Shown here: piece by piece, positions 1 to 59,845 of the stretch | Layout: every line of letters begins with the position of its first letter | How positions within the stretch are numbered: the first letter of the stretch is position 1 | Virus record (IMG/VR): IMGVR_UViG_3300005533_000243 | Location: 1 to 59,845 of that record | Reading direction: 5' to 3' (one strand) | Source: a virus | Taxonomy: Duplodnaviria > Caudoviricetes | DNA: 59,845 nt | The notes under the pieces: generated by a model | The model's input: only the letters and a program-made list of their open reading frames with translations | The model's database searches: none | Told to the model about the DNA's origin: nothing | Position numbers and translations under genes: made by a program

Positions 1-183
1 TTAGTGATCGACACTTCTGACGGGACCAATGACTTCGAAGTCGGGGATGTCGATGCTCTCCTCGACGCCGCAGCAGTACCAGAGGCCATCTTCGCGAAGC
101 GCTATGAAAGTCGTCCCGTCTGACGAGCAGCGGCACCAGTAATAGCCGTCCTCGTACTTGTCGCGATTGATGCCTAGGCTCAA
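1..183 (-). CDS. Small hypothetical protein (60 aa)
   Basis: TTG start overlaps integrase TGA (TTGA) with GAGGT upstream; in frame with ORF 1..267. Confidence 0.6.
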   Translation of the reverse strand: MSLGINRDKYEDGYYWCRCSSDGTTFIALREDGLWYCCGVEESIDIPDFEVIGPVRSVDH

Positions 184-1277
184 GCCGTCTTCACCTCTGG
201 TGGTTTCTCGCGGACGAAGTACCGCGACTTGGCGAGTGGGTTCTTGATCCACTCGAGCTCGCGCCATGCCGGCGGCACGGGGAGTGTGTTGATCGCTTCG
301 ATCAGGGACTTCACCGGGACGTGCGTGTAGACGCGGCTCATCTCGGTGACGGCGTGGCCGAGGATCTGGTCCTTGATATGTGGGTGGACCCCGTTCACGA
401 CAAGCTGGGTTGAGACGGTGTGCCGGCCGGTGTACGGCGACACGTCCGTGATCCCCGTGCGCTCGCGCGCGCCGAGGATCGCCGTCTTGATCTGCCCCCC
501 ATCGGTGTAGGGCCTATTCTTGGGCGTGCGGAAGAGCCTTCCGCCGCGGGTCTTGAGCGCCCGAAAGATCGGCACGATGAAATCGTGGAGCGGCACGCCG
601 CGCGGCTGGCCGGTCTTCGAGTTCGATAGCACCAGCCAGCTATCGTCGGGACGGACGTCGTCGACGTCCGCGTCGAGCGACATGAGCTCGATCGGCCGCA
701 TCCCCGTGTAAAACAGACACGTCATGATCAGCCCGGGAGCCGGGCTCATGGCCGAGACGAATTCGTAAGCGCGCTCGTAGCCGACAGCGCGCGTGCCGGA
801 GCGCTTCGGCGCCGGCTTGTTGAGCGTGCCCTTCGGCTTCTTTGGGCGCGACCATTTCTTTTCCGGCGCCCACCCGCCGGCGACCGCCTTGTTCCAGATG
901 GCGATGAAAGGCGTGTGCACCTGCCGGTTCTTGGTCTGGTAGCTCGCGTTCGGATAGATCTCGTCGGCGGCGGCATCTAGATCTGACTGCGAGATCGTAT
1001 GCAGCTTCCGCTGCGAGCCGAAGTGGCTGACCAGCTTGCCCACATATTCGGGAGCGCCGTGGTGGGCCAGATAGTGGGCCGCTGCCTCGTTGAAGGTGAG
1101 AGTGGCGCGCTTACCGAAGACCGACTGCTCGATGAGCTCGGCCTCGCGCAGCGCGCGGATAGGCTCCGCGGACTTCCTGTCTATGACGCCGGTGCTTTCA
1201 AAAACGAAAGCCCCCCGGACGGTGCCCCGCATGTAGATATATTTCGATCCCTTTCGCTTGACGAGTTTCAGTGCCAT
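180..1277 (-). CDS. int: Tyrosine recombinase / phage integrase
   Basis: LFYTGMRPIEL (catalytic R), SKTG (K), YTGRHT, ILGHAVTEMSRVYTH (H...Y); GGGGAG RBS. Confidence 0.93.
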   Translation of the reverse strand: MALKLVKRKGSKYIYMRGTVRGAFVFESTGVIDRKSAEPIRALREAELIEQSVFGKRATLTFNEAAAHYLAHHGAPEYVGKLVSHFGSQRKLHTISQSDLDAAADEIYPNASYQTKNRQVHTPFIAIWNKAVAGGWAPEKKWSRPKKPKGTLNKPAPKRSGTRAVGYERAYEFVSAMSPAPGLIMTCLFYTGMRPIELMSLDADVDDVRPDDSWLVLSNSKTGQPRGVPLHDFIVPIFRALKTRGGRLFRTPKNRPYTDGGQIKTAILGARERTGITDVSPYTGRHTVSTQLVVNGVHPHIKDQILGHAVTEMSRVYTHVPVKSLIEAINTLPVPPAWRELEWIKNPLAKSRYFVREKPPEVKTA

Positions 1278-1292
1278 ACGCGCTCCCCACTA

Positions 1293-1312
1293 GAAACCAT
1301 CTCATTGCGCCC
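1293..1312. repeat. 20-bp sequence with an exact inverted copy at 26015-26034
   Basis: gaaaccatctcattgcgccc here; gggcgcaatgagatggtttc at 26015-26034. Confidence 0.9.
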
Positions 1313-1317
1313 TTCGA

Positions 1318-1626
1318 CTAAATTATTTTCTTGCGCCAGTTACCATTGACCGTCTTTTCGTAGTTTTCCAGCCACCAGTAATGCCAAACGTGTCCGAGCC
1401 ACGCAATGTTGACCGAGACGACTATCGCGCCGCCAGTGAACGACAGCCACTGCCCGAGGCTGGGATAGTAGTAGAGGTTCCAGAGCCCCCATGCGGTGGT
1501 CCACGCGATCGTCGGCCAATAAAATCCCTGCACCTTCTTGCTCTGGCGGAGCATCATGACGCCTCGCCAAAGGAAGTAGGCGATGCCGAACTCGAAGATG
1601 CCGTTGGTGAGATCGGCCCAGGTCAT
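1318..1626 (-). CDS. SemiSWEET/PQ-loop-like three-TM membrane protein
   Basis: MTWADLTNG start (ATGA overlap with upstream gene); three hydrophobic helices, KKVQG loop, WNLYYY...VN pattern. Confidence 0.6.
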   Translation of the reverse strand: MTWADLTNGIFEFGIAYFLWRGVMMLRQSKKVQGFYWPTIAWTTAWGLWNLYYYPSLGQWLSFTGGAIVVSVNIAWLGHVWHYWWLENYEKTVNGNWRKKII

Positions 1627-1826
1627 TGCCCGCCTTTGCCCGGTGCTGCGCAGTATGGGCGGCCGTTGTGGGAGAAGAGCACTTGAGGCGGGAAGCAGAA
1701 ATACTCGCCACTCATGCACTTTGCGGACTGCAAGTCGCGCTCCGTGCACTTGAATTCGGGGAAGCTTCCATAGTTGTCGCAGGCGGACGCCAGGAGCGCT
1801 GCGATCACGGCTAGAGCTCTAATCAT
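1623..1826 (-). CDS. Small Cys-rich lipoprotein
   Basis: Signal peptide with lipobox LASAC; ATGA overlaps on both sides. Confidence 0.65.
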   Translation of the reverse strand: MIRALAVIAALLASACDNYGSFPEFKCTERDLQSAKCMSGEYFCFPPQVLFSHNGRPYCAAPGKGGQ

Positions 1827-2035
1827 TGGCAGAACTCCTGTTTGAGGTTCTCGAGGCCGGCAATCACTTTCTCGATTTGCGCCATCGAGACGCCGGTCGA
1901 GTCCTTGAGGAGAACGACGATCGCCCGCTTCTTGAGACCGCCATTGAGGAGACGCGTAACGCCCTCGCTGATCTTGGTGATCGACTCGGCGAGGATCTGA
2001 TCGCTCTCCTCGAAGCCTTCGGTTTTCTTAACCAT
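1823..2035 (-). CDS. Hypothetical protein
   Basis: Overlaps neighbouring ORFs in the operon. Confidence 0.7.
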   Translation of the reverse strand: MVKKTEGFEESDQILAESITKISEGVTRLLNGGLKKRAIVVLLKDSTGVSMAQIEKVIAGLENLKQEFCQ

Positions 2036-2387
2036 GGGGCTTCTTCTCGGCGACTTTCTTTTCGAGGGCGCGAAGCGCTTCGATCTCGAGCGTGAGCGCC
2101 ACTTCGACGTCGCAGTTGGAGAATAACTTTTCGCGATATTTGTTGACGCCGTTGCCGAACCAGATATCGCTGCATGTCGTATTGCCTCCCGCGGTCGGAG
2201 CCGATTGCATGTTCAGCTCCTGCGACATGGTCGCTCTACGGCAGTCTCGATATTCGTTGTCGCCGTGATCGAGCGCGGCGTAGCAGCGCAGCGGGATGCC
2301 GCTGAGGATCGAGGGAGTAGCCGGTCGACCATCTCCGCCTGCGAACACAGCCGCACCAAGAAGTAGACCGAAAATAAAACCCATCAC
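2028..2387 (-). CDS. Hypothetical exported/membrane-anchored protein
   Basis: Hydrophobic N-terminus, GGAGGT RBS, 4 Cys. Confidence 0.7.
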   Translation of the reverse strand: MMGFIFGLLLGAAVFAGGDGRPATPSILSGIPLRCYAALDHGDNEYRDCRRATMSQELNMQSAPTAGGNTTCSDIWFGNGVNKYREKLFSNCDVEVALTLEIEALRALEKKVAEKKPHG

Positions 2388-2422
2388 TTACCTCCATGTA
2401 GTTCTTCGGTTTTGGTGACCAT
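2384..2422 (-). CDS. 12-aa bridging mini-ORF MVTKTEELHGGK
   Basis: TAATG overlap upstream and TGATG overlap downstream. Confidence 0.35.
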   Translation of the reverse strand: MVTKTEELHGGK

Positions 2423-2637
2423 TATTTCCGCGGATTTTCCGCGAGCACCCGCTCAATATCGGCGCGCGATATGATGATGGAGCGATGAACCCCGACCCAC
2501 CACGCGGGAAGCGAGATGCAGAAGACCTGCGGTCTATTGTTTATGCAGAGGCGAGCACTCAGACGTATGTCTGGAGCGGCCAGGTTGCCGCCGTCATCAA
2601 ATGTTTCCATCTTCGCCCATGCGCAAACACGGGCCAT
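2422..2637 (-). CDS. Hypothetical protein
   Basis: MARVCAW start via TAATG overlap with the HD gene. Confidence 0.55.
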   Translation of the reverse strand: MARVCAWAKMETFDDGGNLAAPDIRLSARLCINNRPQVFCISLPAWWVGVHRSIIISRADIERVLAENPRK

Positions 2638-3194
2638 TATTTCCCTCCGTACTGGTAGAACGACGACAGGAACTCGGTGGCCGCGGTCTCCGGCGACCAG
2701 AAGCACAGCTTCACGTGCAGCGGCGGCTCGTCACTGCCCCAGTCGCGGGGGGGTACGTCCATCGTTGCCATGTTCTGCGCGCGCTCGTCGGCGAGGATCG
2801 CGTTGTCGAGTCGCTTCACCTCGTCGGGCACCGGCCACTGGATCCCGTAGCGTTTGGCGACGGTGAGCATGATCTCGTGCTCGATCTCGGCGTAGTTGCT
2901 GAGATTCGCTTTGATCGGGCGCGGGATGTCGACGAGGTACGCTTCGCTCGCATCGTGCAGGAGCGCGGTGAGCGCAAGCTCGCGTGGCGCATGGCGCGCC
3001 ACCAGGACGCAGTGCTCGGCCACCGAGTAGAAGCGCGTGCAGTGACCGCCGTAGCGGCACATCTTCGCAAGCGCGTGCGCGATGTCGTTGATGTCAAGCT
3101 CGTCCGCGCGCGGATCCACCGGCCAGAACTTCCGGCCCGAGTAGGTCTGCATCCAATTGCCTTTACGCGTCTTGTGGATTGTCATTTGGAACAC
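2637..3194 (-). CDS. HD-domain phosphohydrolase (YfbR/YfdR-like 5'-deoxynucleotidase)
   Basis: DIAHAL...CRYGGH..FYSVAEH...LLHDASEAY.VDIPRP motifs; exact start uncertain. Confidence 0.88.
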   Translation of the reverse strand: MFQMTIHKTRKGNWMQTYSGRKFWPVDPRADELDINDIAHALAKMCRYGGHCTRFYSVAEHCVLVARHAPRELALTALLHDASEAYLVDIPRPIKANLSNYAEIEHEIMLTVAKRYGIQWPVPDEVKRLDNAILADERAQNMATMDVPPRDWGSDEPPLHVKLCFWSPETAATEFLSSFYQYGGK

Positions 3195-3621
3195 TCTCGT
3201 GAGGGGGGAGGGGATGGAGCTCGAGCCGGTATCCCGTCCCGAACGTGTTGGTGATCGTTATGTGCAGCTCGGCCGCGCGGCTGCGCAGGCCCTTCAGCAG
3301 GACGCGCACGGTGTTCTTGTTGCGCTTAAGCGTGCGTCCGTAGACCGCGACGTAGAGCTCATCGAGCGTGACGGACTTCGGATGCGATTGTGTCATCCGG
3401 TAGAGAAGCGACGCCTCCGACGGGCTGAGCTTCACGGTCTTCAGGCCGCGCGTGGCGAGGTTGGTGAACAGGTTCACGGACACAAGATCATCCGGACGAA
3501 CGCGCGCAATGAGATCGACGATCGCCGAGGCCGACTCGGCAGCGAGCGCGTCGCCGACGGCCGCCGCGTTGTTCAGCTTCTCGATCAGTGCGTCCAGTTG
3601 ATTTCGTTCTTCTGAGTTCAT
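3163..3621 (-). CDS. Orphan OmpR/PhoB-type winged-helix DNA-binding protein
   Basis: KLSPSEASLL...VTLDELYVAVYG...TVRVLLKGLRSR...ITNTFGTGYRL; no receiver domain. Confidence 0.75.
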   Translation of the reverse strand: MNSEERNQLDALIEKLNNAAAVGDALAAESASAIVDLIARVRPDDLVSVNLFTNLATRGLKTVKLSPSEASLLYRMTQSHPKSVTLDELYVAVYGRTLKRNKNTVRVLLKGLRSRAAELHITITNTFGTGYRLELHPLPPHESVPNDNPQDA

Positions 3622-3641
3622 CTGTGGGTGCCCAATGGTGG

Positions 3642-6600
3642 TTAGGCTTCGTCGATGAAGTTGGCGTGCGGCGAATTATTCAGGTCGATTTCCACGAGAT
3701 ATTCAGACGCGACCGCGTACTGCGTTCCCGAGCCAATGAACCCGCGCACGGTCTTCGCTTTGAACTCGCGCTCGAGCGCGCGATTGAAGATATGGCGGGA
3801 ATAGTTGTTGTCGCCCAACCAGTTAGACAGCTTCGTGGAGCTGATCCGCATCAGCTTCTGATCGAGGCCGACGTGCACGTACACGCTCTCTAGCCGAGAG
3901 GCATCACGCTTCACCACGATGCCGGATGGCTTGCCCTTCGAGGTGTGGATGCGGTTGGTGTAAAGCGTGTGGCGGGCGCGCATCTCATTCAGAAATTGCG
4001 CGAGAATGTTGGACACGTTCATCGTGTCCTTCATGTCCACCGGTTGGCTGGCGCGCTCGCTCCGCATTCCGGCAAGCGTAGTGATCATGAATTGCTTCAG
4101 CCCCTCTTCGTCGATCTCCGTGAACTTCAGCTCGTTTGAGTATTTCGCTCCCAAACAGACGCAGGTGATCAACGCCGCCCAAAATCTTTCGTCGGGCTGT
4201 ATCCTGAGTTCGGTCTCCAGATTTTTGAAGTAGGAATTGACTTCAGAGTTAAGGCGCGCGTGGTGCGCTCCCAAAAACTTCGCGAACTCAAGTCCGACGA
4301 TGCCGTAGTTATCGTGCAGTGCACCAAGCAGACTTTGTGCATCAGCGAGCGCAACCTGAGCACCAATCGCTGGTGGTACTTCGTATTCGAAGACGCGATA
4401 CAAACCAGCCGTCGTCATTTTTGTCCTCGTCAACACGAAGTCGAGAAGACTTTCATTCGACGCCGAAACTAGAATCGTTTGCCACGTCCCCGGGTTCCGC
4501 TGCTGGGACGACTGCGTTAACCGCGACTTTTCTTTTCCTAGGGAAAGCTGGAACGCGAGATTGACGAACTTCTTCGTATCGTCTTCAGTTTTCAGCTCGT
4601 CCCAAAAGAGGGGCAGCGAGCGGATCTCGCCGATCTTGTTGACGACGGAGTTCTGCGTATCTGAAAGCCCCTGCATGGCTTTAATGGGATCGCCCCACAC
4701 CGCCTGCGCGATCTTGAGCGCAGTCGATTTTCCGATGCCGGACTCGATCGAGTAGAGGCTCATGAGGAGCCCCGTCTGGCCGGTAAAGCGCACGAGCGGC
4801 GCGCCGAAAGAGGCGGCAATCACCGCGTCTAGCGCCGGCCGCTTCTGTTGCGTGACCATCTTTGCCGCCGTGATCCACGGCTCGATGGCGCCGGTCGGCT
4901 CGTACTGCTGCGCGATAACGAAGTCGGGGCTGGCGGCTTGGCGCTCGCCGTTCGGCGACCAGACGTGGCCACCGAAACAGAAACCGTCGATCTTGCCGAA
5001 GGCGGTGTTCCACCCGAACGGCACGGAGGAGACGGTCATCCCCTTCGTCTTCTGAAGCTTCTCGATCCAGCTAACCACGAATTCCACCGTCATGCTGGTC
5101 TCGCCCTTGCGGAGCGGAACACCCTGCGCCCATAGCGTCGAGCGCATTCCCGCGTCGTCGCTTACGTCGGTAAAAGGGAGGGTGATTTTTTTCTGCCTCC
5201 CACTATCCAGAATGGTTGTGAAGTGCAGTGCCCACGGACTAACTTGTAGCCAGGGGTCCTGCATCGGATACTTGCAGATCGGGATGAAGTCTTGCTGACC
5301 GTCTTCACGCGTGGTGATTTTGAGAACGACGCCGTCGGCGCGTCGGACATAACCAGTCGGTAGGTCGGACTGGGAAACGGCGGGCTGAGGTGGACCACCG
5401 AATTGGGTTCCAGATGGAGCCCCGCCAGCTTGGCCGTTACCAACACCAGCGACATTCCCAGGTAGATTCCCACCACCAGCGTTAGGAGTGGGAGAGTTCC
5501 TGGGCGTGAAATGTAGTGGCGATTTCCCAGCGGCGAAGTGGACGCAGCTCTGGCAGAGCTTGCAACCGCTGCCACTGATCGTGCGGCACGCCGGCCAGCC
5601 GAGGCCTTTGGCTTCTTTCTCGCGTTCTTTCCTGTCGAATAGCTCATCAGTGCTCTCCTGGGTGTAGCCCGGATGCTTGTTCGCCATCCGGTGCGCGTCC
5701 GCGCGCGGATTGTCCGTGAACGTCGCGATCAGCGTCGTCAGGTTCCACAGCGGATTGGTGAAAGCCGCGCCGCCAGTATCGAGAGCATCGCGAATGAACC
5801 CACACTCAGACTTGAGCTCATCGAGCTTGATCGGCGCGGCCCTTCCCATATCGACTCCCATCGCGAGCGCACTGTCGCCCGTGATCGGGGGCCGAGACGG
5901 GAAAAGCGAGGGGTCGATGTCTTTGGTGATTGGTGCGGCGACGCGGTACGGCTCGAGCGCCGCCCAGATCCGATCGACTGCGTAATCGAAATCGGTCCGG
6001 CCTCCGGTGAGGCGAACGGGACGCGGCGGCTCGGTCTTCCGGTTGAAAGTGTCGGGCACGCGCAAAACGCGCGCCGCGTCGATTGTGCATTGCGTGTCGC
6101 ATTTCAGGCCGAGCTGCTTCGTGGCTTCGGCGAGGGCGAAAGCGAGCGGGTTCCACTCGGGCGGCGTGAGTGCGCGCGCAAGCGTCCAGTAGACGTGCAT
6201 CCCACCGCCCGACGAAACGATCAGGCTCGGCTTCGGCATGTTGGATTTGGCGAGGAAGTTACCCAGCGAGGTAACGGCCTCGTCGGGCGTGTCGTAGCCG
6301 TGATCGCCACCCTTGAAGTCGATGTCGATGAACAACGACTTGAGGTAGGCGGCGTTCGCCTGCGAGCGTACGGGCGTGAAATACTTGCCGCCGCTGCGGG
6401 CGGCGGTCTTTTCCGTCGCCGTCCGCTGCGAGCTCATGCACGCATAGATGTCGCGCGTAGTGGAATTTTTTAGCGCATACTCGATCGCCCGCACGGCTTC
6501 GTTGAGCGATCGACATGCGCGCCCCGTCCACGGCGCCTTGCGCCCCGGCTCGAGATCTGGGGGCACAAAGGTCCAATGGATATTCACGAAGGTAGGAGCT

Positions 6601-6662
6601 TCCCCTTCTTGGGGCCAAGGAACGACGCGCGCCAGATATTCTTTTGCTTGTTCGGTGGACAT
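3642..6662 (-). CDS. Primase-helicase (RepB/AEP-like primase, Zn-binding region, DUF927-type P-loop helicase)
   Basis: FIDIDFK, SSGGGMHVYW, DAARVLRVP; C..CxxCxxC cluster; Walker A SGIGKST and Walker B LFWDE. Confidence 0.85.
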   Translation of the reverse strand: MSTEQAKEYLARVVPWPQEGEAPTFVNIHWTFVPPDLEPGRKAPWTGRACRSLNEAVRAIEYALKNSTTRDIYACMSSQRTATEKTAARSGGKYFTPVRSQANAAYLKSLFIDIDFKGGDHGYDTPDEAVTSLGNFLAKSNMPKPSLIVSSGGGMHVYWTLARALTPPEWNPLAFALAEATKQLGLKCDTQCTIDAARVLRVPDTFNRKTEPPRPVRLTGGRTDFDYAVDRIWAALEPYRVAAPITKDIDPSLFPSRPPITGDSALAMGVDMGRAAPIKLDELKSECGFIRDALDTGGAAFTNPLWNLTTLIATFTDNPRADAHRMANKHPGYTQESTDELFDRKEREKEAKGLGWPACRTISGSGCKLCQSCVHFAAGKSPLHFTPRNSPTPNAGGGNLPGNVAGVGNGQAGGAPSGTQFGGPPQPAVSQSDLPTGYVRRADGVVLKITTREDGQQDFIPICKYPMQDPWLQVSPWALHFTTILDSGRQKKITLPFTDVSDDAGMRSTLWAQGVPLRKGETSMTVEFVVSWIEKLQKTKGMTVSSVPFGWNTAFGKIDGFCFGGHVWSPNGERQAASPDFVIAQQYEPTGAIEPWITAAKMVTQQKRPALDAVIAASFGAPLVRFTGQTGLLMSLYSIESGIGKSTALKIAQAVWGDPIKAMQGLSDTQNSVVNKIGEIRSLPLFWDELKTEDDTKKFVNLAFQLSLGKEKSRLTQSSQQRNPGTWQTILVSASNESLLDFVLTRTKMTTAGLYRVFEYEVPPAIGAQVALADAQSLLGALHDNYGIVGLEFAKFLGAHHARLNSEVNSYFKNLETELRIQPDERFWAALITCVCLGAKYSNELKFTEIDEEGLKQFMITTLAGMRSERASQPVDMKDTMNVSNILAQFLNEMRARHTLYTNRIHTSKGKPSGIVVKRDASRLESVYVHVGLDQKLMRISSTKLSNWLGDNNYSRHIFNRALEREFKAKTVRGFIGSGTQYAVASEYLVEIDLNNSPHANFIDEA

Positions 6663-6688
6663 TGGCTTCGCTTATGGGCGCGAGGTGA

Positions 6689-7630
6689 TTATTCGGGCAT
6701 CAGCTCCTTCAGCTTGGCGTCGAGGCTGTCCTCGAAGCTCTTGCCGTTGGTCGCCGGCTGCTGCGCGGCGACCGTGGTGGCCGTGGGCGGGGCGAAGCCA
6801 TGCGACTGAGGCTGGGGTCCCGCCTGGATCTGCGGAGCGGGAGCCGACTGAGGCGGCTGCTCGAAGGCGCCGGCAGGCGGATTGGCCGTTGCTGGAGCGG
6901 TGATTTCCGAGCCCTCGGCGAGGATGCGGGCAACTTCCGGCGACTTCTGCATTTCAATGATGAGGTCGGCTTCGGCGTCGGTCAGCGGCCTGATCGCGCT
7001 GAACTCGAACTTCGGATACGACTCTTTCGCGTCGAACGCGATGCGCACACCGATCGAGTAGTAGGGATACCCCATCGCCTGGTAGCGCTGACCGAACGTC
7101 GCGAGATCCTGGAGCGATCCGGCAGGCACGCGCAGGAGCATCGGCCCCTTGAACATCTCGTTGCGAATATCGTCGAGCGGCACGACGGCGAGGCGCTTCG
7201 AGTCCTGGCAGGCCTTACCCTGCTTGCCCGAAGGCGTGATGCGCGATCCCCACGCGTTTTTGGGGCAGCTCGCACACGAAGGGCTCTGCTTCTTGGCCGC
7301 TCCCGGCTCTGGCGTGAGGCCCGTGGTCGAGAAGCAGTCGGGAGCGGCGGACGCGCCTTCGGTGTAGCCCGCCTCGTACCAGATCTTGGAAACGTGGGAG
7401 CTCGCCTTGACGATCACGATCTCGATCGAGTTGCGCGGCCCGTCGCCGTCAGCACGCATGAGCTGGCGCTCTTCGCCGCGGTAGCGGGTGCTCCACACCT
7501 TGCCACGATACCCGATGATGCCGAAGCCGGTTTGGACGCCGGCGGCAAGATCGTTCTCGGGGGGACGGTTGGCGAAGCGCGTAGAGACGGCTCCGAAACC
7601 GGGCTGCTGTACGATTGCATTCATAGTCAC
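6689..7630 (-). CDS. Putative ssDNA-binding/annealing protein
   Basis: Position between primase and helicase; C..CASC..C Zn site; Pro/Ala linker and charged tail. Confidence 0.55.
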   Translation of the reverse strand: MTMNAIVQQPGFGAVSTRFANRPPENDLAAGVQTGFGIIGYRGKVWSTRYRGEERQLMRADGDGPRNSIEIVIVKASSHVSKIWYEAGYTEGASAAPDCFSTTGLTPEPGAAKKQSPSCASCPKNAWGSRITPSGKQGKACQDSKRLAVVPLDDIRNEMFKGPMLLRVPAGSLQDLATFGQRYQAMGYPYYSIGVRIAFDAKESYPKFEFSAIRPLTDAEADLIIEMQKSPEVARILAEGSEITAPATANPPAGAFEQPPQSAPAPQIQAGPQPQSHGFAPPTATTVAAQQPATNGKSFEDSLDAKLKELMPE

Positions 7631-7652
7631 TTCTCCTGTGGATGGCTCGAAA

Positions 7653-8072
7653 TTACTTGCGGCGGACGCCGACGACGTGCGTCACCGAATAGTTCACACC
7701 AGGCGGCGGCGTCTGGTGTTTCTCGACGTGGTCAGCGACGGCGGTGACGTTCGCCTTCTTGTCGATCAGATCCCAGTCGCCTTGCGAGACGACGTAGGTC
7801 CAGAAGGCAGTCATGTCCGCCACCGAGGCCGATTTCTTCGCCGTGCGATAAACCGTGCCGTGCGGCGTCTGAATGCTGTCGCCGTTCACCTCGTTGAGGT
7901 GCTGCAATAAAACAGCATTGAGTTGCTCAAGGGTCTCCTTGTACGGTTTCAGCTCGGCTTTTGCGGCGGCTTCTTTATCCGCGATAAGATCGCGCAGCTT
8001 CACGAACTGCTGCACGCGCTTGGCGAAGTCGATTTTCTCGGGCGCCGGCGGCGTCTGGACGGGTGCGTTCAC
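7653..8072 (-). CDS. Replication-module hypothetical protein (coiled-coil N-terminus)
   Basis: GTG start with GGAGGT RBS. Confidence 0.75.
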   Translation of the reverse strand: MNAPVQTPPAPEKIDFAKRVQQFVKLRDLIADKEAAAKAELKPYKETLEQLNAVLLQHLNEVNGDSIQTPHGTVYRTAKKSASVADMTAFWTYVVSQGDWDLIDKKANVTAVADHVEKHQTPPPGVNYSVTHVVGVRRK

Positions 8073-8087
8073 GGTTACCTCCGTAGG

Positions 8088-9641
8088 TTACGCGCGGCTC
8101 GCCTCTTCGAAGAGCTCGAGCAGCTTCTCTTGGACTTTCTGTTGGGCACGCAAGAGCGAATAGATTCGCCGCTCGACCGGCGTGCTCTGAAGGTGCAGCA
8201 CGAGTTGCTTGTGCTGCTGGCCAATTCGCCGGATGCGGCGGTTGGCCTGGTCGTAAATCTCGAGTGACGTCACCGGCGCGAACCAGATGATGGTGTCGGC
8301 GGCGGTGAGGGTGACGCCGTGCGCAAGGCATTGCGGATGCGCGGCGATCGTCCGGTACTTGTTGGTGTTCTGGAAGGCGTTAAAGATCTGCGCCCGATCG
8401 TTCGGGGGAGTGTCGCCGGAGACGGTCGCGTGCTCGATATTGTTCTTGGTGAGCGTCTCCGAGATGCCAGCGAGCGCGTGCTTGAACGGGGCGAATACGA
8501 GCACCTTGCGGCCCGAGGCGTTGATGGCGTCGAGCATTGCGTCGATGCGATTCTGGTTGTCGAGCGAGATCGTGCCGCCGTCCTTGGTGTAGACCCAGCC
8601 AGACGACACCTGGAGAAGCTTCATCATCACGGCGCCGGCATTGGCCGCGGTGATTTCCTGCGACTGGATCGCGGCGTAGCAGTCGTCGACAAGCGCCTTG
8701 TAGATTTTGGCTGTAGATGGCGCGAGGTCGACGTCGACGAACTGCTCGACGCAATCCGGCAGCTCCACGACGTCATCGAGCGAGAAACGCACCGCCGGCT
8801 GAAGGGCAGCGAAGGCGCGCTCCACCGCGTCCTGCTTCGGCACCCATTTGAACTGGGTGACACGCTGCATCAGCTCATCGCGGAAGCGCGAGAAATACTT
8901 AGGCACCGTGTGGGGCGTGACGATCGACGCCTCCGCCCACGCGTCTGTCGGCTCATGCGGGATCGGGGCGCCGGTCATGCCCCACACCCACTTCATCTTC
9001 TGCGCGAGCTTGCGCGTTAGCTTGGTGCGGTCGGCTTGCCCGTTGCGGTAGACCGCGAGCTCGTCGAGGCCGAGCACGTCGAGGTCGGGCATCTTGAGGA
9101 TGTCATCGAAGACGACCTTCAGCCCGTCGTGGTTGAGGATGAAGATTTCGACATCCGGGTTGTTGAGCAGCGCGAGCCGACGCTTTCGGTCGCCGTGGAC
9201 GACCGCGCAGCGGCGGTGCGGGATCGTGTTGAAGACCTCTCGCTCCCACGTGAAGCGTAGTGTCGAGAGCGGCGCCAAGATCAGCAGGCGGCCGCAGAGG
9301 TTGTTACTTCGAAGGTAATCCCACGCCCAGAGAAGCGCCTTCGTCTTGCCTGTGCCCATGTCGTTGAGCACGTAGGCGCGTTCGTTCAGCGACAGCAGCG
9401 CGCAGGTTTTCTTCTGGACTTCGAACGGCTTACCGCCGGCCCAGTCGTAGTGTGTCAGGATCGGCGCGGGAACGGTGTATCCGAGCTTGCGAAGGATGAA
9501 CGTCTCGGTGGGGCCGTGCGGAAGGAGAAGATGCTCCGCCCCGTTGAACTCCATAGACTTCGCCGCGGGAAAGAGATTGCGCACCTCGTTGCTGAACGGA
9601 ACGCCGAGCAGCTTATGTTTTGGGCTTACGTGTACGGACAT
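8088..9641 (-). CDS. SNF2-family helicase
   Basis: DMGTGKT, LDEL, MTGAP, HGVTLTAA, QANRRIRRIGQ. Confidence 0.92.
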   Translation of the reverse strand: MSVHVSPKHKLLGVPFSNEVRNLFPAAKSMEFNGAEHLLLPHGPTETFILRKLGYTVPAPILTHYDWAGGKPFEVQKKTCALLSLNERAYVLNDMGTGKTKALLWAWDYLRSNNLCGRLLILAPLSTLRFTWEREVFNTIPHRRCAVVHGDRKRRLALLNNPDVEIFILNHDGLKVVFDDILKMPDLDVLGLDELAVYRNGQADRTKLTRKLAQKMKWVWGMTGAPIPHEPTDAWAEASIVTPHTVPKYFSRFRDELMQRVTQFKWVPKQDAVERAFAALQPAVRFSLDDVVELPDCVEQFVDVDLAPSTAKIYKALVDDCYAAIQSQEITAANAGAVMMKLLQVSSGWVYTKDGGTISLDNQNRIDAMLDAINASGRKVLVFAPFKHALAGISETLTKNNIEHATVSGDTPPNDRAQIFNAFQNTNKYRTIAAHPQCLAHGVTLTAADTIIWFAPVTSLEIYDQANRRIRRIGQQHKQLVLHLQSTPVERRIYSLLRAQQKVQEKLLELFEEASRA

Positions 9642-9924
9642 GAGTGGTTCGTTTCAGATAGAGCTCGAGCTGGGTGGTGTCGCCGTCGACAACGAGAACC
9701 TTGCCGCGGGCCGCGACGATGTCGCGCGCGGTCTGGCGCTGGAGCTCCGTTAGTTGTTTGCCCGGAGCTTTCGTCTCGATGGCGAGAAATTTTCCGTTGA
9801 CGCAAACGAGGAAGTCGAGCGTCTTCGCTCCGTACCCCGATTGCACTGGCATAAATCTGTAGACGAGATCGTATTTTTCAAGGACGCGTTTGACGCGCGC
9901 CTTCACTTTTCCTTCGGGCGTCAC
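9613..9924 (-). CDS. VRR-NUC domain nuclease
   Basis: TPEGKVK...LDFLVC..GKFLAIETKA..QLTELQ. Confidence 0.88.
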   Translation of the reverse strand: MTPEGKVKARVKRVLEKYDLVYRFMPVQSGYGAKTLDFLVCVNGKFLAIETKAPGKQLTELQRQTARDIVAARGKVLVVDGDTTQLELYLKRTTHVRTRKPKT

Positions 9925-10250
9925 GTGACCAGCAGCACCTGTGCGACCATCGCGTCACTCGGAAAAGTTTCGAATGGCTCGGTGAATTCGAGTTGGATCT
10001 TATCGTCGTTCACCCTCACGATGAACCGCACCATCACCCGGTCCTCGTGCTCGTCGTGGTAGACCTTGAGCACCCACTTTCGTTTTCCGTCGTGCGGCAC
10101 GAAGCGAGCCTGGACGCCATAATACGAATATCCGAAACGATCTATGGCGCGTTGGTCCGCGACTTCACGCGCAGCGTTGAGGCGAATGATCTGGCGTCCA
10201 GCCGACATCTCGCCAAGAGTCCTCGCGGTTATTCCCCGTGGTACGGACAT
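9921..10250 (-). CDS. Hypothetical protein with C-terminal FPSD motif
   Basis: Probable start MSVPRG; stop overlaps VRR-NUC start. Confidence 0.65.
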   Translation of the reverse strand: MSVPRGITARTLGEMSAGRQIIRLNAAREVADQRAIDRFGYSYYGVQARFVPHDGKRKWVLKVYHDEHEDRVMVRFIVRVNDDKIQLEFTEPFETFPSDAMVAQVLLVT

Positions 10251-10924
10251 TGTTTCACCGGGCACCAGTTGCGGCAGAGGCGGCCGGGCTTCGCCGGATA
10301 CGAGTTCGTCTCGTAGGCGTGCTTGAGCGACTCGATACGCGGCCATAGCCCCTTCCAGAGCTCGACCATTCCCTCGCGCGTGAAGTCCTCGCGCGTGCTG
10401 GCGTTCTCTTTGAGCCAGATAAATTCGCTACGCACCTTCTGCACTTCGGGGTAATGCGCGAAGACGCAGGCGGCGGCGAGCGCAAGCTGCACCGAGTCCT
10501 CGACGATCTTGCCGGTCTTCCAGTCGACGATCAGCGCCACCGGGCCGGCCACCTTGATGACGTCGCCGACCGCGCGGAACCACACCGGCGCGTCGAAAAA
10601 CCCGCACGGGCCGAACTCTTTGGTGATCGCGAGCTTCTGCTCGACGAGGATGCGGACGCCGGGCTGGTCGGCGCCGGCGAGGATCTTCTGGCACCACGGC
10701 TCGAACGACGTCATGGTGATCGGCAGTGGCGTGTTCTTGGCGATGCGCGCCGCGCACGCCGCGTGAACCTGGTTGCCCCAGAGGAGCTGCTCGCTCTCTT
10801 CCTCTTTGACGTCTTTGGCGACTTCGAGATGGTAGTGCCGCTTGGGGCACGTCTCGAAGTTTTTCAGGCGACTATAGCTCCACGTGAAGGGCTTCGGCCC
10901 TCCGCGGAATTGAGTGACCGCCAT
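10229..10924 (-). CDS. PD-(D/E)XK (Cas4/RecB-like) exonuclease
   Basis: WSYSRLKNFETCP, VEQKL, GDVI..IVDWKTGK, Q motif, C-terminal CRNWCPVKQC; TGATG start. Confidence 0.88.
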   Translation of the reverse strand: MAVTQFRGGPKPFTWSYSRLKNFETCPKRHYHLEVAKDVKEEESEQLLWGNQVHAACAARIAKNTPLPITMTSFEPWCQKILAGADQPGVRILVEQKLAITKEFGPCGFFDAPVWFRAVGDVIKVAGPVALIVDWKTGKIVEDSVQLALAAACVFAHYPEVQKVRSEFIWLKENASTREDFTREGMVELWKGLWPRIESLKHAYETNSYPAKPGRLCRNWCPVKQCPYHGE

Positions 10925-11355
10925 CAGCGGTTCTCCAGCACGCGAAGCTGCGTGATCAGCGAGTCGGAGGGGAACATCGCCCAATCGTCCTTGAGGATTA
11001 CCGACTCGTTGCCGGTGATGACGAACACGTGCACCGTGTCGGCGACCCTCGCTGCGTCCCAGTAGTCAAAAAACTTGGACGAGTCGGGCGTGCGGAGACG
11101 GTGCTTGATCATGTCGATCAGCCCCATGCCTTTATGGGCTTTCTCGAATTTGGGGGTGCCGACCATCGCTTGGAACATTTCCGCCATAGCGGACGGCATC
11201 GGCGTGTACCTCTGGAGATAATCCATCTCCAGCCCTTTGAGTCGCTGCAGGATCTCGTGTTTGCAATCCGGAGATATATTCGGATCTCTCAGAATTCTCT
11301 CTACGGGCTCGCCGAGATAGTTGTATTTGGGAGGACAAAGATCGCTGATCGCCAT
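10924..11355 (-). CDS. Hypothetical protein with C-terminal FPSD motif
   Basis: Coupled to the exonuclease by a TGATG overlap. Confidence 0.7.
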   Translation of the reverse strand: MAISDLCPPKYNYLGEPVERILRDPNISPDCKHEILQRLKGLEMDYLQRYTPMPSAMAEMFQAMVGTPKFEKAHKGMGLIDMIKHRLRTPDSSKFFDYWDAARVADTVHVFVITGNESVILKDDWAMFPSDSLITQLRVLENR

Positions 11356-11380
11356 CGTTACTCGCTGTGGGTGAGTGTGG

Positions 11381-11743
11381 TTATGCGGCTACGGATGGTT
11401 TCGTTTCGCTCTCCGTAACCTGCGGGGTAATCATCCCGCGGATTTTTTCTTTGGTTTCTTCGTCGAGCCAGTAGCCGACGTTGCGCCGCGAGTGGATTTG
11501 GATCTCCCACTCTTTCAGGTGGCGGCGAAGGCGGTGAACGGCGACCTTGGCGTCAGTCGCGATCTCGAGCCGCTGCCGGATGATTTCAGGCGTGACGGTA
11601 TCGAGTGAGATGAGAAGGCCGAACAGATTGTTCTGGGCCGGGGAGAGACGAAACGTGTTAGCGATGGTCTGATTGTTCTGGTTGAGAGCGGCACGCAGGT
11701 CTCGCAGTTGCTGCCGCAGAACTTCGATTTCGTCGTCCGACAT
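11381..11743 (-). CDS. Orphan OmpR/PhoB-type winged-helix DNA-binding protein with N-terminal coiled coil
   Basis: FRLSPAQNNLFGLL...AKVAVHRLRRHL...IHSRRNVGYWL. Confidence 0.78.
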   Translation of the reverse strand: MSDDEIEVLRQQLRDLRAALNQNNQTIANTFRLSPAQNNLFGLLISLDTVTPEIIRQRLEIATDAKVAVHRLRRHLKEWEIQIHSRRNVGYWLDEETKEKIRGMITPQVTESETKPSVAA

Positions 11744-11872
11744 GCGTGGTGGTGCCTCTCGGTTGGGTTACGCACGCCTTACAAAACGGAGAGTCACGCG
11801 ACAAGCTGTCGCGCGTCACAAAACCGCAACAGAACCAAAATCCATTCAAGTGTTCAGAGAGTTGCACGAAGG

Positions 11873-13783
11873 TCACTTTGCATCGCCGTATGTCGGGCCG
11901 CTTCCGACCTCCGCGGCGAGCGGAAGGTCCAACGCCCATTGCGGGCGCCGCACCATTTCCTCGTGAATAATTTTCTTCACCTCCGCGACGTGTTGCTTCG
12001 GCGTGATGAAGACGAGCTCGTCGTGCGCTTGCAGATTGAGCCACACGTTGTACTTGGCCACGCGCCGCTGAATTCGTACGGCAGCAGACATAGTCACGAT
12101 GCGGGCGATCGCTTGCACGATGTTCTCGAGCAGCGCTCCACCCCAAATAAATTTGGTCTTGGGTCCGTACTTGAAGCGCCACTGACCGCCTTCTTGCTGG
12201 AGGTCGCGATAGAAGAGACGTAACCCGCTGGGTAACAGGATCGAGCCCTTCTCGATCAGGCACGGACCGAATTCAGCACGGCCGCCGCCGGACAGGATGT
12301 TGAGATGCGCGCCGAGCGTTTTCCACGCACCCGAAATCCGGTAGTTTTTTCGACGATAAGTTTTGACGGTCTTGATCGACGTCTCGTCGTCCAACTCGAT
12401 CGCGGTACCGATTTGTTGCTTCGATAGGATTTTGACCGAGCGTTGAAACTTCTCCCAGCCGACGCCGAAGCCGAGGCTGAGAATTCCGGTCTTGCCGACG
12501 AAGCCCATGCCGACTTGTTGCGGATCAGGATCACCGTTCGGGAGTTTTGCCTTGCGGTTGACCGGCTGGTCGAACACTTCGGATGCAAAGTCCGAATAGA
12601 CGTCGGCTCCGCGCGCGAACGCGTCAACAAGATCAGTCTGGCCGCAGATCCACGCGGTAATGCGCGCCTCGATTTGTGAGGCATCGGCGACAACGGCTTC
12701 TTCGTCCGGGCCAACCGTGAGTGCGCGCCGGAGCGCCTTGACGCCGTCGCGCGCCGGCATGTTCTGCATATTGATTTTCCACTCGCCCGACAGGCGATGT
12801 GTATGCGCGCCGGAGAAGCGCAGCGGCACCGGCATCAGTCCGACTTGTCCCTTACCAGGCCAGTTCAAGGCGGCAATCTCGAGCAGGCGCTTGGTGCGCG
12901 TCTCCTCGAGCGTGCTCTTGTGACCCAATCGGGCGGCGATCAGCGCCTGCACCGCGGGGTTGTCGTCCTCCTCAAGTGCGAGGAAATCGGGATCGGTCTT
13001 TGAGAACGCCCACGTCGAAAGCCCGGTCGTCGGCGAAATCTTCTTCGGCGGTTCGCACCCGACGTTCCGCAGGAGCTCGGCGAAGCGATCGTTCGACATC
13101 AAATCGCTCTTGCCGTCGACGCCGCCCGCGAGCATTGCCTGGGCGAGAAGTTCGTTCTTCTGCTGGACGATGCTGTTGAGGTGAACAGCGAGTTTCGGCG
13201 CGTCGAGAATGAAGCGCGGTTTGATCGCGCAACGCAGGACCATATCCATGACCGGCAGCTCTTCGGCCGGGAATTCACCCGACTCGACAAGCTTCTCGAA
13301 GATCCCTTCGTTCAGATCGTTATCGTTGAGCGCGTACACCTCGTAATCCGGCCAGAGGCCGGCGGCCTTGATGGCCGCGCCGCACATGCCCTCGACTTTG
13401 AGGATCGTCTTGCCTTTCGCCGGCAGGCCCAGATGCTCCGCTACGGTTTCGAGGTTGAGGCGCTTGAGTTCGGAGCCGCGGCAAGCGCGCGCGACCCCCA
13501 TCGTGTCGACCATCAGCTTGGGCACGAAGTCATATTTCCACGCTGTGATGCACATATCGAACAGCGCGTTGAAAGTTACCATGCAGGTATCTTTCGGATC
13601 GAGCGACGCAAAGTAGGCGCGGAGCTCCGCGTCCTCGAGAAAGACACCGGGTTGACGCCGTTCTTTCACGGCGCAGCCGATCATTTCGAAGCGGGGATCG
13701 AGGATGTATTGCACCGGCGTCATGCGGCGCAGCGTGTATTCCTTGGAGTAGAACGTCTCGTAGTCGAGGAAAACGAATTTCAT
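11873..13783 (-). CDS. polA: Family A DNA polymerase with 3'-5' exonuclease
   Basis: ExoI FLDYET, FNALFD, THRLSG, NMQNMP, motif A ADASQIEAR, motif B KTGILSLGFG, motif C QAHDEL; alternative GTG start at 13798. Confidence 0.95.
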   Translation of the reverse strand: MKFVFLDYETFYSKEYTLRRMTPVQYILDPRFEMIGCAVKERRQPGVFLEDAELRAYFASLDPKDTCMVTFNALFDMCITAWKYDFVPKLMVDTMGVARACRGSELKRLNLETVAEHLGLPAKGKTILKVEGMCGAAIKAAGLWPDYEVYALNDNDLNEGIFEKLVESGEFPAEELPVMDMVLRCAIKPRFILDAPKLAVHLNSIVQQKNELLAQAMLAGGVDGKSDLMSNDRFAELLRNVGCEPPKKISPTTGLSTWAFSKTDPDFLALEEDDNPAVQALIAARLGHKSTLEETRTKRLLEIAALNWPGKGQVGLMPVPLRFSGAHTHRLSGEWKINMQNMPARDGVKALRRALTVGPDEEAVVADASQIEARITAWICGQTDLVDAFARGADVYSDFASEVFDQPVNRKAKLPNGDPDPQQVGMGFVGKTGILSLGFGVGWEKFQRSVKILSKQQIGTAIELDDETSIKTVKTYRRKNYRISGAWKTLGAHLNILSGGGRAEFGPCLIEKGSILLPSGLRLFYRDLQQEGGQWRFKYGPKTKFIWGGALLENIVQAIARIVTMSAAVRIQRRVAKYNVWLNLQAHDELVFITPKQHVAEVKKIIHEEMVRRPQWALDLPLAAEVGSGPTYGDAK

Positions 13784-13876
13784 TTTTCTGAAACCCACCG
13801 ATAGTTGACTTGGGGAGTCGCAACCCCTATCTGTTGCGACGCTCGCGACCAGCGAGTGCTCCTGTGGGTGGAGTTC

Positions 13877-13916
13877 GGCGCGTCGAGGATGGTGGTCCTC
13901 GGCGCGCCTTTTATTT
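13877..13916 (+). terminator. Intrinsic terminator-like hairpin facing antisense to the operon
   Basis: GGCGCGTCGAGGA-TGGTGG-TCCTCGGCGCGCC followed by TTTTATTT. Confidence 0.55.
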
Positions 13917-14625
13917 AGGTCTCCCTACGATCGACAGCCTTTCCGCAGAATTCGAACGATGGCATCGAAGTCAGGTTGGCAAAGGCTTCCGCCTTGGGCG
14001 CCGGCGCCGCCTCGATCAGCTTTGACGCGGTGATTATGCCGGACGAAATCCGACATGCCTGCCGCAGGTCTTCGGGGAGTGACGGCGTATTTTTGGGCGC
14101 GCGGAAATCGCGAATCTTGTCGGCGAATTCCTTGAGCTCGTCGACGCCGTCGCACAGAGTGAGGATCACCGGCCAGTAGAACCGCATCTGCTGCGCGGAG
14201 CCGCACGTACTGACCAGATTATCCAGCGCGTAGTGCGCTAGACTAAAACCTTTCGCCGTCTCCATTCGAAGTTCGGCCCACGCGTTGAGCTTTGCGCGCA
14301 GGGAATCGGATATTTGGTCGTATCGCGCTGTGGCGCGCGCGGGGAGCACCGGCGGCGACTTACCGTTGTGTGGGCGGCACGTCGCCTGAATTACTGCATG
14401 GTGTTCGCCGCCAACGGGGTACCCGATTTGGGTTTGGTCCACCGAATTGAGGTTCGTTAGAACCCCGGCGCGCTTCAAGATGAAGGCATCTTCTGGGTCG
14501 GCGATCAGGTCCAGCACCTCGTCGTGCGTGAGCTCGATGGACTGCGTCTTTGCCATCTCGCTGTGCAGGTACATGATCCGCCGGTTGAGCTGCGAATGGA
14601 TGTTCCAAGAGATTGCGCGACTCAT
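13915..14625 (-). CDS. Hypothetical protein
   Basis: 236 aa ORF with GGAGGT RBS. Confidence 0.8.
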   Translation of the reverse strand: MSRAISWNIHSQLNRRIMYLHSEMAKTQSIELTHDEVLDLIADPEDAFILKRAGVLTNLNSVDQTQIGYPVGGEHHAVIQATCRPHNGKSPPVLPARATARYDQISDSLRAKLNAWAELRMETAKGFSLAHYALDNLVSTCGSAQQMRFYWPVILTLCDGVDELKEFADKIRDFRAPKNTPSLPEDLRQACRISSGIITASKLIEAAPAPKAEAFANLTSMPSFEFCGKAVDRRET

Positions 14626-14832
14626 TCAGTTACCTCCGTGGTAATTTTCGGTGGCTTGCGTGGTTTCACCGCCATGATTACGGCCTTGAGGGGATGCGGA
14701 ACCTCGCCTTGTCTCGCCTATCCACGCGGCCTCATGAAAGAACCGCGCGGCCTACGTTCGCCCATACAAACAGCGGGAATGTCGGAACCGCCATCTGCAC
14801 TGCCACCGGTGGAAGCGGGGGATAACCTCCCC

Positions 14833-16083
14833 TCAGGCATCACTCCCGCTCGGCACGTCAACGACGTCGCCGAACGGATATTTCGAACTCGGATAGATGT
14901 TCCCCCAGATCACCGGGTAAGCCGGCGGCTTATCGGGGAACGAACCCATGCCGTCCGTGAGGAACACGAGCGCCTCCGGCTCTAGACCGCGCTCGGCAAT
15001 CTCGTCGAATACCGGACGAAAATCCGTGCCACCACCCCCCGGTGCGCCCTTGCAGCGCACAGAGTTGAGGTCGCTCGGATCATAGAGCTCGTCGACGCGG
15101 TGGACTTTCGCGTCACACCAGATCACCACGAGCTCGCGCGGCCGGACATCTTCCAAGATCCCGGCCATCTCGGCGAAGAACATATCCAATTCCTTCTCGC
15201 CGATAGATCCCGACGTATCGCAGCCGACGACGACAGTGCCGGCACCGAAGCCGGAGCGTCCGGGGGCAACGATACCCCGCACGATCAGGCGGCGATCGGG
15301 CTTCTGCCAGTTGTACGAGCCGCTACCGACCTTGCGCGCGAACAGCGCACGGATCTTCTCGCGCCAGTCGATCTGCGGATCGAGAAGCTCTCCGAAGAGC
15401 CGTTCGAGACCGGCGGGAAGCTTGCCCTGTGCACGAGCGGCATTGGCCGCCGCGGCAATCGCCGTCTTCCACGCGATCTCGTTTCGCTGCTGGGACGCCG
15501 TGTTGGGATCTTGGCCCCTGCCGGCGCCCGGCGACAGGTGGATGTCGAAGCCCTTGCCGCTCATCGGCGGCTTGTCCTTGATCAGCTTCCGATAAGCGTC
15601 GAGGCCGGTATCCTTCGCCGTCGCGATCTTCGGGTCGTGCAGCCAGTCCTTGTTGAACTGGCCGACCTTCGACTCGATCAGCGCGTCGTTGATCACCAAG
15701 TCGAGCGCCTGGTTCATCGTCTGCTGGTCGTAGGGAAACGACTTACCATCGGGGTAACTTACCTTTCCCCGCTGGGCGAATTGGTGCATCGTGATGCAGT
15801 GGTTGTAGATGCAGTGCATGATTTCGTGCGCCACGATGAACACGCGCTCGTTCAGGTTATATTTGAAGAACGTGTCGGGGTTGATGATGAGCGAAGAGCC
15901 ATCGGTGGCCGCGATCGGAACGTCCTTCGTGAACATCGCGATGTGCTTCGAGTTCACGGTGTCGAGCATCGTGTAAAAAATGTGCGAGAACGCGGGGCAG
16001 TGCCAGAGCAACGAAACGCGCGTGTCGCTCCAAGCTTTTTCCTGCGCCGGTGTGAGTGCGCACGGTTCAGGCTTCTTGTCCAT
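14833..16083 (-). CDS. Metallopeptidase-vWA protein (DUF2201-like)
   Basis: AATDG, AHEIMH (HEXXH), MIDAS CDTSGS, GGGGTDF, FLTDG. Confidence 0.9.
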   Translation of the reverse strand: MDKKPEPCALTPAQEKAWSDTRVSLLWHCPAFSHIFYTMLDTVNSKHIAMFTKDVPIAATDGSSLIINPDTFFKYNLNERVFIVAHEIMHCIYNHCITMHQFAQRGKVSYPDGKSFPYDQQTMNQALDLVINDALIESKVGQFNKDWLHDPKIATAKDTGLDAYRKLIKDKPPMSGKGFDIHLSPGAGRGQDPNTASQQRNEIAWKTAIAAAANAARAQGKLPAGLERLFGELLDPQIDWREKIRALFARKVGSGSYNWQKPDRRLIVRGIVAPGRSGFGAGTVVVGCDTSGSIGEKELDMFFAEMAGILEDVRPRELVVIWCDAKVHRVDELYDPSDLNSVRCKGAPGGGGTDFRPVFDEIAERGLEPEALVFLTDGMGSFPDKPPAYPVIWGNIYPSSKYPFGDVVDVPSGSDA

Positions 16084-16354
16084 TCTCACTCCTCTCTTTG
16101 GGTGGCGGTGTTGGTGTAGGTGGAAGCTGTCCGAGCTCGTGCAAGCGGGCGACGACCTCGATAATCGTTTCGTAGGATTCCGGGATCACGATCCTCTTGC
16201 CGAGGAACTCCACCGATCCCTCTCGATAGACCACGTAGTCGCCTTCACGCGACTCGAGAACGAACGCGGTGTCGCTTCCGTTAGGAGCGCACCGGTAAAA
16301 GCGGCCGCTGGACGCGAGCACTTCAAAAGGGAATCCCAACAGAGGGATCGTCAT
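16067..16354 (-). CDS. Hypothetical protein
   Basis: ATGA overlap with upstream gene. Confidence 0.6.
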   Translation of the reverse strand: MTIPLLGFPFEVLASSGRFYRCAPNGSDTAFVLESREGDYVVYREGSVEFLGKRIVIPESYETIIEVVARLHELGQLPPTPTPPPKERSENGQEA

Positions 16355-16605
16355 CCGGTGCCCTGATCTTCGGCAGGCTGCTCTTCCGGAATGTCGTCGG
16401 CCAGCAGGATCTCTTCCTGCGGCGTGAACATATCTTCGGTGAACAGCGCGACCTGCGGCTTGCTCTTGTCCTGCAAGAGCAGCGCGGTGGTGTAGATGTG
16501 CTTCGCGGCCATCTTGGCGGCGGTCAGCATCTGCTTGTCCTTCTCCTCCTTCGTGTCGGCGTCACGATGGTCGAAGCGGACTTGGATGGTGAGCGTGTTG
16601 CTCAT
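16351..16605 (-). CDS. Hypothetical protein
   Basis: GGAGGT RBS, ATGA overlaps. Confidence 0.75.
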   Translation of the reverse strand: MSNTLTIQVRFDHRDADTKEEKDKQMLTAAKMAAKHIYTTALLLQDKSKPQVALFTEDMFTPQEEILLADDIPEEQPAEDQGTG

Positions 16606-17144
16606 GGGTTACCTCCAGGGGTTACTCCGAGAATGATGCGAAAGACGGGATTGGTGCGGCACGCTTCGCGCCACGCGTGGAAGACTTTCGTGCCCTCTTC
16701 ATCGAAGAACACGAAGGTCCAATTGCCCTTGCGCTCGATGCGGGAAACGCCTTCTTCGGCTTGCTCCCCCCGCCGAACTACTTTGCTGACCAACAGAAGC
16801 GACGACACCAACTGCTGTGATCTCTTGCTGCGGCGTACGTCCATCGTGATCAAAGGAATTTCCCGCCAAGTTTGCGTGGCCTCATCCCACCGGCTGCGAG
16901 CCTCTTCCTCGGCGAACGGCCGAATGCGATCGGACTTCGAGGCGAGCTCTTTGAACTCATCGCGAAGCGATGATCCAATCTGGTGCAACAATCCGGCGGC
17001 CTCTTTGCTGATGTAGACGATCCCGTCTTTTTCGAAGCCATCGAAGGCCGCTTGAATTGCAGCGGCGCCGGCGTCGATAAGCCGTCCTGCTTCCTCGTGC
17101 TGCTTGCGCACCTCGAGGATCTTTTCCCTGATGTGTGGGTGCAC
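16602..17144 (-). CDS. Hypothetical protein
   Basis: GTG start with GGAGGT RBS. Confidence 0.7.
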   Translation of the reverse strand: MHPHIREKILEVRKQHEEAGRLIDAGAAAIQAAFDGFEKDGIVYISKEAAGLLHQIGSSLRDEFKELASKSDRIRPFAEEEARSRWDEATQTWREIPLITMDVRRSKRSQQLVSSLLLVSKVVRRGEQAEEGVSRIERKGNWTFVFFDEEGTKVFHAWREACRTNPVFRIILGVTPGGNP

Positions 17145-17168
17145 GGTGGGTTACCTCCAAGGTAAAGG

Positions 17169-17213
17169 GCCGGGCTCGCCGCTCGCGGGGGCGGGGGACG
17201 CGACGAGCCCGGC
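17169..17213. other. GC-rich intergenic hairpin (processing or pause site?)
   Basis: GCCGGGCTCG...CGAGCCCGGC 10-bp stem, no U tract. Confidence 0.45.
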
Positions 17214-17232
17214 AGGCGTATCTTCGGTGCGA

Positions 17233-18303
17233 TTACTTCGCGCCGGAGATGGCCGCCATCAGTGAGCTGTTCTCCATGCACCACTTCTGCATCGCAGGCG
17301 TGGAGACCAGCGAGATGTCCTTCTTGCACGCGGCCTTCGCGAAGGTGACGCTGAATTCCTTCGGCATCCGTTCGACGTACTTGATGACGGGAACGATGTC
17401 CTTCTGCGTGACGCGGTGCGCGAGGTTGTAACAGACGAGCATCTGGGCATCCGGTTTCGTCGGCAGCTTCGCCTTGTCCGGACCCGCGACGATCGTCTCG
17501 TACTTCGGCATCTCGCGCTCGAGCTTGACGAACGCGAAATACTGCGCTGTCGCACCCTGACCGATAATGCCTCCGACTTCCTCCATCGCGGTGGGATCGT
17601 CGGGGATGTTGCCCTTCTCGGAGATGGCTTGCAGATACCGATCCGCACCGACCAGAGACCGCGGCGTGCACCACGGCCCCTGCTTGTCAGGCACCTTGTC
17701 GGCGAACACGATCTGCGGGTTCTGGGAAGCGAACGCCACGGTGAGGGGCATCACACCGTTGTTCATCGCCCAGTCGACCCACGATTCGAGGTCGTCGGTG
17801 ACGTCGATTTCCATGCGGCGGTTGATCAGATGGTCCAGCTCCTTGGTCGAACCGGAACGATCCTCGCTGCGGTTACCCGCCATCCACACGCGCCAGCCCT
17901 TCGGCAGGCGATGCGGACCGAGGCGACCAGACAGGGCGGCCTCACCGATGATCTTCTTGACGTCGGTGTCCATCTTGTCGGCTTCGTCGACAACGACGAT
18001 CCCGCCGTCATACTGATCGAGCCGCTTGCCTTCGTCCGTCCTGAACCAGAACGGATCGGAGAACAGCGACTCCAGGTGTCCCTCGATTTCGCGCGGCATG
18101 AGATAGCCGACCGAGTCCGGCGGGTTGAGCAACGGCCCATTGATGATCACGAGGCCGAAGTTCTTACCGAGCTTCTTCGAGAGGATCGCCGGCGCTTCGG
18201 AAAAGACGGTGGTCTTTCCTCGGCCGGGCGACGACTTGAGATAGACGCAATACCCGGAGGCGTACCAGCCGGGGATGCGCTCAAGGACAGTGTTCAACTT
18301 CAT
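17233..18303 (-). CDS. MoxR-like AAA+ ATPase
   Basis: SSPGRGKTT, VVVDEADK, sensor MAGNR, LINRR, CTPRS. Confidence 0.88.
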   Translation of the reverse strand: MKLNTVLERIPGWYASGYCVYLKSSPGRGKTTVFSEAPAILSKKLGKNFGLVIINGPLLNPPDSVGYLMPREIEGHLESLFSDPFWFRTDEGKRLDQYDGGIVVVDEADKMDTDVKKIIGEAALSGRLGPHRLPKGWRVWMAGNRSEDRSGSTKELDHLINRRMEIDVTDDLESWVDWAMNNGVMPLTVAFASQNPQIVFADKVPDKQGPWCTPRSLVGADRYLQAISEKGNIPDDPTAMEEVGGIIGQGATAQYFAFVKLEREMPKYETIVAGPDKAKLPTKPDAQMLVCYNLAHRVTQKDIVPVIKYVERMPKEFSVTFAKAACKKDISLVSTPAMQKWCMENSSLMAAISGAK

Positions 18304-18619
18304 TCACGGGCTCCTGAGTGTGGGTGGGCGGGGACTTCACGCGCCGCAGGTGGGGCGGACGCGTAAACGGAATGCGGCGGACGGGCTGCACCAGCTCGAT
18401 CTTGCCGGCTGAATTCGTCTCGACGGCGAGGCGCGCGCGCCGCGTCTTGATGACGAGCGACTGCTCGCTCTTGGTGAGCTTGTCGAAAAAGTCGCGGTCG
18501 ACGCGGAGGACGTTCAGCGACTTGTCGAGCACGGCGACAGTGCTAGTGCCCAGCGATCCATCCGTTACGAAGCGGACCACCCGCGGCGGCCCGTCGTCGG
18601 GCATCATGGAGAAGTTCAT
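18281..18619 (-). CDS. Hypothetical protein
   Basis: GAGGT RBS. Confidence 0.7.
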   Translation of the reverse strand: MNFSMMPDDGPPRVVRFVTDGSLGTSTVAVLDKSLNVLRVDRDFFDKLTKSEQSLVIKTRRARLAVETNSAGKIELVQPVRRIPFTRPPHLRRVKSPPTHTQEPVNEVEHCP

Positions 18620-18634
18620 CGTTACCTCGTGGGG

Positions 18635-19177
18635 TTACGCGGCCTTGGATCTCTTCAGCTCACGGACAAACTTGCGGACGTCGCCGACGAATTCCTTCAG
18701 CGATCCGAAATTCTGGATCGTGTAGTCGGCGGGGAAGTTCATCAGCTCGCTGGGATGCGACGACTTCGGAAACAGTTCCGGCCGGTCGATCCGCAAAATG
18801 AAACCGCCCGCGGCTTTGATGGCGCGGGCTTCATTCTCAAATCGGCAATCCTCGGCGACGACATGCAGCTTGGACGGCAGCATCTGGCACGAACGCTTCC
18901 ATGCATTGATCCAGAGGTCGGGATGGATCATGTCGCGGCCCCACTCGGAGCCGAGCGTTTGCATCGCGTGCCGCGGAGTGCGGCCGCCGAGCAACGCGCA
19001 TGGCGTTTCTTTCAGCGAGCCTTCTATCTCTTCGTCGTTGAGGCCGAGAGCACGCATCATGTTCTTGAACGGCGCGGCGAAGCGCACGCGCGCAAAGCCC
19101 AGCTCTTCGAATTCGACGGCGGCCGTGCTCTTGCCGGCGCCAATCTTTCCGGTGATGCCGATGACGAGACGTTTCAT
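18635..19177 (-). CDS. Deoxynucleoside monophosphate kinase
   Basis: IGITGKIGAGKST, FAAPFK, TPRHAMQTLGSEWGRD, DCRFENE, HPSE. Confidence 0.9.
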   Translation of the reverse strand: MKRLVIGITGKIGAGKSTAAVEFEELGFARVRFAAPFKNMMRALGLNDEEIEGSLKETPCALLGGRTPRHAMQTLGSEWGRDMIHPDLWINAWKRSCQMLPSKLHVVAEDCRFENEARAIKAAGGFILRIDRPELFPKSSHPSELMNFPADYTIQNFGSLKEFVGDVRKFVRELKRSKAA

Positions 19178-19261
19178 TGATCGCTTTCTTGCAGGTGGAA
19201 GACATGCGCCAGTAACCCCGCAGGGTTACGCGGGGGTCACATTTCAAAATCGTTCAGGAAT

Positions 19262-19390
19262 TTATTTCTGTTCGGCGGCGCGCTCGTGCGCGAGTTTCGC
19301 CAACGCCAAGAGCAGGCCAGCGATCTTCTCCAGCGAGCGCCAGATAAAGAGGAGCAGAAGCGCGACGACGATGAGTGTGGCGGTCAGCAT
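19262..19390 (-). CDS. Small membrane peptide (42 aa)
   Basis: GAGGAG RBS then MLTATLIVVALLLLFIW. Confidence 0.6.
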   Translation of the reverse strand: MLTATLIVVALLLLFIWRSLEKIAGLLLALAKLAHERAAEQK

Positions 19391-19398
19391 GATGCTCC

Positions 19399-19806
19399 TC
19401 AGCAGTAGGGTTTCTGGATAAGCCGACGGCGCGCGCCATCCGGCTCGATCTGGTGATACTTGCCGCCGGAATAGTGCGCGCAATCGAGCGCGAACCCGCG
19501 GCGGATGATCTCTGCGTTGATCTCGATACCGTGCGAGGTAACGCAGGTGCCGACCACGCGATTGTACGACCAACCAGACCACTTGCAGGTCACGCGGTCG
19601 TTGCCGATGATTTCGATGAGCGCGTCTCGCGCCGCCGGCCCGTTCGGCTCGTCCAGCTCCTCGGCGTCAACGCCCTGGAGGCGGACGCTTTGGCCTTGCA
19701 CGCGGATGGTGTCGCCATCGTGGACGCGTGCGTATCCCGATAGCGTGCCGGATTGCGCGATCGTGAGTGCGCACAACCCCAGCCACTTGCATATGATCGG
19801 CGTCAT
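19399..19806 (-). CDS. Thermonuclease (SNase family), probably exported
   Basis: VHDGDTI, VRLQGVDAEE, YNRVVGTC, INAEIIRRGFA; hydrophobic N-terminus; ATGA start. Confidence 0.88.
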   Translation of the reverse strand: MTPIICKWLGLCALTIAQSGTLSGYARVHDGDTIRVQGQSVRLQGVDAEELDEPNGPAARDALIEIIGNDRVTCKWSGWSYNRVVGTCVTSHGIEINAEIIRRGFALDCAHYSGGKYHQIEPDGARRRLIQKPYC

Positions 19807-20108
19807 GATTTCTGTCCAATGAGCGCGAGCATCAGCTCGGCGGCCGGTCGGTCTTTGTCGAGCAATTCGAGGAACCCGCGACCCGCTTCCGTGAGGAGGT
19901 AACGCTTGCCCTTGCGCGGCCCGGCGCGCCGCATCTCGACAAGCCCGAAAGCGAGTCTGGTCTCGTTTGGATTCCAAGACGGGGATTTGGAGTAAACAGA
20001 CTTTGGAATGAACGGCAGCCGGGCGCCGCCTTCGTGTTGGCACAGCCGAAGCCACTCAACGAACTTGGTTTCCTTGCCGGCATAGAAGAGCTTCGGGACG
20101 CCCTTCAT
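19803..20108 (-). CDS. Hypothetical protein (possible winged-helix)
   Basis: GLVEM...RYLLTEAGR pattern; ATGA overlaps. Confidence 0.6.
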   Translation of the reverse strand: MKGVPKLFYAGKETKFVEWLRLCQHEGGARLPFIPKSVYSKSPSWNPNETRLAFGLVEMRRAGPRKGKRYLLTEAGRGFLELLDKDRPAAELMLALIGQKS

Positions 20109-20452
20109 TTCGTAACCTCGTCAGGTAACTTCGGCACGCGGCCCATCCAGGGCTCAGGCTTGATCGCCCGCATCCAGTCGACGAACGACGGGATATGTCC
20201 GAAGTCCTCTTGAACGTGCTGCTCGCCAACCCACCGAGTCGGTACTTCGCGGCCGGTGCTGATCTTCACGATCGGTCCAAAGAGCTGCACGCAGAGCATG
20301 ATGCCCTCGGCGTGATGGCGCAGCGCGCGATGTCGAAAGTCGCAACTGATCGCCTTCGATCCGTCGAACCATTGGTGGATGTGCAGGTAATCTTCCGGCG
20401 TTCCACCCCACTTCTTCGCGCTCGACCTCGCGTGGTGATAGGGGTCAGCCAT
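20105..20452 (-). CDS. DUF6915-like protein
   Basis: PYHHARSSAKKWGG..EDYL.IH.WFD.SK...RHRALRHH..G...VGEQHVQED. Confidence 0.8.
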   Translation of the reverse strand: MADPYHHARSSAKKWGGTPEDYLHIHQWFDGSKAISCDFRHRALRHHAEGIMLCVQLFGPIVKISTGREVPTRWVGEQHVQEDFGHIPSFVDWMRAIKPEPWMGRVPKLPDEVTK

Positions 20453-20822
20453 TTTTCTTCCGCTGCCGGCTGCGGACCTTGTTGCCCGTCGAGTAATCCC
20501 AATGGGAATGCTTGGAGTCGGTGAACCGCTCGTTCATTTCGAGCAGCACCTGGCCGGTGTCCGCGACGACTTCGACCCGGCCAAAGCCACCATCGTTGTT
20601 GTACCAGTCGATCCCCGGCCGGTTGATGATCGCGTAAACGAATTCCTCGATCGCTTCCCGCAGCGGCATTCGGGCTCGGCTGCCGTCGGAAATCAGGCGT
20701 TCGAAAAATAACCCGTCAAGGTTACCTTCCGTCAGACCCTCGACCAGGAAGTCGCTGATCTGGCCGCTATCGCCGGCGCCATCGAAGTCGACGACCAGCT
20801 TGGTGATGCCATGCTTCTTCAT
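20445..20822 (-). CDS. DUF6878-like protein (start uncertain; see frameshift finding)
   Basis: GITKLVVDFDGAGDSGQI and WYNNDGGFG motifs. Confidence 0.7.
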   Translation of the reverse strand: MKKHGITKLVVDFDGAGDSGQISDFLVEGLTEGNLDGLFFERLISDGSRARMPLREAIEEFVYAIINRPGIDWYNNDGGFGRVEVVADTGQVLLEMNERFTDSKHSHWDYSTGNKVRSRQRKKNG

Positions 20823-20896
20823 GACGTCGATAAGCAGCTCATCGTTGTCGAAAGTATTTTTCGTTGGCCATGGTGGTGGCTCCAAGGTGTGGGTGG

Positions 20897-21205
20897 TCAG
20901 TCGAGGTGGAAGAACCAGCGAACGTGTTGCTTGAGGGTTTTCCACAGGCGGCGGCGCGCACGCGCGCGGAGATATTTGATGTACCAATCGTTCGGCGCCG
21001 GCGTCGTGTCGAACTTGTCGAGGAAGCCGCCCAGCTCTTCCATCATCGCGCGCCAGTAAATTTGCTTGCTGCGGGCGGCGTTCGTTTGCGGAAACCCGAC
21101 ATTGCCGTTCCCCAATCGAACCGGCAGCTCGACGTCCATCCAGATGTCGGCATCGGTCACACCGTGCGCATCCAGCTTCTTCTTGATCGCCTCGACATAG
21201 TTCAT
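20897..21205 (-). CDS. Hypothetical protein
   Basis: ORF fits the operon; plausible RBS. Confidence 0.7.
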   Translation of the reverse strand: MNYVEAIKKKLDAHGVTDADIWMDVELPVRLGNGNVGFPQTNAARSKQIYWRAMMEELGGFLDKFDTTPAPNDWYIKYLRARARRRLWKTLKQHVRWFFHLD

Positions 21206-21264
21206 GGGCTCACCCCTGCGCGCAGCGTCGCGCGTTTGAGTATCGCGTGGGTAACCTTGCGGGG

Positions 21265-21597
21265 TTACTCGGCGGAATTTTTCAGGCGGTCTAGCTTCTT
21301 CTGAAGCGACCGGATAAGCCCGTCGTTCAGATCGAGCGTGCGATCCTGCCTGAACTTGTGGTGTGGATGTTCCGGCACTGGGCCGGCTTCCAGTCGGCGA
21401 TTTCGGTCGCGCAAATACTTGATGCGTTGTTCGAGCGCCGCGATTTCGACGGCTGTATTTGCCGGCTTTGGTTCGGGCGTTTTTGGTTCGTGAGTGCGCG
21501 CCACTTCGATCGGCGCTTCTCGCACCTCGCCACGCTTGCGTTTCAGAAAATCGGGAATCTCCAGCTCGGCGTATTCGTCCTTATTTTCTTCGTCCAC
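21265..21597 (-). CDS. Hypothetical protein (LEIPDFLKR motif, coiled coil)
   Basis: ORF fits the operon; ELEIPDFLKR resembles the FtsZ C-terminal core peptide (LDIPAFLR). Confidence 0.65.
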   Translation of the reverse strand: MDEENKDEYAELEIPDFLKRKRGEVREAPIEVARTHEPKTPEPKPANTAVEIAALEQRIKYLRDRNRRLEAGPVPEHPHHKFRQDRTLDLNDGLIRSLQKKLDRLKNSAE

Positions 21598-21874
21598 GTT
21601 TCTTCCAACGCTCCAATAGATCGTAGATCACCGCCTGCGCTTCCACGGCGTCCAAACACACGGACAGATCAGTGCCCTTGTTCGGCCAGCCGAACTTCTC
21701 GCTGCTGTCGAAACCGACGATGCAATACTTGGTGCCGTTTTTGCTTCGCCAAACCATCATGTGGTCGGCGCGGCGACCGCCAAACTTGTTGTCGGTCAGT
21801 GGTGCCCAATGTGTCCACTCCACGCGACCCGGTGGAAGTTCAGCGTCTCGCCAGTCGAGATGCTCCAGTTTCAT
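21581..21874 (-). CDS. Small early protein, D-xxx-AQ paralogue family
   Basis: MKLEHLDW...LDAVEAQAVI. Confidence 0.7.
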   Translation of the reverse strand: MKLEHLDWRDAELPPGRVEWTHWAPLTDNKFGGRRADHMMVWRSKNGTKYCIVGFDSSEKFGWPNKGTDLSVCLDAVEAQAVIYDLLERWKKRGRRK

Positions 21875-22174
21875 CTCACCACCAGACCATCGAATGACCC
21901 AATAGCCAGGCGACGTAACCCAGCGAGGTTACCGCGGCGGCGTAGGCAGCGAGTGGAGTGAGCATCAGCGGGGTTCCGTGATTTCGTGGTTCGGTGGTGT
22001 TATTTGGTAGGCTTCTTCGATCGGCGCTTCTTCTTGATCTTGCCTTGCGCGCGGAGTTCGCAGAGGGTTTCGAACCTATGATCGCTGACCAGCTCGTTCC
22101 ACCCCTCGCCGATTTCGAGTTTCTCGATCGCCTTTAGGTGCGGTATCCAGTCTTTCTCCGTGCCGACAAAGAGT

Positions 22175-22438
22175 TTACATTTCGCCTTGCCGAAAAGCGT
22201 TGAGCAGCAGTTGCGCTTCGAGCGGGTCACGATCGTACCATTCTAGCGTTTGGAGTTTGGGCCGCGTGTAGATGACCGTCATAGCGTGCGGCGAGTAATT
22301 CGTGCGCATGAACTCAATGCGCGCGCCGTCAGCGCGGTTCACGCAGGCTTTTTCGACAACCAATCTCGGCGTGCCGCCCGGTGGTCGATGGCACGGCAAA
22401 AACTTCAAATCGCCAATCGTGAGTGCGCGCCTACTCAT
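22175..22438 (-). CDS. Small early protein, D-xxx-AQ paralogue family
   Basis: LTIGDLKF...RDPLEAQLLL. Confidence 0.7.
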   Translation of the reverse strand: MSRRALTIGDLKFLPCHRPPGGTPRLVVEKACVNRADGARIEFMRTNYSPHAMTVIYTRPKLQTLEWYDRDPLEAQLLLNAFRQGEM

Positions 22439-22748
22439 CGAGCGGCAGTCCCAACAGCGAGGCCGTCTCGGCGTCGAGCTGCAAGCCAGGTCCGTTGTTC
22501 GCTTTCATGTGCTCGGCCATGCGGAACAGTTGCTCGCACTTGAACATGGCGTTGCCGTTATGCAGCGCGAACTTCGGGTCGGAGTTGGCCTTGCGGAGCG
22601 CGTCGCGCGCGATCGCGCGCCACGAGCGCGGCTGCGCCATGCGCCGGCGAGCCTCGTCCTTGATCGCTCTCCAGCGACCACGACCTAGGGCTTCGATCTG
22701 CGCCTGTGCGGCGCGCATGATTTCGTCAGGCGGCACTATGCGGGTCAT
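22431..22748 (-). CDS. Hypothetical protein
   Basis: GAGGT RBS. Confidence 0.7.
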   Translation of the reverse strand: MTRIVPPDEIMRAAQAQIEALGRGRWRAIKDEARRRMAQPRSWRAIARDALRKANSDPKFALHNGNAMFKCEQLFRMAEHMKANNGPGLQLDAETASLLGLPLDE

Positions 22749-22986
22749 TGTTACCTCGCTGGTTACCTGTGAGTTCGATCAGGATGCACTGGGCCTGAAG
22801 TGGGTCGAGCCGCCGCCAGGTCTCTGTGACTTTGTTGTTTTTGTATCGGTAGACAAGATCGTAGAACGGTGTCGAGTTGGCTCGCATCCAAATAGAGATG
22901 TAGCCGTCGTCCGTGACCACGTGCGCGTATTTCCATAGCGAGCCATCGTCCACCGGCTCTTCCCACGGTATCTCGTCGAGCGTCAT
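22726..22986 (-). CDS. Small early protein, D-xxx-AQ paralogue family
   Basis: MTLDEIPW...LDPLQAQCIL; ATGA start. Confidence 0.72.
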   Translation of the reverse strand: MTLDEIPWEEPVDDGSLWKYAHVVTDDGYISIWMRANSTPFYDLVYRYKNNKVTETWRRLDPLQAQCILIELTGNQRGNNDPHSAA

Positions 22987-23207
22987 AGCTTCGGTCTCCA
23001 CCGGGGAATGAGTTTCCACAGAACCGCCTGCGCCGTCGGAGCATCGAGGTCATCGAACCTTTTCATGCGGCCGCGACCATCGCGCTTCTGAAAATGTATC
23101 GAGTAGGCGCTATCCACGGCGCTCAATAGGATCACCAGGTAAGCGCCATGCGGCGCTTTAACCCGCGTCCATAATCCTTTCTCAAGCGGTAGATCACTAA
23201 GCAGCAC
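22983..23207 (-). CDS. Small early protein, D-xxx-AQ paralogue family
   Basis: GTG start with AGGAG RBS; (M)LLSDLPL...LDAPTAQAVL. Confidence 0.68.
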   Translation of the reverse strand: MLLSDLPLEKGLWTRVKAPHGAYLVILLSAVDSAYSIHFQKRDGRGRMKRFDDLDAPTAQAVLWKLIPRWRPKL

Positions 23208-23463
23208 GCAGCATCTCCTGCGCCAGCGCGTACTCCGCGAGCTTCTCGATCGGACCATGGAATAGGGTGTGGCGCCGACCGGGGTTCAACTCGATCACGA
23301 TCGACACGCCGTTTATCTCTACGTCGCCGACGTCCATCGCAAAGAGCCGCACGTGGATCGCCTCGCTCCGCGAGGTCGCCGATACCCTCAGTCCCGTCGA
23401 CGCGTGGCCAACCCGCGAACCTTCGCCGTTGCCGCCTTGCACGGCGCCGTAGTACCTAGCCAT
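23197..23463 (-). CDS. Hypothetical protein
   Basis: MARYYGAVQG start with GGAGGT RBS. Confidence 0.75.
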   Translation of the reverse strand: MARYYGAVQGGNGEGSRVGHASTGLRVSATSRSEAIHVRLFAMDVGDVEINGVSIVIELNPGRRHTLFHGPIEKLAEYALAQEMLRAA

Positions 23464-23698
23464 CGTTACCTCCGCAGGTAATGTGGTTGAGGATGCACTG
23501 GGCGGACGCAGCGTCGATGTTCTTGTGCTTGAAGAACATGTCGCCTTGCCCGTCCCAGTCACGCGAGCAGGTGTGTGAGATCGTGAACAGGTTGTTTTCC
23601 TCACGCCGCACAAAGTAAAAAATCCCGTCGCGGCCGAGCAGCATCTTCGTTGTGCCGCCGTCACCGTTGGTGAGGAACGGCAATTCATCGAGGCGCAT
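23456..23698 (-). CDS. Small early protein, D-xxx-AQ paralogue family
   Basis: MRLDELPF...IDAASAQCIL; GAGGT RBS. Confidence 0.72.
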   Translation of the reverse strand: MRLDELPFLTNGDGGTTKMLLGRDGIFYFVRREENNLFTISHTCSRDWDGQGDMFFKHKNIDAASAQCILNHITCGGNDG

Positions 23699-23785
23699 GG
23701 TTACCTCGCGTGGTTACGTTGGCGTGAGTGCGCGCGACACTACGGCGTGGCGTCACTGTGTTCACGGTGCATCTCCGCGTCACGA

Positions 23786-23923
23786 TCAGTGCTCGGCCAG
23801 ATAGGCGAGCAGCTTCTCGTACTTGCCGTCCATGATGTCGCGCCGCATCTGCGCTTCGATACGCTTGCGCTCTTCGGCGCTGACGGGGCGCGCGACCATC
23901 ACGGGTTTCTTCTCGGTCGCCAC
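23786..23923 (-). CDS. 45-aa hypothetical protein not in the ORF track
   Basis: GGAG RBS, GTG start, MATEKKPVMVARPVSAEERKRIEAQMRRDIMDGKYEKLLAYLAEH, strong GC3 codon bias. Confidence 0.65.
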   Translation of the reverse strand: MATEKKPVMVARPVSAEERKRIEAQMRRDIMDGKYEKLLAYLAEH

Positions 23924-24179
23924 GGGTTGTCTCCATCGTGGTGTGGGTAGGCGTGAAGAAATTTCCTAACGAATGAATTTGAATATGTGTGAAGATGATG
24001 GGGTGGCGGCGCTGCTCACTCGCACGCTGGCGGGAACTGCCGCCACCCCACGCTCGCGGCTCTGGCCAACCGTTCAAGGGTCAGCCTGCTGCGAGCTACC
24101 GGCGCACTGCTCCCAACTCTTGGGTTCAGGGCATCACGCCCCTAGCTGCGCCGGGATACTTAGGCGTTACCTGTGGGGG

Positions 24180-24920
24180 TTACGCCGCCTCGGCCTGCTG
24201 CTCGCCGGGCTGCTCGGTCGCGGGAGTATTCTCCACCACCGTCAGTCCCAGCGAAGCCGCCTTGGCCAGAACCTCGTCGCGCTCCTTCACGCTCATGAGG
24301 GCAGCGAGACGCTGCTTCACGAGCGAGTGAGCCTGCACGAGTTCGTCCGACTGATCCTGCACGCCGGCTTCGCCAGTCACGATCTTCTCGATCGAGTTGA
24401 CGATGCGCGTGAGTTCGGTTTCCAAGGTCTTGTCCTTGGAGACCTTCTCGCAGGCGGCGCGGATCTGGTCGTCGGTCAGGTCGGTGTCGCACGCAAGCTG
24501 CGCCCGCGCGACGGCGACGAGCGCCGGATACGGGGACACAACTTTCACTTCGCTCTTCACCATCTCCTGATAGAGACGGGAAGCGCGCGTGAACACTTCG
24601 ACCGGATCGCAGGTCGTCATGCCGCCGACCGCGATAAGCTGGCGAAGCTTGGAGACATTCGCCTTCTTGCCCGTGGCGGTGTGATCGTGAACGGCCTTCT
24701 TGCTCTCGGCCGTCAGATAGGCGTCGTAGACGCGATGCGCGTCGTCCTTGCCTTCGCTGTCCTTGTCCAGCGTAACGATGCCATCGTTCGCCGCGCGCAC
24801 GATCTTGTGCGCGAGCGACGGAAGGCTGTCCTTGCCGGACGCGGCGTCACGACCCAGCTCGCGGACCTCGCTCATGAGGTCGTCGAGCCGCTTGTCGTTC
24901 TTCTGCGCTTTGGTGACCAT
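24180..24920 (-). CDS. Hypothetical early protein
   Basis: 246 aa, GGAG RBS, strong codon bias. Confidence 0.85.
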   Translation of the reverse strand: MVTKAQKNDKRLDDLMSEVRELGRDAASGKDSLPSLAHKIVRAANDGIVTLDKDSEGKDDAHRVYDAYLTAESKKAVHDHTATGKKANVSKLRQLIAVGGMTTCDPVEVFTRASRLYQEMVKSEVKVVSPYPALVAVARAQLACDTDLTDDQIRAACEKVSKDKTLETELTRIVNSIEKIVTGEAGVQDQSDELVQAHSLVKQRLAALMSVKERDEVLAKAASLGLTVVENTPATEQPGEQQAEAA

Positions 24921-25081
24921 TTCAAGTTGCTCCGTGGGTTGCCATCTCGCTACTCAGCGCCGGAGATAGCTGTCGGCGCGTGCGGGGAGAAATCCCCGCG
25001 GTGGTTCGCGCGTCGATACACGGCGTGCGAATTACGTGGTCTTGGTTGCCTATGGGTAACTTCACAGGTTACCCGACGCTC

Positions 25082-25192
25082 TCGCGCTGAGGCGCGGCGA
25101 AAAGAAAAAGCCCATCGCACCACGACACCAACAAATCGCGCGAGCGATCTGGCTGCTAAGGGTCGGACGGTACGATGGGCTAGTCAGCGCGA
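25082..25192 (-). terminator. Nested stem-loop with U-tract (terminator/attenuator candidate)
   Basis: 25082-90 pairs with 25184-92 and 25109-21 with 25169-81; AAAAGAAAAAG reads as a U tract on the minus strand. Confidence 0.5.
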
Positions 25193-25402
25193 CGCGGGAG
25201 GACGATCGCGCAGGGGGATGGTTTGGTGGTTGCGTGGTGTAATAGACCGGACACCAAGTTCAACCGGCGGTGTGGTGAGGCGGGTTCGTGCGCGCGTGAG
25301 TGCGCGCCGCGTCACCGGCGGCGATCTTTATATGTGTGAATAATCGCCGGTTCAGATAAGTTACAGCAAATTTGTTTTCGCTGCCGCGCCAATGGCTTGC
25401 GG

Positions 25403-25564
25403 CTTATTCTCCATATTCTCCATATTCGCAGGAGATACAGGCGAATTATTTCGAGCTTCAATTCCAAAATGTAACCTAGCGAAAGTTACATTTTGGAATT
25501 GAGGGGTCGCGCGGGGGGTGTGTATCTAAAACCTATAGTAAATATAGAGAATATAGAGAATAAG
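25403..25564. repeat. Large AT-rich nested inverted repeat (origin candidate)
   Basis: Perfect 18-bp arms 25458-75/25485-502; 7-bp arms 25433-39/25521-27; 22/24 arms 25403-26/25541-64. Confidence 0.85.
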
Positions 25565-25588
25565 AAAGAATGTCGCTGCGGCACTAAG

Positions 25589-25656
25589 CTAACTTTAATT
25601 GCTATACTTTCAAGCAACCGAGTTCGGTTGTGGTAAATATAGCAATTAAGTTTTAG
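25589..25656. repeat. Second imperfect palindrome
   Basis: TTAATTGCTATA...CAACCGA-GT-TCGGTTG...TATAGCAATTAA. Confidence 0.8.
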
Positions 25657-25662
25657 TTGTAG

Positions 25663-25938
25663 TCAGCGCGCCTTGATGAGTTCGTCGCGCGGCTCGGCCC
25701 AGCAAACCACCGGACCATTAGACCACCGACGCGCGCCATTGCCGTAAGTCTTAGCGCGATATGGTTTCACGCCGGCGCAAGGCACGCGCACGACCAGCGC
25801 ATCATCGTATGATGCAATGGTCTTGTGGTGCGGATTGAACACGGCGCGATAGAGTTCGCGGTCGAAAGCCTCGTGGCATCGCTCGCTGAATTGCTTGCGC
25901 GCCTTCTCGATCTTCGCCCGCATGGATGGGTTCGCCAT
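25663..25938 (-). CDS. Hypothetical protein
   Basis: GAGGT RBS inside a GTWAC box. Confidence 0.65.
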   Translation of the reverse strand: MANPSMRAKIEKARKQFSERCHEAFDRELYRAVFNPHHKTIASYDDALVVRVPCAGVKPYRAKTYGNGARRWSNGPVVCWAEPRDELIKAR

Positions 25939-25986
25939 GGGGTAACCTCGTGGGTAACAAAACGATCAGACCATGAAATGAACAAA

Positions 25987-26461
25987 TGCGCCCACGACCG
26001 CAATCGCAAGCCGTGGGCGCAATGAGATGGTTTCCCGGTATCCAGTCTCTTGTTGACTGGGGTCTAGCCCTTCCACTGACGCGGTGTTCGCACGGCTCTG
26101 GGTGAGCGTGCTACTGGGCGCGCACCAAGTTCACTTGGTTTCGTGGTCGCATGGTGTTAGGCAGTTTAAGACCTTGAGAGTTGCGGATAACGTGGCCAAT
26201 AGTCCAGCATCTCCGCCACACCCTTCGGGACCATACCGACGACATGACGGCGCAGGGTTCACTCGGCTCCGCGCTCGCGGAATTTCCTCTGGCACCATCG
26301 GGCTTTTTCATAAGTCAGGGCACCCGAAGCCCCCGCGCGTCTGCACGCGCCGCGATATGACCTAGCTATCTCGCCCGTTGGCAATCTCGCCCGCACCGCG
26401 TAGCTCCACTGGTGAGCAGGAGCGCCGCCGACAGCCTTTTATACTGTCGCACCTTTCGGTG
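25987..26461 (-). ncRNA. Candidate structured non-coding RNA or long leader
   Basis: No convincing ORF; at least six short hairpins; strand is inferred. Confidence 0.35.
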
Positions 26462-26610
26462 GCATGGTTCCGGTTCGGGTAGGGCGCTTGATTGCCCTAC
26501 AGCCTAGGTGCGGGGGCCGGGTACCCGGCGGGGTAACTGGACAGCGGGGGCCGCCGGGGGGGCCGCGCTTTTTTGGGGACTCCGGAAATATCCAGGACCC
26601 AAAATCGACG

Positions 26611-26639
26611 TTGTTACTTTCGAGCAACTTCCCTACATT
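26611..26639 (+). promoter_or_regulatory. Sigma70-like promoter
   Basis: TTGTTA-N17-TACATT ending 7 nt before ATG 26647. Confidence 0.55.
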
Positions 26640-26646
26640 CGCATTC

Positions 26647-26868
26647 ATGAAAACCTTCACCACCTGGATCGAAGGCGTTCCGCTGATCGAAGTCGACGCG
26701 GAGAACCTGCCGCCGATCGCCGCCTATCGCGATGCTTTCGACGTTCCGGAGCCGGTGCGGGCACAGATCCGCGCCGCGCGCGACGCCGGCGTGCCGCCGT
26801 CGGAGCTCTCGAGAATCTTCAATATGCCGATTGCGTGGGTTGCAATTTTCCTGGGCGAGCCCAACTAG
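26647..26868 (+). CDS. Small HTH protein, apparently leaderless
   Basis: AQIRAARDAGVPPSELSRIFNMPIAWVAIFL HTH-like; no RBS. Confidence 0.65.
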   Translation: MKTFTTWIEGVPLIEVDAENLPPIAAYRDAFDVPEPVRAQIRAARDAGVPPSELSRIFNMPIAWVAIFLGEPN

Positions 26869-26900
26869 CAACCCCAAGAGCCTTGACTCCGAACTAGCAG

Positions 26901-26935
26901 CGAGCCCCGGCGCACATCGCCGGGGTTTCGTTTTG
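26901..26935 (+). terminator. Intrinsic terminator
   Basis: CCCCGGCG-CACAT-CGCCGGGG then TTTCGTTTTG. Confidence 0.7.
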
Positions 26936-26998
26936 TGACACAGCCGATACCCCCACCTGCGATACGGCACCTCGAGAAAACTTTTCAGAGGGCTGTTC

Positions 26999-27664
26999 AT
27001 GTCTGCGTTGAATGCAAGTTTGGAAGCCGCGCGCATCTACGCGCAGTTGGCGAACGGTGATTTTTCCGAGGCCCAGCTCACTGCGTTGAGCGAGCTCAAG
27101 GTCGATATCGCCAAGCTTCTCTACCTTGCCAACGGCGGCGAGCTGCGGGTTGCGCACGTCCAGCGGATGTTCGTGTCCGCATTCGGCGTGCTGATCCGGC
27201 CGGCGAATACGACCGCCTATTCGGCCAACGACAGCATTTCGAACAACAGCACCGCCGGGAACGTGATCCCGATTTACACGAATCCAGCGGACGTGAATGA
27301 TCAGCCGATTGAGATCAAAGAGCTGTTGCTCGAGACAAACGACACGGGCGTCGGAACGGCCAACATGCGCGCGTTCCTTTTCAATGCCGATCCGACCGCC
27401 AACGGCGGCGTGATCAACGGCGACAACGGCGCCTACTCCAACAAACGCAACGGCTTCATCGGCTCGATGCAGGGGCAGTTCCGCGTGTTCAGCGATGGTG
27501 GGAAGGCCAAGCTGACGCCGGACGAAGGCCAGAGCATCATCACGCTCCCCGTGGCCGGCAGCAATCTGATCTATTACCAGTTGCAAACGCTCACCGGCTT
27601 CACGCCGTCGGCGAACAGCACGCTCTTCAACGCGACGCTCCGCGGATATATCGGCCGCGCCTAA
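26999..27664 (+). CDS. Hypothetical beta-rich protein, possibly virion-associated
   Basis: 221 aa, GAGGG RBS, N/S/T/G-rich. Confidence 0.75.
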   Translation: MSALNASLEAARIYAQLANGDFSEAQLTALSELKVDIAKLLYLANGGELRVAHVQRMFVSAFGVLIRPANTTAYSANDSISNNSTAGNVIPIYTNPADVNDQPIEIKELLLETNDTGVGTANMRAFLFNADPTANGGVINGDNGAYSNKRNGFIGSMQGQFRVFSDGGKAKLTPDEGQSIITLPVAGSNLIYYQLQTLTGFTPSANSTLFNATLRGYIGRA

Positions 27665-27848
27665 TCGCGGTCTCGCTGCCGACTAAACCACCAAACCATC
27701 TGACCATCTCGCCGCGCGCAAGAACGCGACGGGATGGTTTCGTGGTGTGATGGGCCAGACGGTTCCGCGCGGCAGTGAACGAAAAAATTCACACCCGGTC
27801 GAACCGAATTGAGACTCATGTGTAACCCCGGCGGCCGATACCGCCGGC

Positions 27849-28226
27849 ATGATGATCTCCGAAATCAAGAAGACCCTCCACGCCGCGCTCTTCGCGTTGG
27901 CATTCGGTCTCACCGGAATGGGCGTCACTCACGCGGTGACCCCCGATCTTTCCCAGTGTGAGGCGAGCGTCACCGAGATCGACGACCTGATCAAGACGAG
28001 CCCGATGGGCAACGTTGTTCGCGTCGATCGACTGAAAGGCCCGGAGGTGAAGGCATACTTCCTGAATTGGGGTGAAGACGTCGAATGGGATGTCGCCATC
28101 TCATTCGTTTTGAAAGACGGCCGCGTTCTAACCCTCGCTGGCAACGGTGAGTGTTTTACTTGGCACGGCATCACCGACGTCGAGAAACACGATCGGGCGA
28201 TGCGCAAAGCGAAAATCGAAGCGTGA
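27849..28226 (+). CDS. Hypothetical exported protein
   Basis: Signal peptide ending THA; GTGA overlap with endolysin. Confidence 0.7.
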   Translation: MMISEIKKTLHAALFALAFGLTGMGVTHAVTPDLSQCEASVTEIDDLIKTSPMGNVVRVDRLKGPEVKAYFLNWGEDVEWDVAISFVLKDGRVLTLAGNGECFTWHGITDVEKHDRAMRKAKIEA

Positions 28227-29056
28227 GCTACCAGTACGGCGACCTCAAAGACGAATACGCTGAGCTCCTCAAGACGGCCCGGGTGACCCGGGCCACCGAG
28301 ATTGAACGCACCGCGGACCGGCTGATCAAACTGATCCCCCGGTATCGTGACGTCGAAGCGGCGACCGGTGTCCCCGCTGTATGGCTCGCGGCAATCAACG
28401 AGCGCGAGAGCTCTTCGAACTTCCGAACCTATTTGGGCAACGGCGACCCACTCAATCGGGTCTCCGTTCATGTCCCCGCGGGACGCGGGCCGTTCTCCTC
28501 CTGGGAGGCCGGCGCAAAGGACGCGCTTCATCTGGATCGCATGGACACGGTCAAGGACATGCCTGAGGGCTGGTCTTGGACGCGTGGATGCTTCCAGGGC
28601 GAGGCGTGGAACGGGTTCGGACCCCGGATGCACGGGATCCACACCGGATACCTGTGGGCCGGGATGACCCCGTACGTGCGCGGCAAGTACGTTGCCGACG
28701 GCGTATGGGATCGCAATCACGTCGACGAGCAGCTCGGGATCATTCCCATGATGCGCGCGCTCGTCGAGCGCGATGCTTCGCTCGATCTGGCCGGCGACCC
28801 GTGGTCCACGGATCCGCTGACCAACTACGTGCCGCCGCCGGCGCCCAAGAGCCAGGACGATCTCGACGACGTCGCCACGCTTCAGCGCGATCTCAACAAG
28901 ATCATGGGAACGGATCTGCGGGTGGACGGCTCTTACGGCCGGCTGACCCGCGGCGTGGTCATGGACTTCCAGAAAAAGTTCGGACTTCAATGGATCGACG
29001 GCATCGTCGGTAACGAGACCAAGTCGGCCATTCAGCAGCAGTTGGGTGGCCACTGA
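28223..29056 (+). CDS. Endolysin (lysozyme-like domain plus C-terminal peptidoglycan-binding domain)
   Basis: AAINERESS...LGNGDPL...EAWNGFG...YLWAG...GKYVADG; LQRDLN...VDGSYGRLT...FQKKFGL..DGIVG. Confidence 0.88.
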   Translation: MSYQYGDLKDEYAELLKTARVTRATEIERTADRLIKLIPRYRDVEAATGVPAVWLAAINERESSSNFRTYLGNGDPLNRVSVHVPAGRGPFSSWEAGAKDALHLDRMDTVKDMPEGWSWTRGCFQGEAWNGFGPRMHGIHTGYLWAGMTPYVRGKYVADGVWDRNHVDEQLGIIPMMRALVERDASLDLAGDPWSTDPLTNYVPPPAPKSQDDLDDVATLQRDLNKIMGTDLRVDGSYGRLTRGVVMDFQKKFGLQWIDGIVGNETKSAIQQQLGGH

Positions 29057-29583
29057 TGCACGGCAACATCGGCAGCAAACACGATCACACTTACGAGACG
29101 TCGAGCTGGCGCTACTGGTTCGACTTCTGTCTCTTTCCCGCGGTGTTCTGCCTGACCGTGGCGGTTTACGACCGCTCGTTCGGTTTCAACCTCGGGATGC
29201 TGTTTGGGTTCGTGTTCGGCACCTTCGCCGAGTACTGGGCGCACCGAACGCTGCTGCACGTTTTCTTTTGGCATGGGACGCACGAGCGGCATCACCAGCA
29301 TCCGAAAGAGTACGTGGTGTTTCCGCTCTGGAGGCTGCCGGCGTTCTTCGCGACGGTGTTCCTCGTGAGCCATGCGATCGGCGCCGAGGGGTTCTTCGCC
29401 GGATTCACGCTCTGGTACTGCTGGTTTCTTCTCCTGCACCACATGCTCCACCACCTCGATCTTAACGAGCATACGTGGCTGCATCGCTACGCCATTTGGC
29501 ACAACCGCCACCACAAACTCACCCACTACAACTACGGCATCACGACCCCGTTCTGGGACCGGATGTTCGGCACCTATCTGTGA
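29056..29583 (+). CDS. Sterol desaturase / fatty-acid hydroxylase superfamily protein
   Basis: His boxes EYWAHRTLLH, HERHH, HHMLHH, HNRHH; NYGITTPFWDRMFGT; TM helices. Confidence 0.9.
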   Translation: MHGNIGSKHDHTYETSSWRYWFDFCLFPAVFCLTVAVYDRSFGFNLGMLFGFVFGTFAEYWAHRTLLHVFFWHGTHERHHQHPKEYVVFPLWRLPAFFATVFLVSHAIGAEGFFAGFTLWYCWFLLLHHMLHHLDLNEHTWLHRYAIWHNRHHKLTHYNYGITTPFWDRMFGTYL

Positions 29584-29590
29584 GGCTTCC

Positions 29591-30094
29591 ATGAAAAAGC
29601 ATATCGCCGCGCTCGCGCTGTCGACTTCCATTCTGCTCGCCGCCTCTGCGGCTGAAGCGAAGAAGGTCGTCGTGATCCGCGGCATCTTCGGGAACATCGT
29701 GTCCCCGATGACCGAAATCGTCACCGGTCTCCAAAAGCGAGGTCACCAGGTCACCGTCCGCGAATGGTGGATGGGCGTCCCGGAGCCCGGGTTTGATGTC
29801 GCAGTCGTGCACTCCGCCGGCGATGTCCCGGGACTTATGTCGCGGGCCAAGCAGGTAATCACCATAGATCCGACGTTCATCAACCCGGGATGTCAGCCCG
29901 GTTCGAAGTGCACGAACTACTACGCGCCGATCGACAAGATGCCGTTCCTGGTCTGCTGCGGCGGATACGCGGTGGCCGGCGCGACCAACAAGAAAGTCCC
30001 AGGCACGCCGAGCTTCTTCCTCTTCGCGCCCGGGCATATCGCCATGCCGGCCAACCAAGCGCCGGCCGTCATCAACACCGTCAACGGCGGCTGA
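29591..30094 (+). CDS. Secreted minimal alpha/beta-hydrolase-like protein
   Basis: Signal peptide (AEA), VVIRG, VHSAG elbow, VITIDP, GHIAMP. Confidence 0.6.
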   Translation: MKKHIAALALSTSILLAASAAEAKKVVVIRGIFGNIVSPMTEIVTGLQKRGHQVTVREWWMGVPEPGFDVAVVHSAGDVPGLMSRAKQVITIDPTFINPGCQPGSKCTNYYAPIDKMPFLVCCGGYAVAGATNKKVPGTPSFFLFAPGHIAMPANQAPAVINTVNGG

Positions 30095-30122
30095 TCAGCC
30101 ACCCAGTAGGAGAGAAATCGAG

Positions 30123-30539
30123 ATGAATAAGCGCATTGCCACGGTTGTACTTGTCGCTGCCCTGGGCCTTCCCCTCGGCTCGTGCATGACGACCGCCGAG
30201 ATCAAGCAGGGCTTTCAGACGGCGTGGAACAACGCGGTCGCCGTGTGGGACGAGATCAACGCCGACATTCAGATCGCGCTGAACAACGTCCCCGCGCTCT
30301 GCAACGACGCGTTCGACGCGCATTCCGGCTTCCGGACCGCGGTTGCGAACTTGAACGCCGTCGGCGTCAAGATTCCGGCCGACGTGCTCAACAACGAGCA
30401 GGCCGCGGTCGCGGCGTTGGCCGTACCCTGCAACAACCCGCCGACCTCGCTTGCTCAGGCCATTGCCGAGTTCAAGCCGGCGCTGCTCGCCTTTAAGAAG
30501 GCGTACGCCGCCGCACAGGCTTCGCTGGTCAACAACTGA
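30123..30539 (+). CDS. Lipoprotein (possible spanin-like lysis accessory)
   Basis: Lipobox LGSC, GGAG RBS, helical. Confidence 0.65.
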   Translation: MNKRIATVVLVAALGLPLGSCMTTAEIKQGFQTAWNNAVAVWDEINADIQIALNNVPALCNDAFDAHSGFRTAVANLNAVGVKIPADVLNNEQAAVAALAVPCNNPPTSLAQAIAEFKPALLAFKKAYAAAQASLVNN

Positions 30540-30582
30540 TCCGTACGAGGGACACGCTCGACCAACTGAAGGAGTGAGTGAA

Positions 30583-30795
30583 GTGCTTAACCAAGACTAC
30601 GTGGTGATGGTCATCCGGACCATCTTCCAGATGGGTGGCGTCGTCGTCGCATTGCGGCCCGACCTGATCACCCCGGCGGAGTTCTCCCAGCTCGGCGACA
30701 CGCTCGTCGCCGTTGTCGGCGGAGCCTTCTCGGCCGCAGCCACGCTCCACATGCTGTGGACGCGGTTCAACACGAAAGTGATCGTGGCGAAGTGA
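30583..30795 (+). CDS. Putative holin
   Basis: 70 aa, two hydrophobic segments, basic C-terminus, lysis context; GTG start with GGAG RBS. Confidence 0.55.
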   Translation: MLNQDYVVMVIRTIFQMGGVVVALRPDLITPAEFSQLGDTLVAVVGGAFSAAATLHMLWTRFNTKVIVAK

Positions 30796-31094
30796 ACATC
30801 ACCACAATCACCTGGATCCTGCGACTCGCGTCGCCGTTCATCGGTGGGTCGATCTTCGGCCTGCCGGTGGCGGCGATCGTGTCGTTCCTCACGGCGAACT
30901 CCACCGAGATCACGATGGCGGCGACCGTCATTCAGAACGTGGCGAAGAAACTCGCCGCGGCGAAAGGGATCTCGATCCAGTCGGCGCTCGCCGAGGCGGC
31001 GCAGATGGTCGCCAAGGTGCACCCGATGGTGCCTGGAAGCATCGAGGAGAAGATCTGGATGGAGCGGCAGTCTCTGCCGGTGAACGGCGGATGA
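30792..31094 (+). CDS. Hypothetical membrane protein
   Basis: GTGA and ATGA overlaps; hydrophobic N-terminus. Confidence 0.65.
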   Translation: MNITTITWILRLASPFIGGSIFGLPVAAIVSFLTANSTEITMAATVIQNVAKKLAAAKGISIQSALAEAAQMVAKVHPMVPGSIEEKIWMERQSLPVNGG

Positions 31095-31369
31095 ACGTTA
31101 CCCAGGAGGTAACCCGCTCGGTCCTAGGCATCATTGCCGAGGAGGAACTCGCCGCGGCCATTCGTGTGACCGTGCAAACGCTGGCGACGTGGCGTAGCGA
31201 GGGCAGAGGCCCCAAATACGCAAAGCTTGGACGTTCAGTTTTTTACAGGGTGTCAGATCTCCATGAGTGGATCGCCGACTGTATGGAGGGAGTGGAAGAC
31301 CAGTCCGGAGATCGGACGCATGAAGTTCCAGGATCACATTCGAAGCCAGCCGCCCGCGCGGCGGGTTGA
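31091..31369 (+). CDS. Excisionase/AlpA-like HTH protein
   Basis: EEELAAAIRVTVQTLATWRSEGRGPKYAKLGRSVFYRVSDLHEWI. Confidence 0.85.
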   Translation: MNVTQEVTRSVLGIIAEEELAAAIRVTVQTLATWRSEGRGPKYAKLGRSVFYRVSDLHEWIADCMEGVEDQSGDRTHEVPGSHSKPAARAAG

Positions 31370-31625
31370 GATCGTCCACCAGATTATTCAGCACGGACGC
31401 GACCGCGGCGGAAAAACCGTCGGCGAGTGCATCAAAGAGCTCAACGCTGACGAGTTTCATGCGCTAGAGGCGATCGTGATCGGGAAGTCGTATACCTACG
31501 ACGCAACCACCGATCGGGTGTTCAGCCGGGCTGAGGCGGGGGATTTTCCAGAAAAAGTTCTCGAGTGGCTACTGCGGAACCCTCTACCGGAGGGCCACCC
31601 GCTTACGTCCACGCAGCCGAGTTGA
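31320..31625 (+). CDS. Hypothetical protein
   Basis: MKFQDH start with GGAG upstream. Confidence 0.55.
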   Translation: MKFQDHIRSQPPARRVEIVHQIIQHGRDRGGKTVGECIKELNADEFHALEAIVIGKSYTYDATTDRVFSRAEAGDFPEKVLEWLLRNPLPEGHPLTSTQPS

Positions 31626-33048
31626 CTTTCGTGCGGGGCGTTTTGACGCCGCGCTTGAGATGTCTGGCGACGAGCTCCGTCATGCCGCCGTGGGCGACCA
31701 AGCAGACATATTGAAACGCATCAATCACATGCGAGAACTCGTTCTTCTCGGGCAAGGGACGACGGATCCCAGCCCGCGTTTTGGCGTAGCGATAGCCACC
31801 CTGTAGCGCTTTGATCAGGATCGGGCAGCGCTTCCCGTCGATCTGCACCGCGCCTCCGCCGTCGAACTGGCGCATGAGCCATGCGTCAATAGCGCGCACC
31901 CGCGGGTCGATATCGTTGGTCGGCGCCGGAAACGCAGAGAAGCCCATGCGCTTCAGCACGTCGAACGTGGTCTCTTCATAGATCGAGCTTTTGGACTTGC
32001 CCGCCGGATCGCCGATGATCGCGACCGGCCGCCCGAGATATCGCTCTTGTAGTAGCGCCGGGCGCAGGGCGCGCGCGATGTGCTGCTCGAGACCGATGTC
32101 TTCGGCGATCACTTCCTCGAGCACGAGCAGCCGGCCCTTGTGGTCGACCTGGCAGATGATGCTGCACGGGTCGCGGCCGAAGTCCTGACCCACCATCAGC
32201 GGGTGCGACGAGACCGGCTGGAGCTCGTCGACGACGTGGAATTTCGGGTTGAAGCTCTTCGCGTAAACGGCGCTGCCGCTCGGGTCGTTGCCGTATTGGG
32301 CATCGACATATCGCCGGATCCAGTCTTCATTCTGATTGCGCGCCAGCCGCTCGTAATATTTGCGCCCCTCGGCGAGCCGGCGAGTGTCGGTCTCGGGCAT
32401 GGCCAGCGTGATCTTGGACTGGTTAAGCCATTGAAGATTCTCGGCTTCCGGCGTCAGGCCGCCAGGCTGGATGAAGATCTGCCAGTCCGGCGGCGTGTCC
32501 ACGTCCATGAATTTGTGCCAGTCGCCGCCTTCGGTGGGCATGTTCGTGTCGGCGATGATCCCCTTCCAGGTGGCGCCGCCCATCATTGCGCTCGGATAGC
32601 GGCCGCAGCGGCCGGCGATGTCGGGCACCACGCCGCAGTCCATTTCGATCGCTTCCGACATCCATGCGCCGGTGAGCTGCATCGAGAGCAGGCGCGCGCG
32701 GTCTTCCGGGTCCTCGAGGGGGATGAGGATCCATTCCGATTTCACGTCGCCGATTTCAACGTAGATCGTGTTCTCGCTGACCTTGTATTCGGCGATGCCC
32801 TCAAGCCACGAGGTGATGTCCTTCAGGACGGTGTCTTTGAGCTGCTTCAGCGTCTGCCGGAGGATGGCAAAGCGCGTGTAGCGGAAGCCGTCGGCCGCCG
32901 GCGACTGCTCGCAGGCGCGCCGGAAGAGCTCGAACAGGCAGGCCGTGGTCTTGCCGGATCCGACCGGGCCGGCGATCAGCCGCCCAAACGACTCCGATTT
33001 CATGAACCGGGCGCAGGTCGGCGGCGCGGTATAAAGAATATTCTTCAC
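31603..33048 (-). CDS. terL: Terminase large subunit
   Basis: AGPVGSGKTT, GAWMSE, IADTN, nuclease VGQDFG, GDPAG, SHVIDAFQY. Confidence 0.93.
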   Translation of the reverse strand: MKNILYTAPPTCARFMKSESFGRLIAGPVGSGKTTACLFELFRRACEQSPAADGFRYTRFAILRQTLKQLKDTVLKDITSWLEGIAEYKVSENTIYVEIGDVKSEWILIPLEDPEDRARLLSMQLTGAWMSEAIEMDCGVVPDIAGRCGRYPSAMMGGATWKGIIADTNMPTEGGDWHKFMDVDTPPDWQIFIQPGGLTPEAENLQWLNQSKITLAMPETDTRRLAEGRKYYERLARNQNEDWIRRYVDAQYGNDPSGSAVYAKSFNPKFHVVDELQPVSSHPLMVGQDFGRDPCSIICQVDHKGRLLVLEEVIAEDIGLEQHIARALRPALLQERYLGRPVAIIGDPAGKSKSSIYEETTFDVLKRMGFSAFPAPTNDIDPRVRAIDAWLMRQFDGGGAVQIDGKRCPILIKALQGGYRYAKTRAGIRRPLPEKNEFSHVIDAFQYVCLVAHGGMTELVARHLKRGVKTPRTKVNSAAWT

Positions 33049-33464
33049 ACTTGCACCGCCCCCGCGAGCGCGCGCAGGAGCGCAGTGCGCTCGGCGGCGC
33101 CCCAGGTCAGGACGTGTTCGGTAATTTCTGAATGGGTGAATGTAGTGAGGACGCCGATCTTGCGGCGGTTCCGGAGCTGATCTGAGAACGTCGACCAGCG
33201 GCAGTTAGCTTTGGAGTAACCCTTGTTGACGTTCTTGCGGTCGAGAGAATGCCCCTCTGGGGGATTCCCCATGTCCTTGAAGAAGTTGATGAAGCCTTTT
33301 TTCGGCTCGAGCCACCGCTTGCAGACTGTGATCCCGCGGCCGCCGTAGTTCCTGAAGTCCTTGCTTTTGGCGCTGGTGCATCTCTCCCGCATTCCCCGCC
33401 AGGAATTCTTGCATCGTTCGCTTGCCCCCAGAGCTCGTTCCCGAGCGTTAGGAAGGACCTTCAC
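33045..33464 (-). CDS. HNH-type homing endonuclease
   Basis: WRGMRERC...NYGGRGITVC..W...FFKDMG...SLDRKNVNKGYSKANCRW. Confidence 0.88.
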   Translation of the reverse strand: MKVLPNARERALGASERCKNSWRGMRERCTSAKSKDFRNYGGRGITVCKRWLEPKKGFINFFKDMGNPPEGHSLDRKNVNKGYSKANCRWSTFSDQLRNRRKIGVLTTFTHSEITEHVLTWGAAERTALLRALAGAVQV

Positions 33465-33975
33465 GTTTTACGGGTTCTGCTTCGATGAGTTTGGGCTGCG
33501 TCTCTTTCTCGAATTTGAGCTGAGAGTCGGCGCCCAGGTTGATGGTTACGGTGAATTTTTCGCCACTGGCGACGCCGGCGCCGATGCCGGTGATCCCCAT
33601 TTCCGCGATGCGGCTGATGAGTTTCCCGAGCTCGACCTTGGCGTTGAGGTTCTCTTTTTGGTCGTGCAAGCGAGCGTTCGCTTCCGGCAGCCATTCCTCG
33701 ATCAGCGCGCCGGCCTTCATCTTGGTGCGCTCGTGCGTGTTGGACGCAGTTTCCCAGGCGAGAATCTCGGCCTCGAGGATCTGCGCGAAGCGCGGGTGCG
33801 ACTTGATGCGATCCCAGTCTTCAGGGCTGACGCGATGCGTCTCGAGGATCTTCTCGAGGGGGAGGATGTTCTTTGCGACCTCTCGAGCGAGCTTGACGAG
33901 CATCGCTTCGGTGGGTTCGGCGGCCGTGGTCTGTAACGCTACTGCAACCAAAGCATGTAACTTTCGAGACACCAT
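33448..33975 (-). CDS. terS: Putative terminase small subunit
   Basis: Position upstream of terL, helical, C-terminal FTVTINLG. Confidence 0.6.
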   Translation of the reverse strand: MVSRKLHALVAVALQTTAAEPTEAMLVKLAREVAKNILPLEKILETHRVSPEDWDRIKSHPRFAQILEAEILAWETASNTHERTKMKAGALIEEWLPEANARLHDQKENLNAKVELGKLISRIAEMGITGIGAGVASGEKFTVTINLGADSQLKFEKETQPKLIEAEPVKREGPS

Positions 33976-34041
33976 ACATAGAGTTGTGTCGGCGGCCGCT
34001 ATACTATATGTCGTCGGCTATGACAAATTTGTTCGTAGCGT

Positions 34042-36138
34042 TTGTGGTCAGTGGCAGAGACGCTTCCTAAACGAGGGCTTCTCCGCGTCGTTCCGCCGGC
34101 GCAACTCGAGAGCCAAATTCAAGAGCAGAACAAGCAGCAGGCCGAGGCCGATCAATCGCCTGCGCCTACGGTCGGCAACCTCGCCGCGTTCGTCCGCACG
34201 CAGTTCGATCTCTTCCGCCAGCATCGCAACGATGCGCGTTCAGGATGGTCAGAGCGTTTGCTTCGCGCGCTCCGCGCGTTCAACGGCCAGTACGATCCCG
34301 ACAAGCTCGCGCAGATCCAAAAATTCACCGGCTCGCAAATCTACGCGCGCCTGATCGCCATGAAGTGCCGCGGCGCGAGCTCGCTACTCCGCGACGTCTA
34401 CCTTTCCCCCGAACGTTGCTGGGGAATTGATCCTCCGACGGACCCCGAGGTCCCGGATCAGATCGTCTCCAGCATCGGTCAGCTAGTGCAGTCCGAGCTT
34501 TCGACCCTGTCGCAAGCCGGGCAGCCGGCCGACGTGAATACCATCCGCGATCGCGTGCAGCAGCTTATGCTTGCCGCGCGCGACGCCGCGAAGAAGCGCG
34601 CATCCAAGCAGGCCAAGGTCGCCGAGGAAAAGATCGACGAGCTGCTGATTTCCGGCGGCTTTTACAAAGCGCTCGCCGAGTTTCTCGTCGACCTGCCGGT
34701 CTTTCCGTTTGCGTGCATCAAAGGCCCAACCGTCCGAATCGTGCCGTCTGTCTCTTGGCAGAACGGGACGCCGACGATCGACCAGAAGCCGCGACTGTTC
34801 TGGCAGCGGGTTTCTCCGTTCGATCTCTGGTGGACGCCAGGCGCCGCCGACATCGAGGATGCCGCCGTCATCGAGCGCACGCGTGTGACGCGCGCGGACC
34901 TCAACGATCTCCTCGATCTCCCCGGGTACAACACCGACGAGATTCGCGCCGTGCTCGACGAGTACGGCCGCGGCGGCCTTGCCGACAACTGGGACAACAC
35001 CGACGCCGAGCGCGCGGTGCAGGAAAACCGCGAGAACCCGCAGCTCAACCGCTCGGGGATGATTTCGTGCCTCGAGTACAACGGAAACATCCAGGGGCAG
35101 CTTCTTATCGAGTACGGGATGGATCCGAGCATCATCCAGGACCCGCTCCGCGACTACATGGTCCAGCTCTGGATCATCGGCACGCACGTCATCAAGGTGC
35201 AGCTCACGCCGTCGCCGCGCCGCCGCCACCCGTACTTCATCACCTCCTTCGAGAAGGTCCCCGGCACGCCGGTCGGAAACGGCCTCACCGATATCCTGAA
35301 CGATCTTCAGGAGGCGGCGAATGCGACGCTGCGCTCGCTCGTGAACAATATGTCGCTCGCTTCGGGGCCGCAGGTGGTTGTGAACGACGACCGCCTCGCT
35401 GCCGGCGAAGATGGCGAAGAGCTGTTTCCGTGGAAGCGTTGGCATGTCGAGGACGATCCGCTCGGCAACAATACGCAGGTGCCGATCAGCTTCTTCCAGC
35501 CCGTTTCGAACGCGCAGGAGCTGCTCGCCGTCTACCAGAAACTTAACGACATGGCCGACGATATTTCGGCCATTCCGCGGTATCTCTCCGGCCAGTCGCC
35601 GGGAGGCGCCGGCCGGACGGCTTCGGGCCTCGCGATGCTTATGGGCAACGCGTCGAAAATCCTTCAGACCGTCGCCGCGAATATCGACCGCGATGTTTTT
35701 GATCCGCTGCTGACGACGCTCTTCGATCTCATCATGCTCACCGACACGTCGGGGATTCTTACCGGCGAAGAGAACGTGCGCGTCATGGGCGTGAACGTCG
35801 CGATCCAGCGCGAGACCGAGCGTTCCCGCCAGATCGAGTTCCTTCAGATCACGGCCAACCCGATGGACGCCCAGATTATGGGACCGCAGGGTCGCGCCGT
35901 CGTTCTCCGTTCCGTCGCGCAGAAGATCGGCCTCGACGGCGAGAACATCATTCCGAATCCAGACGACATGCCGAAAGGTGGCGCCCCCGCGGCGTCGCCG
36001 CCCGGCGGCGCGCCCGGCTCGCCCGCGGCGCCCAACATGGCTTCTGCCGGCGCTGCCGCGCAGGGAAACCAGCACGGACCATCGTCCACCGGGGATATGG
36101 GTCCGCGCACAAATACCGTCGCCGGCGGCGCCGGGTAA
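34042..36138 (+). CDS. Portal protein
   Basis: ~697 aa first structural gene; RVSPFDLWW, NNMSLASGPQ, GRTASGLAMLM; start TTG 34042 or GTG 34051. Confidence 0.85.
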   Translation: MWSVAETLPKRGLLRVVPPAQLESQIQEQNKQQAEADQSPAPTVGNLAAFVRTQFDLFRQHRNDARSGWSERLLRALRAFNGQYDPDKLAQIQKFTGSQIYARLIAMKCRGASSLLRDVYLSPERCWGIDPPTDPEVPDQIVSSIGQLVQSELSTLSQAGQPADVNTIRDRVQQLMLAARDAAKKRASKQAKVAEEKIDELLISGGFYKALAEFLVDLPVFPFACIKGPTVRIVPSVSWQNGTPTIDQKPRLFWQRVSPFDLWWTPGAADIEDAAVIERTRVTRADLNDLLDLPGYNTDEIRAVLDEYGRGGLADNWDNTDAERAVQENRENPQLNRSGMISCLEYNGNIQGQLLIEYGMDPSIIQDPLRDYMVQLWIIGTHVIKVQLTPSPRRRHPYFITSFEKVPGTPVGNGLTDILNDLQEAANATLRSLVNNMSLASGPQVVVNDDRLAAGEDGEELFPWKRWHVEDDPLGNNTQVPISFFQPVSNAQELLAVYQKLNDMADDISAIPRYLSGQSPGGAGRTASGLAMLMGNASKILQTVAANIDRDVFDPLLTTLFDLIMLTDTSGILTGEENVRVMGVNVAIQRETERSRQIEFLQITANPMDAQIMGPQGRAVVLRSVAQKIGLDGENIIPNPDDMPKGGAPAASPPGGAPGSPAAPNMASAGAAAQGNQHGPSSTGDMGPRTNTVAGGAG

Positions 36139-36153
36139 TTAGGAGAGAGTGAG

Positions 36154-36456
36154 ATGGCAAAGACCAAAGAAATTTCCCAGAAGTCGCCGACGATGGCGAA
36201 AGGCGGGAAGGGCAAGATGTTCGGCCAGCAGCACGCAGGCCCGCAGAAGCCCGGCGTTACGGCGCATGAGACCAGCGGCGACGGCGGCAAGTTCGCCAAG
36301 GGCGGCTCGGGCAAGATGTTCGGCAAGCAGACTGCCGGTCCGCAGAAGCCCGGCACTTCCGGCCATAGCGTCGGCGGCGGCGATCCGAAGTTTGCGCAAG
36401 GTGGGTCGACGAAAATGTTCGGCTTCACCGGCTCTTCGCCGGCGAAACCCTGCTGA
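36154..36456 (+). CDS. Gly/Lys-rich repeat protein
   Basis: Three A(K/Q)GGxxKMFG repeats; AGGAG RBS. Confidence 0.8.
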   Translation: MAKTKEISQKSPTMAKGGKGKMFGQQHAGPQKPGVTAHETSGDGGKFAKGGSGKMFGKQTAGPQKPGTSGHSVGGGDPKFAQGGSTKMFGFTGSSPAKPC

Positions 36457-36462
36457 GGACCA

Positions 36463-36672
36463 ATGGCCGGCATCAAGCTAACCAGCAAGATCTCAACCAA
36501 GGTCCCCATGCCGAAAGGCAAGGGCACGAGCTCTCGCGGGTTTCTGAAGCTGAGGCCGCCGAAACAGCCCAGCCTGACGAAGCGCATCTACACGAAAGCG
36601 GTCGCCAAGCAGGATCCTTCCGAATTCGGTAACTCCGGGTTCGGAGACACTGGGCTAACCGGCGAAAGCTAA
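36463..36672 (+). CDS. Small basic hypothetical protein
   Basis: GAGGA RBS; TAATG overlap. Confidence 0.65.
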   Translation: MAGIKLTSKISTKVPMPKGKGTSSRGFLKLRPPKQPSLTKRIYTKAVAKQDPSEFGNSGFGDTGLTGES

Positions 36673-36914
36673 TGAAGGCAGAGCGGAAGAACCTAATTCT
36701 TGCTTCTGCCGAGCTCGCGCGCGCTGCGCCCGAGAGCTGGAATAAATTTCTGGTCGCCTTCGTCGAGCACGTTGACGACCTGAAAAACCAATGCGTGGAC
36801 GCACCTCCTGACGCTGTTCACGTCGCCCAGGGAATGGCGAAGGAAGGAAACGAGCTCGCCAGGCTCTTTGGGGATGCGGTGAAGTCCGCCGACCGCATCG
36901 GAGATAGGCGGTAA
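36672..36914 (+). CDS. Hypothetical head-module protein
   Basis: Translationally coupled to upstream gene. Confidence 0.7.
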   Translation: MKAERKNLILASAELARAAPESWNKFLVAFVEHVDDLKNQCVDAPPDAVHVAQGMAKEGNELARLFGDAVKSADRIGDRR

Positions 36915-36935
36915 CTAGAGGAGAGTGAGTAAGAC

Positions 36936-37358
36936 ATGGCTTTGTTCCCTTCAACCGTTCTGAGTGACGAGGAAGCGATCGCTTTCCTCGGCACGGCCCT
37001 TCAGAACAACGGCAAAACGACTCTCGTTTCGAAGACCGCGGCCAGCATTTCTGCTGTGTTCGCGGACATATTCCGGACGATTATCGCGCTGTCGACGCAG
37101 TCGACCTGCACGTTCACGCTGCCGACCCCGGCACAGATCGTTGCTGGTCTTTCCAACCCGGTTGCTGGATCGAGCTTCGAGTTCGTCATCCAGAACAACA
37201 ACTCGGGCACGGCCACGGTGGCCGGGAATGGTTGCACCATTCAAGGCACCGCGACCATTCCCACGACCAAGACGCAGATCTTCCGCGCCGTCGTTACGAA
37301 CGCCAACGTGGGTTCGGAAGCGGTGACCGTGGTCGCGCTGCTCAACGCCGCGCAGTAA
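36936..37358 (+). CDS. Putative capsid decoration/minor virion protein
   Basis: TFTLPTPAQIVA...GSSFEFVIQN beta-rich; GAGGAG RBS. Confidence 0.6.
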   Translation: MALFPSTVLSDEEAIAFLGTALQNNGKTTLVSKTAASISAVFADIFRTIIALSTQSTCTFTLPTPAQIVAGLSNPVAGSSFEFVIQNNNSGTATVAGNGCTIQGTATIPTTKTQIFRAVVTNANVGSEAVTVVALLNAAQ

Positions 37359-37374
37359 GCGCAACACGAAGAGT

Positions 37375-37406
37375 ACGGGGCCGGCACCCACGCCGGCCCC
37401 GTTTTT
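37375..37406 (+). terminator. Intrinsic terminator
   Basis: ACGGGGCCGGC-ACCCAC-GCCGGCCCCGT then TTTT. Confidence 0.75.
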
Positions 37407-37476
37407 CCCCACCCGGTGGCCACCAACACCCTTTCGGCCCGTGCCGCAGAAGCCGCACGCGCCACCGGAGAAGTAG

Positions 37477-38547
37477 ATGCCCAAGCTTGCCGCTAAGGAC
37501 GACCCGAACGTAAAACTTCCGGCCGCCGCCCGTAGAGCTTCCCAAAACGCAGATCGCCTGCACGCGGAAGCGTACAAACCCCAAGACCCCAATCCAGATC
37601 CTGCCACTGCCGCGCCCGCCCCCGCAGCGGGCGAGCAGACCACCGAGGTTACCTCCAAGGTAACCGGTCAGCCGGAAAACGATCCTCCGGCGAATCCTCC
37701 AGCCGCGCCCGCGGCTGCCAACCCCAAGACGGCTTCCGCCGCCGGCGAAGACGACGACTTCAAACACAAATACCAGTCCCTGAAGGGGCGCTTCGATCAG
37801 CAAGCGAAAGCGTTGCGGGAGGCTGGCGATACCATCAGCACTCTGCGCGTGCAGCTCGCCGAGGCGGCGACTGCGCCACCAACGCGTATGCCTGCCGAGC
37901 AGTCGTTCAAAAAGCTCCTCACGCCCGATCAAGAGAAAGAGTTCGGCGAGGAATTTTTGGACGTCGTTGGCAAGAAGGCGCAGGAAGTTGTCGTGCCGGA
38001 GTTGTCGGTTATTCGCCGGGAACTCAGCGAGCTCGCCAATCGAGTTTCCAATACCGGCCAGCGGATCACGCAGGAGGCGCGCCGCCAGCTCGAGTCCACG
38101 CTAACGGAACACGTGCCAGACTGGCGCCAAATCAATGTTGATCCGAATTTTTTGGATTGGCTTGCGTTGCCCGATACTTACTCGGGTGATATCCGTCTCT
38201 CGTTGTTGAAATCGGCCTACGAGGCAAACGACGCCAGTCGTGTGGTCGCTTTCTTCAAAGGCTTCCTCGCTGAAGAGGCTGCCCTGGTCCCCGCACCAGC
38301 ATTGCCGGACAATCCGCCGGCGGATCCATCCGCCCAGCCGAAAGTCCCGCTTAATTCACTCGCGGCGCCAGGCAGAGCTAAGACAGCGGCATCCAATCCC
38401 CCCGCTGAGAAGCCCGTATTCACCCGTGCCCAGATCGCTCAGTTTTACGCTGACGTGACCGCGAACAAGTATCGCGGCCGCGAAAAAGAGAAGGACTCCC
38501 TGGAAAGGGAAATCTTCGCAGCGCAACGAGATGGGCGCATCCGATAA
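37477..38547 (+). CDS. Capsid scaffolding protein
   Basis: Pro/Ala-rich N-terminus, coiled coil, ends IFAAQRDGRIR; directly upstream of capsid gene. Confidence 0.75.
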   Translation: MPKLAAKDDPNVKLPAAARRASQNADRLHAEAYKPQDPNPDPATAAPAPAAGEQTTEVTSKVTGQPENDPPANPPAAPAAANPKTASAAGEDDDFKHKYQSLKGRFDQQAKALREAGDTISTLRVQLAEAATAPPTRMPAEQSFKKLLTPDQEKEFGEEFLDVVGKKAQEVVVPELSVIRRELSELANRVSNTGQRITQEARRQLESTLTEHVPDWRQINVDPNFLDWLALPDTYSGDIRLSLLKSAYEANDASRVVAFFKGFLAEEAALVPAPALPDNPPADPSAQPKVPLNSLAAPGRAKTAASNPPAEKPVFTRAQIAQFYADVTANKYRGREKEKDSLEREIFAAQRDGRIR

Positions 38548-38572
38548 CGCTTCTCTTTGAGGGCCTACAGTA

Positions 38573-39556
38573 ATGACCTTCCCTGTCGCATCCGGCGTAA
38601 CGACCCCTCCGATTTATCCGGCGGGTTCGGCTGGAAACGGCATGTCCGGCGCCGGGTTTATCCCGGAAATTTGGTCGGGCAAGCTGATCGAAAAATTCTA
38701 CGCGTCCACCGTTCTGACCGCGATCTCGAATACCGACTACGAAGGCGAGATCAAAAATCAGGGCGACAAGGTGCGTATCCGCACCAAGCCGACCGTCACT
38801 ATCAAGGACTACAAGGCTGACGGCGCGCTCGAGCTCGAGCGTCCGGTTGGTAGCGAAGTCGACTTGCTCATCGACAAGGGCAAGTACTTCAACACCATCC
38901 TCGACGACGTGATGGACGTCCAATCGGATCTGAACCAGCTCAGCATGTGGTCTGACGACGCTGCCGAGCAGATGAAGATCACGATCGACAAGGACGTTCT
39001 CCTCGGCATCCTGAACCAGGCGAATGCCGCGAACCAGGGTCTGACCGCCGGCGCAATCTCCGGCAACATCAACCTTGGTGTCACCGGCACCCCGCTCGCC
39101 GCCGTTTCGGTGGCGGCTTCGAGCAAGGTCGACATCCTGTCGATCCTGCTTCGTCTCGGCCAGGCGCTCGATGAAAAGAACATCCCGGAGACGGGCCGCT
39201 GGGTGATCCTGCCGGCCTGGGCCGCGGTCCTCGTGAAGAATTCGGAACTCCGTCAGGCCTACCTGTCTGGCGACAGCGTTTCGATCCTTCGCAACGGCCG
39301 CCTGGGTATGGTCGACCGCTTCACGCTGTACATCAGCAACCTGTTGCCGAGCGGCACCGCTGCCGGCCTGGCTTCTGGTGAGTGGCCCATTTACGCGGGC
39401 CACGCGCACGGTCTGACCTTCGCTTCGCAGGTTTCGAAAGTCGAAACTCTCCGCTCGGAGATGACCTTCGGCACCGTCCTGCGCGGCCTCCAGGTCTACG
39501 GCTACAAGGTGCTCGACGGCACGGCGCTCGCGCAGGCCATCGTCACCCCCGGCTAA
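38573..39556 (+). CDS. Major capsid protein
   Basis: FIPEIWSGKL...NTDYEGEI...GDKVRI...RGLQVYGYKV; strong codon bias. Confidence 0.9.
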   Translation: MTFPVASGVTTPPIYPAGSAGNGMSGAGFIPEIWSGKLIEKFYASTVLTAISNTDYEGEIKNQGDKVRIRTKPTVTIKDYKADGALELERPVGSEVDLLIDKGKYFNTILDDVMDVQSDLNQLSMWSDDAAEQMKITIDKDVLLGILNQANAANQGLTAGAISGNINLGVTGTPLAAVSVAASSKVDILSILLRLGQALDEKNIPETGRWVILPAWAAVLVKNSELRQAYLSGDSVSILRNGRLGMVDRFTLYISNLLPSGTAAGLASGEWPIYAGHAHGLTFASQVSKVETLRSEMTFGTVLRGLQVYGYKVLDGTALAQAIVTPG

Positions 39557-39568
39557 CCAATGAAGTGA

Positions 39569-39593
39569 GGGGGTACGGATCTTCCGTACCCCC
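39569..39593 (+). terminator. Hairpin after capsid gene (weak terminator or stabiliser)
   Basis: GGGGGTACGGA-TCT-TCCGTACCCCC, poor U tract. Confidence 0.5.
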
Positions 39594-39613
39594 GTTAGCC
39601 TCCGAGGAGAGCG

Positions 39614-39955
39614 ATGGCGCTCGACACCGTTGCTGATTACGTTTCGTACGCTCGAGTGCTTTTGCAAGACCAGGTTGTTCCGTACCGCTACCCCGACAAC
39701 GATCTGGTTCAGGCGCTGAATATCGCCGTGTTCGAGTCCCGCCGCCTGCGGCCGGACCTCTACATCGGCGGCGCAGCGCTCCCGTCATTCTCCGCCCCGG
39801 ACACGACCGCGGTCGCTATCGACCCGCAGTACCGCATGGCCTTCGTCTATTTCATGTGCGGCCATGCGCAACTACGGGACGAAGAAAATACACAGGACGC
39901 TCGCGCGAGCGAGTTCCTGAACAAGTTCTCGGCCCAGATGGTTTCGATCGCGTAA
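39614..39955 (+). CDS. Putative head-tail adaptor
   Basis: ARVLLQD...RYPDNDL...RLRPDL; GAGGAG RBS. Confidence 0.65.
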   Translation: MALDTVADYVSYARVLLQDQVVPYRYPDNDLVQALNIAVFESRRLRPDLYIGGAALPSFSAPDTTAVAIDPQYRMAFVYFMCGHAQLRDEENTQDARASEFLNKFSAQMVSIA

Positions 39956-39956
39956 A

Positions 39957-40550
39957 ATGAGCACCAACCCATACGTGACCCGCATCCTAGATAACCTTCG
40001 GGTCCGCCTGCCGGGCGCGCTGGACACCGCGCTGAAGCTCGAACTCTTCAACGTCCTCAACGAATTTCTCAAGAAATCCAACGCGTGGCAGGAAGACATC
40101 CTTGTCGACGTAAAGCCCGGCGTCACCGATTACCCGATCGAGCCCGCTGACGGCGTCATCAACCGCGTGATGCAGGTCGTCAATAGCGCCGGGATCAACG
40201 TGCGCGCCACGTTCGCGGTACCTCCGGACCTGATCTTGGAGGTCGCGCCCGTTCAGAACGACACGCTAACGGTCACCGTTTCCCTCACGGTTGCCGATAC
40301 GGATCGCGACGAGTTCCCGGTCTTCCCGGATTGGATGTTCAGCAATTACTACGACGACTTCATCGACGGCGCGCTCGGCCGCATGATGTCGCAGCCGGCG
40401 AAACCGTATTCGAACGAGCGCCTTTCTATCTACCACTTGCGCCGGTTTCACAACGCCGTGGCTCGAGCGAAGGCCGAGATCCAGCACGGAAACCTCTACT
40501 CGGCGCAGTCTTGGCGCTACCCGGCGTTCGCGTCCGGGCGGCAGCGGTGA
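39957..40550 (+). CDS. Putative tail tubular/adaptor protein
   Basis: RLPGA...GALGRMMSQPAKPYSN; synteny. Confidence 0.65.
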   Translation: MSTNPYVTRILDNLRVRLPGALDTALKLELFNVLNEFLKKSNAWQEDILVDVKPGVTDYPIEPADGVINRVMQVVNSAGINVRATFAVPPDLILEVAPVQNDTLTVTVSLTVADTDRDEFPVFPDWMFSNYYDDFIDGALGRMMSQPAKPYSNERLSIYHLRRFHNAVARAKAEIQHGNLYSAQSWRYPAFASGRQR

Positions 40551-40558
40551 GGTGATAG

Positions 40559-40903
40559 ATGGCCTCGCCCGCTGCATTCCAGGGATCTTACTTCTCCGCT
40601 GAGTTCACGATTACGGACGGCACCAATCCGATCGACATCACCGGATGGACGTTCGACGCGCAGTTTCGCGCGCGCGTTACCGACGATCAGATTCTGCTCG
40701 AACTTACGACCGCCAATACGGGCTTCCAGATGATCGACGCCCCCAACGGTCGCTTCCGTATTCAGATGACGGAAGAGCAAACCGAAAACCTTCCCGAGGG
40801 GAAGTTGGTGTTCGACATCATGCGGACCGACCTCTCTCCGGGACCCCGCTGGCTGTGCAGTGGAAAGCTGAAAGTGAAGAAGCCGGTGACGCGCGATGAC
40901 TGA
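40559..40903 (+). CDS. BppU-like fibre attachment protein
   Basis: FQG..F......PIDITGWTF.AQFR pattern. Confidence 0.55.
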   Translation: MASPAAFQGSYFSAEFTITDGTNPIDITGWTFDAQFRARVTDDQILLELTTANTGFQMIDAPNGRFRIQMTEEQTENLPEGKLVFDIMRTDLSPGPRWLCSGKLKVKKPVTRDD

Positions 40904-43235
40904 CGCCATTACCATTGACGCCCAAGCCGACGGCATCGTCATTGACCTACAGCTCGTGGGAATGAATGACGCTGCCGCAGCGGCCTCGTCCGCCGCTGCC
41001 GCAGCGGCGTCCGCGGCGTCTGCTGCATCCCACGATACGAGTTCTGCTGCTCACGATTCGAGCGCGGCCGCTCACGACAGCTCGGCGGCCTCTTCCGCCA
41101 CGGCCGCGGCCGCGTCCGCCGCATCCGCCGCATCCCACGACTCGAGCGCCGCATCCCACGACTCGAGCGCCGCATCTCACGACACCGCTGCCGCTGCGTC
41201 GGCTACCGCCGCCGCTGCCTCAGCCTCGAGCGCAGCTACGCACGATACGAATGCCGCCGCGAGCGACTCGAACGCAAATACCGTCTACACGAATTTCGAT
41301 AAACGGTTTCTCGGCGCGAAAGCTTCCAACCCGACGCTCGACAACCAGGGCGCCGCGCTCCAGACGGGCGCGCTCTATTTCAACACTACGTCGGGTGACA
41401 TGCGCGTGTGGAACGGCTCCGCCTGGCAAGTTTCGTACAACCCCTCCGCCGGCGCCGTCGACAGCTTTAACGGTCGAACCGGCGCGGTCACTCCACAATC
41501 TGGCGACTACTCGTCTGGCCAAATCACCGGCCTCGGAAACGCGGCAACGAAGAACGTCGGCACGACCGCCGGTACCGTCGCGGCCGGCGACGACTCGCGC
41601 ATCGCCGGTGCCGCGCAAACGGCGAACAACCTTTCGGATCTTGCATCGTATCTGACGGCGCTGACGAACATACACGCCGAAGGTGGTACAGGGCACGGCG
41701 ACTCAAACTACACTATCCTGCCGACCGACAAATTTGTCTACACGAACGCTAACTTTACGGCGAACCGCACGTGGACGCTCCCCGCGGCGAACGCGGTCAA
41801 TCCAGGCCGCTTTCTGCTCGTTGCCGACGCCAAGGGAATGCTTACGAGCTCCCACACGCTTATTGTACAACGAGCGGGCTCCGATACGGTCAACGGCGGC
41901 ACGTCGATTACGATTCGAGATCCGCTCGCTTTCATAATCTTGGTTTCGGATGGTGTGTCGAACTGGTTCGCGTTCATGTTTCAGGGCGCCGCGCAATTCC
42001 GCCAGTCCGACGTTCTTCAGAGCGCGCTTAATCTTTCCGATCTCGCGAGCGCATCGACGGCGCGTACGAACCTCGGCCTCGGCGACGCCGCCGTCAAGAA
42101 TACAGGTACGACCGCCGGCACGCTCGCCGCCGGCGATGACTCGCGTATTACTGGCGCCGCTCAAAAGGCGAACAATCTTTCCGATCTCGCAAGCGCGGCA
42201 ACGGCGCGTACGAACCTTAAGGTTGATGGGCGGACGGCGATCGGTGACGCGAACAATACGTTCTCGTCGACCGATGGTCCGACCTATGCGACGAGCGCGA
42301 CTTTAACCGCTGCGCGCACCTGGACGCTACCGGCCGCGAACACGCTCAATGCCGGCGAGCGGCGCTTCATTGTCGATGAAGCTGGCGGAGTATCGGCCTC
42401 GAATACGCTTACTGTCCAACGTGCCGGCTCCGACACAATCGAAGGTGGCACGTCGCTCGTACTCGCGACGAAATATGCAGCCGTAATTCTGGAGAGCGAC
42501 GGCACATCGAAATGGACGAAAATCGCGGTCGCGACCTTCGATCAGGTGTCGCACCGTCTCGGCGACGAAACGTCGATCGCCTCGGCCGCCACGACCGACA
42601 TTGGCGCATCGCCGACGACGCGCGTGCAAGTGACCGGCACGACGACGATCACGAGCCTGGGAACGGTCGCGAACAAGCTTCGCATCGTGCGCTTTGCGGG
42701 TGTGCTCACGCTCACGTACAACGCCTCGACGCTCATCTTGCCGGGCGGCGGCAACATCGCGACGAAGGCGGACGACGTTGCGTTTTTCGTTTCGGACGCG
42801 AGCGGAAATTGGCGCTGCATCTATTATGCGAAGGCGGAGTTCCCGTATCGCGCGGCGCCGACGGCGGACTTTCTAGCGAACGTTGCGGCGGAATATCTGA
42901 TTACGGATCAGATTTGGAACGCCGCTGGCATCGTAAACCTCACCGACGCGGCGACGATCGCCGTTGATATGTCGACGTTCATCAATGCGAGCGTCACCCT
43001 CGGCGGTAACCGCACGCTCGGCAATCCGTCGAATACGAAGGGCGGTCAAAGCGGCGCCATCCAGATTATCCAGGACGGCACCGGCTCGCGCACGCTCGCC
43101 TATTCGTCGAATTGGAAATTCAACAGCGCCGCCGCTCCGACCCTCTCGACGACTGCGGGCGCCCGCGATGTGCTTTTCTATTTGGTCGTTTCGTCGACGC
43201 ATATCCAAGCGTGGCTGCAAAAGGATATGCGATAA
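40896..43235 (+). CDS. Tail fibre protein
   Basis: Ala/Ser-rich N-terminus, GALYFNT, VDSFNGRTGAV, duplicated GTTAGT.AAGDDSRI..NNLSDL and RTWTLPAAN modules. Confidence 0.88.
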   Translation: MTDAITIDAQADGIVIDLQLVGMNDAAAAASSAAAAAASAASAASHDTSSAAHDSSAAAHDSSAASSATAAAASAASAASHDSSAASHDSSAASHDTAAAASATAAAASASSAATHDTNAAASDSNANTVYTNFDKRFLGAKASNPTLDNQGAALQTGALYFNTTSGDMRVWNGSAWQVSYNPSAGAVDSFNGRTGAVTPQSGDYSSGQITGLGNAATKNVGTTAGTVAAGDDSRIAGAAQTANNLSDLASYLTALTNIHAEGGTGHGDSNYTILPTDKFVYTNANFTANRTWTLPAANAVNPGRFLLVADAKGMLTSSHTLIVQRAGSDTVNGGTSITIRDPLAFIILVSDGVSNWFAFMFQGAAQFRQSDVLQSALNLSDLASASTARTNLGLGDAAVKNTGTTAGTLAAGDDSRITGAAQKANNLSDLASAATARTNLKVDGRTAIGDANNTFSSTDGPTYATSATLTAARTWTLPAANTLNAGERRFIVDEAGGVSASNTLTVQRAGSDTIEGGTSLVLATKYAAVILESDGTSKWTKIAVATFDQVSHRLGDETSIASAATTDIGASPTTRVQVTGTTTITSLGTVANKLRIVRFAGVLTLTYNASTLILPGGGNIATKADDVAFFVSDASGNWRCIYYAKAEFPYRAAPTADFLANVAAEYLITDQIWNAAGIVNLTDAATIAVDMSTFINASVTLGGNRTLGNPSNTKGGQSGAIQIIQDGTGSRTLAYSSNWKFNSAAAPTLSTTAGARDVLFYLVVSSTHIQAWLQKDMR
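41127..41183 (+). repeat. 21-bp tandem repeat inside tail fibre gene
   Basis: GCCGCATCCCACGACTCGAGC x2 plus partial third copy. Confidence 0.85.
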
Positions 43236-44117
43236 ATGGCTCTCGACCTTCCACCGAAGCTTTGGACGCCTCCCGCGATCGGAGTTCTGCGCGCGGCGGA
43301 GCCGTGGGAAAAACAGGCGTACGCGAAGCTCGCGAAAGAGGGCGTTCCACGCGAAGTACGCCGTGCGGTTGTTGCCGAACTCCGCCGACTGCAAGGTCTT
43401 CGCCAGTCGATCATCAAGCCGGCGATCGACGATCTCTCGAGGTACGTTGAACGCAAAGGCGTCGTTATCCCCGGCATCGGTCTTCTGCCGCCGGCCGGCG
43501 GCCTACCGAGGGCGGCCACATTCATCACGAACAGTTCATCGAATACGAATGCGAACAACCAAACCTTCAGCGGCATAAATATCGGACCGGTCAACCCCGA
43601 TCGGTACGTCGTCGTCGTTTTCTATTGCGGCTTTGGCCCAGCGGTAACATTCAGCAGCGCAACGCTCGATTATGGGTCTGGCGCAACCGCTATGACCAAC
43701 ATCAAGGCGCAATCGAACAATGACTCCATGTGCGTCATTTTGCTGGTCGCCGCATTTAGCGGCAACACGACCGGCACGGTTGTTCTCAATGTGTCGTCGT
43801 CGCAAGCAAATTGGCGCATAGGCATCTACAACCTTAACGGCCTCTCGTCGGCGACGCCGGTAGCGACTGCCGGGTCGAATGCGTCGAACCCGACCTCCGG
43901 TGCGTTGACGACCACGCCGGGCGGTTGCGCTATCGCGTGCGCTGGCGCGCGTAGCACGAACACAAGCTCCTGGTCGGGTGCAACACAAGATTTCGACGGT
44001 TCGACGACCGTTGGGTTTTCGGGTGCTCACACCAACAACATCGGCGGCTCCTCGGTGACGATCACCGATACGATCGGTGGCACCGAGCCGTGCGGTGCTT
44101 TCGCATCCTGGTTTTAA
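43236..44117 (+). CDS. Putative fibre-associated/receptor-binding protein
   Basis: S/T/N/G-rich beta C-terminal region; directly after fibre gene. Confidence 0.6.
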   Translation: MALDLPPKLWTPPAIGVLRAAEPWEKQAYAKLAKEGVPREVRRAVVAELRRLQGLRQSIIKPAIDDLSRYVERKGVVIPGIGLLPPAGGLPRAATFITNSSSNTNANNQTFSGINIGPVNPDRYVVVVFYCGFGPAVTFSSATLDYGSGATAMTNIKAQSNNDSMCVILLVAAFSGNTTGTVVLNVSSSQANWRIGIYNLNGLSSATPVATAGSNASNPTSGALTTTPGGCAIACAGARSTNTSSWSGATQDFDGSTTVGFSGAHTNNIGGSSVTITDTIGGTEPCGAFASWF

Positions 44118-44128
44118 GAGGAAAGCAA

Positions 44129-44569
44129 ATGCTCGCGTTCAAGGATCAGAATGGTGCCTGGAAAGCATGGAACGGCGAACCGATCGACGAAATTCGTTAT
44201 CCACCTAATATCGGAGAGCTCTGGACCGACGATGAATTGGCCGCCGTTGGGCTTTGGCGCGTATCGACCGCTACGCCTCCCGATGGCTATGTCGGCGCCG
44301 GCAATCAGCGCATCGAAGATCGCTCCGGCACACCAACGCTCGTCGAGGATTGGATCATCGCGCCGCGCCGCCTTGTGCAGAAGACGGTCATCGTTGACCG
44401 GCTTCAGACCGCGGGAAAACTGAACGCAGCGCGCGCCGCGCTCGATGCCGCGGATCTATACACGCGCGAACGGTGGAACGCCCGCGACGCAATCTACGCT
44501 GACGATCCTACGGCGCTGGCCCTACTCCAGGCAGTCGGTGCTGACCCGAACGTCATTATGGCCCCCTGA
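44129..44569 (+). CDS. Putative tail fibre assembly protein
   Basis: GAGGA RBS; YPPNI..LWTDDELAAVGL. Confidence 0.55.
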   Translation: MLAFKDQNGAWKAWNGEPIDEIRYPPNIGELWTDDELAAVGLWRVSTATPPDGYVGAGNQRIEDRSGTPTLVEDWIIAPRRLVQKTVIVDRLQTAGKLNAARAALDAADLYTRERWNARDAIYADDPTALALLQAVGADPNVIMAP

Positions 44570-44607
44570 GACGACCGTGAAACCTTCGAAAGTTAAGTGA
44601 CCTATCC

Positions 44608-45459
44608 ATGACACTGACAGTCAAACACAAGTTCCAATCCGCAAAAGGCGACGACGTCGACTCGACACTTATTCGGCCGTCAAATTGGAACGACACGCAC
44701 GACATCCAGATGGCTTCAGATTCAGTGATCGGGCGCGACTCGTCGGGCGCAGGCGCGGCGCAGGAAATCTCTTTTACCGCGCTCGCGCGCACGCTGGCCG
44801 CGATCAACGACCCGACGGCCTTTATCGCCGCGCTGGGTATCGGTGGATTTTCTACGGGCGACGTGAAACTTACGTTGAAGACGACGGCTGATCCAGGCTG
44901 GATTATCATGAACGACGGCACCATCGGTGATGCCTCGTCTTCTTCCACCACTCGCGCAAATGCCGACTGCCAAGCGTTGTTCACCCTGCTCTGGAACAAC
45001 ATCTCCGACACTTATGCCCCCGTCGTCGGCGGTCGCGGAGGAAGCGCGGCGGCTGACTGGGCCGCCCATAAGTCGATCACGCTCACGAAAGTTCTTGGTC
45101 GTGCGCTCGCAGTGGCTGGCTCTGGCTCAGGACTATCCGCCAGGTCTCTTGGTCAGAACCTGGGCGAAGAAGCGCATACGCTCGTAACGGGAGAAATCCC
45201 CGCGCACCAACACACCGGCAACACGCAGTCCGCTGGCGACCACACCCATAACCTGGCGCTGCCCGGCAACTCCAACCTCGGCAATAACTTGGCGACGGTT
45301 CCTTCGGCCAACGTCAATACGCAGACGACGAATATCTCCAACGGCGCGCAGACCGCAGGCGCCCACACGCACAGCTTTACGACTGACAACGCCGGTGGCG
45401 GTGGATCGCATAACAACATGCAGCCGACCAGCTTCCTCAACGCAATGATCAAACTATGA
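44608..45459 (+). CDS. Tail collar-domain short fibre
   Basis: FSTGDVK...PGWIIMNDGTIG...GEEAHTL..EIPAH.H...HNNMQP...NAMIKL. Confidence 0.8.
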   Translation: MTLTVKHKFQSAKGDDVDSTLIRPSNWNDTHDIQMASDSVIGRDSSGAGAAQEISFTALARTLAAINDPTAFIAALGIGGFSTGDVKLTLKTTADPGWIIMNDGTIGDASSSSTTRANADCQALFTLLWNNISDTYAPVVGGRGGSAAADWAAHKSITLTKVLGRALAVAGSGSGLSARSLGQNLGEEAHTLVTGEIPAHQHTGNTQSAGDHTHNLALPGNSNLGNNLATVPSANVNTQTTNISNGAQTAGAHTHSFTTDNAGGGGSHNNMQPTSFLNAMIKL

Positions 45460-45761
45460 TTTTCGATTGGACCGTCACGCTTGGAAACGTCTTGACGATT
45501 TTGGGGTTCTTGGTGACCGGGCTCGTGGCTATTCTGGCCATGAAGCAAAATATCGCCATCCTCGCTATCCGGATGAGCACCGTGGAGAAGACGCTCAGCG
45601 AAATTTCTCATGCGGTTTTGGATCTGGCCCGCCAGGGGGAACGCTTGACGTCGGTTGAGAGGCGGCTCGAGGACAACAGCCGTATTCGTTCCGAGCAGCT
45701 CGACGCCATGAACAAGCGCATCGACGACATTTCGCGGCGCCTAGGTCCTGTCCAGCTTTAA
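45456..45761 (+). CDS. Single-TM coiled-coil protein
   Basis: N-terminal TM then heptads; ATGA overlap. Confidence 0.7.
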   Translation: MIFDWTVTLGNVLTILGFLVTGLVAILAMKQNIAILAIRMSTVEKTLSEISHAVLDLARQGERLTSVERRLEDNSRIRSEQLDAMNKRIDDISRRLGPVQL

Positions 45762-45769
45762 GGGAACCG

Positions 45770-45970
45770 ATGCCGGCACCGAACCCGAACCGGTTTCCCA
45801 AACACGAATCTTCCTTCGACACGCTGGCCACGGCGCTGAAGAAGAGCTTGAAGCGCCCGTTTATCGGCGTGACGCAGGGAGGATCCAGTCGCAAGGACAG
45901 GGGCGCCAAGCCCGCTGCCACGACTGCGAAGTTCAACCCCCGAACCCAGATGCCACTAAGGAGTAAGTAA
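45770..45970 (+). CDS. Small basic hypothetical protein
   Basis: AGGGA RBS. Confidence 0.55.
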   Translation: MPAPNPNRFPKHESSFDTLATALKKSLKRPFIGVTQGGSSRKDRGAKPAATTAKFNPRTQMPLRSK

Positions 45971-45971
45971 A

Positions 45972-46127
45972 TTGGCTGATACCGAACAGAAAGACACCAA
46001 GCCAGAAAACGACAAACTCGAGAAGGCGCCGCCGGCACCGAAGAAGCCCGCCCTTTCGCCGCAGACGCTCGCAGAAATGAAGGCCGGTAAGGAAGCGCTG
46101 AAGGCGCGCAACGGCGGCGTGGAGTAA
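45972..46127 (+). CDS. 51-aa hypothetical protein not in the ORF track
   Basis: AGGAG RBS, TTG start, MADTEQKDTKPENDKLEK... Confidence 0.6.
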   Translation: MADTEQKDTKPENDKLEKAPPAPKKPALSPQTLAEMKAGKEALKARNGGVE

Positions 46128-46130
46128 CGA

Positions 46131-47915
46131 GTGGTCGCCAAACTCATTGACAGGTTTGGCGGAATGGTGCCCGCGGTCGACGACCGGCTTATCCCCGACG
46201 CGGCCGCGGCGCTCTCTCGTAACACGTGGCTCTACTCGGGAAAGCTCATGGGCATTCCGACCCCGAAGCTGCTTCACACCTGTGTTCTCTCCAACTGCGG
46301 CCGGGTGTTTCGTCTTCCGAAGAGCTACACCGACCCCAAGCATTTTGCCGATTCCGATTGGCTTGAGTTTTCCGACGTCAACACTGACGTCCTTCGTTCG
46401 CCCGTCGTCGGCGATACATTCGACCGATACTATTGGGCCTCGTCTTCCAGCTCGCCCAAGTACAATACGCGCGCCCGCATCACCGCCGGCAGCCCCGAAT
46501 TCCTTCTCGGAATTCCCGCACCGTCGACGCCGCCCGGCGTTTCCGCCTCGGGCGGCTCGTCTTCGGTTACCGATTCCCGCGCCTACGTCACGACGTGGGT
46601 CAGCGCCTACGGCGAGGAAGGCCAGCCTAGCCCGCCGACCAACCTCACCGGCAAGATCGACGACACCTGGCACATCACCCTGCCGACGCCCGACGCCGGA
46701 GATCTAGGGACGAACCGAAACCTTACTAAGGTCCGGATCTACCGCACGGTGACTGCCTCGACGGGCCAGGCGACGTTTTTCTTCGTTGCGGAACTTCCGA
46801 TCGCGACGGCGTCATACGATGATACCCTTAGTGACACTGTAGTTTCGGAAGCGAGCGAACTCGAGAGTACGAACTGGAGCCCTCCGCCCAGCGATCTGCA
46901 AGGAATTACCGCCATGCCGAACGGCATGTTCGTCGGTTTCCGCGGCAACGAGCTTTGGTTCTGTGAACCCTACCGCCCACATGCGTGGCCGGCCCTCTAC
47001 ACGATCACGACCGAATACCCGATCATCGGGCTGGGCGTTACCGGCCAGACGCTGATCGCCTGCACGCAGGGCTTCCCTACCGCGTTCAGCGGCGTCAATC
47101 CGGCCTCGGTCACCGAATCGAAGATCCAGAGCTTTGAGCCATGTGAATCGCGTGGCTCGATCCTCTCTTCGGTGGAGGGCGTATATTACGCTTCGCCGAA
47201 TGGATTGATCCTCTGCACAGCATACGGCGCAATCAACGTGACGCGCACGATGCTGACCAAGGACAAGTGGCAGTCCCTTGCGACCCTTACGACGCTGCGT
47301 TCCGCCCGACTCGGGCAGGCATATTTGGGTTTTGGCAGCCCCCGCGTTGGCGTGTTTCAGAGCAATGCGTTTCAGTCCAACGCTGTCCCCTCGCAGGATT
47401 TCGGCGACTCCCGGAGCGGTGTCCTGATCGACCCCACCGATGCGCGCGTCGCGTTCAACGTGCTGACGTCAGACGATCCGACGTTCAACATCTTCAACGA
47501 CACGTGGTCCGGCGAAATCTTCATCATCCGGAACAACGAGGTTCAGTGGTTGGACTTCGCCGATGACGCTCAACCGCGGGAGCCGTTCTTGTGGCGATCG
47601 AAGATTTTCCAGACCACACAGAAGAAGAGTTTCGAGGCGCTGAAGATTTATTTCGAGGTCCCCGATGGGACTGCGCCACAAAACCCGGTGCGCGACACCG
47701 ATCCCGTGCAGACGCTCGCCGATGACCAATACGGGATTGTGCGTGTGTACGCCGACAACAACCTGAAACTTACGCGAGAGATCCGCACGAGCGGGGAGCT
47801 CATGCGCCTACCGTCCGGTTTCAAAGCCGATTTCTGGCAGTTCGAGATCGAGGCGCGCGTCAACATTTTCTCGTTCCAGGTAGCGACGAGCTCGAAGGAA
47901 CTGGCGAATGTCTAA
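46131..47915 (+). CDS. Tail tubular/nozzle (head-closure) protein
   Basis: 594 aa beta-rich; YVTTWVSAYGEEG, ELWFCEPYRPHAWP, WRSKIF, RLPSGFK; synteny. Confidence 0.7.
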   Translation: MVAKLIDRFGGMVPAVDDRLIPDAAAALSRNTWLYSGKLMGIPTPKLLHTCVLSNCGRVFRLPKSYTDPKHFADSDWLEFSDVNTDVLRSPVVGDTFDRYYWASSSSSPKYNTRARITAGSPEFLLGIPAPSTPPGVSASGGSSSVTDSRAYVTTWVSAYGEEGQPSPPTNLTGKIDDTWHITLPTPDAGDLGTNRNLTKVRIYRTVTASTGQATFFFVAELPIATASYDDTLSDTVVSEASELESTNWSPPPSDLQGITAMPNGMFVGFRGNELWFCEPYRPHAWPALYTITTEYPIIGLGVTGQTLIACTQGFPTAFSGVNPASVTESKIQSFEPCESRGSILSSVEGVYYASPNGLILCTAYGAINVTRTMLTKDKWQSLATLTTLRSARLGQAYLGFGSPRVGVFQSNAFQSNAVPSQDFGDSRSGVLIDPTDARVAFNVLTSDDPTFNIFNDTWSGEIFIIRNNEVQWLDFADDAQPREPFLWRSKIFQTTQKKSFEALKIYFEVPDGTAPQNPVRDTDPVQTLADDQYGIVRVYADNNLKLTREIRTSGELMRLPSGFKADFWQFEIEARVNIFSFQVATSSKELANV

Positions 47916-48405
47916 GACGTATCCCGCCATTCCAAACCCTACGCCCGACCCCGAAAGCCTGCGTTCATCTGTCGCCGCCATCAAGGAGACGGTGGAGATC
48001 CTCACCACATCTCGCGCCGGCGAAGCGTCGAAGGTCGCAACGCAGCAGGACGTCATTGATCTCTCAGGAGAGATCGACGCGCTGGCCGACGCCAACGATC
48101 TCGGAAGCTTCATCGAATCGCCGGCGAACAAGGACTATGTCCTTCGGGAAAAGTTCTCGTTCCCATTCACGATTTTGGAGACGACAGTACGGACCCGCGT
48201 CGGCACCTGCACCGTCACTTTCAAGATCGACGGCAACGCGATCGGCGGAGCCGCGCATTCTGCGTCGACGATCCAGAACTCGATCCAACGCACTGCGGGT
48301 AACACGGGTGTCGTCGGTTCGCGCCTGACCGCGACGGTCTCCGCAGTTGCGGGCGGCTGCGCCGACCTAGCCATTGCCGTGAAGTATTCGCGGCCGGTGT
48401 CCTGA
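47908..48405 (+). CDS. Hypothetical virion protein
   Basis: PAIP...AIKETVEIL; AAGGA RBS. Confidence 0.65.
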   Translation: MSKTYPAIPNPTPDPESLRSSVAAIKETVEILTTSRAGEASKVATQQDVIDLSGEIDALADANDLGSFIESPANKDYVLREKFSFPFTILETTVRTRVGTCTVTFKIDGNAIGGAAHSASTIQNSIQRTAGNTGVVGSRLTATVSAVAGGCADLAIAVKYSRPVS

Positions 48406-48872
48406 TGATCTCGTTCAACAACGCCGAGCACGCTGCCCAGATCGCCGCCGCCGCGCGCGTGCCCATCGGGCCGGCCGATGTATCCATCTCGTATTCGGTT
48501 GATGGCGTTCTTCGCGGCGGCGTGATCTACCACAATTTCACCGGCGCGAGCATCGAGATGCACCAGGCTGCGTTCAGCAAGCATTGGATCACGCGCGACA
48601 TGCTTTGGGTATGCTTTCACTATCCGTTTGCGAAGCTGGGCGTGAAGAAGGTTTTCGGTTTGACACCTTCCAGCAACCCAAAAGTGATTGAATTGAACAA
48701 GAAGTTGGGCTTTACGATTGAGACCGTGGTCGGTGAAGTTTTTCCCGACGGCGATCTGGTTGTCATGTCGATGAAGCGCGACGACTGTCGGTGGCTCAAA
48801 ATCGAACCGCGTGCGTTCGAGTGGAGTGTGAAATCGAGTAATGGGAAAAAGCAGTCCTCCGCCGCCGCCTGA
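48405..48872 (+). CDS. GNAT-family acetyltransferase
   Basis: FHYPFAKLGVKKV.GL.PSSN...ELNKKLGFTIE. Confidence 0.8.
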   Translation: MISFNNAEHAAQIAAAARVPIGPADVSISYSVDGVLRGGVIYHNFTGASIEMHQAAFSKHWITRDMLWVCFHYPFAKLGVKKVFGLTPSSNPKVIELNKKLGFTIETVVGEVFPDGDLVVMSMKRDDCRWLKIEPRAFEWSVKSSNGKKQSSAAA

Positions 48873-50139
48873 CTATACGCCGATCGCTCAAGCCTCCGAA
48901 GCGTCTGCTGACAAAGCGTACCAACTGGGCGAAGACCAGCTCGCCTGGGCCAAGCAGCAATATGCCGAGAACAAGGACGTTACCGATCAGGTCGTCGGTT
49001 CATTCCTACAAACTCAGGATCTCAACGACCAATCGGCGCAGGCAGACCGAGCGCGATACCAGACCGAGTTTCAGCCGCTCGAAGACCAGCTCGTTCAGGA
49101 TGCGCAAAGCTATGCGACGCCGCAGCGCAAGGATCTCGAACGCGGGCGAGCGCAAGCGGCCGTCTCGCAGAGCTTCGATACGCAGCGACAGAATTCGCAG
49201 CGCGATCTAGAAGCCTTCGGCATCAACCCCGGTGCGACGCGCTTCGGCGCCCTCGACATCGCAACGCGAGCCCAGCAAGCCGCGGCCACGGCCGCTGCTG
49301 GCAATCAGTCGGATCAGATGGTCGATGCTACCGGCCGCGCCATCCGCTCGGAAGCGATCAACGTCGGCCGCGGATATCCAGGCCAGATCGCCGGCCAGTA
49401 CGGCACCGCGCTCACCGGAGGCACGTCGGCCGTCAATGCCGGTCTCGCTACAACCGCCAGCGGCGCCCAGACCATGGGCACGTCGCCGCAATACATGGCG
49501 CTAGGAAACAATGCGCTCGGCGTTTGGGGTAACACGCTCAACATGGGCTACCAAAACCAGCTCTCTGCGTTCAACGCGCAGCAGCAGGCTTCTTCCGGCT
49601 TCGGTTCGGCGCTCGGCCTCGCCGCCGGCCTCATGTTCGCGAAGGAAGGCGGTGCGGTTCCCGACCCGAAGCGGCCGTTCAGCGATCACCACTTCTACGT
49701 CATCCCGCGCGTCAACAAGCAGGGCAAGCAGCTCTCGCACGAAGAAGCGATGACCCATTTCTTCCATACCGGCGAGCATCACGGTGTGTTCAATTCGCCG
49801 GAAGAGGCGCAACAGCATTTCGCCGGCGGCGGTGTTCCACTCGACCAGACCCAAGGCGGCGGCGTCCCCGCCGGCGCTTCGCCGTCCGGAGGCCAGGCGA
49901 TTGACGACGTTGCCGCCCGCCTCACTGCCGGCGAGTTCGTCGTGCCGAAAGACGTCGCCCGGTGGAAGGGTGAAGAGTTCTTCCAGAAACTGATTTCGCA
50001 GTCGCGCAACGCCAAACAGAAGGCGGTGGCGAGACCGACATTCGGTCCGGCAATCCCGATGGGCGGAGCTCCACAACCGCGTCCGGGAGCGGCTCCCGCT
50101 CCCCAGCAAGCGCCGCGCGCGGCGTTACCCGTGAGGTAA
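48841..50139 (+). CDS. Internal virion/ejection protein
   Basis: MGKSSPPPPPDY start, A/G/Q-rich, DDVAARLTAGEFVVPKDV. Confidence 0.7.
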   Translation: MGKSSPPPPPDYTPIAQASEASADKAYQLGEDQLAWAKQQYAENKDVTDQVVGSFLQTQDLNDQSAQADRARYQTEFQPLEDQLVQDAQSYATPQRKDLERGRAQAAVSQSFDTQRQNSQRDLEAFGINPGATRFGALDIATRAQQAAATAAAGNQSDQMVDATGRAIRSEAINVGRGYPGQIAGQYGTALTGGTSAVNAGLATTASGAQTMGTSPQYMALGNNALGVWGNTLNMGYQNQLSAFNAQQQASSGFGSALGLAAGLMFAKEGGAVPDPKRPFSDHHFYVIPRVNKQGKQLSHEEAMTHFFHTGEHHGVFNSPEEAQQHFAGGGVPLDQTQGGGVPAGASPSGGQAIDDVAARLTAGEFVVPKDVARWKGEEFFQKLISQSRNAKQKAVARPTFGPAIPMGGAPQPRPGAAPAPQQAPRAALPVR

Positions 50140-50142
50140 CCG

Positions 50143-52110
50143 ATGTCCTTCGCGAAAGAGATTAAGGATTTCATCTCGGCCATGCAGGCCGGACAGAAGA
50201 TTATCGGCGCTCGCGACGACCGCGAATACAAGCGCGCCCGCGCGCGATATTTCAACGCTCGCGCCGGCGCGCTCGAGGGTGGCGGCGGTGGCAACTCGGA
50301 ACTCTCGAAATATCGTCAGCTCCGCAATAAGTTCTTGCAGGGGAAGATCGACCAGCAAAACGGCAAGAAGGGGCAACAGCCTCCGAGCACCGACAATGTG
50401 AACCCCGATCTCGTCGGCGGTGCGTCTCAGAAAGCCAAGAATTCCATCGGACCGCAGAGCGCGATCCCGACGATTGATCCGACCGGACAGCAGCAGGCTG
50501 GAGGCGATCAGCCCGATCTACCGGATGAGGCAAAGCCGGTCGAGTACGCGGTTGGAGACCAGAACGATTCCGGCACCGATACGCTATCCCAGCAGAGCGC
50601 CATTCCTGATAGCGACGCCAACAACATCGAGGTGGCCGAACAGAACAACGACCTCGAGGACGATGGCGGCGACGTCGAGTATGCCGCCACGGGCGGTGAC
50701 ATCGAGCCCGACGACGATCAGACCCAACAGGTTGCCCTGCCGACCGGCGGAGAGGACGATAGCGATACCGACGAGCCTGAGCTGCCGAAGGGCGCGATCC
50801 CCGCGGCCGATAGCGGCCAACAGGCGCCACCCGACGATACGAAAGCTGGCGACCAGCCGGATATTCCCGATGACGCGCAGCCCGCTCGCGCGCGCGGCTT
50901 CAGCATCCAGGCTGCCCACGATGCGACCAAGGATGGCCTGTTGTATGGCCTGAACGATCAGCAGGAAGCGGTCCCCACGCGCAGCCGCAGCCGCTCTCGC
51001 GCCGCCGAATCGCAGTTGAACGCCGTCTCTCCGAAGGAGCTGGAGGCGATCAAGAACAATATCGACCCCGACAAGAAGATGAGCGAGGGACAACGCAACA
51101 TGGCCGCGCTCGGCGGCGTGTGGCAGTACTACATGGAGAAGGGGGACCCGCAGAAGGCACAGAAGGTCTCCGCCGAGATCCTCCAGTACTATAAGGTGTC
51201 CGCGCAGCGATATGCCGCATACGGCGCCGTTGCCGCGCAGAACGGCGACCTCGATCAGGCGGCAAAGGCCGCCATGATGGCCTACGCGAATATCCCGGAC
51301 GGCCGAGACCTGAAGGTCGTAGTCGACGGCGACAAGTTCGCTTACCAGTACACCGACGAAAACGGAAAGCTGATCAAGAAGGGTGTCGCGACGCCCGAAG
51401 AGATGGCCGCTCAAGCGATGGGCGTCGCGCGCGATGGCTTCGAGAAATTCATTCTCGACGCTGCGGGAAATCGCGCCGGCACTTCCAACAAGAAGGGTCA
51501 GGATAGCGGAAACGTGAATTACACGGACCGCGGCCGCATCGACACGCAGGTGAGTAATGCGTTCGACGATGCGGTGAACAACCTCGCGCCGGAAGGCGGC
51601 ACGCCGCCCAAGATCCCCGGCCGCGACAAGACCGCGATCAAGAACTCGGCGTTCCAGATCATGGCCGATCCGCGGAACAAGAATATGAACGCGAGCCAGG
51701 CCGTTGACGCGTCGATGCGCTTGATGCTGCCGAATCCGAAAAGCCCGGACCAGCCCGACTTCCAGGTGAAGCCCGGCCAAGACGGCGCCCTCGTGCAGTT
51801 CAAAGACGGCGCGCGCGTCTTCGTGCCGAAGGATCAGTTCGACCAGATCATGACGATGCGCAACTCGCGCATCAAAGCGCTTCAGCCGAAAACCGATAAG
51901 CCGACGGCGGCCATCCCGACGAACAAGGGTCCGGAGGCGCCGAACGACGACAACAGCGATTCGTACATGGGCGGCCTCATCAAAGTTCGAAAAGACAGTC
52001 CGGCCGCCCGGTACATCCAAAGCAAGAAGCAGCAGTGGGATGCCCAAGGCCAGGAAGATCAGTTTGCCGATGCGAAGCGGCGCGGAGCTCTGGAAGAGAT
52101 TGGTCCCTAA
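50143..52110 (+). CDS. Internal virion/ejection protein
   Basis: 655 aa with long acidic disordered region; GAGGT RBS; synteny. Confidence 0.65.
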   Translation: MSFAKEIKDFISAMQAGQKIIGARDDREYKRARARYFNARAGALEGGGGGNSELSKYRQLRNKFLQGKIDQQNGKKGQQPPSTDNVNPDLVGGASQKAKNSIGPQSAIPTIDPTGQQQAGGDQPDLPDEAKPVEYAVGDQNDSGTDTLSQQSAIPDSDANNIEVAEQNNDLEDDGGDVEYAATGGDIEPDDDQTQQVALPTGGEDDSDTDEPELPKGAIPAADSGQQAPPDDTKAGDQPDIPDDAQPARARGFSIQAAHDATKDGLLYGLNDQQEAVPTRSRSRSRAAESQLNAVSPKELEAIKNNIDPDKKMSEGQRNMAALGGVWQYYMEKGDPQKAQKVSAEILQYYKVSAQRYAAYGAVAAQNGDLDQAAKAAMMAYANIPDGRDLKVVVDGDKFAYQYTDENGKLIKKGVATPEEMAAQAMGVARDGFEKFILDAAGNRAGTSNKKGQDSGNVNYTDRGRIDTQVSNAFDDAVNNLAPEGGTPPKIPGRDKTAIKNSAFQIMADPRNKNMNASQAVDASMRLMLPNPKSPDQPDFQVKPGQDGALVQFKDGARVFVPKDQFDQIMTMRNSRIKALQPKTDKPTAAIPTNKGPEAPNDDNSDSYMGGLIKVRKDSPAARYIQSKKQQWDAQGQEDQFADAKRRGALEEIGP

Positions 52111-52122
52111 GAAAGGTGAGTA

Positions 52123-55100
52123 ATGGCCGAGGGTGATCCTTGGTGGAGCGGTCTATACAACGACAGTTCCGAAGCGCCTGCCCCAGACAATAGCAGCCCG
52201 ACGTGGGGAGATTACGGTAAAGCCTTAAAGTCCGGAGCCGAGGAGCTCGGAGCGTCGATTGGCGCCGGTATTCAGGAATACGCCAGCGACGAAACGCCAG
52301 AGGGCCGCCTCGTAAAGGAGATGGGCGGCGTTATCCGCCGCAATCTCGGTGACCAGGCAGAAGACACTTCGCAGTCCATGACGCCGGTGGCGCGCCAGCG
52401 CCTGGAGGCGTCGATCACCAGCCCCGAATTCTGGAACCATCCGCTCAGCTCGACGGCGCTCAAAGCGACAAAAATGTCGCCGGCTGCCGCCGCGATGATC
52501 GTTCCCGGCGGCCTGATCGCCGACGCCACTGCCGCGACGATCGCCACCGCCGGCGTTGGTGGCGCCCTGAACGTCGCGCAGCTTGTCGACAATGTCTACA
52601 AGATGGTCGACCAGCTTCCGGACGATCAGCTCCGCGCCAAGAGCGATTATTACAACACCCTCCGCGACTCGAACGTCAGCGAAGAGGACGCGCGACAGCA
52701 ACTCAAGAGCCGTCTCGTCACCGACGCCAAGCCGGCGCTCAACTTCGCTGTTGGCTCAGTCGCCGCAGCCCTTGGACCCTCTGCCGCCATCGTGCGCGGC
52801 GCCAAGGGCGCTACCGCCGTAATCGGCGCCGGCGAACGCGGAGCCCTGGGCCGGGCTGCCATCGGCGCGGGAGAAGCTGGTGCCGGCATGGGCACCCAAA
52901 CCGGAGTCGAGGAAGCGAGCCGCCAACAGGCCGCAATCCAAGAGGGCCTCCAGCAGAATTTCGATACCGACAAACTCGTCGAAGCGGTGCTCGAGCCCAC
53001 GTATCTGGGCGCCATCACGGGTGGCGCTGCCGGCGCCGTGATCAAGGGCAAAGGGGTAAAGACCGAACCCAAGCCGAAGGTTGAGACTGAAACCGAGACC
53101 ACGAGCCCCGCCGCCGAGGATCGCGGCGTTACCGACGAGAAGGTCGGAACGTCACAGGTGCAGAAGGGGACCGGCACAGGAAATCAGCCGCCGCCCCCCG
53201 ACGCCAAGCGCCCTGACGTTCGTTATCCGAAGCCCAGCGCCAGCGACGAAGAGAAGATCCGCTCGGCGACACTCGAGGACGTGCTCGCGCGCACGCGCCA
53301 GAACAAGGGCGCCGAGGTCGTGGATGTCGTGGGTCCGACGTCGGAGCAGGAGCTCGCGCTCGGTAAGACCGAACGTCTCGCGAACCAAGACGTAAATCCC
53401 GACGTAAACCCAGACCTTGTTGAGCGCCGCGACGACGTGCAGCCTCCCGCCGGTCCTCCGGAGCAGCCGGACGTTACCCAGGAGGTAACCGCCGCGCCCC
53501 GCCCCGCCGCGCCGCCCGCTCCCGAAGTCAGGCCCGAAGACGTCGCACCGCCCAAGGATGTGGAGACGCCGCAGGCTCCCCGCGTCCTGCCGGCCCTGGA
53601 TCAGGACACCGCGCAGAATGTGCGCGCGACCAACCAGAGGATCGCCGCCAATGTCAAAGAGGCGCAACCGAAAGAGCCCAAAGGCAAGAACCGGTCGAAG
53701 ACTGATCAGGAGGCGCGCGCCAAGTCAGCCGCGGCGGCCGAGGCGCTATTCGTCCGGAGCGTGCCCGACGAGCACGTCATGCCCACGACGCCAGCGCAGC
53801 GTGGCGAGCTGCGCGATCGCCTGAAGGCGATCTCCGACGAGGCCGATAAGCTCGGGATCCAGGTGCCGACAAAGGTCGGATACGCCAATACGCCCGACCA
53901 CATCGTGTGGCTGCGCGAGGTCAAGAATCTCGCCAAGCGCATGGACCAGAAGAGCTTCGTCGGGAAGCGCGCCGCCGAGCATATCGGTACGTTCCTCGCC
54001 CGCGAGAAGGCTGCAAAAGCTGGCGACTTCAGCGTGATGCGTAATGAGCGCAAGGCTGAGGGCGACCTCGCCATGCGCCGCGACCAGGGCGAAGTGGAGA
54101 ATGCAGCGCCCTCGGCCGGCCTCGTCGCCGAGTCGCCTGAAGACGCGATCATCCGGCGCGAAGAGGAAGAGGGTCGGGTTGCGCCCGAAGCGCCCCGTCC
54201 GGCCCCGAAGCCTCGCGCCCCCGAGACCCCCGAGAAAGCGTCGGCGCGCACCAAGATCGAGGAGATCAAGAAGAAAGCTCGCGCCCAGGCCGAGGCGAAA
54301 GAGGCGGAAGAGAAAGACCGCCCGTGGCGCCGGATCCAGCTCACTGAGGAGCAGAAGAAGGCCGCCATCGAGTCGCTCGAGAAGAACATGAAGCGCCCCC
54401 CGCGTCCCGAGCCGATTGCGGACGCGATGCGCGAGGTAGAGACGAACCCGACACCTGCGCAGAAGGAGGCCGGCAACTACGCTAAGGGCCACATCAACGT
54501 GCAGGGTCTCAAGATCTCGATCGAGAACCCGCGCGGCTCTGTGCGCCGCGGCGGCGCGCCCGGGAAAGAATGGGAGACGAAAGTCCCCGATCACTACGGT
54601 TATGTGAAGCGCACCGAGGGAGCGGACGGCGATCAGGTTGATGTGTATGTCGGCCGCCACCCGGACAGCGATCGCGTTTACGTTGTGGATCAGATGGATC
54701 ACCGAACCGGCCGCTTTGACGAGCACAAGGCAATGCTCGGCTATCGGACGCAAGAAGAAGCCGAGAGCGCCTACAAGCGTGGATTCTCCGACGGTAAAGG
54801 CGCCGCGCGCATGGGCGCCGTGACGGAGATGTCCGTCGGCGACTTCAAGAACTGGCTTCGGGAAGGCGACACGAAAAACCCTGTCTCCGAGTCGGCGCCG
54901 CGCGCTTCAACCGCGGAAGACGTCGGACGATTGCTCGACGAGGAAGCCGAGCGGAAGCAGCCTCCCCAGCCGATCCGTACGACTACCACCGGTGAAATCC
55001 TAAAAAATCTGGACCTGAAGCATCTGGCTGACGTGCCGGGTGCGATCCAGCCGTTTATCGCTCGCCGCCTGCGAAATCTGGTGGGGGACAACGAAGTCCA

Positions 55101-58100
55101 GGTCATCTCTAAAGACGATATGTCCAAGTGGCGCGGACCGAAGGATCTGGGCCTCTACACGTACGACCCCGAAACTCGGAAGACGATCGTTTACGTTCGC
55201 GAAGACCAATTCGCCAACAAGCGCCAGCTTGCGCACACGATGATCCACGAGGCGACCCACGCCGCTACCGTGCATTCGCTCGAGATGCACCCACAACAAA
55301 AAGAACTCGTTCGCCAGATGATGGGCGAGGTCGGGGAATTTTTGCATCACCCCGTCGACGCCAAACGTACACTTGCTCGGGACAAGTTCAGCTACGCGAT
55401 GACGAGCGAGAGGGAGTTCATCGCCGAAGCGTTTTCCAATCCGGACTTCCAACGCTTCCTTTCTCTCATCCCTACCTCGCGCGAGCTCTCCGAGAAGTTG
55501 TCGCTGGATCATCGGCGTTCCAGCTCCATGTGGGACGCGGTCGTCGACTATGTTCGCCGGATCGTAGAGCGCGTCACCGGAAAGATTCCGGGCGATGTGC
55601 ACAACATGATGTCAGCGATCATGCGCCACGGCGAAACGCTGATGAACATCGAAAAAAATCGCCAGATCCGAAATGGTGATATCCCTATAGCCTATGCCGA
55701 TCGCATCGAGGCACCGCTTACGATCCGCGATGCGATCGAAGGCGGCGCTGAGGCGGTGAAGCGAGTGGCCTCGGATCCGGTCGAGTCGATCAAGCAATTC
55801 GCTGATCGTCCGGACGCGTGGCGTCTCTTGAAGACGCTCGGCCACAAGCTGCTTACCAACGACCAGTTCCGCCAGCGCGTCGAGCCGGTCTTGCCGCACG
55901 CCAGAACGGTTTTCGACCTTGTCGAGAAGCAAGGCGTCTACGCGAACAAGCTGAAGCAGGAAGGCAACCGCCTGATTGCGGACCTGATGGGGCTCGAGAA
56001 GAAGCTCCCCGGTGCGTTCGACAAGTGGTCTGACCTCGTGAATCGCCAGACGGCTTTCGGCGTCGATGCGTCGTCGCCTCTTGGCATCAGCCGGAACGAA
56101 TATCTCGCGCTGTCGAAGACGAACCAGCAGCGCATGGCATCCGGCAAATACAGCCCCGAGGACGCGCCGATGGCGCATTGGGAGGCGCAAGCCGCGCATC
56201 CCGGCCTCGCCAAAGAATTCAACGACCTGGCGACCCAGCATCCGGAATTCCGCGAAGCCCAAGAGCGCCTGTTCCGTTTCTTCGAAGAAGCGCAGGCCGA
56301 CATGACGCGCGGCCACATCGACCAGTACCTGCGCGCTGCCGGCGTCGACGAGTCCACGCGCGTCACCGAATCGAAGCGTCTTCTGAATGCGAACCCGACC
56401 AAAGAGCTCATCGAGGAGCTCGAGAACAAGTATGGCGACGTGGTCGCGAAACAGATCCTCGATGCCAAGAAGCTCTCGGGAAAGGAGGGTGTCTACGCGC
56501 CCCTCGTGCGCCATGGCGACTACGTCGTCAGCGGCAAGTATAAGGTGGCGGAGCCCACGAACGCGGTGAATAAGGTCGACGAGAATACGTGGGAGTTCCG
56601 CACTCGCAAGGAAGCCTACAACTTCGCGCAGAAGACCGGCCTCCACTACAACGTCGACACGGTCTATTACGACCCGAATACCGGCGAGCGCACCACGAAG
56701 ATGGGCGGCCTGTCTCAGACGGGAAGCGCCGAGCAGCGGTACGAAGTCAACGTGCAGCGCAAGCACGTCGAATTCAGCGAAAGCCTGAAGGATGCACAGG
56801 CGCGCCAGAAAGAACTCCACGAGTCGGGCGTGCTCGAGCGCGAACCCTACGTCGAGGAGAAGCAGGACTACATCGGCCGCGATGCCGAGATCGGCGCCGG
56901 CGCGCTCCACACGATCATGAAGAAGCTCGAGCAGACGGATGAGTACCGTCGGGCCACGAACGTCCAGAAACAGGAGATGCGGAAGGCGCTGGAGGAGGCG
57001 GCTCTGGTTACCCAGGCAGGTAACCGTGTCCAATCCCGCCGGCTGCCGCGGCGCCGGGTGGAGGGGGCTTCCGACGACCTCACCCGCAACATGGCCATAT
57101 ATAATGACAGCCAGTCGAACTACCGAGCCAAGGTCGAGTTTCGCCCCAAGGTCGAGGAAGCGATCCGCGACATGCAGAAGTATGTAGAGGACAACCGCTA
57201 CTCGAAAGAGGGTGCGCTCGATCCGAATGCGCTTTCCCGCTCTGAAGCCGCAAACGAGGTGATTGCCCGCGCGCGAGCGCTGGATCCGAACGAGTATTCG
57301 GGCACCTATACCGACTGGACACGCCGGCTATCGACCTGGTCGTATATCGACCGCATGGCGCGCCCGTCGCACTTGCTGCTGCACCAGACGCACCTTCCCA
57401 TGATTACGGCGCCGTTCATCTCCGGTCGCCACGGGCTCGCGGCGACGTATGGAGTGATGCTGCGGACCTGGAAGACCGCCGTGCGGTTCTACCAGGCGGG
57501 CGGCAACGACTTCGTGAAGTCGATCGCCGACGGCCTCCACGAGGGGACCGACTACGACAAGCTCGTCAAGGAGAGCTTCAAGGGCGAGAAGGACAGCGGC
57601 CGCCTGAACAAGATGTTCGACACGCTCGCCGAGATCGGCCTGATCCATCCGCAGGCCGGCCTCGAGGTGCACAAGTATGCGCCGTCGCGACAGCTCAAGG
57701 GCGCGGTCGGCGTCATGGATAAGACGATCGCGAAGCTCGACACGGTCTTCCGCCATGCCACGAACGCCACGGAAGCGATCAACCGCTACGTCGGCGCGGC
57801 GATGGCGTATCGCCTCGAGTACGCGAAGCTTCGCAAGACGATGAGCGAGCAGAAGGCGCACGACGGCGCGGTCGAGTATGCCCGCCAGACGCTCGCCAAC
57901 ACGCAGGGCTTCTACAGCTCGACCAACGCGGCGCCGCTGTTCAAGAACAAGTGGCTGCGTCCATTCCTTCAGTTCCGCCAGTTCCCGCAGATGATGTACC
58001 ACCTGCTGATCAGCACGGCGGAGAAGGCATTCTCCGGCGACGACGTCCGGACGCGCGTGCAGGCGGCGGCGTCTCTTGCGACGGTGCTCGGCACGCACAC

Positions 58101-58905
58101 GTTCATGACCGGTCTGCTCGGCGGTCTTCCGCTCGAGGTGGGCAAGATCGCGGGTCTCGTCGGCAAGGGCCTCGGCATCACGCAGAACGACTGGAACGAC
58201 TTCGAGCGCTGGCAATACGAGCAGGCGGTGAAGAACCTCGGCAAAGAAGGCGCCGAGTACATCATGCACGGTGCCGGCCGGCTGCTGGGGGTCGACGTCC
58301 ATCACCGTCTCGGCCTCAACTCGCTCTTCACGTTCGGTATGCCCGAGAAGCTCACGGGCGAGAACGTTTGGGCGTTCCTCGCCAAGACCGCGGCCGGCGC
58401 TCCGGGCGGCCTCGTCGAGGACGCGATCAAGGGCTTCCAAAAGATGATGCAGGGGAATATCGCCGACGGCGCGGCGCAGGCGTTCCCGCTTCAGGTGGTG
58501 CGCGACGTCAAGCGCGCGCTCGAGGGCGGGAAGCAGAGCGGATACGAATACAAGTCGCCGGGCGAGGTGGCTGCGCGGTTCCTCGGATTCACGCCTTCGG
58601 GCGAAGCAGAATATTACGAGCGCAAGAGCGAGGCTTACAACCTCAAACAGAAATACACCGACGAGAAGAACGCGCTGACGAAGCGCTGGTCGGATGCGAA
58701 GCCCGACGAGAAGGCGCAAGTCTGGGCCGCGGTGCAGAAGTGGAACGCGGACAAGCCCAAGGACGCGCAGCTCACCATGGCTGATCTTCAGAAGAGCGCG
58801 CATCGGCGCGAGAAGAATAAAGAGAGCTCGAACCGGATCTACGACATCAATCTCGATAAGCGCACCAAGTTCATCCAGGACCGTGCCGAAGCGATCTATC
58901 GCTAA
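52123..58905 (+). CDS. Large polyvalent ejection protein (InPase-like domain, zincin HEXXH domain, helical C-terminus)
   Basis: PTPAQKEAGNYAKGH...IENPRGS...HYGYVKRTEGADGDQVDVYVG...FDEHKAMLG; HEATH...EFIAE. Confidence 0.85.
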   Translation: MAEGDPWWSGLYNDSSEAPAPDNSSPTWGDYGKALKSGAEELGASIGAGIQEYASDETPEGRLVKEMGGVIRRNLGDQAEDTSQSMTPVARQRLEASITSPEFWNHPLSSTALKATKMSPAAAAMIVPGGLIADATAATIATAGVGGALNVAQLVDNVYKMVDQLPDDQLRAKSDYYNTLRDSNVSEEDARQQLKSRLVTDAKPALNFAVGSVAAALGPSAAIVRGAKGATAVIGAGERGALGRAAIGAGEAGAGMGTQTGVEEASRQQAAIQEGLQQNFDTDKLVEAVLEPTYLGAITGGAAGAVIKGKGVKTEPKPKVETETETTSPAAEDRGVTDEKVGTSQVQKGTGTGNQPPPPDAKRPDVRYPKPSASDEEKIRSATLEDVLARTRQNKGAEVVDVVGPTSEQELALGKTERLANQDVNPDVNPDLVERRDDVQPPAGPPEQPDVTQEVTAAPRPAAPPAPEVRPEDVAPPKDVETPQAPRVLPALDQDTAQNVRATNQRIAANVKEAQPKEPKGKNRSKTDQEARAKSAAAAEALFVRSVPDEHVMPTTPAQRGELRDRLKAISDEADKLGIQVPTKVGYANTPDHIVWLREVKNLAKRMDQKSFVGKRAAEHIGTFLAREKAAKAGDFSVMRNERKAEGDLAMRRDQGEVENAAPSAGLVAESPEDAIIRREEEEGRVAPEAPRPAPKPRAPETPEKASARTKIEEIKKKARAQAEAKEAEEKDRPWRRIQLTEEQKKAAIESLEKNMKRPPRPEPIADAMREVETNPTPAQKEAGNYAKGHINVQGLKISIENPRGSVRRGGAPGKEWETKVPDHYGYVKRTEGADGDQVDVYVGRHPDSDRVYVVDQMDHRTGRFDEHKAMLGYRTQEEAESAYKRGFSDGKGAARMGAVTEMSVGDFKNWLREGDTKNPVSESAPRASTAEDVGRLLDEEAERKQPPQPIRTTTTGEILKNLDLKHLADVPGAIQPFIARRLRNLVGDNEVQVISKDDMSKWRGPKDLGLYTYDPETRKTIVYVREDQFANKRQLAHTMIHEATHAATVHSLEMHPQQKELVRQMMGEVGEFLHHPVDAKRTLARDKFSYAMTSEREFIAEAFSNPDFQRFLSLIPTSRELSEKLSLDHRRSSSMWDAVVDYVRRIVERVTGKIPGDVHNMMSAIMRHGETLMNIEKNRQIRNGDIPIAYADRIEAPLTIRDAIEGGAEAVKRVASDPVESIKQFADRPDAWRLLKTLGHKLLTNDQFRQRVEPVLPHARTVFDLVEKQGVYANKLKQEGNRLIADLMGLEKKLPGAFDKWSDLVNRQTAFGVDASSPLGISRNEYLALSKTNQQRMASGKYSPEDAPMAHWEAQAAHPGLAKEFNDLATQHPEFREAQERLFRFFEEAQADMTRGHIDQYLRAAGVDESTRVTESKRLLNANPTKELIEELENKYGDVVAKQILDAKKLSGKEGVYAPLVRHGDYVVSGKYKVAEPTNAVNKVDENTWEFRTRKEAYNFAQKTGLHYNVDTVYYDPNTGERTTKMGGLSQTGSAEQRYEVNVQRKHVEFSESLKDAQARQKELHESGVLEREPYVEEKQDYIGRDAEIGAGALHTIMKKLEQTDEYRRATNVQKQEMRKALEEAALVTQAGNRVQSRRLPRRRVEGASDDLTRNMAIYNDSQSNYRAKVEFRPKVEEAIRDMQKYVEDNRYSKEGALDPNALSRSEAANEVIARARALDPNEYSGTYTDWTRRLSTWSYIDRMARPSHLLLHQTHLPMITAPFISGRHGLAATYGVMLRTWKTAVRFYQAGGNDFVKSIADGLHEGTDYDKLVKESFKGEKDSGRLNKMFDTLAEIGLIHPQAGLEVHKYAPSRQLKGAVGVMDKTIAKLDTVFRHATNATEAINRYVGAAMAYRLEYAKLRKTMSEQKAHDGAVEYARQTLANTQGFYSSTNAAPLFKNKWLRPFLQFRQFPQMMYHLLISTAEKAFSGDDVRTRVQAAASLATVLGTHTFMTGLLGGLPLEVGKIAGLVGKGLGITQNDWNDFERWQYEQAVKNLGKEGAEYIMHGAGRLLGVDVHHRLGLNSLFTFGMPEKLTGENVWAFLAKTAAGAPGGLVEDAIKGFQKMMQGNIADGAAQAFPLQVVRDVKRALEGGKQSGYEYKSPGEVAARFLGFTPSGEAEYYERKSEAYNLKQKYTDEKNALTKRWSDAKPDEKAQVWAAVQKWNADKPKDAQLTMADLQKSAHRREKNKESSNRIYDINLDKRTKFIQDRAEAIYR

Positions 58906-59048
58906 TGGAACAGCACGCGGCGTTCTGGCTGATTTTTGGCGCGGTTATTCTTGCGGTGTTCTGTATCGAGTTCAAAGACCCGAAGGCGCCGCAGGATGAC
59001 TGGAAGGAGAGACGCCTCAAGCGCGTCAAAGTGAAAGACAAGGAATGA
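58905..59048 (+). CDS. 47-aa single-TM protein not in the ORF track
   Basis: TAATG and ATGA overlaps; MEQHAAFWLIFGAVILAVFC. Confidence 0.6.
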   Translation: MEQHAAFWLIFGAVILAVFCIEFKDPKAPQDDWKERRLKRVKVKDKE

Positions 59049-59254
59049 AAGAGCAGTTCGCGTACCTATGGAATATCGTCGAGCACTGGCCGTACGGCGT
59101 TCGAGTCATGTGGGCCTACCTACTCGCAACGATCCTGGTCGCGACGCTGCTTGATATTTTCCGCCCCGGCTTCCTCATGCCGGACGACGACCCCAAAGAC
59201 GACCACGGACTCGGCGGACAGTATCCGCCTTGGAATAAGGAGAAGGACAGATGA
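59045..59254 (+). CDS. Small membrane protein
   Basis: One TM; ATGA overlaps. Confidence 0.6.
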   Translation: MKEQFAYLWNIVEHWPYGVRVMWAYLLATILVATLLDIFRPGFLMPDDDPKDDHGLGGQYPPWNKEKDR

Positions 59255-59430
59255 GCAAGTACAAGAAGGTCGCCCCCGGCGCACACCCCGGTTTCAAGGC
59301 CGTGCAGGGGCAGATCGCGCACAAGGAGGGTATCTCGATGGCGAACGCCGGCGCGATCCTCGCCGCGCGCACGCGCAAGGCGGGCGCCGCCGCGCGCCGC
59401 CGGAACCCCCGCCTCAACCGCGTGAAGTGA
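59251..59430 (+). CDS. 59-aa basic protein not in the ORF track
   Basis: AAGGA RBS; MSKYKKVAPGAHPGFKAVQ...NPRLNRVK. Confidence 0.7.
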   Translation: MSKYKKVAPGAHPGFKAVQGQIAHKEGISMANAGAILAARTRKAGAAARRRNPRLNRVK

Positions 59431-59573
59431 TGGACTACGGCGACAAGCTGATGGCGGTGATGAAGACGATCCGGACGAAGCTCGATGCGTCGGGCTACGG
59501 GTCGTTCGTCAGCGACAAGCAGGTCGAAGATCTCGCCGTGGAAATCTTAGCGTCGATCGGTATCCGGGAATGA
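59430..59573 (+). CDS. Small hypothetical protein
   Basis: TGATG and ATGA overlaps; MDYGDKL. Confidence 0.6.
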   Translation: MDYGDKLMAVMKTIRTKLDASGYGSFVSDKQVEDLAVEILASIGIRE

Positions 59574-59845
59574 GTAATTACGGAAAACGAGACCCGAGCT
59601 CACACCGCACGCCCGAGCAGATTCGGGCGATGGATCACGGCTACAACCACACGCCGGAGCACATCAAAGGTCGCTCCGAGCGCAACCAGGCGCGCCGCAT
59701 CGTGGCGAAGCGCGACGGGAAGGCGGCGATCAAGGGCAAGGACGTCGACCACAAGAAAATGGTCAAGGACGGCGGCACGAATAACCCATCGAACCTGCGC
59801 GTGAAGAGCGCGCACTGGAATAGGGGTTGGCGCGCGCGTGTCTGA
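59570..59845 (+). CDS. HNH endonuclease
   Basis: KDVDHKK...GGTNNPSNLRV...WNR. Confidence 0.82.
   Translation: MSNYGKRDPSSHRTPEQIRAMDHGYNHTPEHIKGRSERNQARRIVAKRDGKAAIKGKDVDHKKMVKDGGTNNPSNLRVKSAHWNRGWRARV

What the first reader, a model, noticed from the sequence alone, without database searches (positions are those of the whole stretch)
1293..26034. Exact 20-nt inverted copy of the integrase leader 24.7 kb away
Seen: 1293-1312 lies 4 nt upstream of the int RBS (1283-1288) and is the exact reverse complement of 26015-26034. Both copies are non-coding. Part of the distal copy is held in a 10-bp hairpin (25987-96/26012-21). Inference A: a leftward RNA from the 26 kb region carries a perfect antisense to the int leader and silences integrase during lytic growth, switchable through the hairpin. 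Inference B: the two sites are recombination cores allowing inversion of the whole early arm. Inference C: a shared operator. Any of these would be an unusual lysis-lysogeny link.
Basis: partly seen in the sequence, partly recalled or inferred. Interest (0 to 1): 0.78.

Follow-up and report, generated by a model that had tools for sequence, protein, structure and literature searches.

The report
Integrase leader mirrors early-operon leader
A prophage carries, just in front of its integrase gene, an exact 20-base inverted copy of part of a conserved hairpin signal that starts its early operon, which could let the two RNAs pair and tie integrase output to early transcription, though this has not been shown.

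Summary
Window 1293-1312 is the exact reverse complement of 26015-26034. These are the only two copies in the 3.28-Mb genome, and the edges are sharp.

The window is a 61.3-kb prophage integrated at tRNA-Val, with two divergent arms. Both copies lie in leaders of minus-strand units. One sits 16-35 nt before the int start codon. The other sits at the head of the 25-kb early operon.

New here: the distal copy is the 5' flank (13 nt) plus the first 7 nt of the 5' arm of a hairpin. That hairpin is conserved with compensatory stem changes in a related phage (15 pairs: 7 identical, 1 one-sided, 7 compensatory, 0 broken). A Rhizobium phage shares 13 nt of it. So the int-leader copy looks derived.

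Best reading (about 0.37): early-leader RNA, a free seed followed by a hairpin and a U-rich tail, pairs with the int leader.

Against this reading:
- No RNA data exist.
- Three temperate relatives with unrelated integrases at the same position show no such pairing.
- No near relative covers both sites.

A functionless junction relic is nearly as likely. A shared operator is not excluded. Inversion is unsupported.

The parts
1293..1312 (-). Proximal copy. On the int (minus) strand it reads GGGCGCAATGAGATGGTTTC, 16-35 nt upstream of the int ATG, 4 nt from the SD and 5 nt after the stop codon of the upstream ORF.
26015..26034 (-). Distal copy. On the early-operon (minus) strand it reads GAAACCATCTCATTGCGCCC. 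It comprises a 13-nt flank predicted mostly unpaired plus the first 7 nt of the 5' arm of the leader hairpin.
25987..26021 (-). Early-leader hairpin of 13+2 base pairs. The apical part GGCUUGCGAUUGCGG is conserved in the G349 phage and the lower stem covaries.
25972..25986 (-). U-rich tail after the hairpin (UUUGUUCAUUUCAUG). Together they form a possible intrinsic terminator or attenuator ahead of the first early gene.
   Evidence: weak, because terminator-like hits in the region are not above shuffles
26042..26060 (-). Small upstream hairpin CCAGUC-AACAAGA-GACUGG, 5' of the unpaired seed region in the predicted leader fold.
180..1277 (-). Tyrosine integrase, the last gene of the minus-strand early arm.
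1283..1288 (-). int Shine-Dalgarno sequence GGGGAG.
   Evidence: read directly from the sequence
1318..1749 (-). ORF upstream of int (143 aa from GTG, or 102 aa from ATG 1626). No family was found and it has no homolog in relatives. It is part of the lineage-specific int module.
25663..25938 (-). First gene of the early arm (91 aa), a weak homolog of the first early gene in G349.
3504..3515 (+). Third, partial copy: GCGCAATGAGAT (12 of 12, or 15 of 20 when extended), inside the 5' part of the Trans_reg_C gene, in the same DNA orientation as the distal copy. It is borderline against chance (about 0.07-0.1 expected).
26539..26573 (+). Strong plus-strand terminator at the late-gene edge of the control region. 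It belongs to a block conserved in 6 phages of the family and bounds the central non-coding region.

Best explanation
The distal 20-mer belongs to an ancestral, structured signal in the leader of the early operon: a conserved 5' flank followed by a hairpin. The proximal 20-mer is a lineage-specific inverted copy of that flank plus the base of the 5' arm. It sits in the 40-nt spacer in front of an integrase cassette that this phage lineage acquired.

Both sites are transcribed from the minus strand, so early-leader RNA would be perfectly complementary over 20 nt to the int leader just upstream of its SD. The pairing RNA is most plausibly short transcripts ending at the hairpin and U-rich tail, with the 13-nt flank exposed as a seed.

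The most likely effect (inferred) is that abundant early-leader RNA pairs in trans with the int leader. That would lower Int synthesis through steric interference near the ribosome-binding region, or through RNase III cutting of a two-turn duplex, whenever the early promoter fires strongly. The same duplex would strip 7 nt from the leader hairpin, so the effect could run both ways.

Shown here: the repeat, its uniqueness, strand and position, the hairpin and its conservation.
Inferred: the transcripts, the pairing in vivo and the direction of the effect.
For: The repeat is exact, unique in the genome and far beyond chance.

Both copies lie in non-coding leaders of minus-strand units.

In the predicted fold of the early leader, the 13-nt flank is mostly unpaired between a small 5' hairpin and a -28 kcal hairpin followed by UUUGUUCAUUUC. 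The fold has z = -3.6 against shuffles.

The hairpin is a real conserved structure. In the G349 phage (DNA polymerase 56% identical) it sits about 105 nt before the first early gene. Its apical sequence is the same and 7 of 15 stem pairs changed on both sides with none broken. This pattern points to an RNA or single-strand structure rather than a duplex operator.

The flank plus stem base (13 nt, CATCTCAT+TGCGC) recurs exactly next to a homologous smaller hairpin in the control region of Rhizobium phage RHph_TM3_14A (with E=0.008, 71, 72). So the distal copy is the ancestral one.

The int module (window -1047 to 2636) has no counterpart in G349 or TM3_14A. The hairpin element has no second copy longer than 11 nt in those two phages.

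Precedent, from passages I read in PMC4825925: a short, terminated leader RNA (IsrK) acts in trans on the read-through mRNA of its own operon. The same paper describes P4 CI RNA pairing with seqA and seqC in its own transcript.
Against: There is no expression evidence at all. No listed run is RNA.

I could not locate the early promoter, so it is not shown that a minus-strand RNA covers 26015-26034. The consensus scan found no minus-strand promoter there, and the terminator-like hits are not above shuffles.

Three temperate relatives carry an integrase at the same genomic position. None has an inverted match between the 150 nt upstream of int and its control region. The longest exact matches anywhere were 12, 14 and 13 nt. 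Their integrases are unrelated to this one, so this is a weak test, but it shows the pairing is not a family trait.

No near relative covers either site, so conservation and covariation of the pair could not be tested.

Perfect 20/20 identity with sharp edges is also what a recent, unselected templated insertion at a cassette junction would look like.

In TM3_14A the whole element is inverted relative to the early arm. This complicates a simple 'early-leader RNA' role.

Cofold energies did not separate the real pair from shuffled controls: a gain of -13.2 against a mean of -8.3 and a best of -15.8.
Confidence: 0.37

Rival explanations
1. Functionless relic. When the integrase cassette was swapped into the end of the early arm, a short stretch was copied in inverted orientation into the junction by template switching. 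Hairpin-forming DNA is prone to this. The copy is too young to have decayed.
For: The copy sits exactly at the upstream edge of the int cassette. That position is a swap point: 3 of 10 near-complete relatives carry unrelated integrases at the same place, and G349 and TM3_14A carry none. Identity is perfect with sharp edges and no flanking similarity. The pair is seen in one lineage only. The source lies at a strong hairpin.
Against: The source is not a random piece of a 61-kb genome. It is the conserved flank and arm of the early-leader signal. The destination is the 40-nt spacer 4 nt from the int SD, and the orientation is the one that gives same-strand RNA complementarity. Each of these would be a coincidence under this reading. 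A 12-nt partial third copy exists.
Confidence: 0.35
2. Shared DNA operator. One phage or host DNA-binding protein recognises the 20-bp site at the early control region and in front of int, and perhaps the 12-bp core at 3504-3515, so that int is co-regulated with early transcription.
For: Both sites are next to likely transcription start regions. A third site with the 12-nt core lies in the 5' part of the only clear DNA-binding gene of the early arm, Trans_reg_C (E=1.6e-8). The element occurs in the opposite orientation relative to the arms in TM3_14A, which a duplex site would tolerate.
Against: By my reading of the sequence, the 20-mer is neither palindromic nor a direct repeat. Operators for one protein are usually similar, not identical over 20 bp with sharp edges. 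The overlapping hairpin keeps its pairing while its arm sequence changes, which is the signature of a folded strand rather than a duplex half-site. No HTH, CI or Cro-type protein was found among 50 ORFs scanned with Pfam and 10 with PHROGs. The third copy is near chance level.
Confidence: 0.15
3. The same RNA element on two divergent transcripts (nut-like, or a common site for an RNA-binding factor). GGGCGCAAUGAGAUGGUUUC would stand at the head of the int mRNA and at the head of a rightward RNA that crosses the control region to the terminator at 26573.
For: Read toward the downstream unit, both copies have the same orientation. One faces int on the left. The other faces the rightward non-coding stretch that ends at a strong, family-conserved plus-strand terminator.
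Against: No rightward promoter was found left of 26015. The only promoter-like hit, at 26174-26203, lies downstream of the copy. The int leader lacks the hairpin partner. Two copies are too few to define a promoter or factor-site class.
Confidence: 0.06
4. Recombination cores. The two sites allow inversion of the 24.7-kb early arm, by the integrase or by homologous recombination. This would uncouple the early genes from their promoter.
For: The sites form an inverted orientation pair, and a tyrosine recombinase gene lies next to one copy.
Against: The integrase has ordinary attL/attR in tRNA-Val, and no 9-mer or longer of the 20-mer lies near them. The 20-mer lacks the dyad-symmetric arms of a core site, by my reading. 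Twenty bp is marginal for RecA-dependent exchange (recalled knowledge). An independent contig of the source run crosses the distal site with no joint or loose end. The present order is the one syntenic with five relatives.
Confidence: 0.04

Closest known systems
IsrK of the Gifsy-1 prophage (PMC4825925; I read the abstract and passages)
   Same: [quoted passage not shown] The regulator and the target are encoded on the same strand.
   Different: IsrK pairs within about 200 nt of its own locus and activates translation. Here the target lies 24.7 kb downstream, the gene is an integrase, the predicted effect is repression, and nothing has been tested.
Satellite phage P4 immunity: CI RNA with seqA and seqC (as described in a passage of PMC4825925; primary papers not read)
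   Same: A leader-derived RNA is complementary to other sites on the same transcript strand. At DNA level these are inverted repeats. The pairing is linked to premature termination in the early leader, and no protein repressor is involved.
   Different: P4 targets lie a short distance either side of the RNA gene, the pairings are imperfect (recalled), and the outcome is termination of early transcription rather than control of int. Rfam gave no match in the region at E up to 5.
Lambda sib retroregulation of int (recalled; the search found no paper on it)
   Same: Int output depends on which transcript carries the int message, decided by an RNA duplex that RNase III can cut. It links integrase level to early transcription.
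   Different: sib is a local hairpin downstream of int, and its linkage to int changes on integration. Here the partner is 24.7 kb upstream, both sites stay on the same side of attP, and the duplex would be intermolecular.
Lambda nutL/nutR (boxA plus boxB), recalled
   Same: A conserved single-stranded flank followed by a hairpin with a conserved loop, in the leader of an early operon. The copies appear as inverted repeats in the DNA of a phage with divergent arms.
   Different: nut copies give the same RNA on two divergent transcripts. Here the two copies give complementary RNAs on same-direction transcripts, and the second copy lacks the hairpin.
Invertible segments (Gin/Cin, Rci shufflon, fim switch), recalled
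   Same: Short inverted repeats with a recombinase gene next to one of them.
   Different: The segment is 24.7 kb and holds the whole replication arm. The site has no dyad symmetry. The recombinase has separate att sites. No inverted isomer was seen.

Membership tests
Trans-acting, leader-derived antisense RNA (IsrK / P4 CI type) | Extended complementarity between the regulator RNA and a target on another transcript or region | tested here: met
   20 of 20 nt, unique in the genome, same-strand units
Trans-acting, leader-derived antisense RNA (IsrK / P4 CI type) | A discrete RNA is made: a promoter upstream and a terminator or processing site downstream of the pairing region | tested here: inconclusive
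   A hairpin plus U-rich tail is present. No minus-strand promoter was found, and terminator-like hits are not above shuffles. No RNA run was available.
Trans-acting, leader-derived antisense RNA (IsrK / P4 CI type) | The pairing is kept or covaries in relatives | tested here: not met
   0 of 3 temperate relatives show an inverted match between the int leader and the control region. Their integrases are not homologous, and no close relative with both sites was available.
Trans-acting, leader-derived antisense RNA (IsrK / P4 CI type) | Regulatory effect on the target, abolished and restored by compensatory mutations | not testable with these tools
   Needs reporter assays.
Rfam families of phage regulatory RNAs (C4, IsrK, others) | Match to a curated covariance model | tested here: not met
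   0 matches at gathering score in the window. 0 matches at E up to 5 in 25800-26750.
Site-specific inversion system | Inverted crossover sites with dyad-symmetric recombinase-binding halves | tested here: not met
   The inverted pair is present. The 20-mer has no internal dyad symmetry, from my direct reading of the sequence.
Site-specific inversion system | Both orientations present in a population | tested here: inconclusive
   No joint or loose end at 26015-26034 in the contigs of 4 runs. Only X1 covers the site, and contigs drop rare variants.
Repressor/activator operator set | A cognate DNA-binding protein, with several related sites of palindromic or direct-repeat form at promoters | tested here: not met
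   No HTH or CI-type protein in 50 ORFs. The site is asymmetric. There are only 2 full copies and one 12-nt core.
Integrase arm-type or core-type sites | Copies of the motif in or beside attP/attL/attR | tested here: not met
   attL is at window -1094 to -1047 and attR at 60251 to 60298. No 9-mer or longer of the 20-mer lies near either.
nut-like antitermination site | The same RNA sequence (linear box plus hairpin) on each regulated transcript | tested here: not met
   The two copies are complementary on same-direction transcripts, and the int copy has no hairpin.

The most novel reading that the evidence does not exclude
This phage may run part of its lysis-lysogeny decision on RNA alone. 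The int leader would act as an extended mimic of the 3' arm of the conserved early-leader hairpin. One 20-bp intermolecular duplex would then do two things. Short early-leader RNA would silence int. Conversely, int-leader RNA would open the leader hairpin/attenuator and change read-through into the 25-kb early operon. That would be a reciprocal RNA toggle spanning 24.7 kb, in a temperate phage where no protein repressor could be recognised among 50 ORFs.
Probability: 0.08. Interest if true: 0.8.

Novelty: new variant of a known kind. Interest (0 to 1): 0.4.

Why it matters
If the pairing works, it would be a new way for a temperate phage to tie integrase supply to early transcription. The head of a 25-kb operon would control, by RNA pairing, the gene at its tail. 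It would also show how a newly acquired integrase cassette gets wired into an existing regulatory signal by copying 20 nt of it.

Independently of that, the work defines a conserved structured element in the early leader of a poorly studied family of ~60-kb phages of Alphaproteobacteria. It also shows that the end of their early arm is a swap point for integrase cassettes.

If the copy is a relic, the finding is an ordinary footprint of mosaic evolution.

Tried and rejected
Near relatives:
- DNA search of the control region in 60 related genomes gave 0 matches.
- blastn against 50,697 phage records gave no match.
- Peptide-pattern scans with int and with the 91-aa first early protein found no relatives in viral, metagenome or genome contigs.
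- The exact 20-mer gave 0 matches in metagenome contigs and viral contigs.

Expression:
- No RNA holder was listed among 4 runs.

Read laying:
- The source run's 15,890-nt contig is identical over 24900-27100 with no joint.
- Three mine-metagenome runs hold identical ~200-nt fragments, covering 11, 10 and 7 of 30 bins.
- None of these fragments covers 25936-26083, so they say nothing about the site.

Rfam: nothing found.

tRNA or tmRNA in the window: none.

Flanking homology of the two copies: none.

Thermodynamic cofold control: not discriminating.

Sub-motif clustering: TTGCGCC, TGCGCCC and TGGTTTC are all common in this GC-rich genome and not informative.

More members of the hairpin element:
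- A narrow apical regex gave 8 hits against about 17 expected, and none was hairpin-like.
- blastn-short against 88 loci and genomes found only the TM3-L013 pair.

Closest integrase homologs in 400 family genomes: 5 genomes, at most 42% identity, too distant to compare leaders.

MAFFT alignments of the hairpin (A2, A4) were not in structural register. I therefore counted pairs from individual folds in a script and built no covariance model.

Promoter hunting by eye gave only weak candidates, and I make no claim from it.

Literature searches found no paper describing an antisense RNA to an integrase leader in a phage. These are keyword searches of open-access text only. Supplements were not consulted.

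Full report
**Observation.** Window 1293-1312 reads GAAACCATCTCATTGCGCCC, and 26015-26034 is its exact reverse complement (pair I11).
- With up to 3 mismatches these are the only 2 matches in the window. Shuffles expect 0.01, and 0 of 100 shuffles reached 2.
- With up to 2 mismatches they are the only 2 places in the whole 3.28-Mb, 34-contig assembly.
- Identity ends abruptly. The 150-nt flanks align no better than shuffled sequence.
Its SD GGGGAG is at 1283-1288. The repeat lies in the 40-nt spacer after the stop codon of ORF 1318-1749.
- The distal copy lies in a ~700-nt stretch with no convincing ORF.

**Context.** The window is most of a prophage.
- A 48-bp direct repeat equal to the 3' end of a tRNA-Val gene lies at window -1094 to -1047 and at 60251 to 60298. 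The element is therefore about 61.3 kb, and the window lacks its leftmost 1.1 kb.
- Genes run leftward from 25938 to 180. They include a DUF6878 protein, a nucleotide kinase, DNA polymerase I, a PD-(D/E)XK nuclease, an SNF2 helicase, a DUF927 primase, an OmpR-type winged-helix protein and an HD-like protein, with int last.
- Genes run rightward from about 26638 (terminase, portal, capsid, a 2260-aa protein).
- The nearest named phages are four Rhizobium phages such as RHph_TM3_14A. Their DNA polymerase is 47% identical, they have the same divergent layout with a 680-nt central gap, and they have no tyrosine integrase.
- One of 400 genomes of the host family holds a relative, G349 (polymerase 56%).
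- G349 and TM3_14A lack everything from window -1047 to 2636. So int and five small ORFs form a lineage-specific module.

**What the distal copy is.** Read on the minus (early) strand, the leader folds as follows:
- a small hairpin (26060-26042);
- a mostly unpaired stretch that includes the first 13 nt of the 20-mer;
- a strong hairpin (26021-25987, 13+2 pairs) whose 5' arm begins with the last 7 nt of the 20-mer;
- then UUUGUUCAUUUC and, about 35 nt further, the first early gene.

The G349 phage has the same hairpin about 105 nt before its first early gene. The apical sequence GGCUUGCGAWUGSCGG is kept while the lower stem is different. Of 15 pairs compared, 7 are identical, 1 changed on one side, 7 changed on both sides and still pair, and none is broken. 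Only two sequences support this count. Even so, it is the pattern of a folded strand, not of a duplex operator.

In TM3_14A an exact 13-mer, CATCTCAT plus TGCGC, stands immediately 5' of a smaller hairpin with a similar loop (GCUUGGCAUUGC). The comparison of control region with control region gave E = 0.008. The close IMG/VR relative L013 keeps that hairpin with a covarying stem (GGCAC/GUGCC) but not the CATCTCAT flank.

In TM3_14A and L013 the whole element is inverted relative to the early arm. I cannot explain this.

The late-gene side of the control region is a separate block conserved in six phages. It contains CCTACANCCTAGG, a GTTACC-N-GGTAAC palindrome and a plus-strand terminator (26539-26573 here). 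In TM3_14A and L013 it is followed by TTGACA-N17-TATATT.

So the distal copy belongs to an ancestral leader signal, and the int-proximal copy is the derived one.

**Is the pair a family trait?** A portal-based scan found 202 relatives in IMG/VR, of which 80 were kept.
- Of 10 near-complete records, 3 carry a Phage_integrase gene.
- In all three it is the last gene of the early arm after the primase, as here. None is detectably related to this int (no tblastn hit at 1e-5).
- I scanned 150 nt upstream plus 30 nt of each int against its own genome. The longest exact matches were 12, 14 and 13 nt, and none was an inverted match into the control region. The same scan on this prophage returns the 20-mer.
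- The hairpin element has no second copy above 11 nt in G349 or TM3_14A.
- No near-identical relative was found that covers either site. The identical fragments in three mine-metagenome runs miss 25936-26083.
- The pair is therefore specific to this lineage, and its conservation cannot be judged.

**Mechanism.** Both units are on the minus strand. Early-leader RNA would therefore be perfectly complementary to the int leader at -35 to -16 from the AUG. The layout of a free seed, then a hairpin, then a U-rich tail is that of a base-pairing small RNA made by termination in a leader.

A published case of this logic is IsrK of Gifsy-1. Its short terminated form acts in trans on the read-through mRNA of its own operon. 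The same paper summarises P4 CI RNA pairing with seqA and seqC on its own transcript (PMC4825925; abstract and passages read).

I therefore favour trans pairing that lowers Int synthesis when the early promoter is very active. A 20-bp duplex is about the minimal RNase III substrate (recalled). Pairing in cis along a 25-kb transcript seems unlikely on kinetic grounds (inference).

The duplex would also remove 7 nt from the leader hairpin, so an effect on early read-through is possible.

In the int leader alone, the 3' half of the 20-mer is predicted to pair with codons 3-7, leaving the SD and AUG in a 14-nt loop. I cannot predict what opening this stem would do.

**Why confidence is modest.**
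- No RNA data exist.
- No minus-strand promoter was identified, and the terminator call is weak.
- The pairing is absent from the three temperate relatives.
- The copy sits exactly at the edge of a cassette that is swapped among relatives, where a templated insertion could arise without function.
- In favour of function, the source is the conserved leader signal, the destination is 4 nt from the SD, and the orientation is the pairing one.
- I put antisense regulation at 0.37, a functionless relic at 0.35, a shared DNA site at 0.15, a same-sense RNA element at 0.06 and inversion at 0.04.

**The operator reading.** It keeps some weight for three reasons. A 12-nt core of the motif recurs at 3504-3515 inside the only clear DNA-binding gene of the arm. 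About 0.07-0.1 such matches are expected by chance (my estimate). The element also tolerates inversion in TM3_14A.

No HTH or CI-type protein was found in 50 ORFs scanned with Pfam and 10 with PHROGs. That is a negative result from profile libraries, not proof that no repressor exists.

**The inversion reading.** It is disfavoured for these reasons:
- int has ordinary att sites;
- the 20-mer is asymmetric;
- no motif copy lies near the att sites;
- the gene order is syntenic with five relatives;
- an independent 15.9-kb contig crosses the distal site without a joint.

**Verdict.** The repeat is real and non-random, and its distal copy is part of a conserved structured leader element. The antisense link to integrase is a reasonable hypothesis and would be a new variant of known phage RNA control. 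It rests on anatomy alone.

Noticed in passing
window 6258-57024 (e.g. 8074, 14629, 16608, 17150, 18621, 23700, 25942, 31097, 37648, 50124, 53473): The palindromic motif GTWACC-N4-6-GGTWAC is hugely enriched. With exact halves there are 19 sites in the prophage, 0 in 28.5 kb of host flanks, and about 0.03 in shuffles. It is also enriched in relatives: TM3_14A 23, G349 7, G427 7, G428 4, G426 2. Many sites sit 2-6 nt before start codons with GGAGGTAAC serving as the SD; others lie inside genes. This looks like a family-wide signal (an SD-sequestering hairpin, a processing site or a dimeric regulator site) of unknown role.
   Followed up: partly
window -1094 to -1047 and 60251 to 60298 (outside the window; G000:C32): The prophage ends are a 48-bp direct repeat equal to the 3' end of tRNA-Val(cac) at window 60251-60325. 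The window therefore misses the leftmost 1.1 kb of the element, which holds two small ORFs.
   Followed up: yes
window 26040-26640: The late-gene side of the central gap is conserved in six phages of the family: CCTACANCCTAGG, a GTTACC/GGTAAC palindrome and a strong plus-strand terminator at 26539-26573. In TM3_14A and L013 a perfect TTGACA-N17-TATATT promoter follows. This suggests a ~500-nt non-coding RNA or leader in the late direction. Rfam has no match, and the fold z-score is 0.05.
   Followed up: partly
window 180-2636; G426, G427, G428: The end of the early arm is a swap point for integrase cassettes. 3 of 10 near-complete relatives carry integrases there that are unrelated to this one. 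G349 and TM3_14A carry none at that place.
   Followed up: yes
G349:C4:41001-141000 (L005-L009): The related phage appears one and a half times in a 465-kb contig with a period of 61,893 bp. Identity ends at 74097/135990, just after the HD-like gene. This is either a tandem prophage or an assembly path through the circular form. A different integrase (25% identical) lies 300 nt beyond the end. tRNA-Thr, tRNA-Pro and tRNA-Arg genes lie inside the unit.
   Followed up: partly
window 52123-58905: A 2260-aa protein at the end of the late arm carries an InPase (PF18823) domain, E=4e-51, at residues 779-912. It is conserved at 30-35% identity in all relatives examined.
   Followed up: no
window 26136-26147, 27735-27746 and -19 to -8: The 12-mer TGGTTTCGTGGT occurs three times on the plus strand: in the control region, at 27.7 kb, and just beyond the window's left edge (about 190 nt downstream of the int stop at 180), where it starts a run of TGGTTT-like repeats. 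It shares GGTTTC with the 3' end of the 20-mer's complement.
   Followed up: no
window 24900-27100: Fragments identical to this phage (0 differences, ~170-260 nt, depth 2.6-5) occur in three runs of a second study from a different habitat label. The same phage strain is therefore not confined to the source sample.
   Followed up: partly
window 3163-3621 and 11381-11743: Two small early-arm proteins carry OmpR-type winged-helix (Trans_reg_C) matches, E=1.6e-8 and 9e-4, without a receiver domain. The first is conserved in G349 and G428. They are the only recognisable DNA-binding candidates in the element.
   Followed up: no

What the first reader, a model, noticed from the sequence alone, without database searches (positions are those of the whole stretch)
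6258..57024. Genome-wide GTWAC-N7/8-GTWAC boxes fused to stop codons and ribosome-binding sites
Seen: 19 exact copies (6258, 8074, 12220, 16608, 18621, 19212, 20112, 21251, 21915, 22750, 23700, 24166, 25056, 25942, 31097, 37648, 50124, 53473, 57007), six one-mismatch copies (11415, 13575, 14629, 17150, 23465, 26520) and an N9 copy at the centre of the large hairpin (25471). In 18 of 19 exact copies the spacer starts with C and ends with G. Many sit at gene junctions, where one half-site supplies the upstream TAA and the spacer plus other half-site supplies the GAGGT RBS (e.g. 8074, 18621; RBS only at 16608, 22750, 23700, 25942). Others are inside genes, where the 12-bp period yields VTxxVT peptides (VTQEVT at both 31097 and 53473, identical over 20 nt). 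My rough estimate of the chance expectation is well under one copy. Inference: a phage-encoded protein binds across the genome, analogous to mycobacteriophage stoperators or start-associated sequences, controlling transcription or translation initiation. I do not recognise this motif from any described phage.
Basis: partly seen in the sequence, partly recalled or inferred. Interest (0 to 1): 0.88.

Follow-up and report, generated by a model that had tools for sequence, protein, structure and literature searches.

The report
Phage-wide palindromic GTWAC box motif
A 61-kb prophage and a whole family of related phages carry dozens of copies of one short palindromic DNA word, mostly at gene junctions, which looks like a set of binding sites for a phage-encoded regulator that has not been identified.

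Summary
The window has 19 exact GTWAC-N7/8-GTWAC boxes against 0.08 expected from shuffles, and 36 at one mismatch or fewer against 2.8 expected. Of the 21 exact boxes in the 3.28-Mb genome, 20 lie inside one tRNA-Val-integrated prophage.

The real unit is a palindrome, GTTACC-N5/6-GGTAAC. It marks a whole phage family (Rhizobium phage RHph_TM3_14A, a Bradyrhizobium contig, IMG/VR contigs), with 23-67 core copies per 57-64-kb genome. One lineage changes the outer base and others prefer one spacing.

About half the copies sit in the roughly 10% of DNA that is non-coding. Only a minority touch a ribosome-binding site or supply a stop codon. In-gene copies exceed codon-preserving shuffles (9 against 0.81).

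Between two relatives at 84% identity, the arms are conserved (180/187) and the spacers are not (67/87). The arms show no base-pair covariation, which argues against a hairpin and for duplex DNA read by a symmetric protein.

The reader protein is not identified. A winged-helix protein (11381-11743) is a candidate, but it is missing from two complete relatives that keep the motif. The closest analogues are mycobacteriophage stoperators and SAS/ESAS, but this motif is a member of neither. Earlier scan notes concern only this same window.

The parts
6258..6275 (.). exact box, N8 (GTTACC-N6-GGTAAC), inside the DUF927 primase-like gene
   Evidence: a box at the same alignment column in L021
8074..8091 (.). 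exact box, N8, at the junction of the SNF2 gene and the 7653-8072 gene
   Evidence: one half-site holds the TAA stop of 8088-9641; the other ends 1 nt before the GTG start of 7653-8072
12220..12236 (.). exact box, N7, inside the family-A DNA polymerase gene
   Evidence: a box at the same column in L016
16608..16625 (.). exact box, N8, 2 nt before the ATG of 16351-16605
   Evidence: 9 of 15 orthologues of this gene have a core site within 60 nt upstream
18621..18638 (.). exact box, N8, supplying the stop of 18635-19177 and ending 1 nt before the ATG of 18281-18619
   Evidence: 8 of 11 orthologues of 18281-18619 have a site upstream
19212..19229 (.). exact box, N8, intergenic, 34 nt upstream of the start of 18635-19177
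20112..20129 (.). exact box, N8, 3 nt before the ATG of 19803-20108
21251..21268 (.). exact box, N8, overlapping the stop of 21265-21597
21915..21932 (.). exact box, N8, intergenic, 40 nt upstream of the start of 21581-21874
22750..22766 (.). exact box, N7, 1 nt before the ATG of 22431-22748
23700..23717 (.). exact box, N8, 1 nt before the ATG of 23456-23698
24166..24183 (.). exact box, N8, overlapping the stop of the first early gene 24180-24920
25056..25072 (.). exact box, N7, in the leader 135 nt upstream of the first early gene; the only copy whose spacer starts with T
   Evidence: 6 of 10 orthologues of 24180-24920 have a site within 60 nt upstream
25471..25489 (.). N9 variant, forming the inner ends of a perfect 18-bp-arm inverted repeat (25458-25475 / 25485-25502)
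   Evidence: whether it belongs to the motif family is uncertain
25942..25958 (.). exact box, N7, 3 nt before the ATG of 25663-25938
31097..31113 (.). exact box, N7, in codons 3-8 of ORF 31091-31369 (excisionase/TerS-like HTH by PHROGs)
37648..37664 (.). exact box, N7, inside 37477-38547
50124..50140 (.). exact box, N7; the TAA of one half-site is the stop of 48841-50139, and the ATG of 50143-52110 follows after 2 nt
53473..53489 (.). exact box, N7, inside the 2260-aa gene
57007..57024 (.). exact box, N8, inside the 2260-aa gene
14629..14645 (.). one-mismatch box, 3 nt before the ATG of 13915-14625
   Evidence: 5 of 14 orthologues have a site upstream
17150..17166 (.). one-mismatch box, 5 nt before the GTG of 16602-17144
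23465..23482 (.). one-mismatch box, 1 nt before the ATG of 23197-23463
11415..11431 (.). one-mismatch box inside the 3' part of the winged-helix gene
13575..13591 (.). one-mismatch box inside the polymerase gene
26520..26537 (.). one-mismatch box in the central non-coding region
11381..11743 (-). candidate reader: 120-aa winged-helix protein found in most but not all family members
   Evidence: Pfam Trans_reg_C at 19.7 bits, below the 26.2 cut-off. Profile A2 against PDB matches PhoB-family domains at E 2e-4 to 9e-4. AF2 model at pLDDT 73.7; all listed fold matches are weak (E 0.02 and above) and nearly all are winged-helix proteins. Absent from complete relatives G001 and G003.
3163..3621 (-). 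second winged-helix protein (152 aa) in the lysogeny module, found only in this prophage
   Evidence: Pfam Trans_reg_C at 34.9 bits, above the 26.2 cut-off. No relative in 6 complete family genomes.

Best explanation
The boxes are copies of one palindromic cis-element, GTTACC-N5/6-GGTAAC. I think it is read as duplex DNA by a two-fold symmetric, phage-encoded DNA-binding protein.

The element is scattered over the whole phage genome. It is concentrated at gene junctions and leaders of the early arm. There the bound protein would most likely act as an operator or roadblock, switching early genes off (or on) as a block. Copies inside genes would add further binding sites.

The overlap with Shine-Dalgarno sequences and TAA stops is an economy of a tightly packed genome. 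GGTAAC is compatible with GAGGT, and GTAAC contains TAA. This overlap is not the core of the function.

Shown here: real enrichment, phage specificity, family-wide conservation, selection on the arms only, gene-specific positional conservation, and no hairpin covariation.

For: Enrichment:
- 19 exact copies against 0.08 expected.
- 20 of the 21 copies in the 3.28-Mb genome lie in the prophage bounded by 48-bp att repeats at a tRNA-Val.
- Copies inside CDS exceed 300 codon-preserving shuffles: 9 against a mean of 0.81 (maximum 4). For the core pattern it is 15 against 0.97.

Family conservation:
- RHph_TM3_14A (capsid 76% identical) has 33 exact pairs.
- The core TWACY-N5/6-RGTWA occurs 23-67 times in each of 7 complete genomes.
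- The reversed control pattern gives 0-1 hits against 25-57 in 4 of the 5 records searched; the fifth, which uses the other spacing, has 1 against 1.
- An IMG/VR scan with the strict palindrome listed 80 loci. Of these, 26 hold 3 or more core sites, and 19 of those 26 encode relatives of window proteins.

Lineage variants, as expected if site and reader co-evolve:
- L018/L019 use CTTACC...GGTAAG.
- L009 uses N5 in 17 of 18 sites; L017 uses N6 in 42 of 43.

Selection: between L007 and L008 (84% identity), arm positions are 180/187 identical against 67/87 for spacers (Fisher p = 2e-6) and 257/288 for flanks (p = 0.005). The polymerase codons for LTWPGN are CTT ACT ... GGT AAC in L008 and CTG ACC ... 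GGC AAT in L007.

Duplex rather than hairpin: there is no excess of pairable combinations. For W/W, 243 were observed against 236.6 expected. At position 5 there are 53 C/A mismatches, with p = 0.67.

Location:
- About half of the sites lie in the roughly 10-15% of non-coding DNA.
- Nothing is conserved in 45 nt of flank on either side.
- Sites recur upstream of the same gene families: 16351 in 9/15, 18281 in 8/11, 24180 in 6/10. They rarely precede the replication enzymes: PolA 2/18, SNF2 1/14, PDDEXK 1/16.

Candidate reader.
Against: - No reader is identified. The winged-helix family A2 is absent from 2 of 6 complete relatives (G001, G003) that keep 23 and 31 sites.
- The universal first early protein 24180-24920 has a confident model but no DNA-binding or other known fold.
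- Equal use of two spacings in this phage (13 N5, 13 N6) is unusual for a rigid dimer.
- Sites placed 1-5 nt before start codons of particular genes are also what a translational operator would look like.
- No promoter-like feature accompanies the sites.
- Five relatives with the motif have no tyrosine integrase, so a lysogeny-repressor model cannot be general.
- Gene calls are my own crude ones.
- There are no binding or expression data.
Confidence: 0.5

Rival explanations
1. An RNA-level translational operator. The transcript of the box (GUUACC-loop-GGUAAC, with the Shine-Dalgarno sequence in or beside it) is bound by a phage protein, or folds on its own, to control translation initiation or coupling of particular early genes, as T4 RegA or coat-protein operators do (those examples are recalled).
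For: In the window 8 of 19 exact and 3 of the 6 named one-mismatch copies end 1-5 nt before a start codon. Family-wide, 86 of 323 N6 sites do. The association with certain small genes is conserved across relatives. The default form GTTACC...GGTAAC could pair over 6-7 bp.
Against: There is no covariation between the arms. A/A, T/T and C/A combinations are as frequent as independence predicts. Where the first arm supplies a TAA, the stem would carry a central A-A mismatch. In 237 of 323 N6 sites no start codon is adjacent. In-gene copies are symmetric in their outer bases, as expected for duplex DNA.
Confidence: 0.15
2. A DNA-level mark with a role other than gene regulation. A dense, phage-private palindrome would let a phage protein tell phage DNA from host DNA, or organise it, for example in protection from a phage nuclease, replication, condensation or packaging.
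For: The motif is almost absent from the host: 1 copy outside the prophage in 3.2 Mb. It reaches about 1 per kb on phage genomes, late genes included. In-gene copies are created through synonymous codons. The motif is kept in relatives with or without the winged-helix gene and with or without an integrase.
Against: Density is strongly skewed to non-coding DNA and to the early arm and to particular gene starts. A uniform mark would not need this. No candidate enzyme or reader is known.
Confidence: 0.15
3. Module-boundary linkers. The short conserved junction sequences would serve as microhomology for recombination that shuffles early genes among family members, as proposed for the PeSL cassettes of T4-type phages (recalled).
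For: In L007 against L008, 7 of 34 homology breakpoints lie within 8 bp of a site, against 1.2 for random positions (p = 0.0005). The reverse direction (3 of 34, p = 0.10) and the L012/L020 pair (2 of 20 each way, p about 0.05) are weaker. Site density is highest among the variable small early genes.
Against: Against a null of gene-junction positions the excess vanishes: 7 against 5.3, p = 0.27, and the other three comparisons give p 0.53-0.74. In-gene copies, the palindromic form and the free spacers are not explained by this reading.
Confidence: 0.07
4. Binding sites for a host regulator, for example a CtrA-like response regulator. CtrA's box TTAA-N7-TTAA has the same layout as TTAC-N7-GTAA in the N5 form.
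For: The layout resembles the CtrA box described in PMC9437464 (passages read). Most known hosts are alphaproteobacteria.
Against: The host genome has no regulon of such sites: 1 copy outside the prophage, about what chance gives. The half-site differs from TTAA. In CtrA-controlled phages the sites cluster in one gap or terminal repeat, whereas here they are dispersed. One relative lies in a contig binned with a gammaproteobacterial MAG.
Confidence: 0.05
5. A composition artefact: frequent GAGGTAAC ribosome-binding sites and TAA stops happen to fall at similar distances.
For: GGTAAC overlaps GAGGT and GTAAC holds TAA. Some single half-sites sit at starts without a partner, for example 11357 and 27822.
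Against: The half-site distance histogram has only 12, 13 and 14 below 24. Shuffles give 0.08. Eleven of 19 copies are not at a start. The motif is conserved in relatives, including in genes.
Confidence: 0.01

Closest known systems
Stoperators of Cluster A mycobacteriophages (L5, TipsytheTRex); PMC9283540, passages read
   Same: Both have many copies of one short sequence distributed across a phage genome. In both a phage DNA-binding protein is thought to act at many places rather than at one operator. The paper's alignment covers 26 sites in TipsytheTRex, a number similar to this prophage's.
   Different: Stoperators are 13-bp asymmetric sites. They are read by a monomeric immunity repressor with two domains, and they are tied to lysogenic immunity. 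Here the site is a 17/18-bp palindrome with a free spacer of two lengths. About half the copies are inside genes. Five relatives without a tyrosine integrase keep the motif. No reader is known.
Start-associated sequences (SAS) and extended SAS of Cluster K mycobacteriophages; PMC3203893, passages read
   Same: Both are cluster-specific repeats absent from the host, conserved across subclusters and tied to particular gene families. In SAS the repeat sits 3-7 bp before start codons, contains the Shine-Dalgarno core, and sometimes holds the upstream stop. ESAS are inverted repeats with a variable spacer and lineage-specific consensus. Their authors also argued from the lack of pairing-preserving changes that a DNA-binding protein reads them.
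   Different: SAS is asymmetric, in one orientation, confined to the non-structural half, at 11-19 copies, and nearly always at a start. Here the site is palindromic and genome-wide, at 23-67 core copies. Only about a quarter of sites abut a start. ESAS arms are 17 bp with 4-13 bp spacers, whereas here the arms are 6-7 bp with a 5/6-bp spacer.
Dispersed repressor operators of other temperate phages and plasmids: P1 C1 operators, phiC31 conserved inverted repeats, KorB sites of RK2 (recalled; my two searches for a phiC31 paper found none)
   Same: One regulator acts on a dozen or more sites spread over a replicon. Some of those sites are palindromic and some lie far from promoters.
   Different: There is no sequence similarity. 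The ESM Atlas lead to the phiC31 repressor family for 24180-24920 (score 0.80) was not borne out by Pfam. Copy number here is several-fold higher.
CtrA boxes in alphaproteobacterial phages; PMC9437464, passages read
   Same: Both are dyads of 4-5-bp half-sites one helical turn apart, in phages of alphaproteobacteria, and are mostly intergenic.
   Different: The CtrA box is TTAA-N7-TTAA. It is read by the host CtrA and is clustered in one intergenic gap or terminal repeat. Here the box is TTAC-N7/8-GTAA, is dispersed, and is absent from the host genome.

Membership tests
Cluster A stoperators | 13-bp asymmetric site, oriented with transcription | tested here: not met
   The site is a 17/18-bp palindrome. 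In-gene logos are symmetric (left G 58%, right C 54%) and both arms are reverse complements.
Cluster A stoperators | many copies spread over the genome, mainly in short intergenic regions | tested here: met
   There are 19 exact copies in the window and 23-67 core copies in each relative. About half lie in the 10-15% of non-coding DNA.
Cluster A stoperators | read by the prophage immunity repressor (HTH plus stoperator domain) | not tested
   I did not search for that protein family. No binder is known here. The motif is kept in 5 relatives without a tyrosine integrase, which speaks against a purely lysogenic role.
Cluster K start-associated sequences (SAS) | asymmetric 13-mer, 3-7 bp before start codons, in one orientation, in the non-structural half only | tested here: not met
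   Eight of 19 exact copies abut a start; family-wide 86 of 323 N6 sites do. Copies occur in late genes (37648, 50124, 53473, 57007). The site is palindromic.
Cluster K extended SAS (ESAS) | imperfect 17-bp inverted repeats with 4-13-bp spacer upstream of an SAS; lineage-specific consensus; changes do not preserve pairing | tested here: inconclusive
   The same logic applies: lineage variants and no covariation. But the arms are 6-7 bp, the spacer is 5/6 bp, and there is no separate SAS, so it works alike without being a member.
RNA hairpin or translational operator | base pairing of the two arms kept by compensatory changes | tested here: not met
   For W/W, 243 pairable combinations were observed against 236.6 expected (p = 0.31). 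At position 5, 271 against 264.1 (p = 0.67), with 53 C/A mismatches. At position 6, 200 against 196.4 (342 N6 sites, with similar results for 152 N5 sites).
CtrA box | TTAA-N7-TTAA dyad that also forms a regulon in the host genome | tested here: not met
   The half-site is TTAC/GTAA. The spacing is 11 or 12 bp start to start. Only 1 exact copy lies outside the prophage in the host genome.
OmpR/PhoB-type winged helix (candidate readers) | Pfam Trans_reg_C above the gathering score | tested here: inconclusive
   3163-3621 scores 34.9 bits against a 26.2 cut-off, so it is met. 11381-11743 scores 19.7 bits, so it is not met. Profile A2 matches PhoB-family chains at E 2e-4 to 9e-4. The fold search returns MarR, ArsR, BirA and response-regulator winged helices at E 0.02-0.2. 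It is a winged helix, but the subfamily is open.
Reader of the motif (any protein) | present in every genome that keeps the motif | tested here: not met
   For the A2 winged helix there are no matches in complete genomes G001 and G003 (the one weak G001 hit lies antisense in the DUF2201 gene). Universal early proteins of unknown function exist (24180, 6689, 7653, 16351), but none shows a DNA-binding family.

The most novel reading that the evidence does not exclude
The box is a phage-private genome mark: a palindrome kept at about one copy per kilobase, even inside genes through synonymous codons. It would be read by a protein of no recognisable DNA-binding family that all members share. The winged helix would be only an accessory in some lineages. 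Through this mark the phage would treat its own DNA differently from host DNA, for example in block-wise shut-off of early genes, protection from its own nucleases, or recruitment of replication or packaging machinery. This would be a mode of self-recognition not described for phages of Gram-negative bacteria.
Probability: 0.2. Interest if true: 0.8.

Novelty: new variant of a known kind. Interest (0 to 1): 0.6.

Why it matters
Genome-wide repeated control sequences are well documented in actinobacteriophages (stoperators, SAS/ESAS). As far as my searches reach, they are not documented for this family of alphaproteobacterial phages (searches found no description).

The element defines the family so well that scanning IMG/VR with the motif alone retrieves its members.

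A cultured member (RHph_TM3_14A on Rhizobium etli) makes the question testable. If a single regulator acts on 20-60 sites, it would explain how the early genes of these phages are timed, and it would provide a compact orthogonal operator/regulator pair.

Tried and rejected
1. Hairpin or cruciform reading: rejected, because the arms do not covary.

2. Recombination-linker reading: breakpoints between L007 and L008 coincide with sites against random positions, but not against gene-junction positions. It stays a weak rival.

3. Composition artefact: rejected.

- Pfam and PHROGs on 60 protein entries of the window, a few of them scanned in both libraries. These gave no DNA-binding family apart from the two winged helices and the excisionase-like 31091 ORF.
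- The universal first early protein 24180-24920 was modelled at pLDDT 81.8 and is all-helical. No PDB fold match reached E 0.001 or better. Profile A3 against PDB gave only a weak hit named Rhobin9 (E 0.0045).
- The ESM Atlas lead to the phiC31 repressor family (0.80) was not supported by Pfam on all 9 members.
- Profile A4 (13915 family) gave nothing. The Atlas gave nothing for 10924-11199.
- Pfam Trans_reg_C run directly over 5 relatives found no match. It also missed the A2 members known to be there, so that blank is uninformative.

5. Complex prediction with two copies of the A2 winged helix returned 'no answer'. It counts neither for nor against dimerisation.

6. Expression: no RNA holder was listed for window 16000-25999.

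7. The promoter and terminator scan of 18500-27000 gave fewer promoter-like hits than shuffles and nothing beside the sites. Flank logos are flat.

8. Megablast of two window stretches against phage records found nothing. The relatives came from protein-level searches.

9. Literature. No paper holds 'RHph_TM3_14A'. The sequence-word search, a Rhizobium-phage repeat search and an 'RHph' search were read as listings only and showed no description of the motif. Two searches for phiC31 conserved inverted repeats found no usable paper. Supplementary files were not opened, so supplements of the Rhizobium phage papers could hold motif tables that I did not see.

10. Host CtrA reading: set aside.

Full report
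**What is there.** The window (59,845 bp, 61% G+C) holds 85 GTWAC pentamers. The distances between them are 12 bp (8 pairs), 13 bp (11 pairs), 14 bp (1 pair), and then nothing up to 60 except single cases at 24, 57 and 58. Dinucleotide-preserving shuffles give a mean of 0.04 for each spacing. At one mismatch or fewer there are 36 matches against 2.8 expected. In 18 of 19 copies the spacer begins with C and ends with G. The unit is therefore the palindrome GTWACC-N5/6-GGTWAC.

**It belongs to a prophage.**
- The window is the minus strand of contig C32, 48670-108514, of a 3.28-Mb genome.
- A 48-bp direct repeat lies at window -1094 and +60251. The latter is the 3' end of a tRNA-Val gene.
- A tyrosine integrase sits at 180-1277. 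The element is thus a 61.4-kb integrated prophage.
- The whole genome has 1361 half-sites and 21 exact pairs. Twenty of the pairs are inside this prophage and one is on contig C19.
- Outside the window the half-site distance histogram is flat.

**Gene context.** The gene calls are my own crude ones.
- Genes from 3.6 to 25.3 kb run leftward. They encode a DUF927 primase-like protein, an SNF2 helicase, a PD-(D/E)XK nuclease, a family-A polymerase, a DUF2201 metallopeptidase-vWA protein, an ATPase and many small ORFs.
- Lysis, terminase, portal, capsid and a 2260-aa protein run rightward.
- Of the 19 exact boxes, 8 end 1-3 nt before a start codon, 5 supply a TAA stop, 3 are otherwise intergenic and 6 lie well inside ORFs.
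- Ten of 19 are not fully inside a called CDS, although non-coding DNA is about 4.7 kb, or 8% of the window.

**A family signature.**
- The capsid protein is 76% identical to that of Rhizobium phage RHph_TM3_14A. That 60.9-kb genome has 33 exact pairs, 8 at 12 bp and 25 at 13 bp, and 28 of them have the form GTTAC...GTAAC.
- The DUF2201 protein retrieved 18 IMG/VR loci and 2 genome contigs. One contig is from Bradyrhizobium and one is binned with a Cellvibrionaceae MAG.
- Sixteen of the 20 loci carry exact pairs. L017 has 24 in 21 kb.
- The four without exact pairs (L012, L018, L019, L023) carry the same core, TTACC-N5/6-GGTAA. L018/L019 have the outer base changed, CTTAC-N8-GTAAG, at 9 copies against 0.09 expected.
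- The core TWACY-N5/6-RGTWA occurs 23-67 times in each of seven complete genomes.
- The same pattern read backwards occurs 0-1 times, against 25-57 in four of the five records searched. The fifth, G008, uses the other spacing and has 1 against 1.
- Lineages differ in spacing: L009 has N5 in 17 of 18 sites, L017 has N6 in 42 of 43, and this phage has 13 and 13.
- A scan of IMG/VR with the strict palindrome listed 80 loci. Of these, 26 hold three or more core sites, and 19 of those 26 encode relatives of window proteins. High density is thus peculiar to this family.

**Anatomy.** Logos from 365 sites give G-TTACC-Y...R-GGTAAC.
- In genes the left W is T in 89-94% and the right W is A in 84-89%.
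- In junction sites of the N6 form the left W is A in 48%. That is where GTAAC provides the upstream TAA.
- Sixty-four of 468 sites supply a called stop.
- In L017 three or four half-sites follow one another at a 13-bp period.
- Nothing is conserved in 45 nt on either side in any class. The classes are 86 sites abutting a start, 116 other intergenic sites and 121 in-gene sites.

**Selection.**
- L007 and L008 are 84% identical over 15.7 kb. At aligned sites the arm positions are identical in 180 of 187 cases, spacers in 67 of 87 and flanks in 257 of 288. Arms against spacers gives p = 2e-6, and arms against flanks gives p = 0.005.
- In-CDS copies in the window number 9 exact (15 core), against 0.81 (0.97) in 300 shuffles that keep each protein and its codon usage.
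- Some in-gene copies sit at the same alignment column in several relatives. The columns are polymerase 335 and 917, nuclease 102, ATPase 127 and DUF2201 147. The spacers differ there and the encoded peptides fit (V/L/I)T..G(N/K).
- L008 and L007 encode the same LTWPGN. L008 uses CTT ACT ... GGT AAC, which makes the box, and L007 uses CTG ACC ... GGC AAT, which does not.

**Duplex or hairpin.** If the arms had to pair, complementary combinations should exceed what independent base frequencies predict. They do not.
- For W/W, 243 were observed against 236.6 expected (p = 0.31).
- At arm position 5, 271 against 264.1 (p = 0.67), with 53 C/A mismatches.
- At position 6, 200 against 196.4 (342 N6 sites, and the 152 N5 sites behave alike).

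The symmetry is therefore that of a recognition site on duplex DNA, not of a folded strand. The authors of the ESAS description used the same argument (PMC3203893, passages).

**Gene-specific placement.**

| Gene family | Orthologues with a core site within 60 nt upstream |
|---|---|
| 16351 | 9 of 15 |
| 18281 | 8 of 11 |
| 24180 | 6 of 10 |
| 13915 | 5 of 14 |
| PolA | 2 of 18 |
| SNF2 | 1 of 14 |
| nuclease | 1 of 16 |
| primase | 0 of 6 |
| winged-helix gene | 0 of 10 |

Together with the skew to non-coding DNA and to the early arm, this points to control of gene expression rather than a uniform mark.

**Who reads it.** This is not settled.
- 3163-3621 is a Trans_reg_C winged helix at 34.9 bits, but it is unique to this prophage.
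- 11381-11743 scores below the Pfam cut-off at 19.7 bits. A profile of nine family members matches PhoB-family domains at E 2e-4 to 9e-4.
- Its model (pLDDT 73.7) has a helix, three-helix core, beta wing and C-terminal helix. Its weak structural matches (E 0.02 or above) are nearly all winged-helix proteins: MarR, ArsR/CadC, BirA, SaeR and AdeR.
- It is present in 4 of 6 complete relatives. It is absent from G001 and G003, which keep 23 and 31 sites.
- The universal early proteins of unknown function show no DNA-binding family.

**Comparison with known systems.**
- Stoperators are 13-bp asymmetric sites read by a monomeric immunity repressor (PMC9283540).
- SAS are asymmetric 13-mers placed 3-7 bp before starts in the non-structural half. 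ESAS are 17-bp inverted repeats with variable spacers (PMC3203893).
- CtrA boxes are TTAA-N7-TTAA, read by the host regulator and clustered in one region (PMC9437464).
- The present element works most like stoperators or ESAS, but it fails the defining features of each. It is best filed as a new variant of the kind 'phage genome-wide repeated control sequence'. My literature searches found no description of it.

**Verdict.** The link to ribosome-binding sites and stops is secondary, the named candidate proteins are unproven, and the level of control is open.

Noticed in passing
window -1094..-1047 and 60251-60298 (beyond both ends of the window; contig C32): A 48-bp direct repeat flanks the element, and the right copy is the 3' end of a tRNA-Val gene (60251-60325, minus strand). 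These are the att sites of a 61.4-kb prophage. One further exact box and three small ORFs lie between the left att site and the integrase.
   Followed up: partly
window 52123-58905: The 2260-aa late protein carries a Pfam InPase (inorganic pyrophosphatase) domain at residues 779-912 (E 3.9e-51). It is conserved at 26-34% identity in all six complete relatives.
   Followed up: no
L017 2112-2142 and 3410-3453: Three and four half-sites follow one another at a 13-bp period just before a start codon, as if the half-site rather than the pair were the repeating unit.
   Followed up: partly
window 25406-25565: The perfect 18-bp-arm inverted repeat (25458-25502), whose inner ends are GTAAC/GTTAC, is itself flanked by inverted tandem repeats of about 10 bp.
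   Followed up: no
window 24180-24920: The first early protein is universal in the family. It is modelled confidently (pLDDT 81.8) as nine helices and has no PDB fold match. Its only sequence-profile hit is a weak one to a chain named Rhobin9.
   Followed up: partly
window 10924-11199 and 9921-10208; A6: A small protein family ending in ...LFPSD.L..QLRLL is present, sometimes twice, in nearly all relatives between the polymerase and the nuclease genes. No known family matches it.
   Followed up: partly
window 29056-29583: A fatty-acid hydroxylase domain protein (Pfam E 5.9e-13) lies directly after the peptidoglycan-binding lysis protein.
   Followed up: no
window 59630-59845: A very basic 71-aa protein (pI 11) with weak HNH-endonuclease similarity is conserved at 43-68% identity in all six complete relatives.
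   Followed up: no
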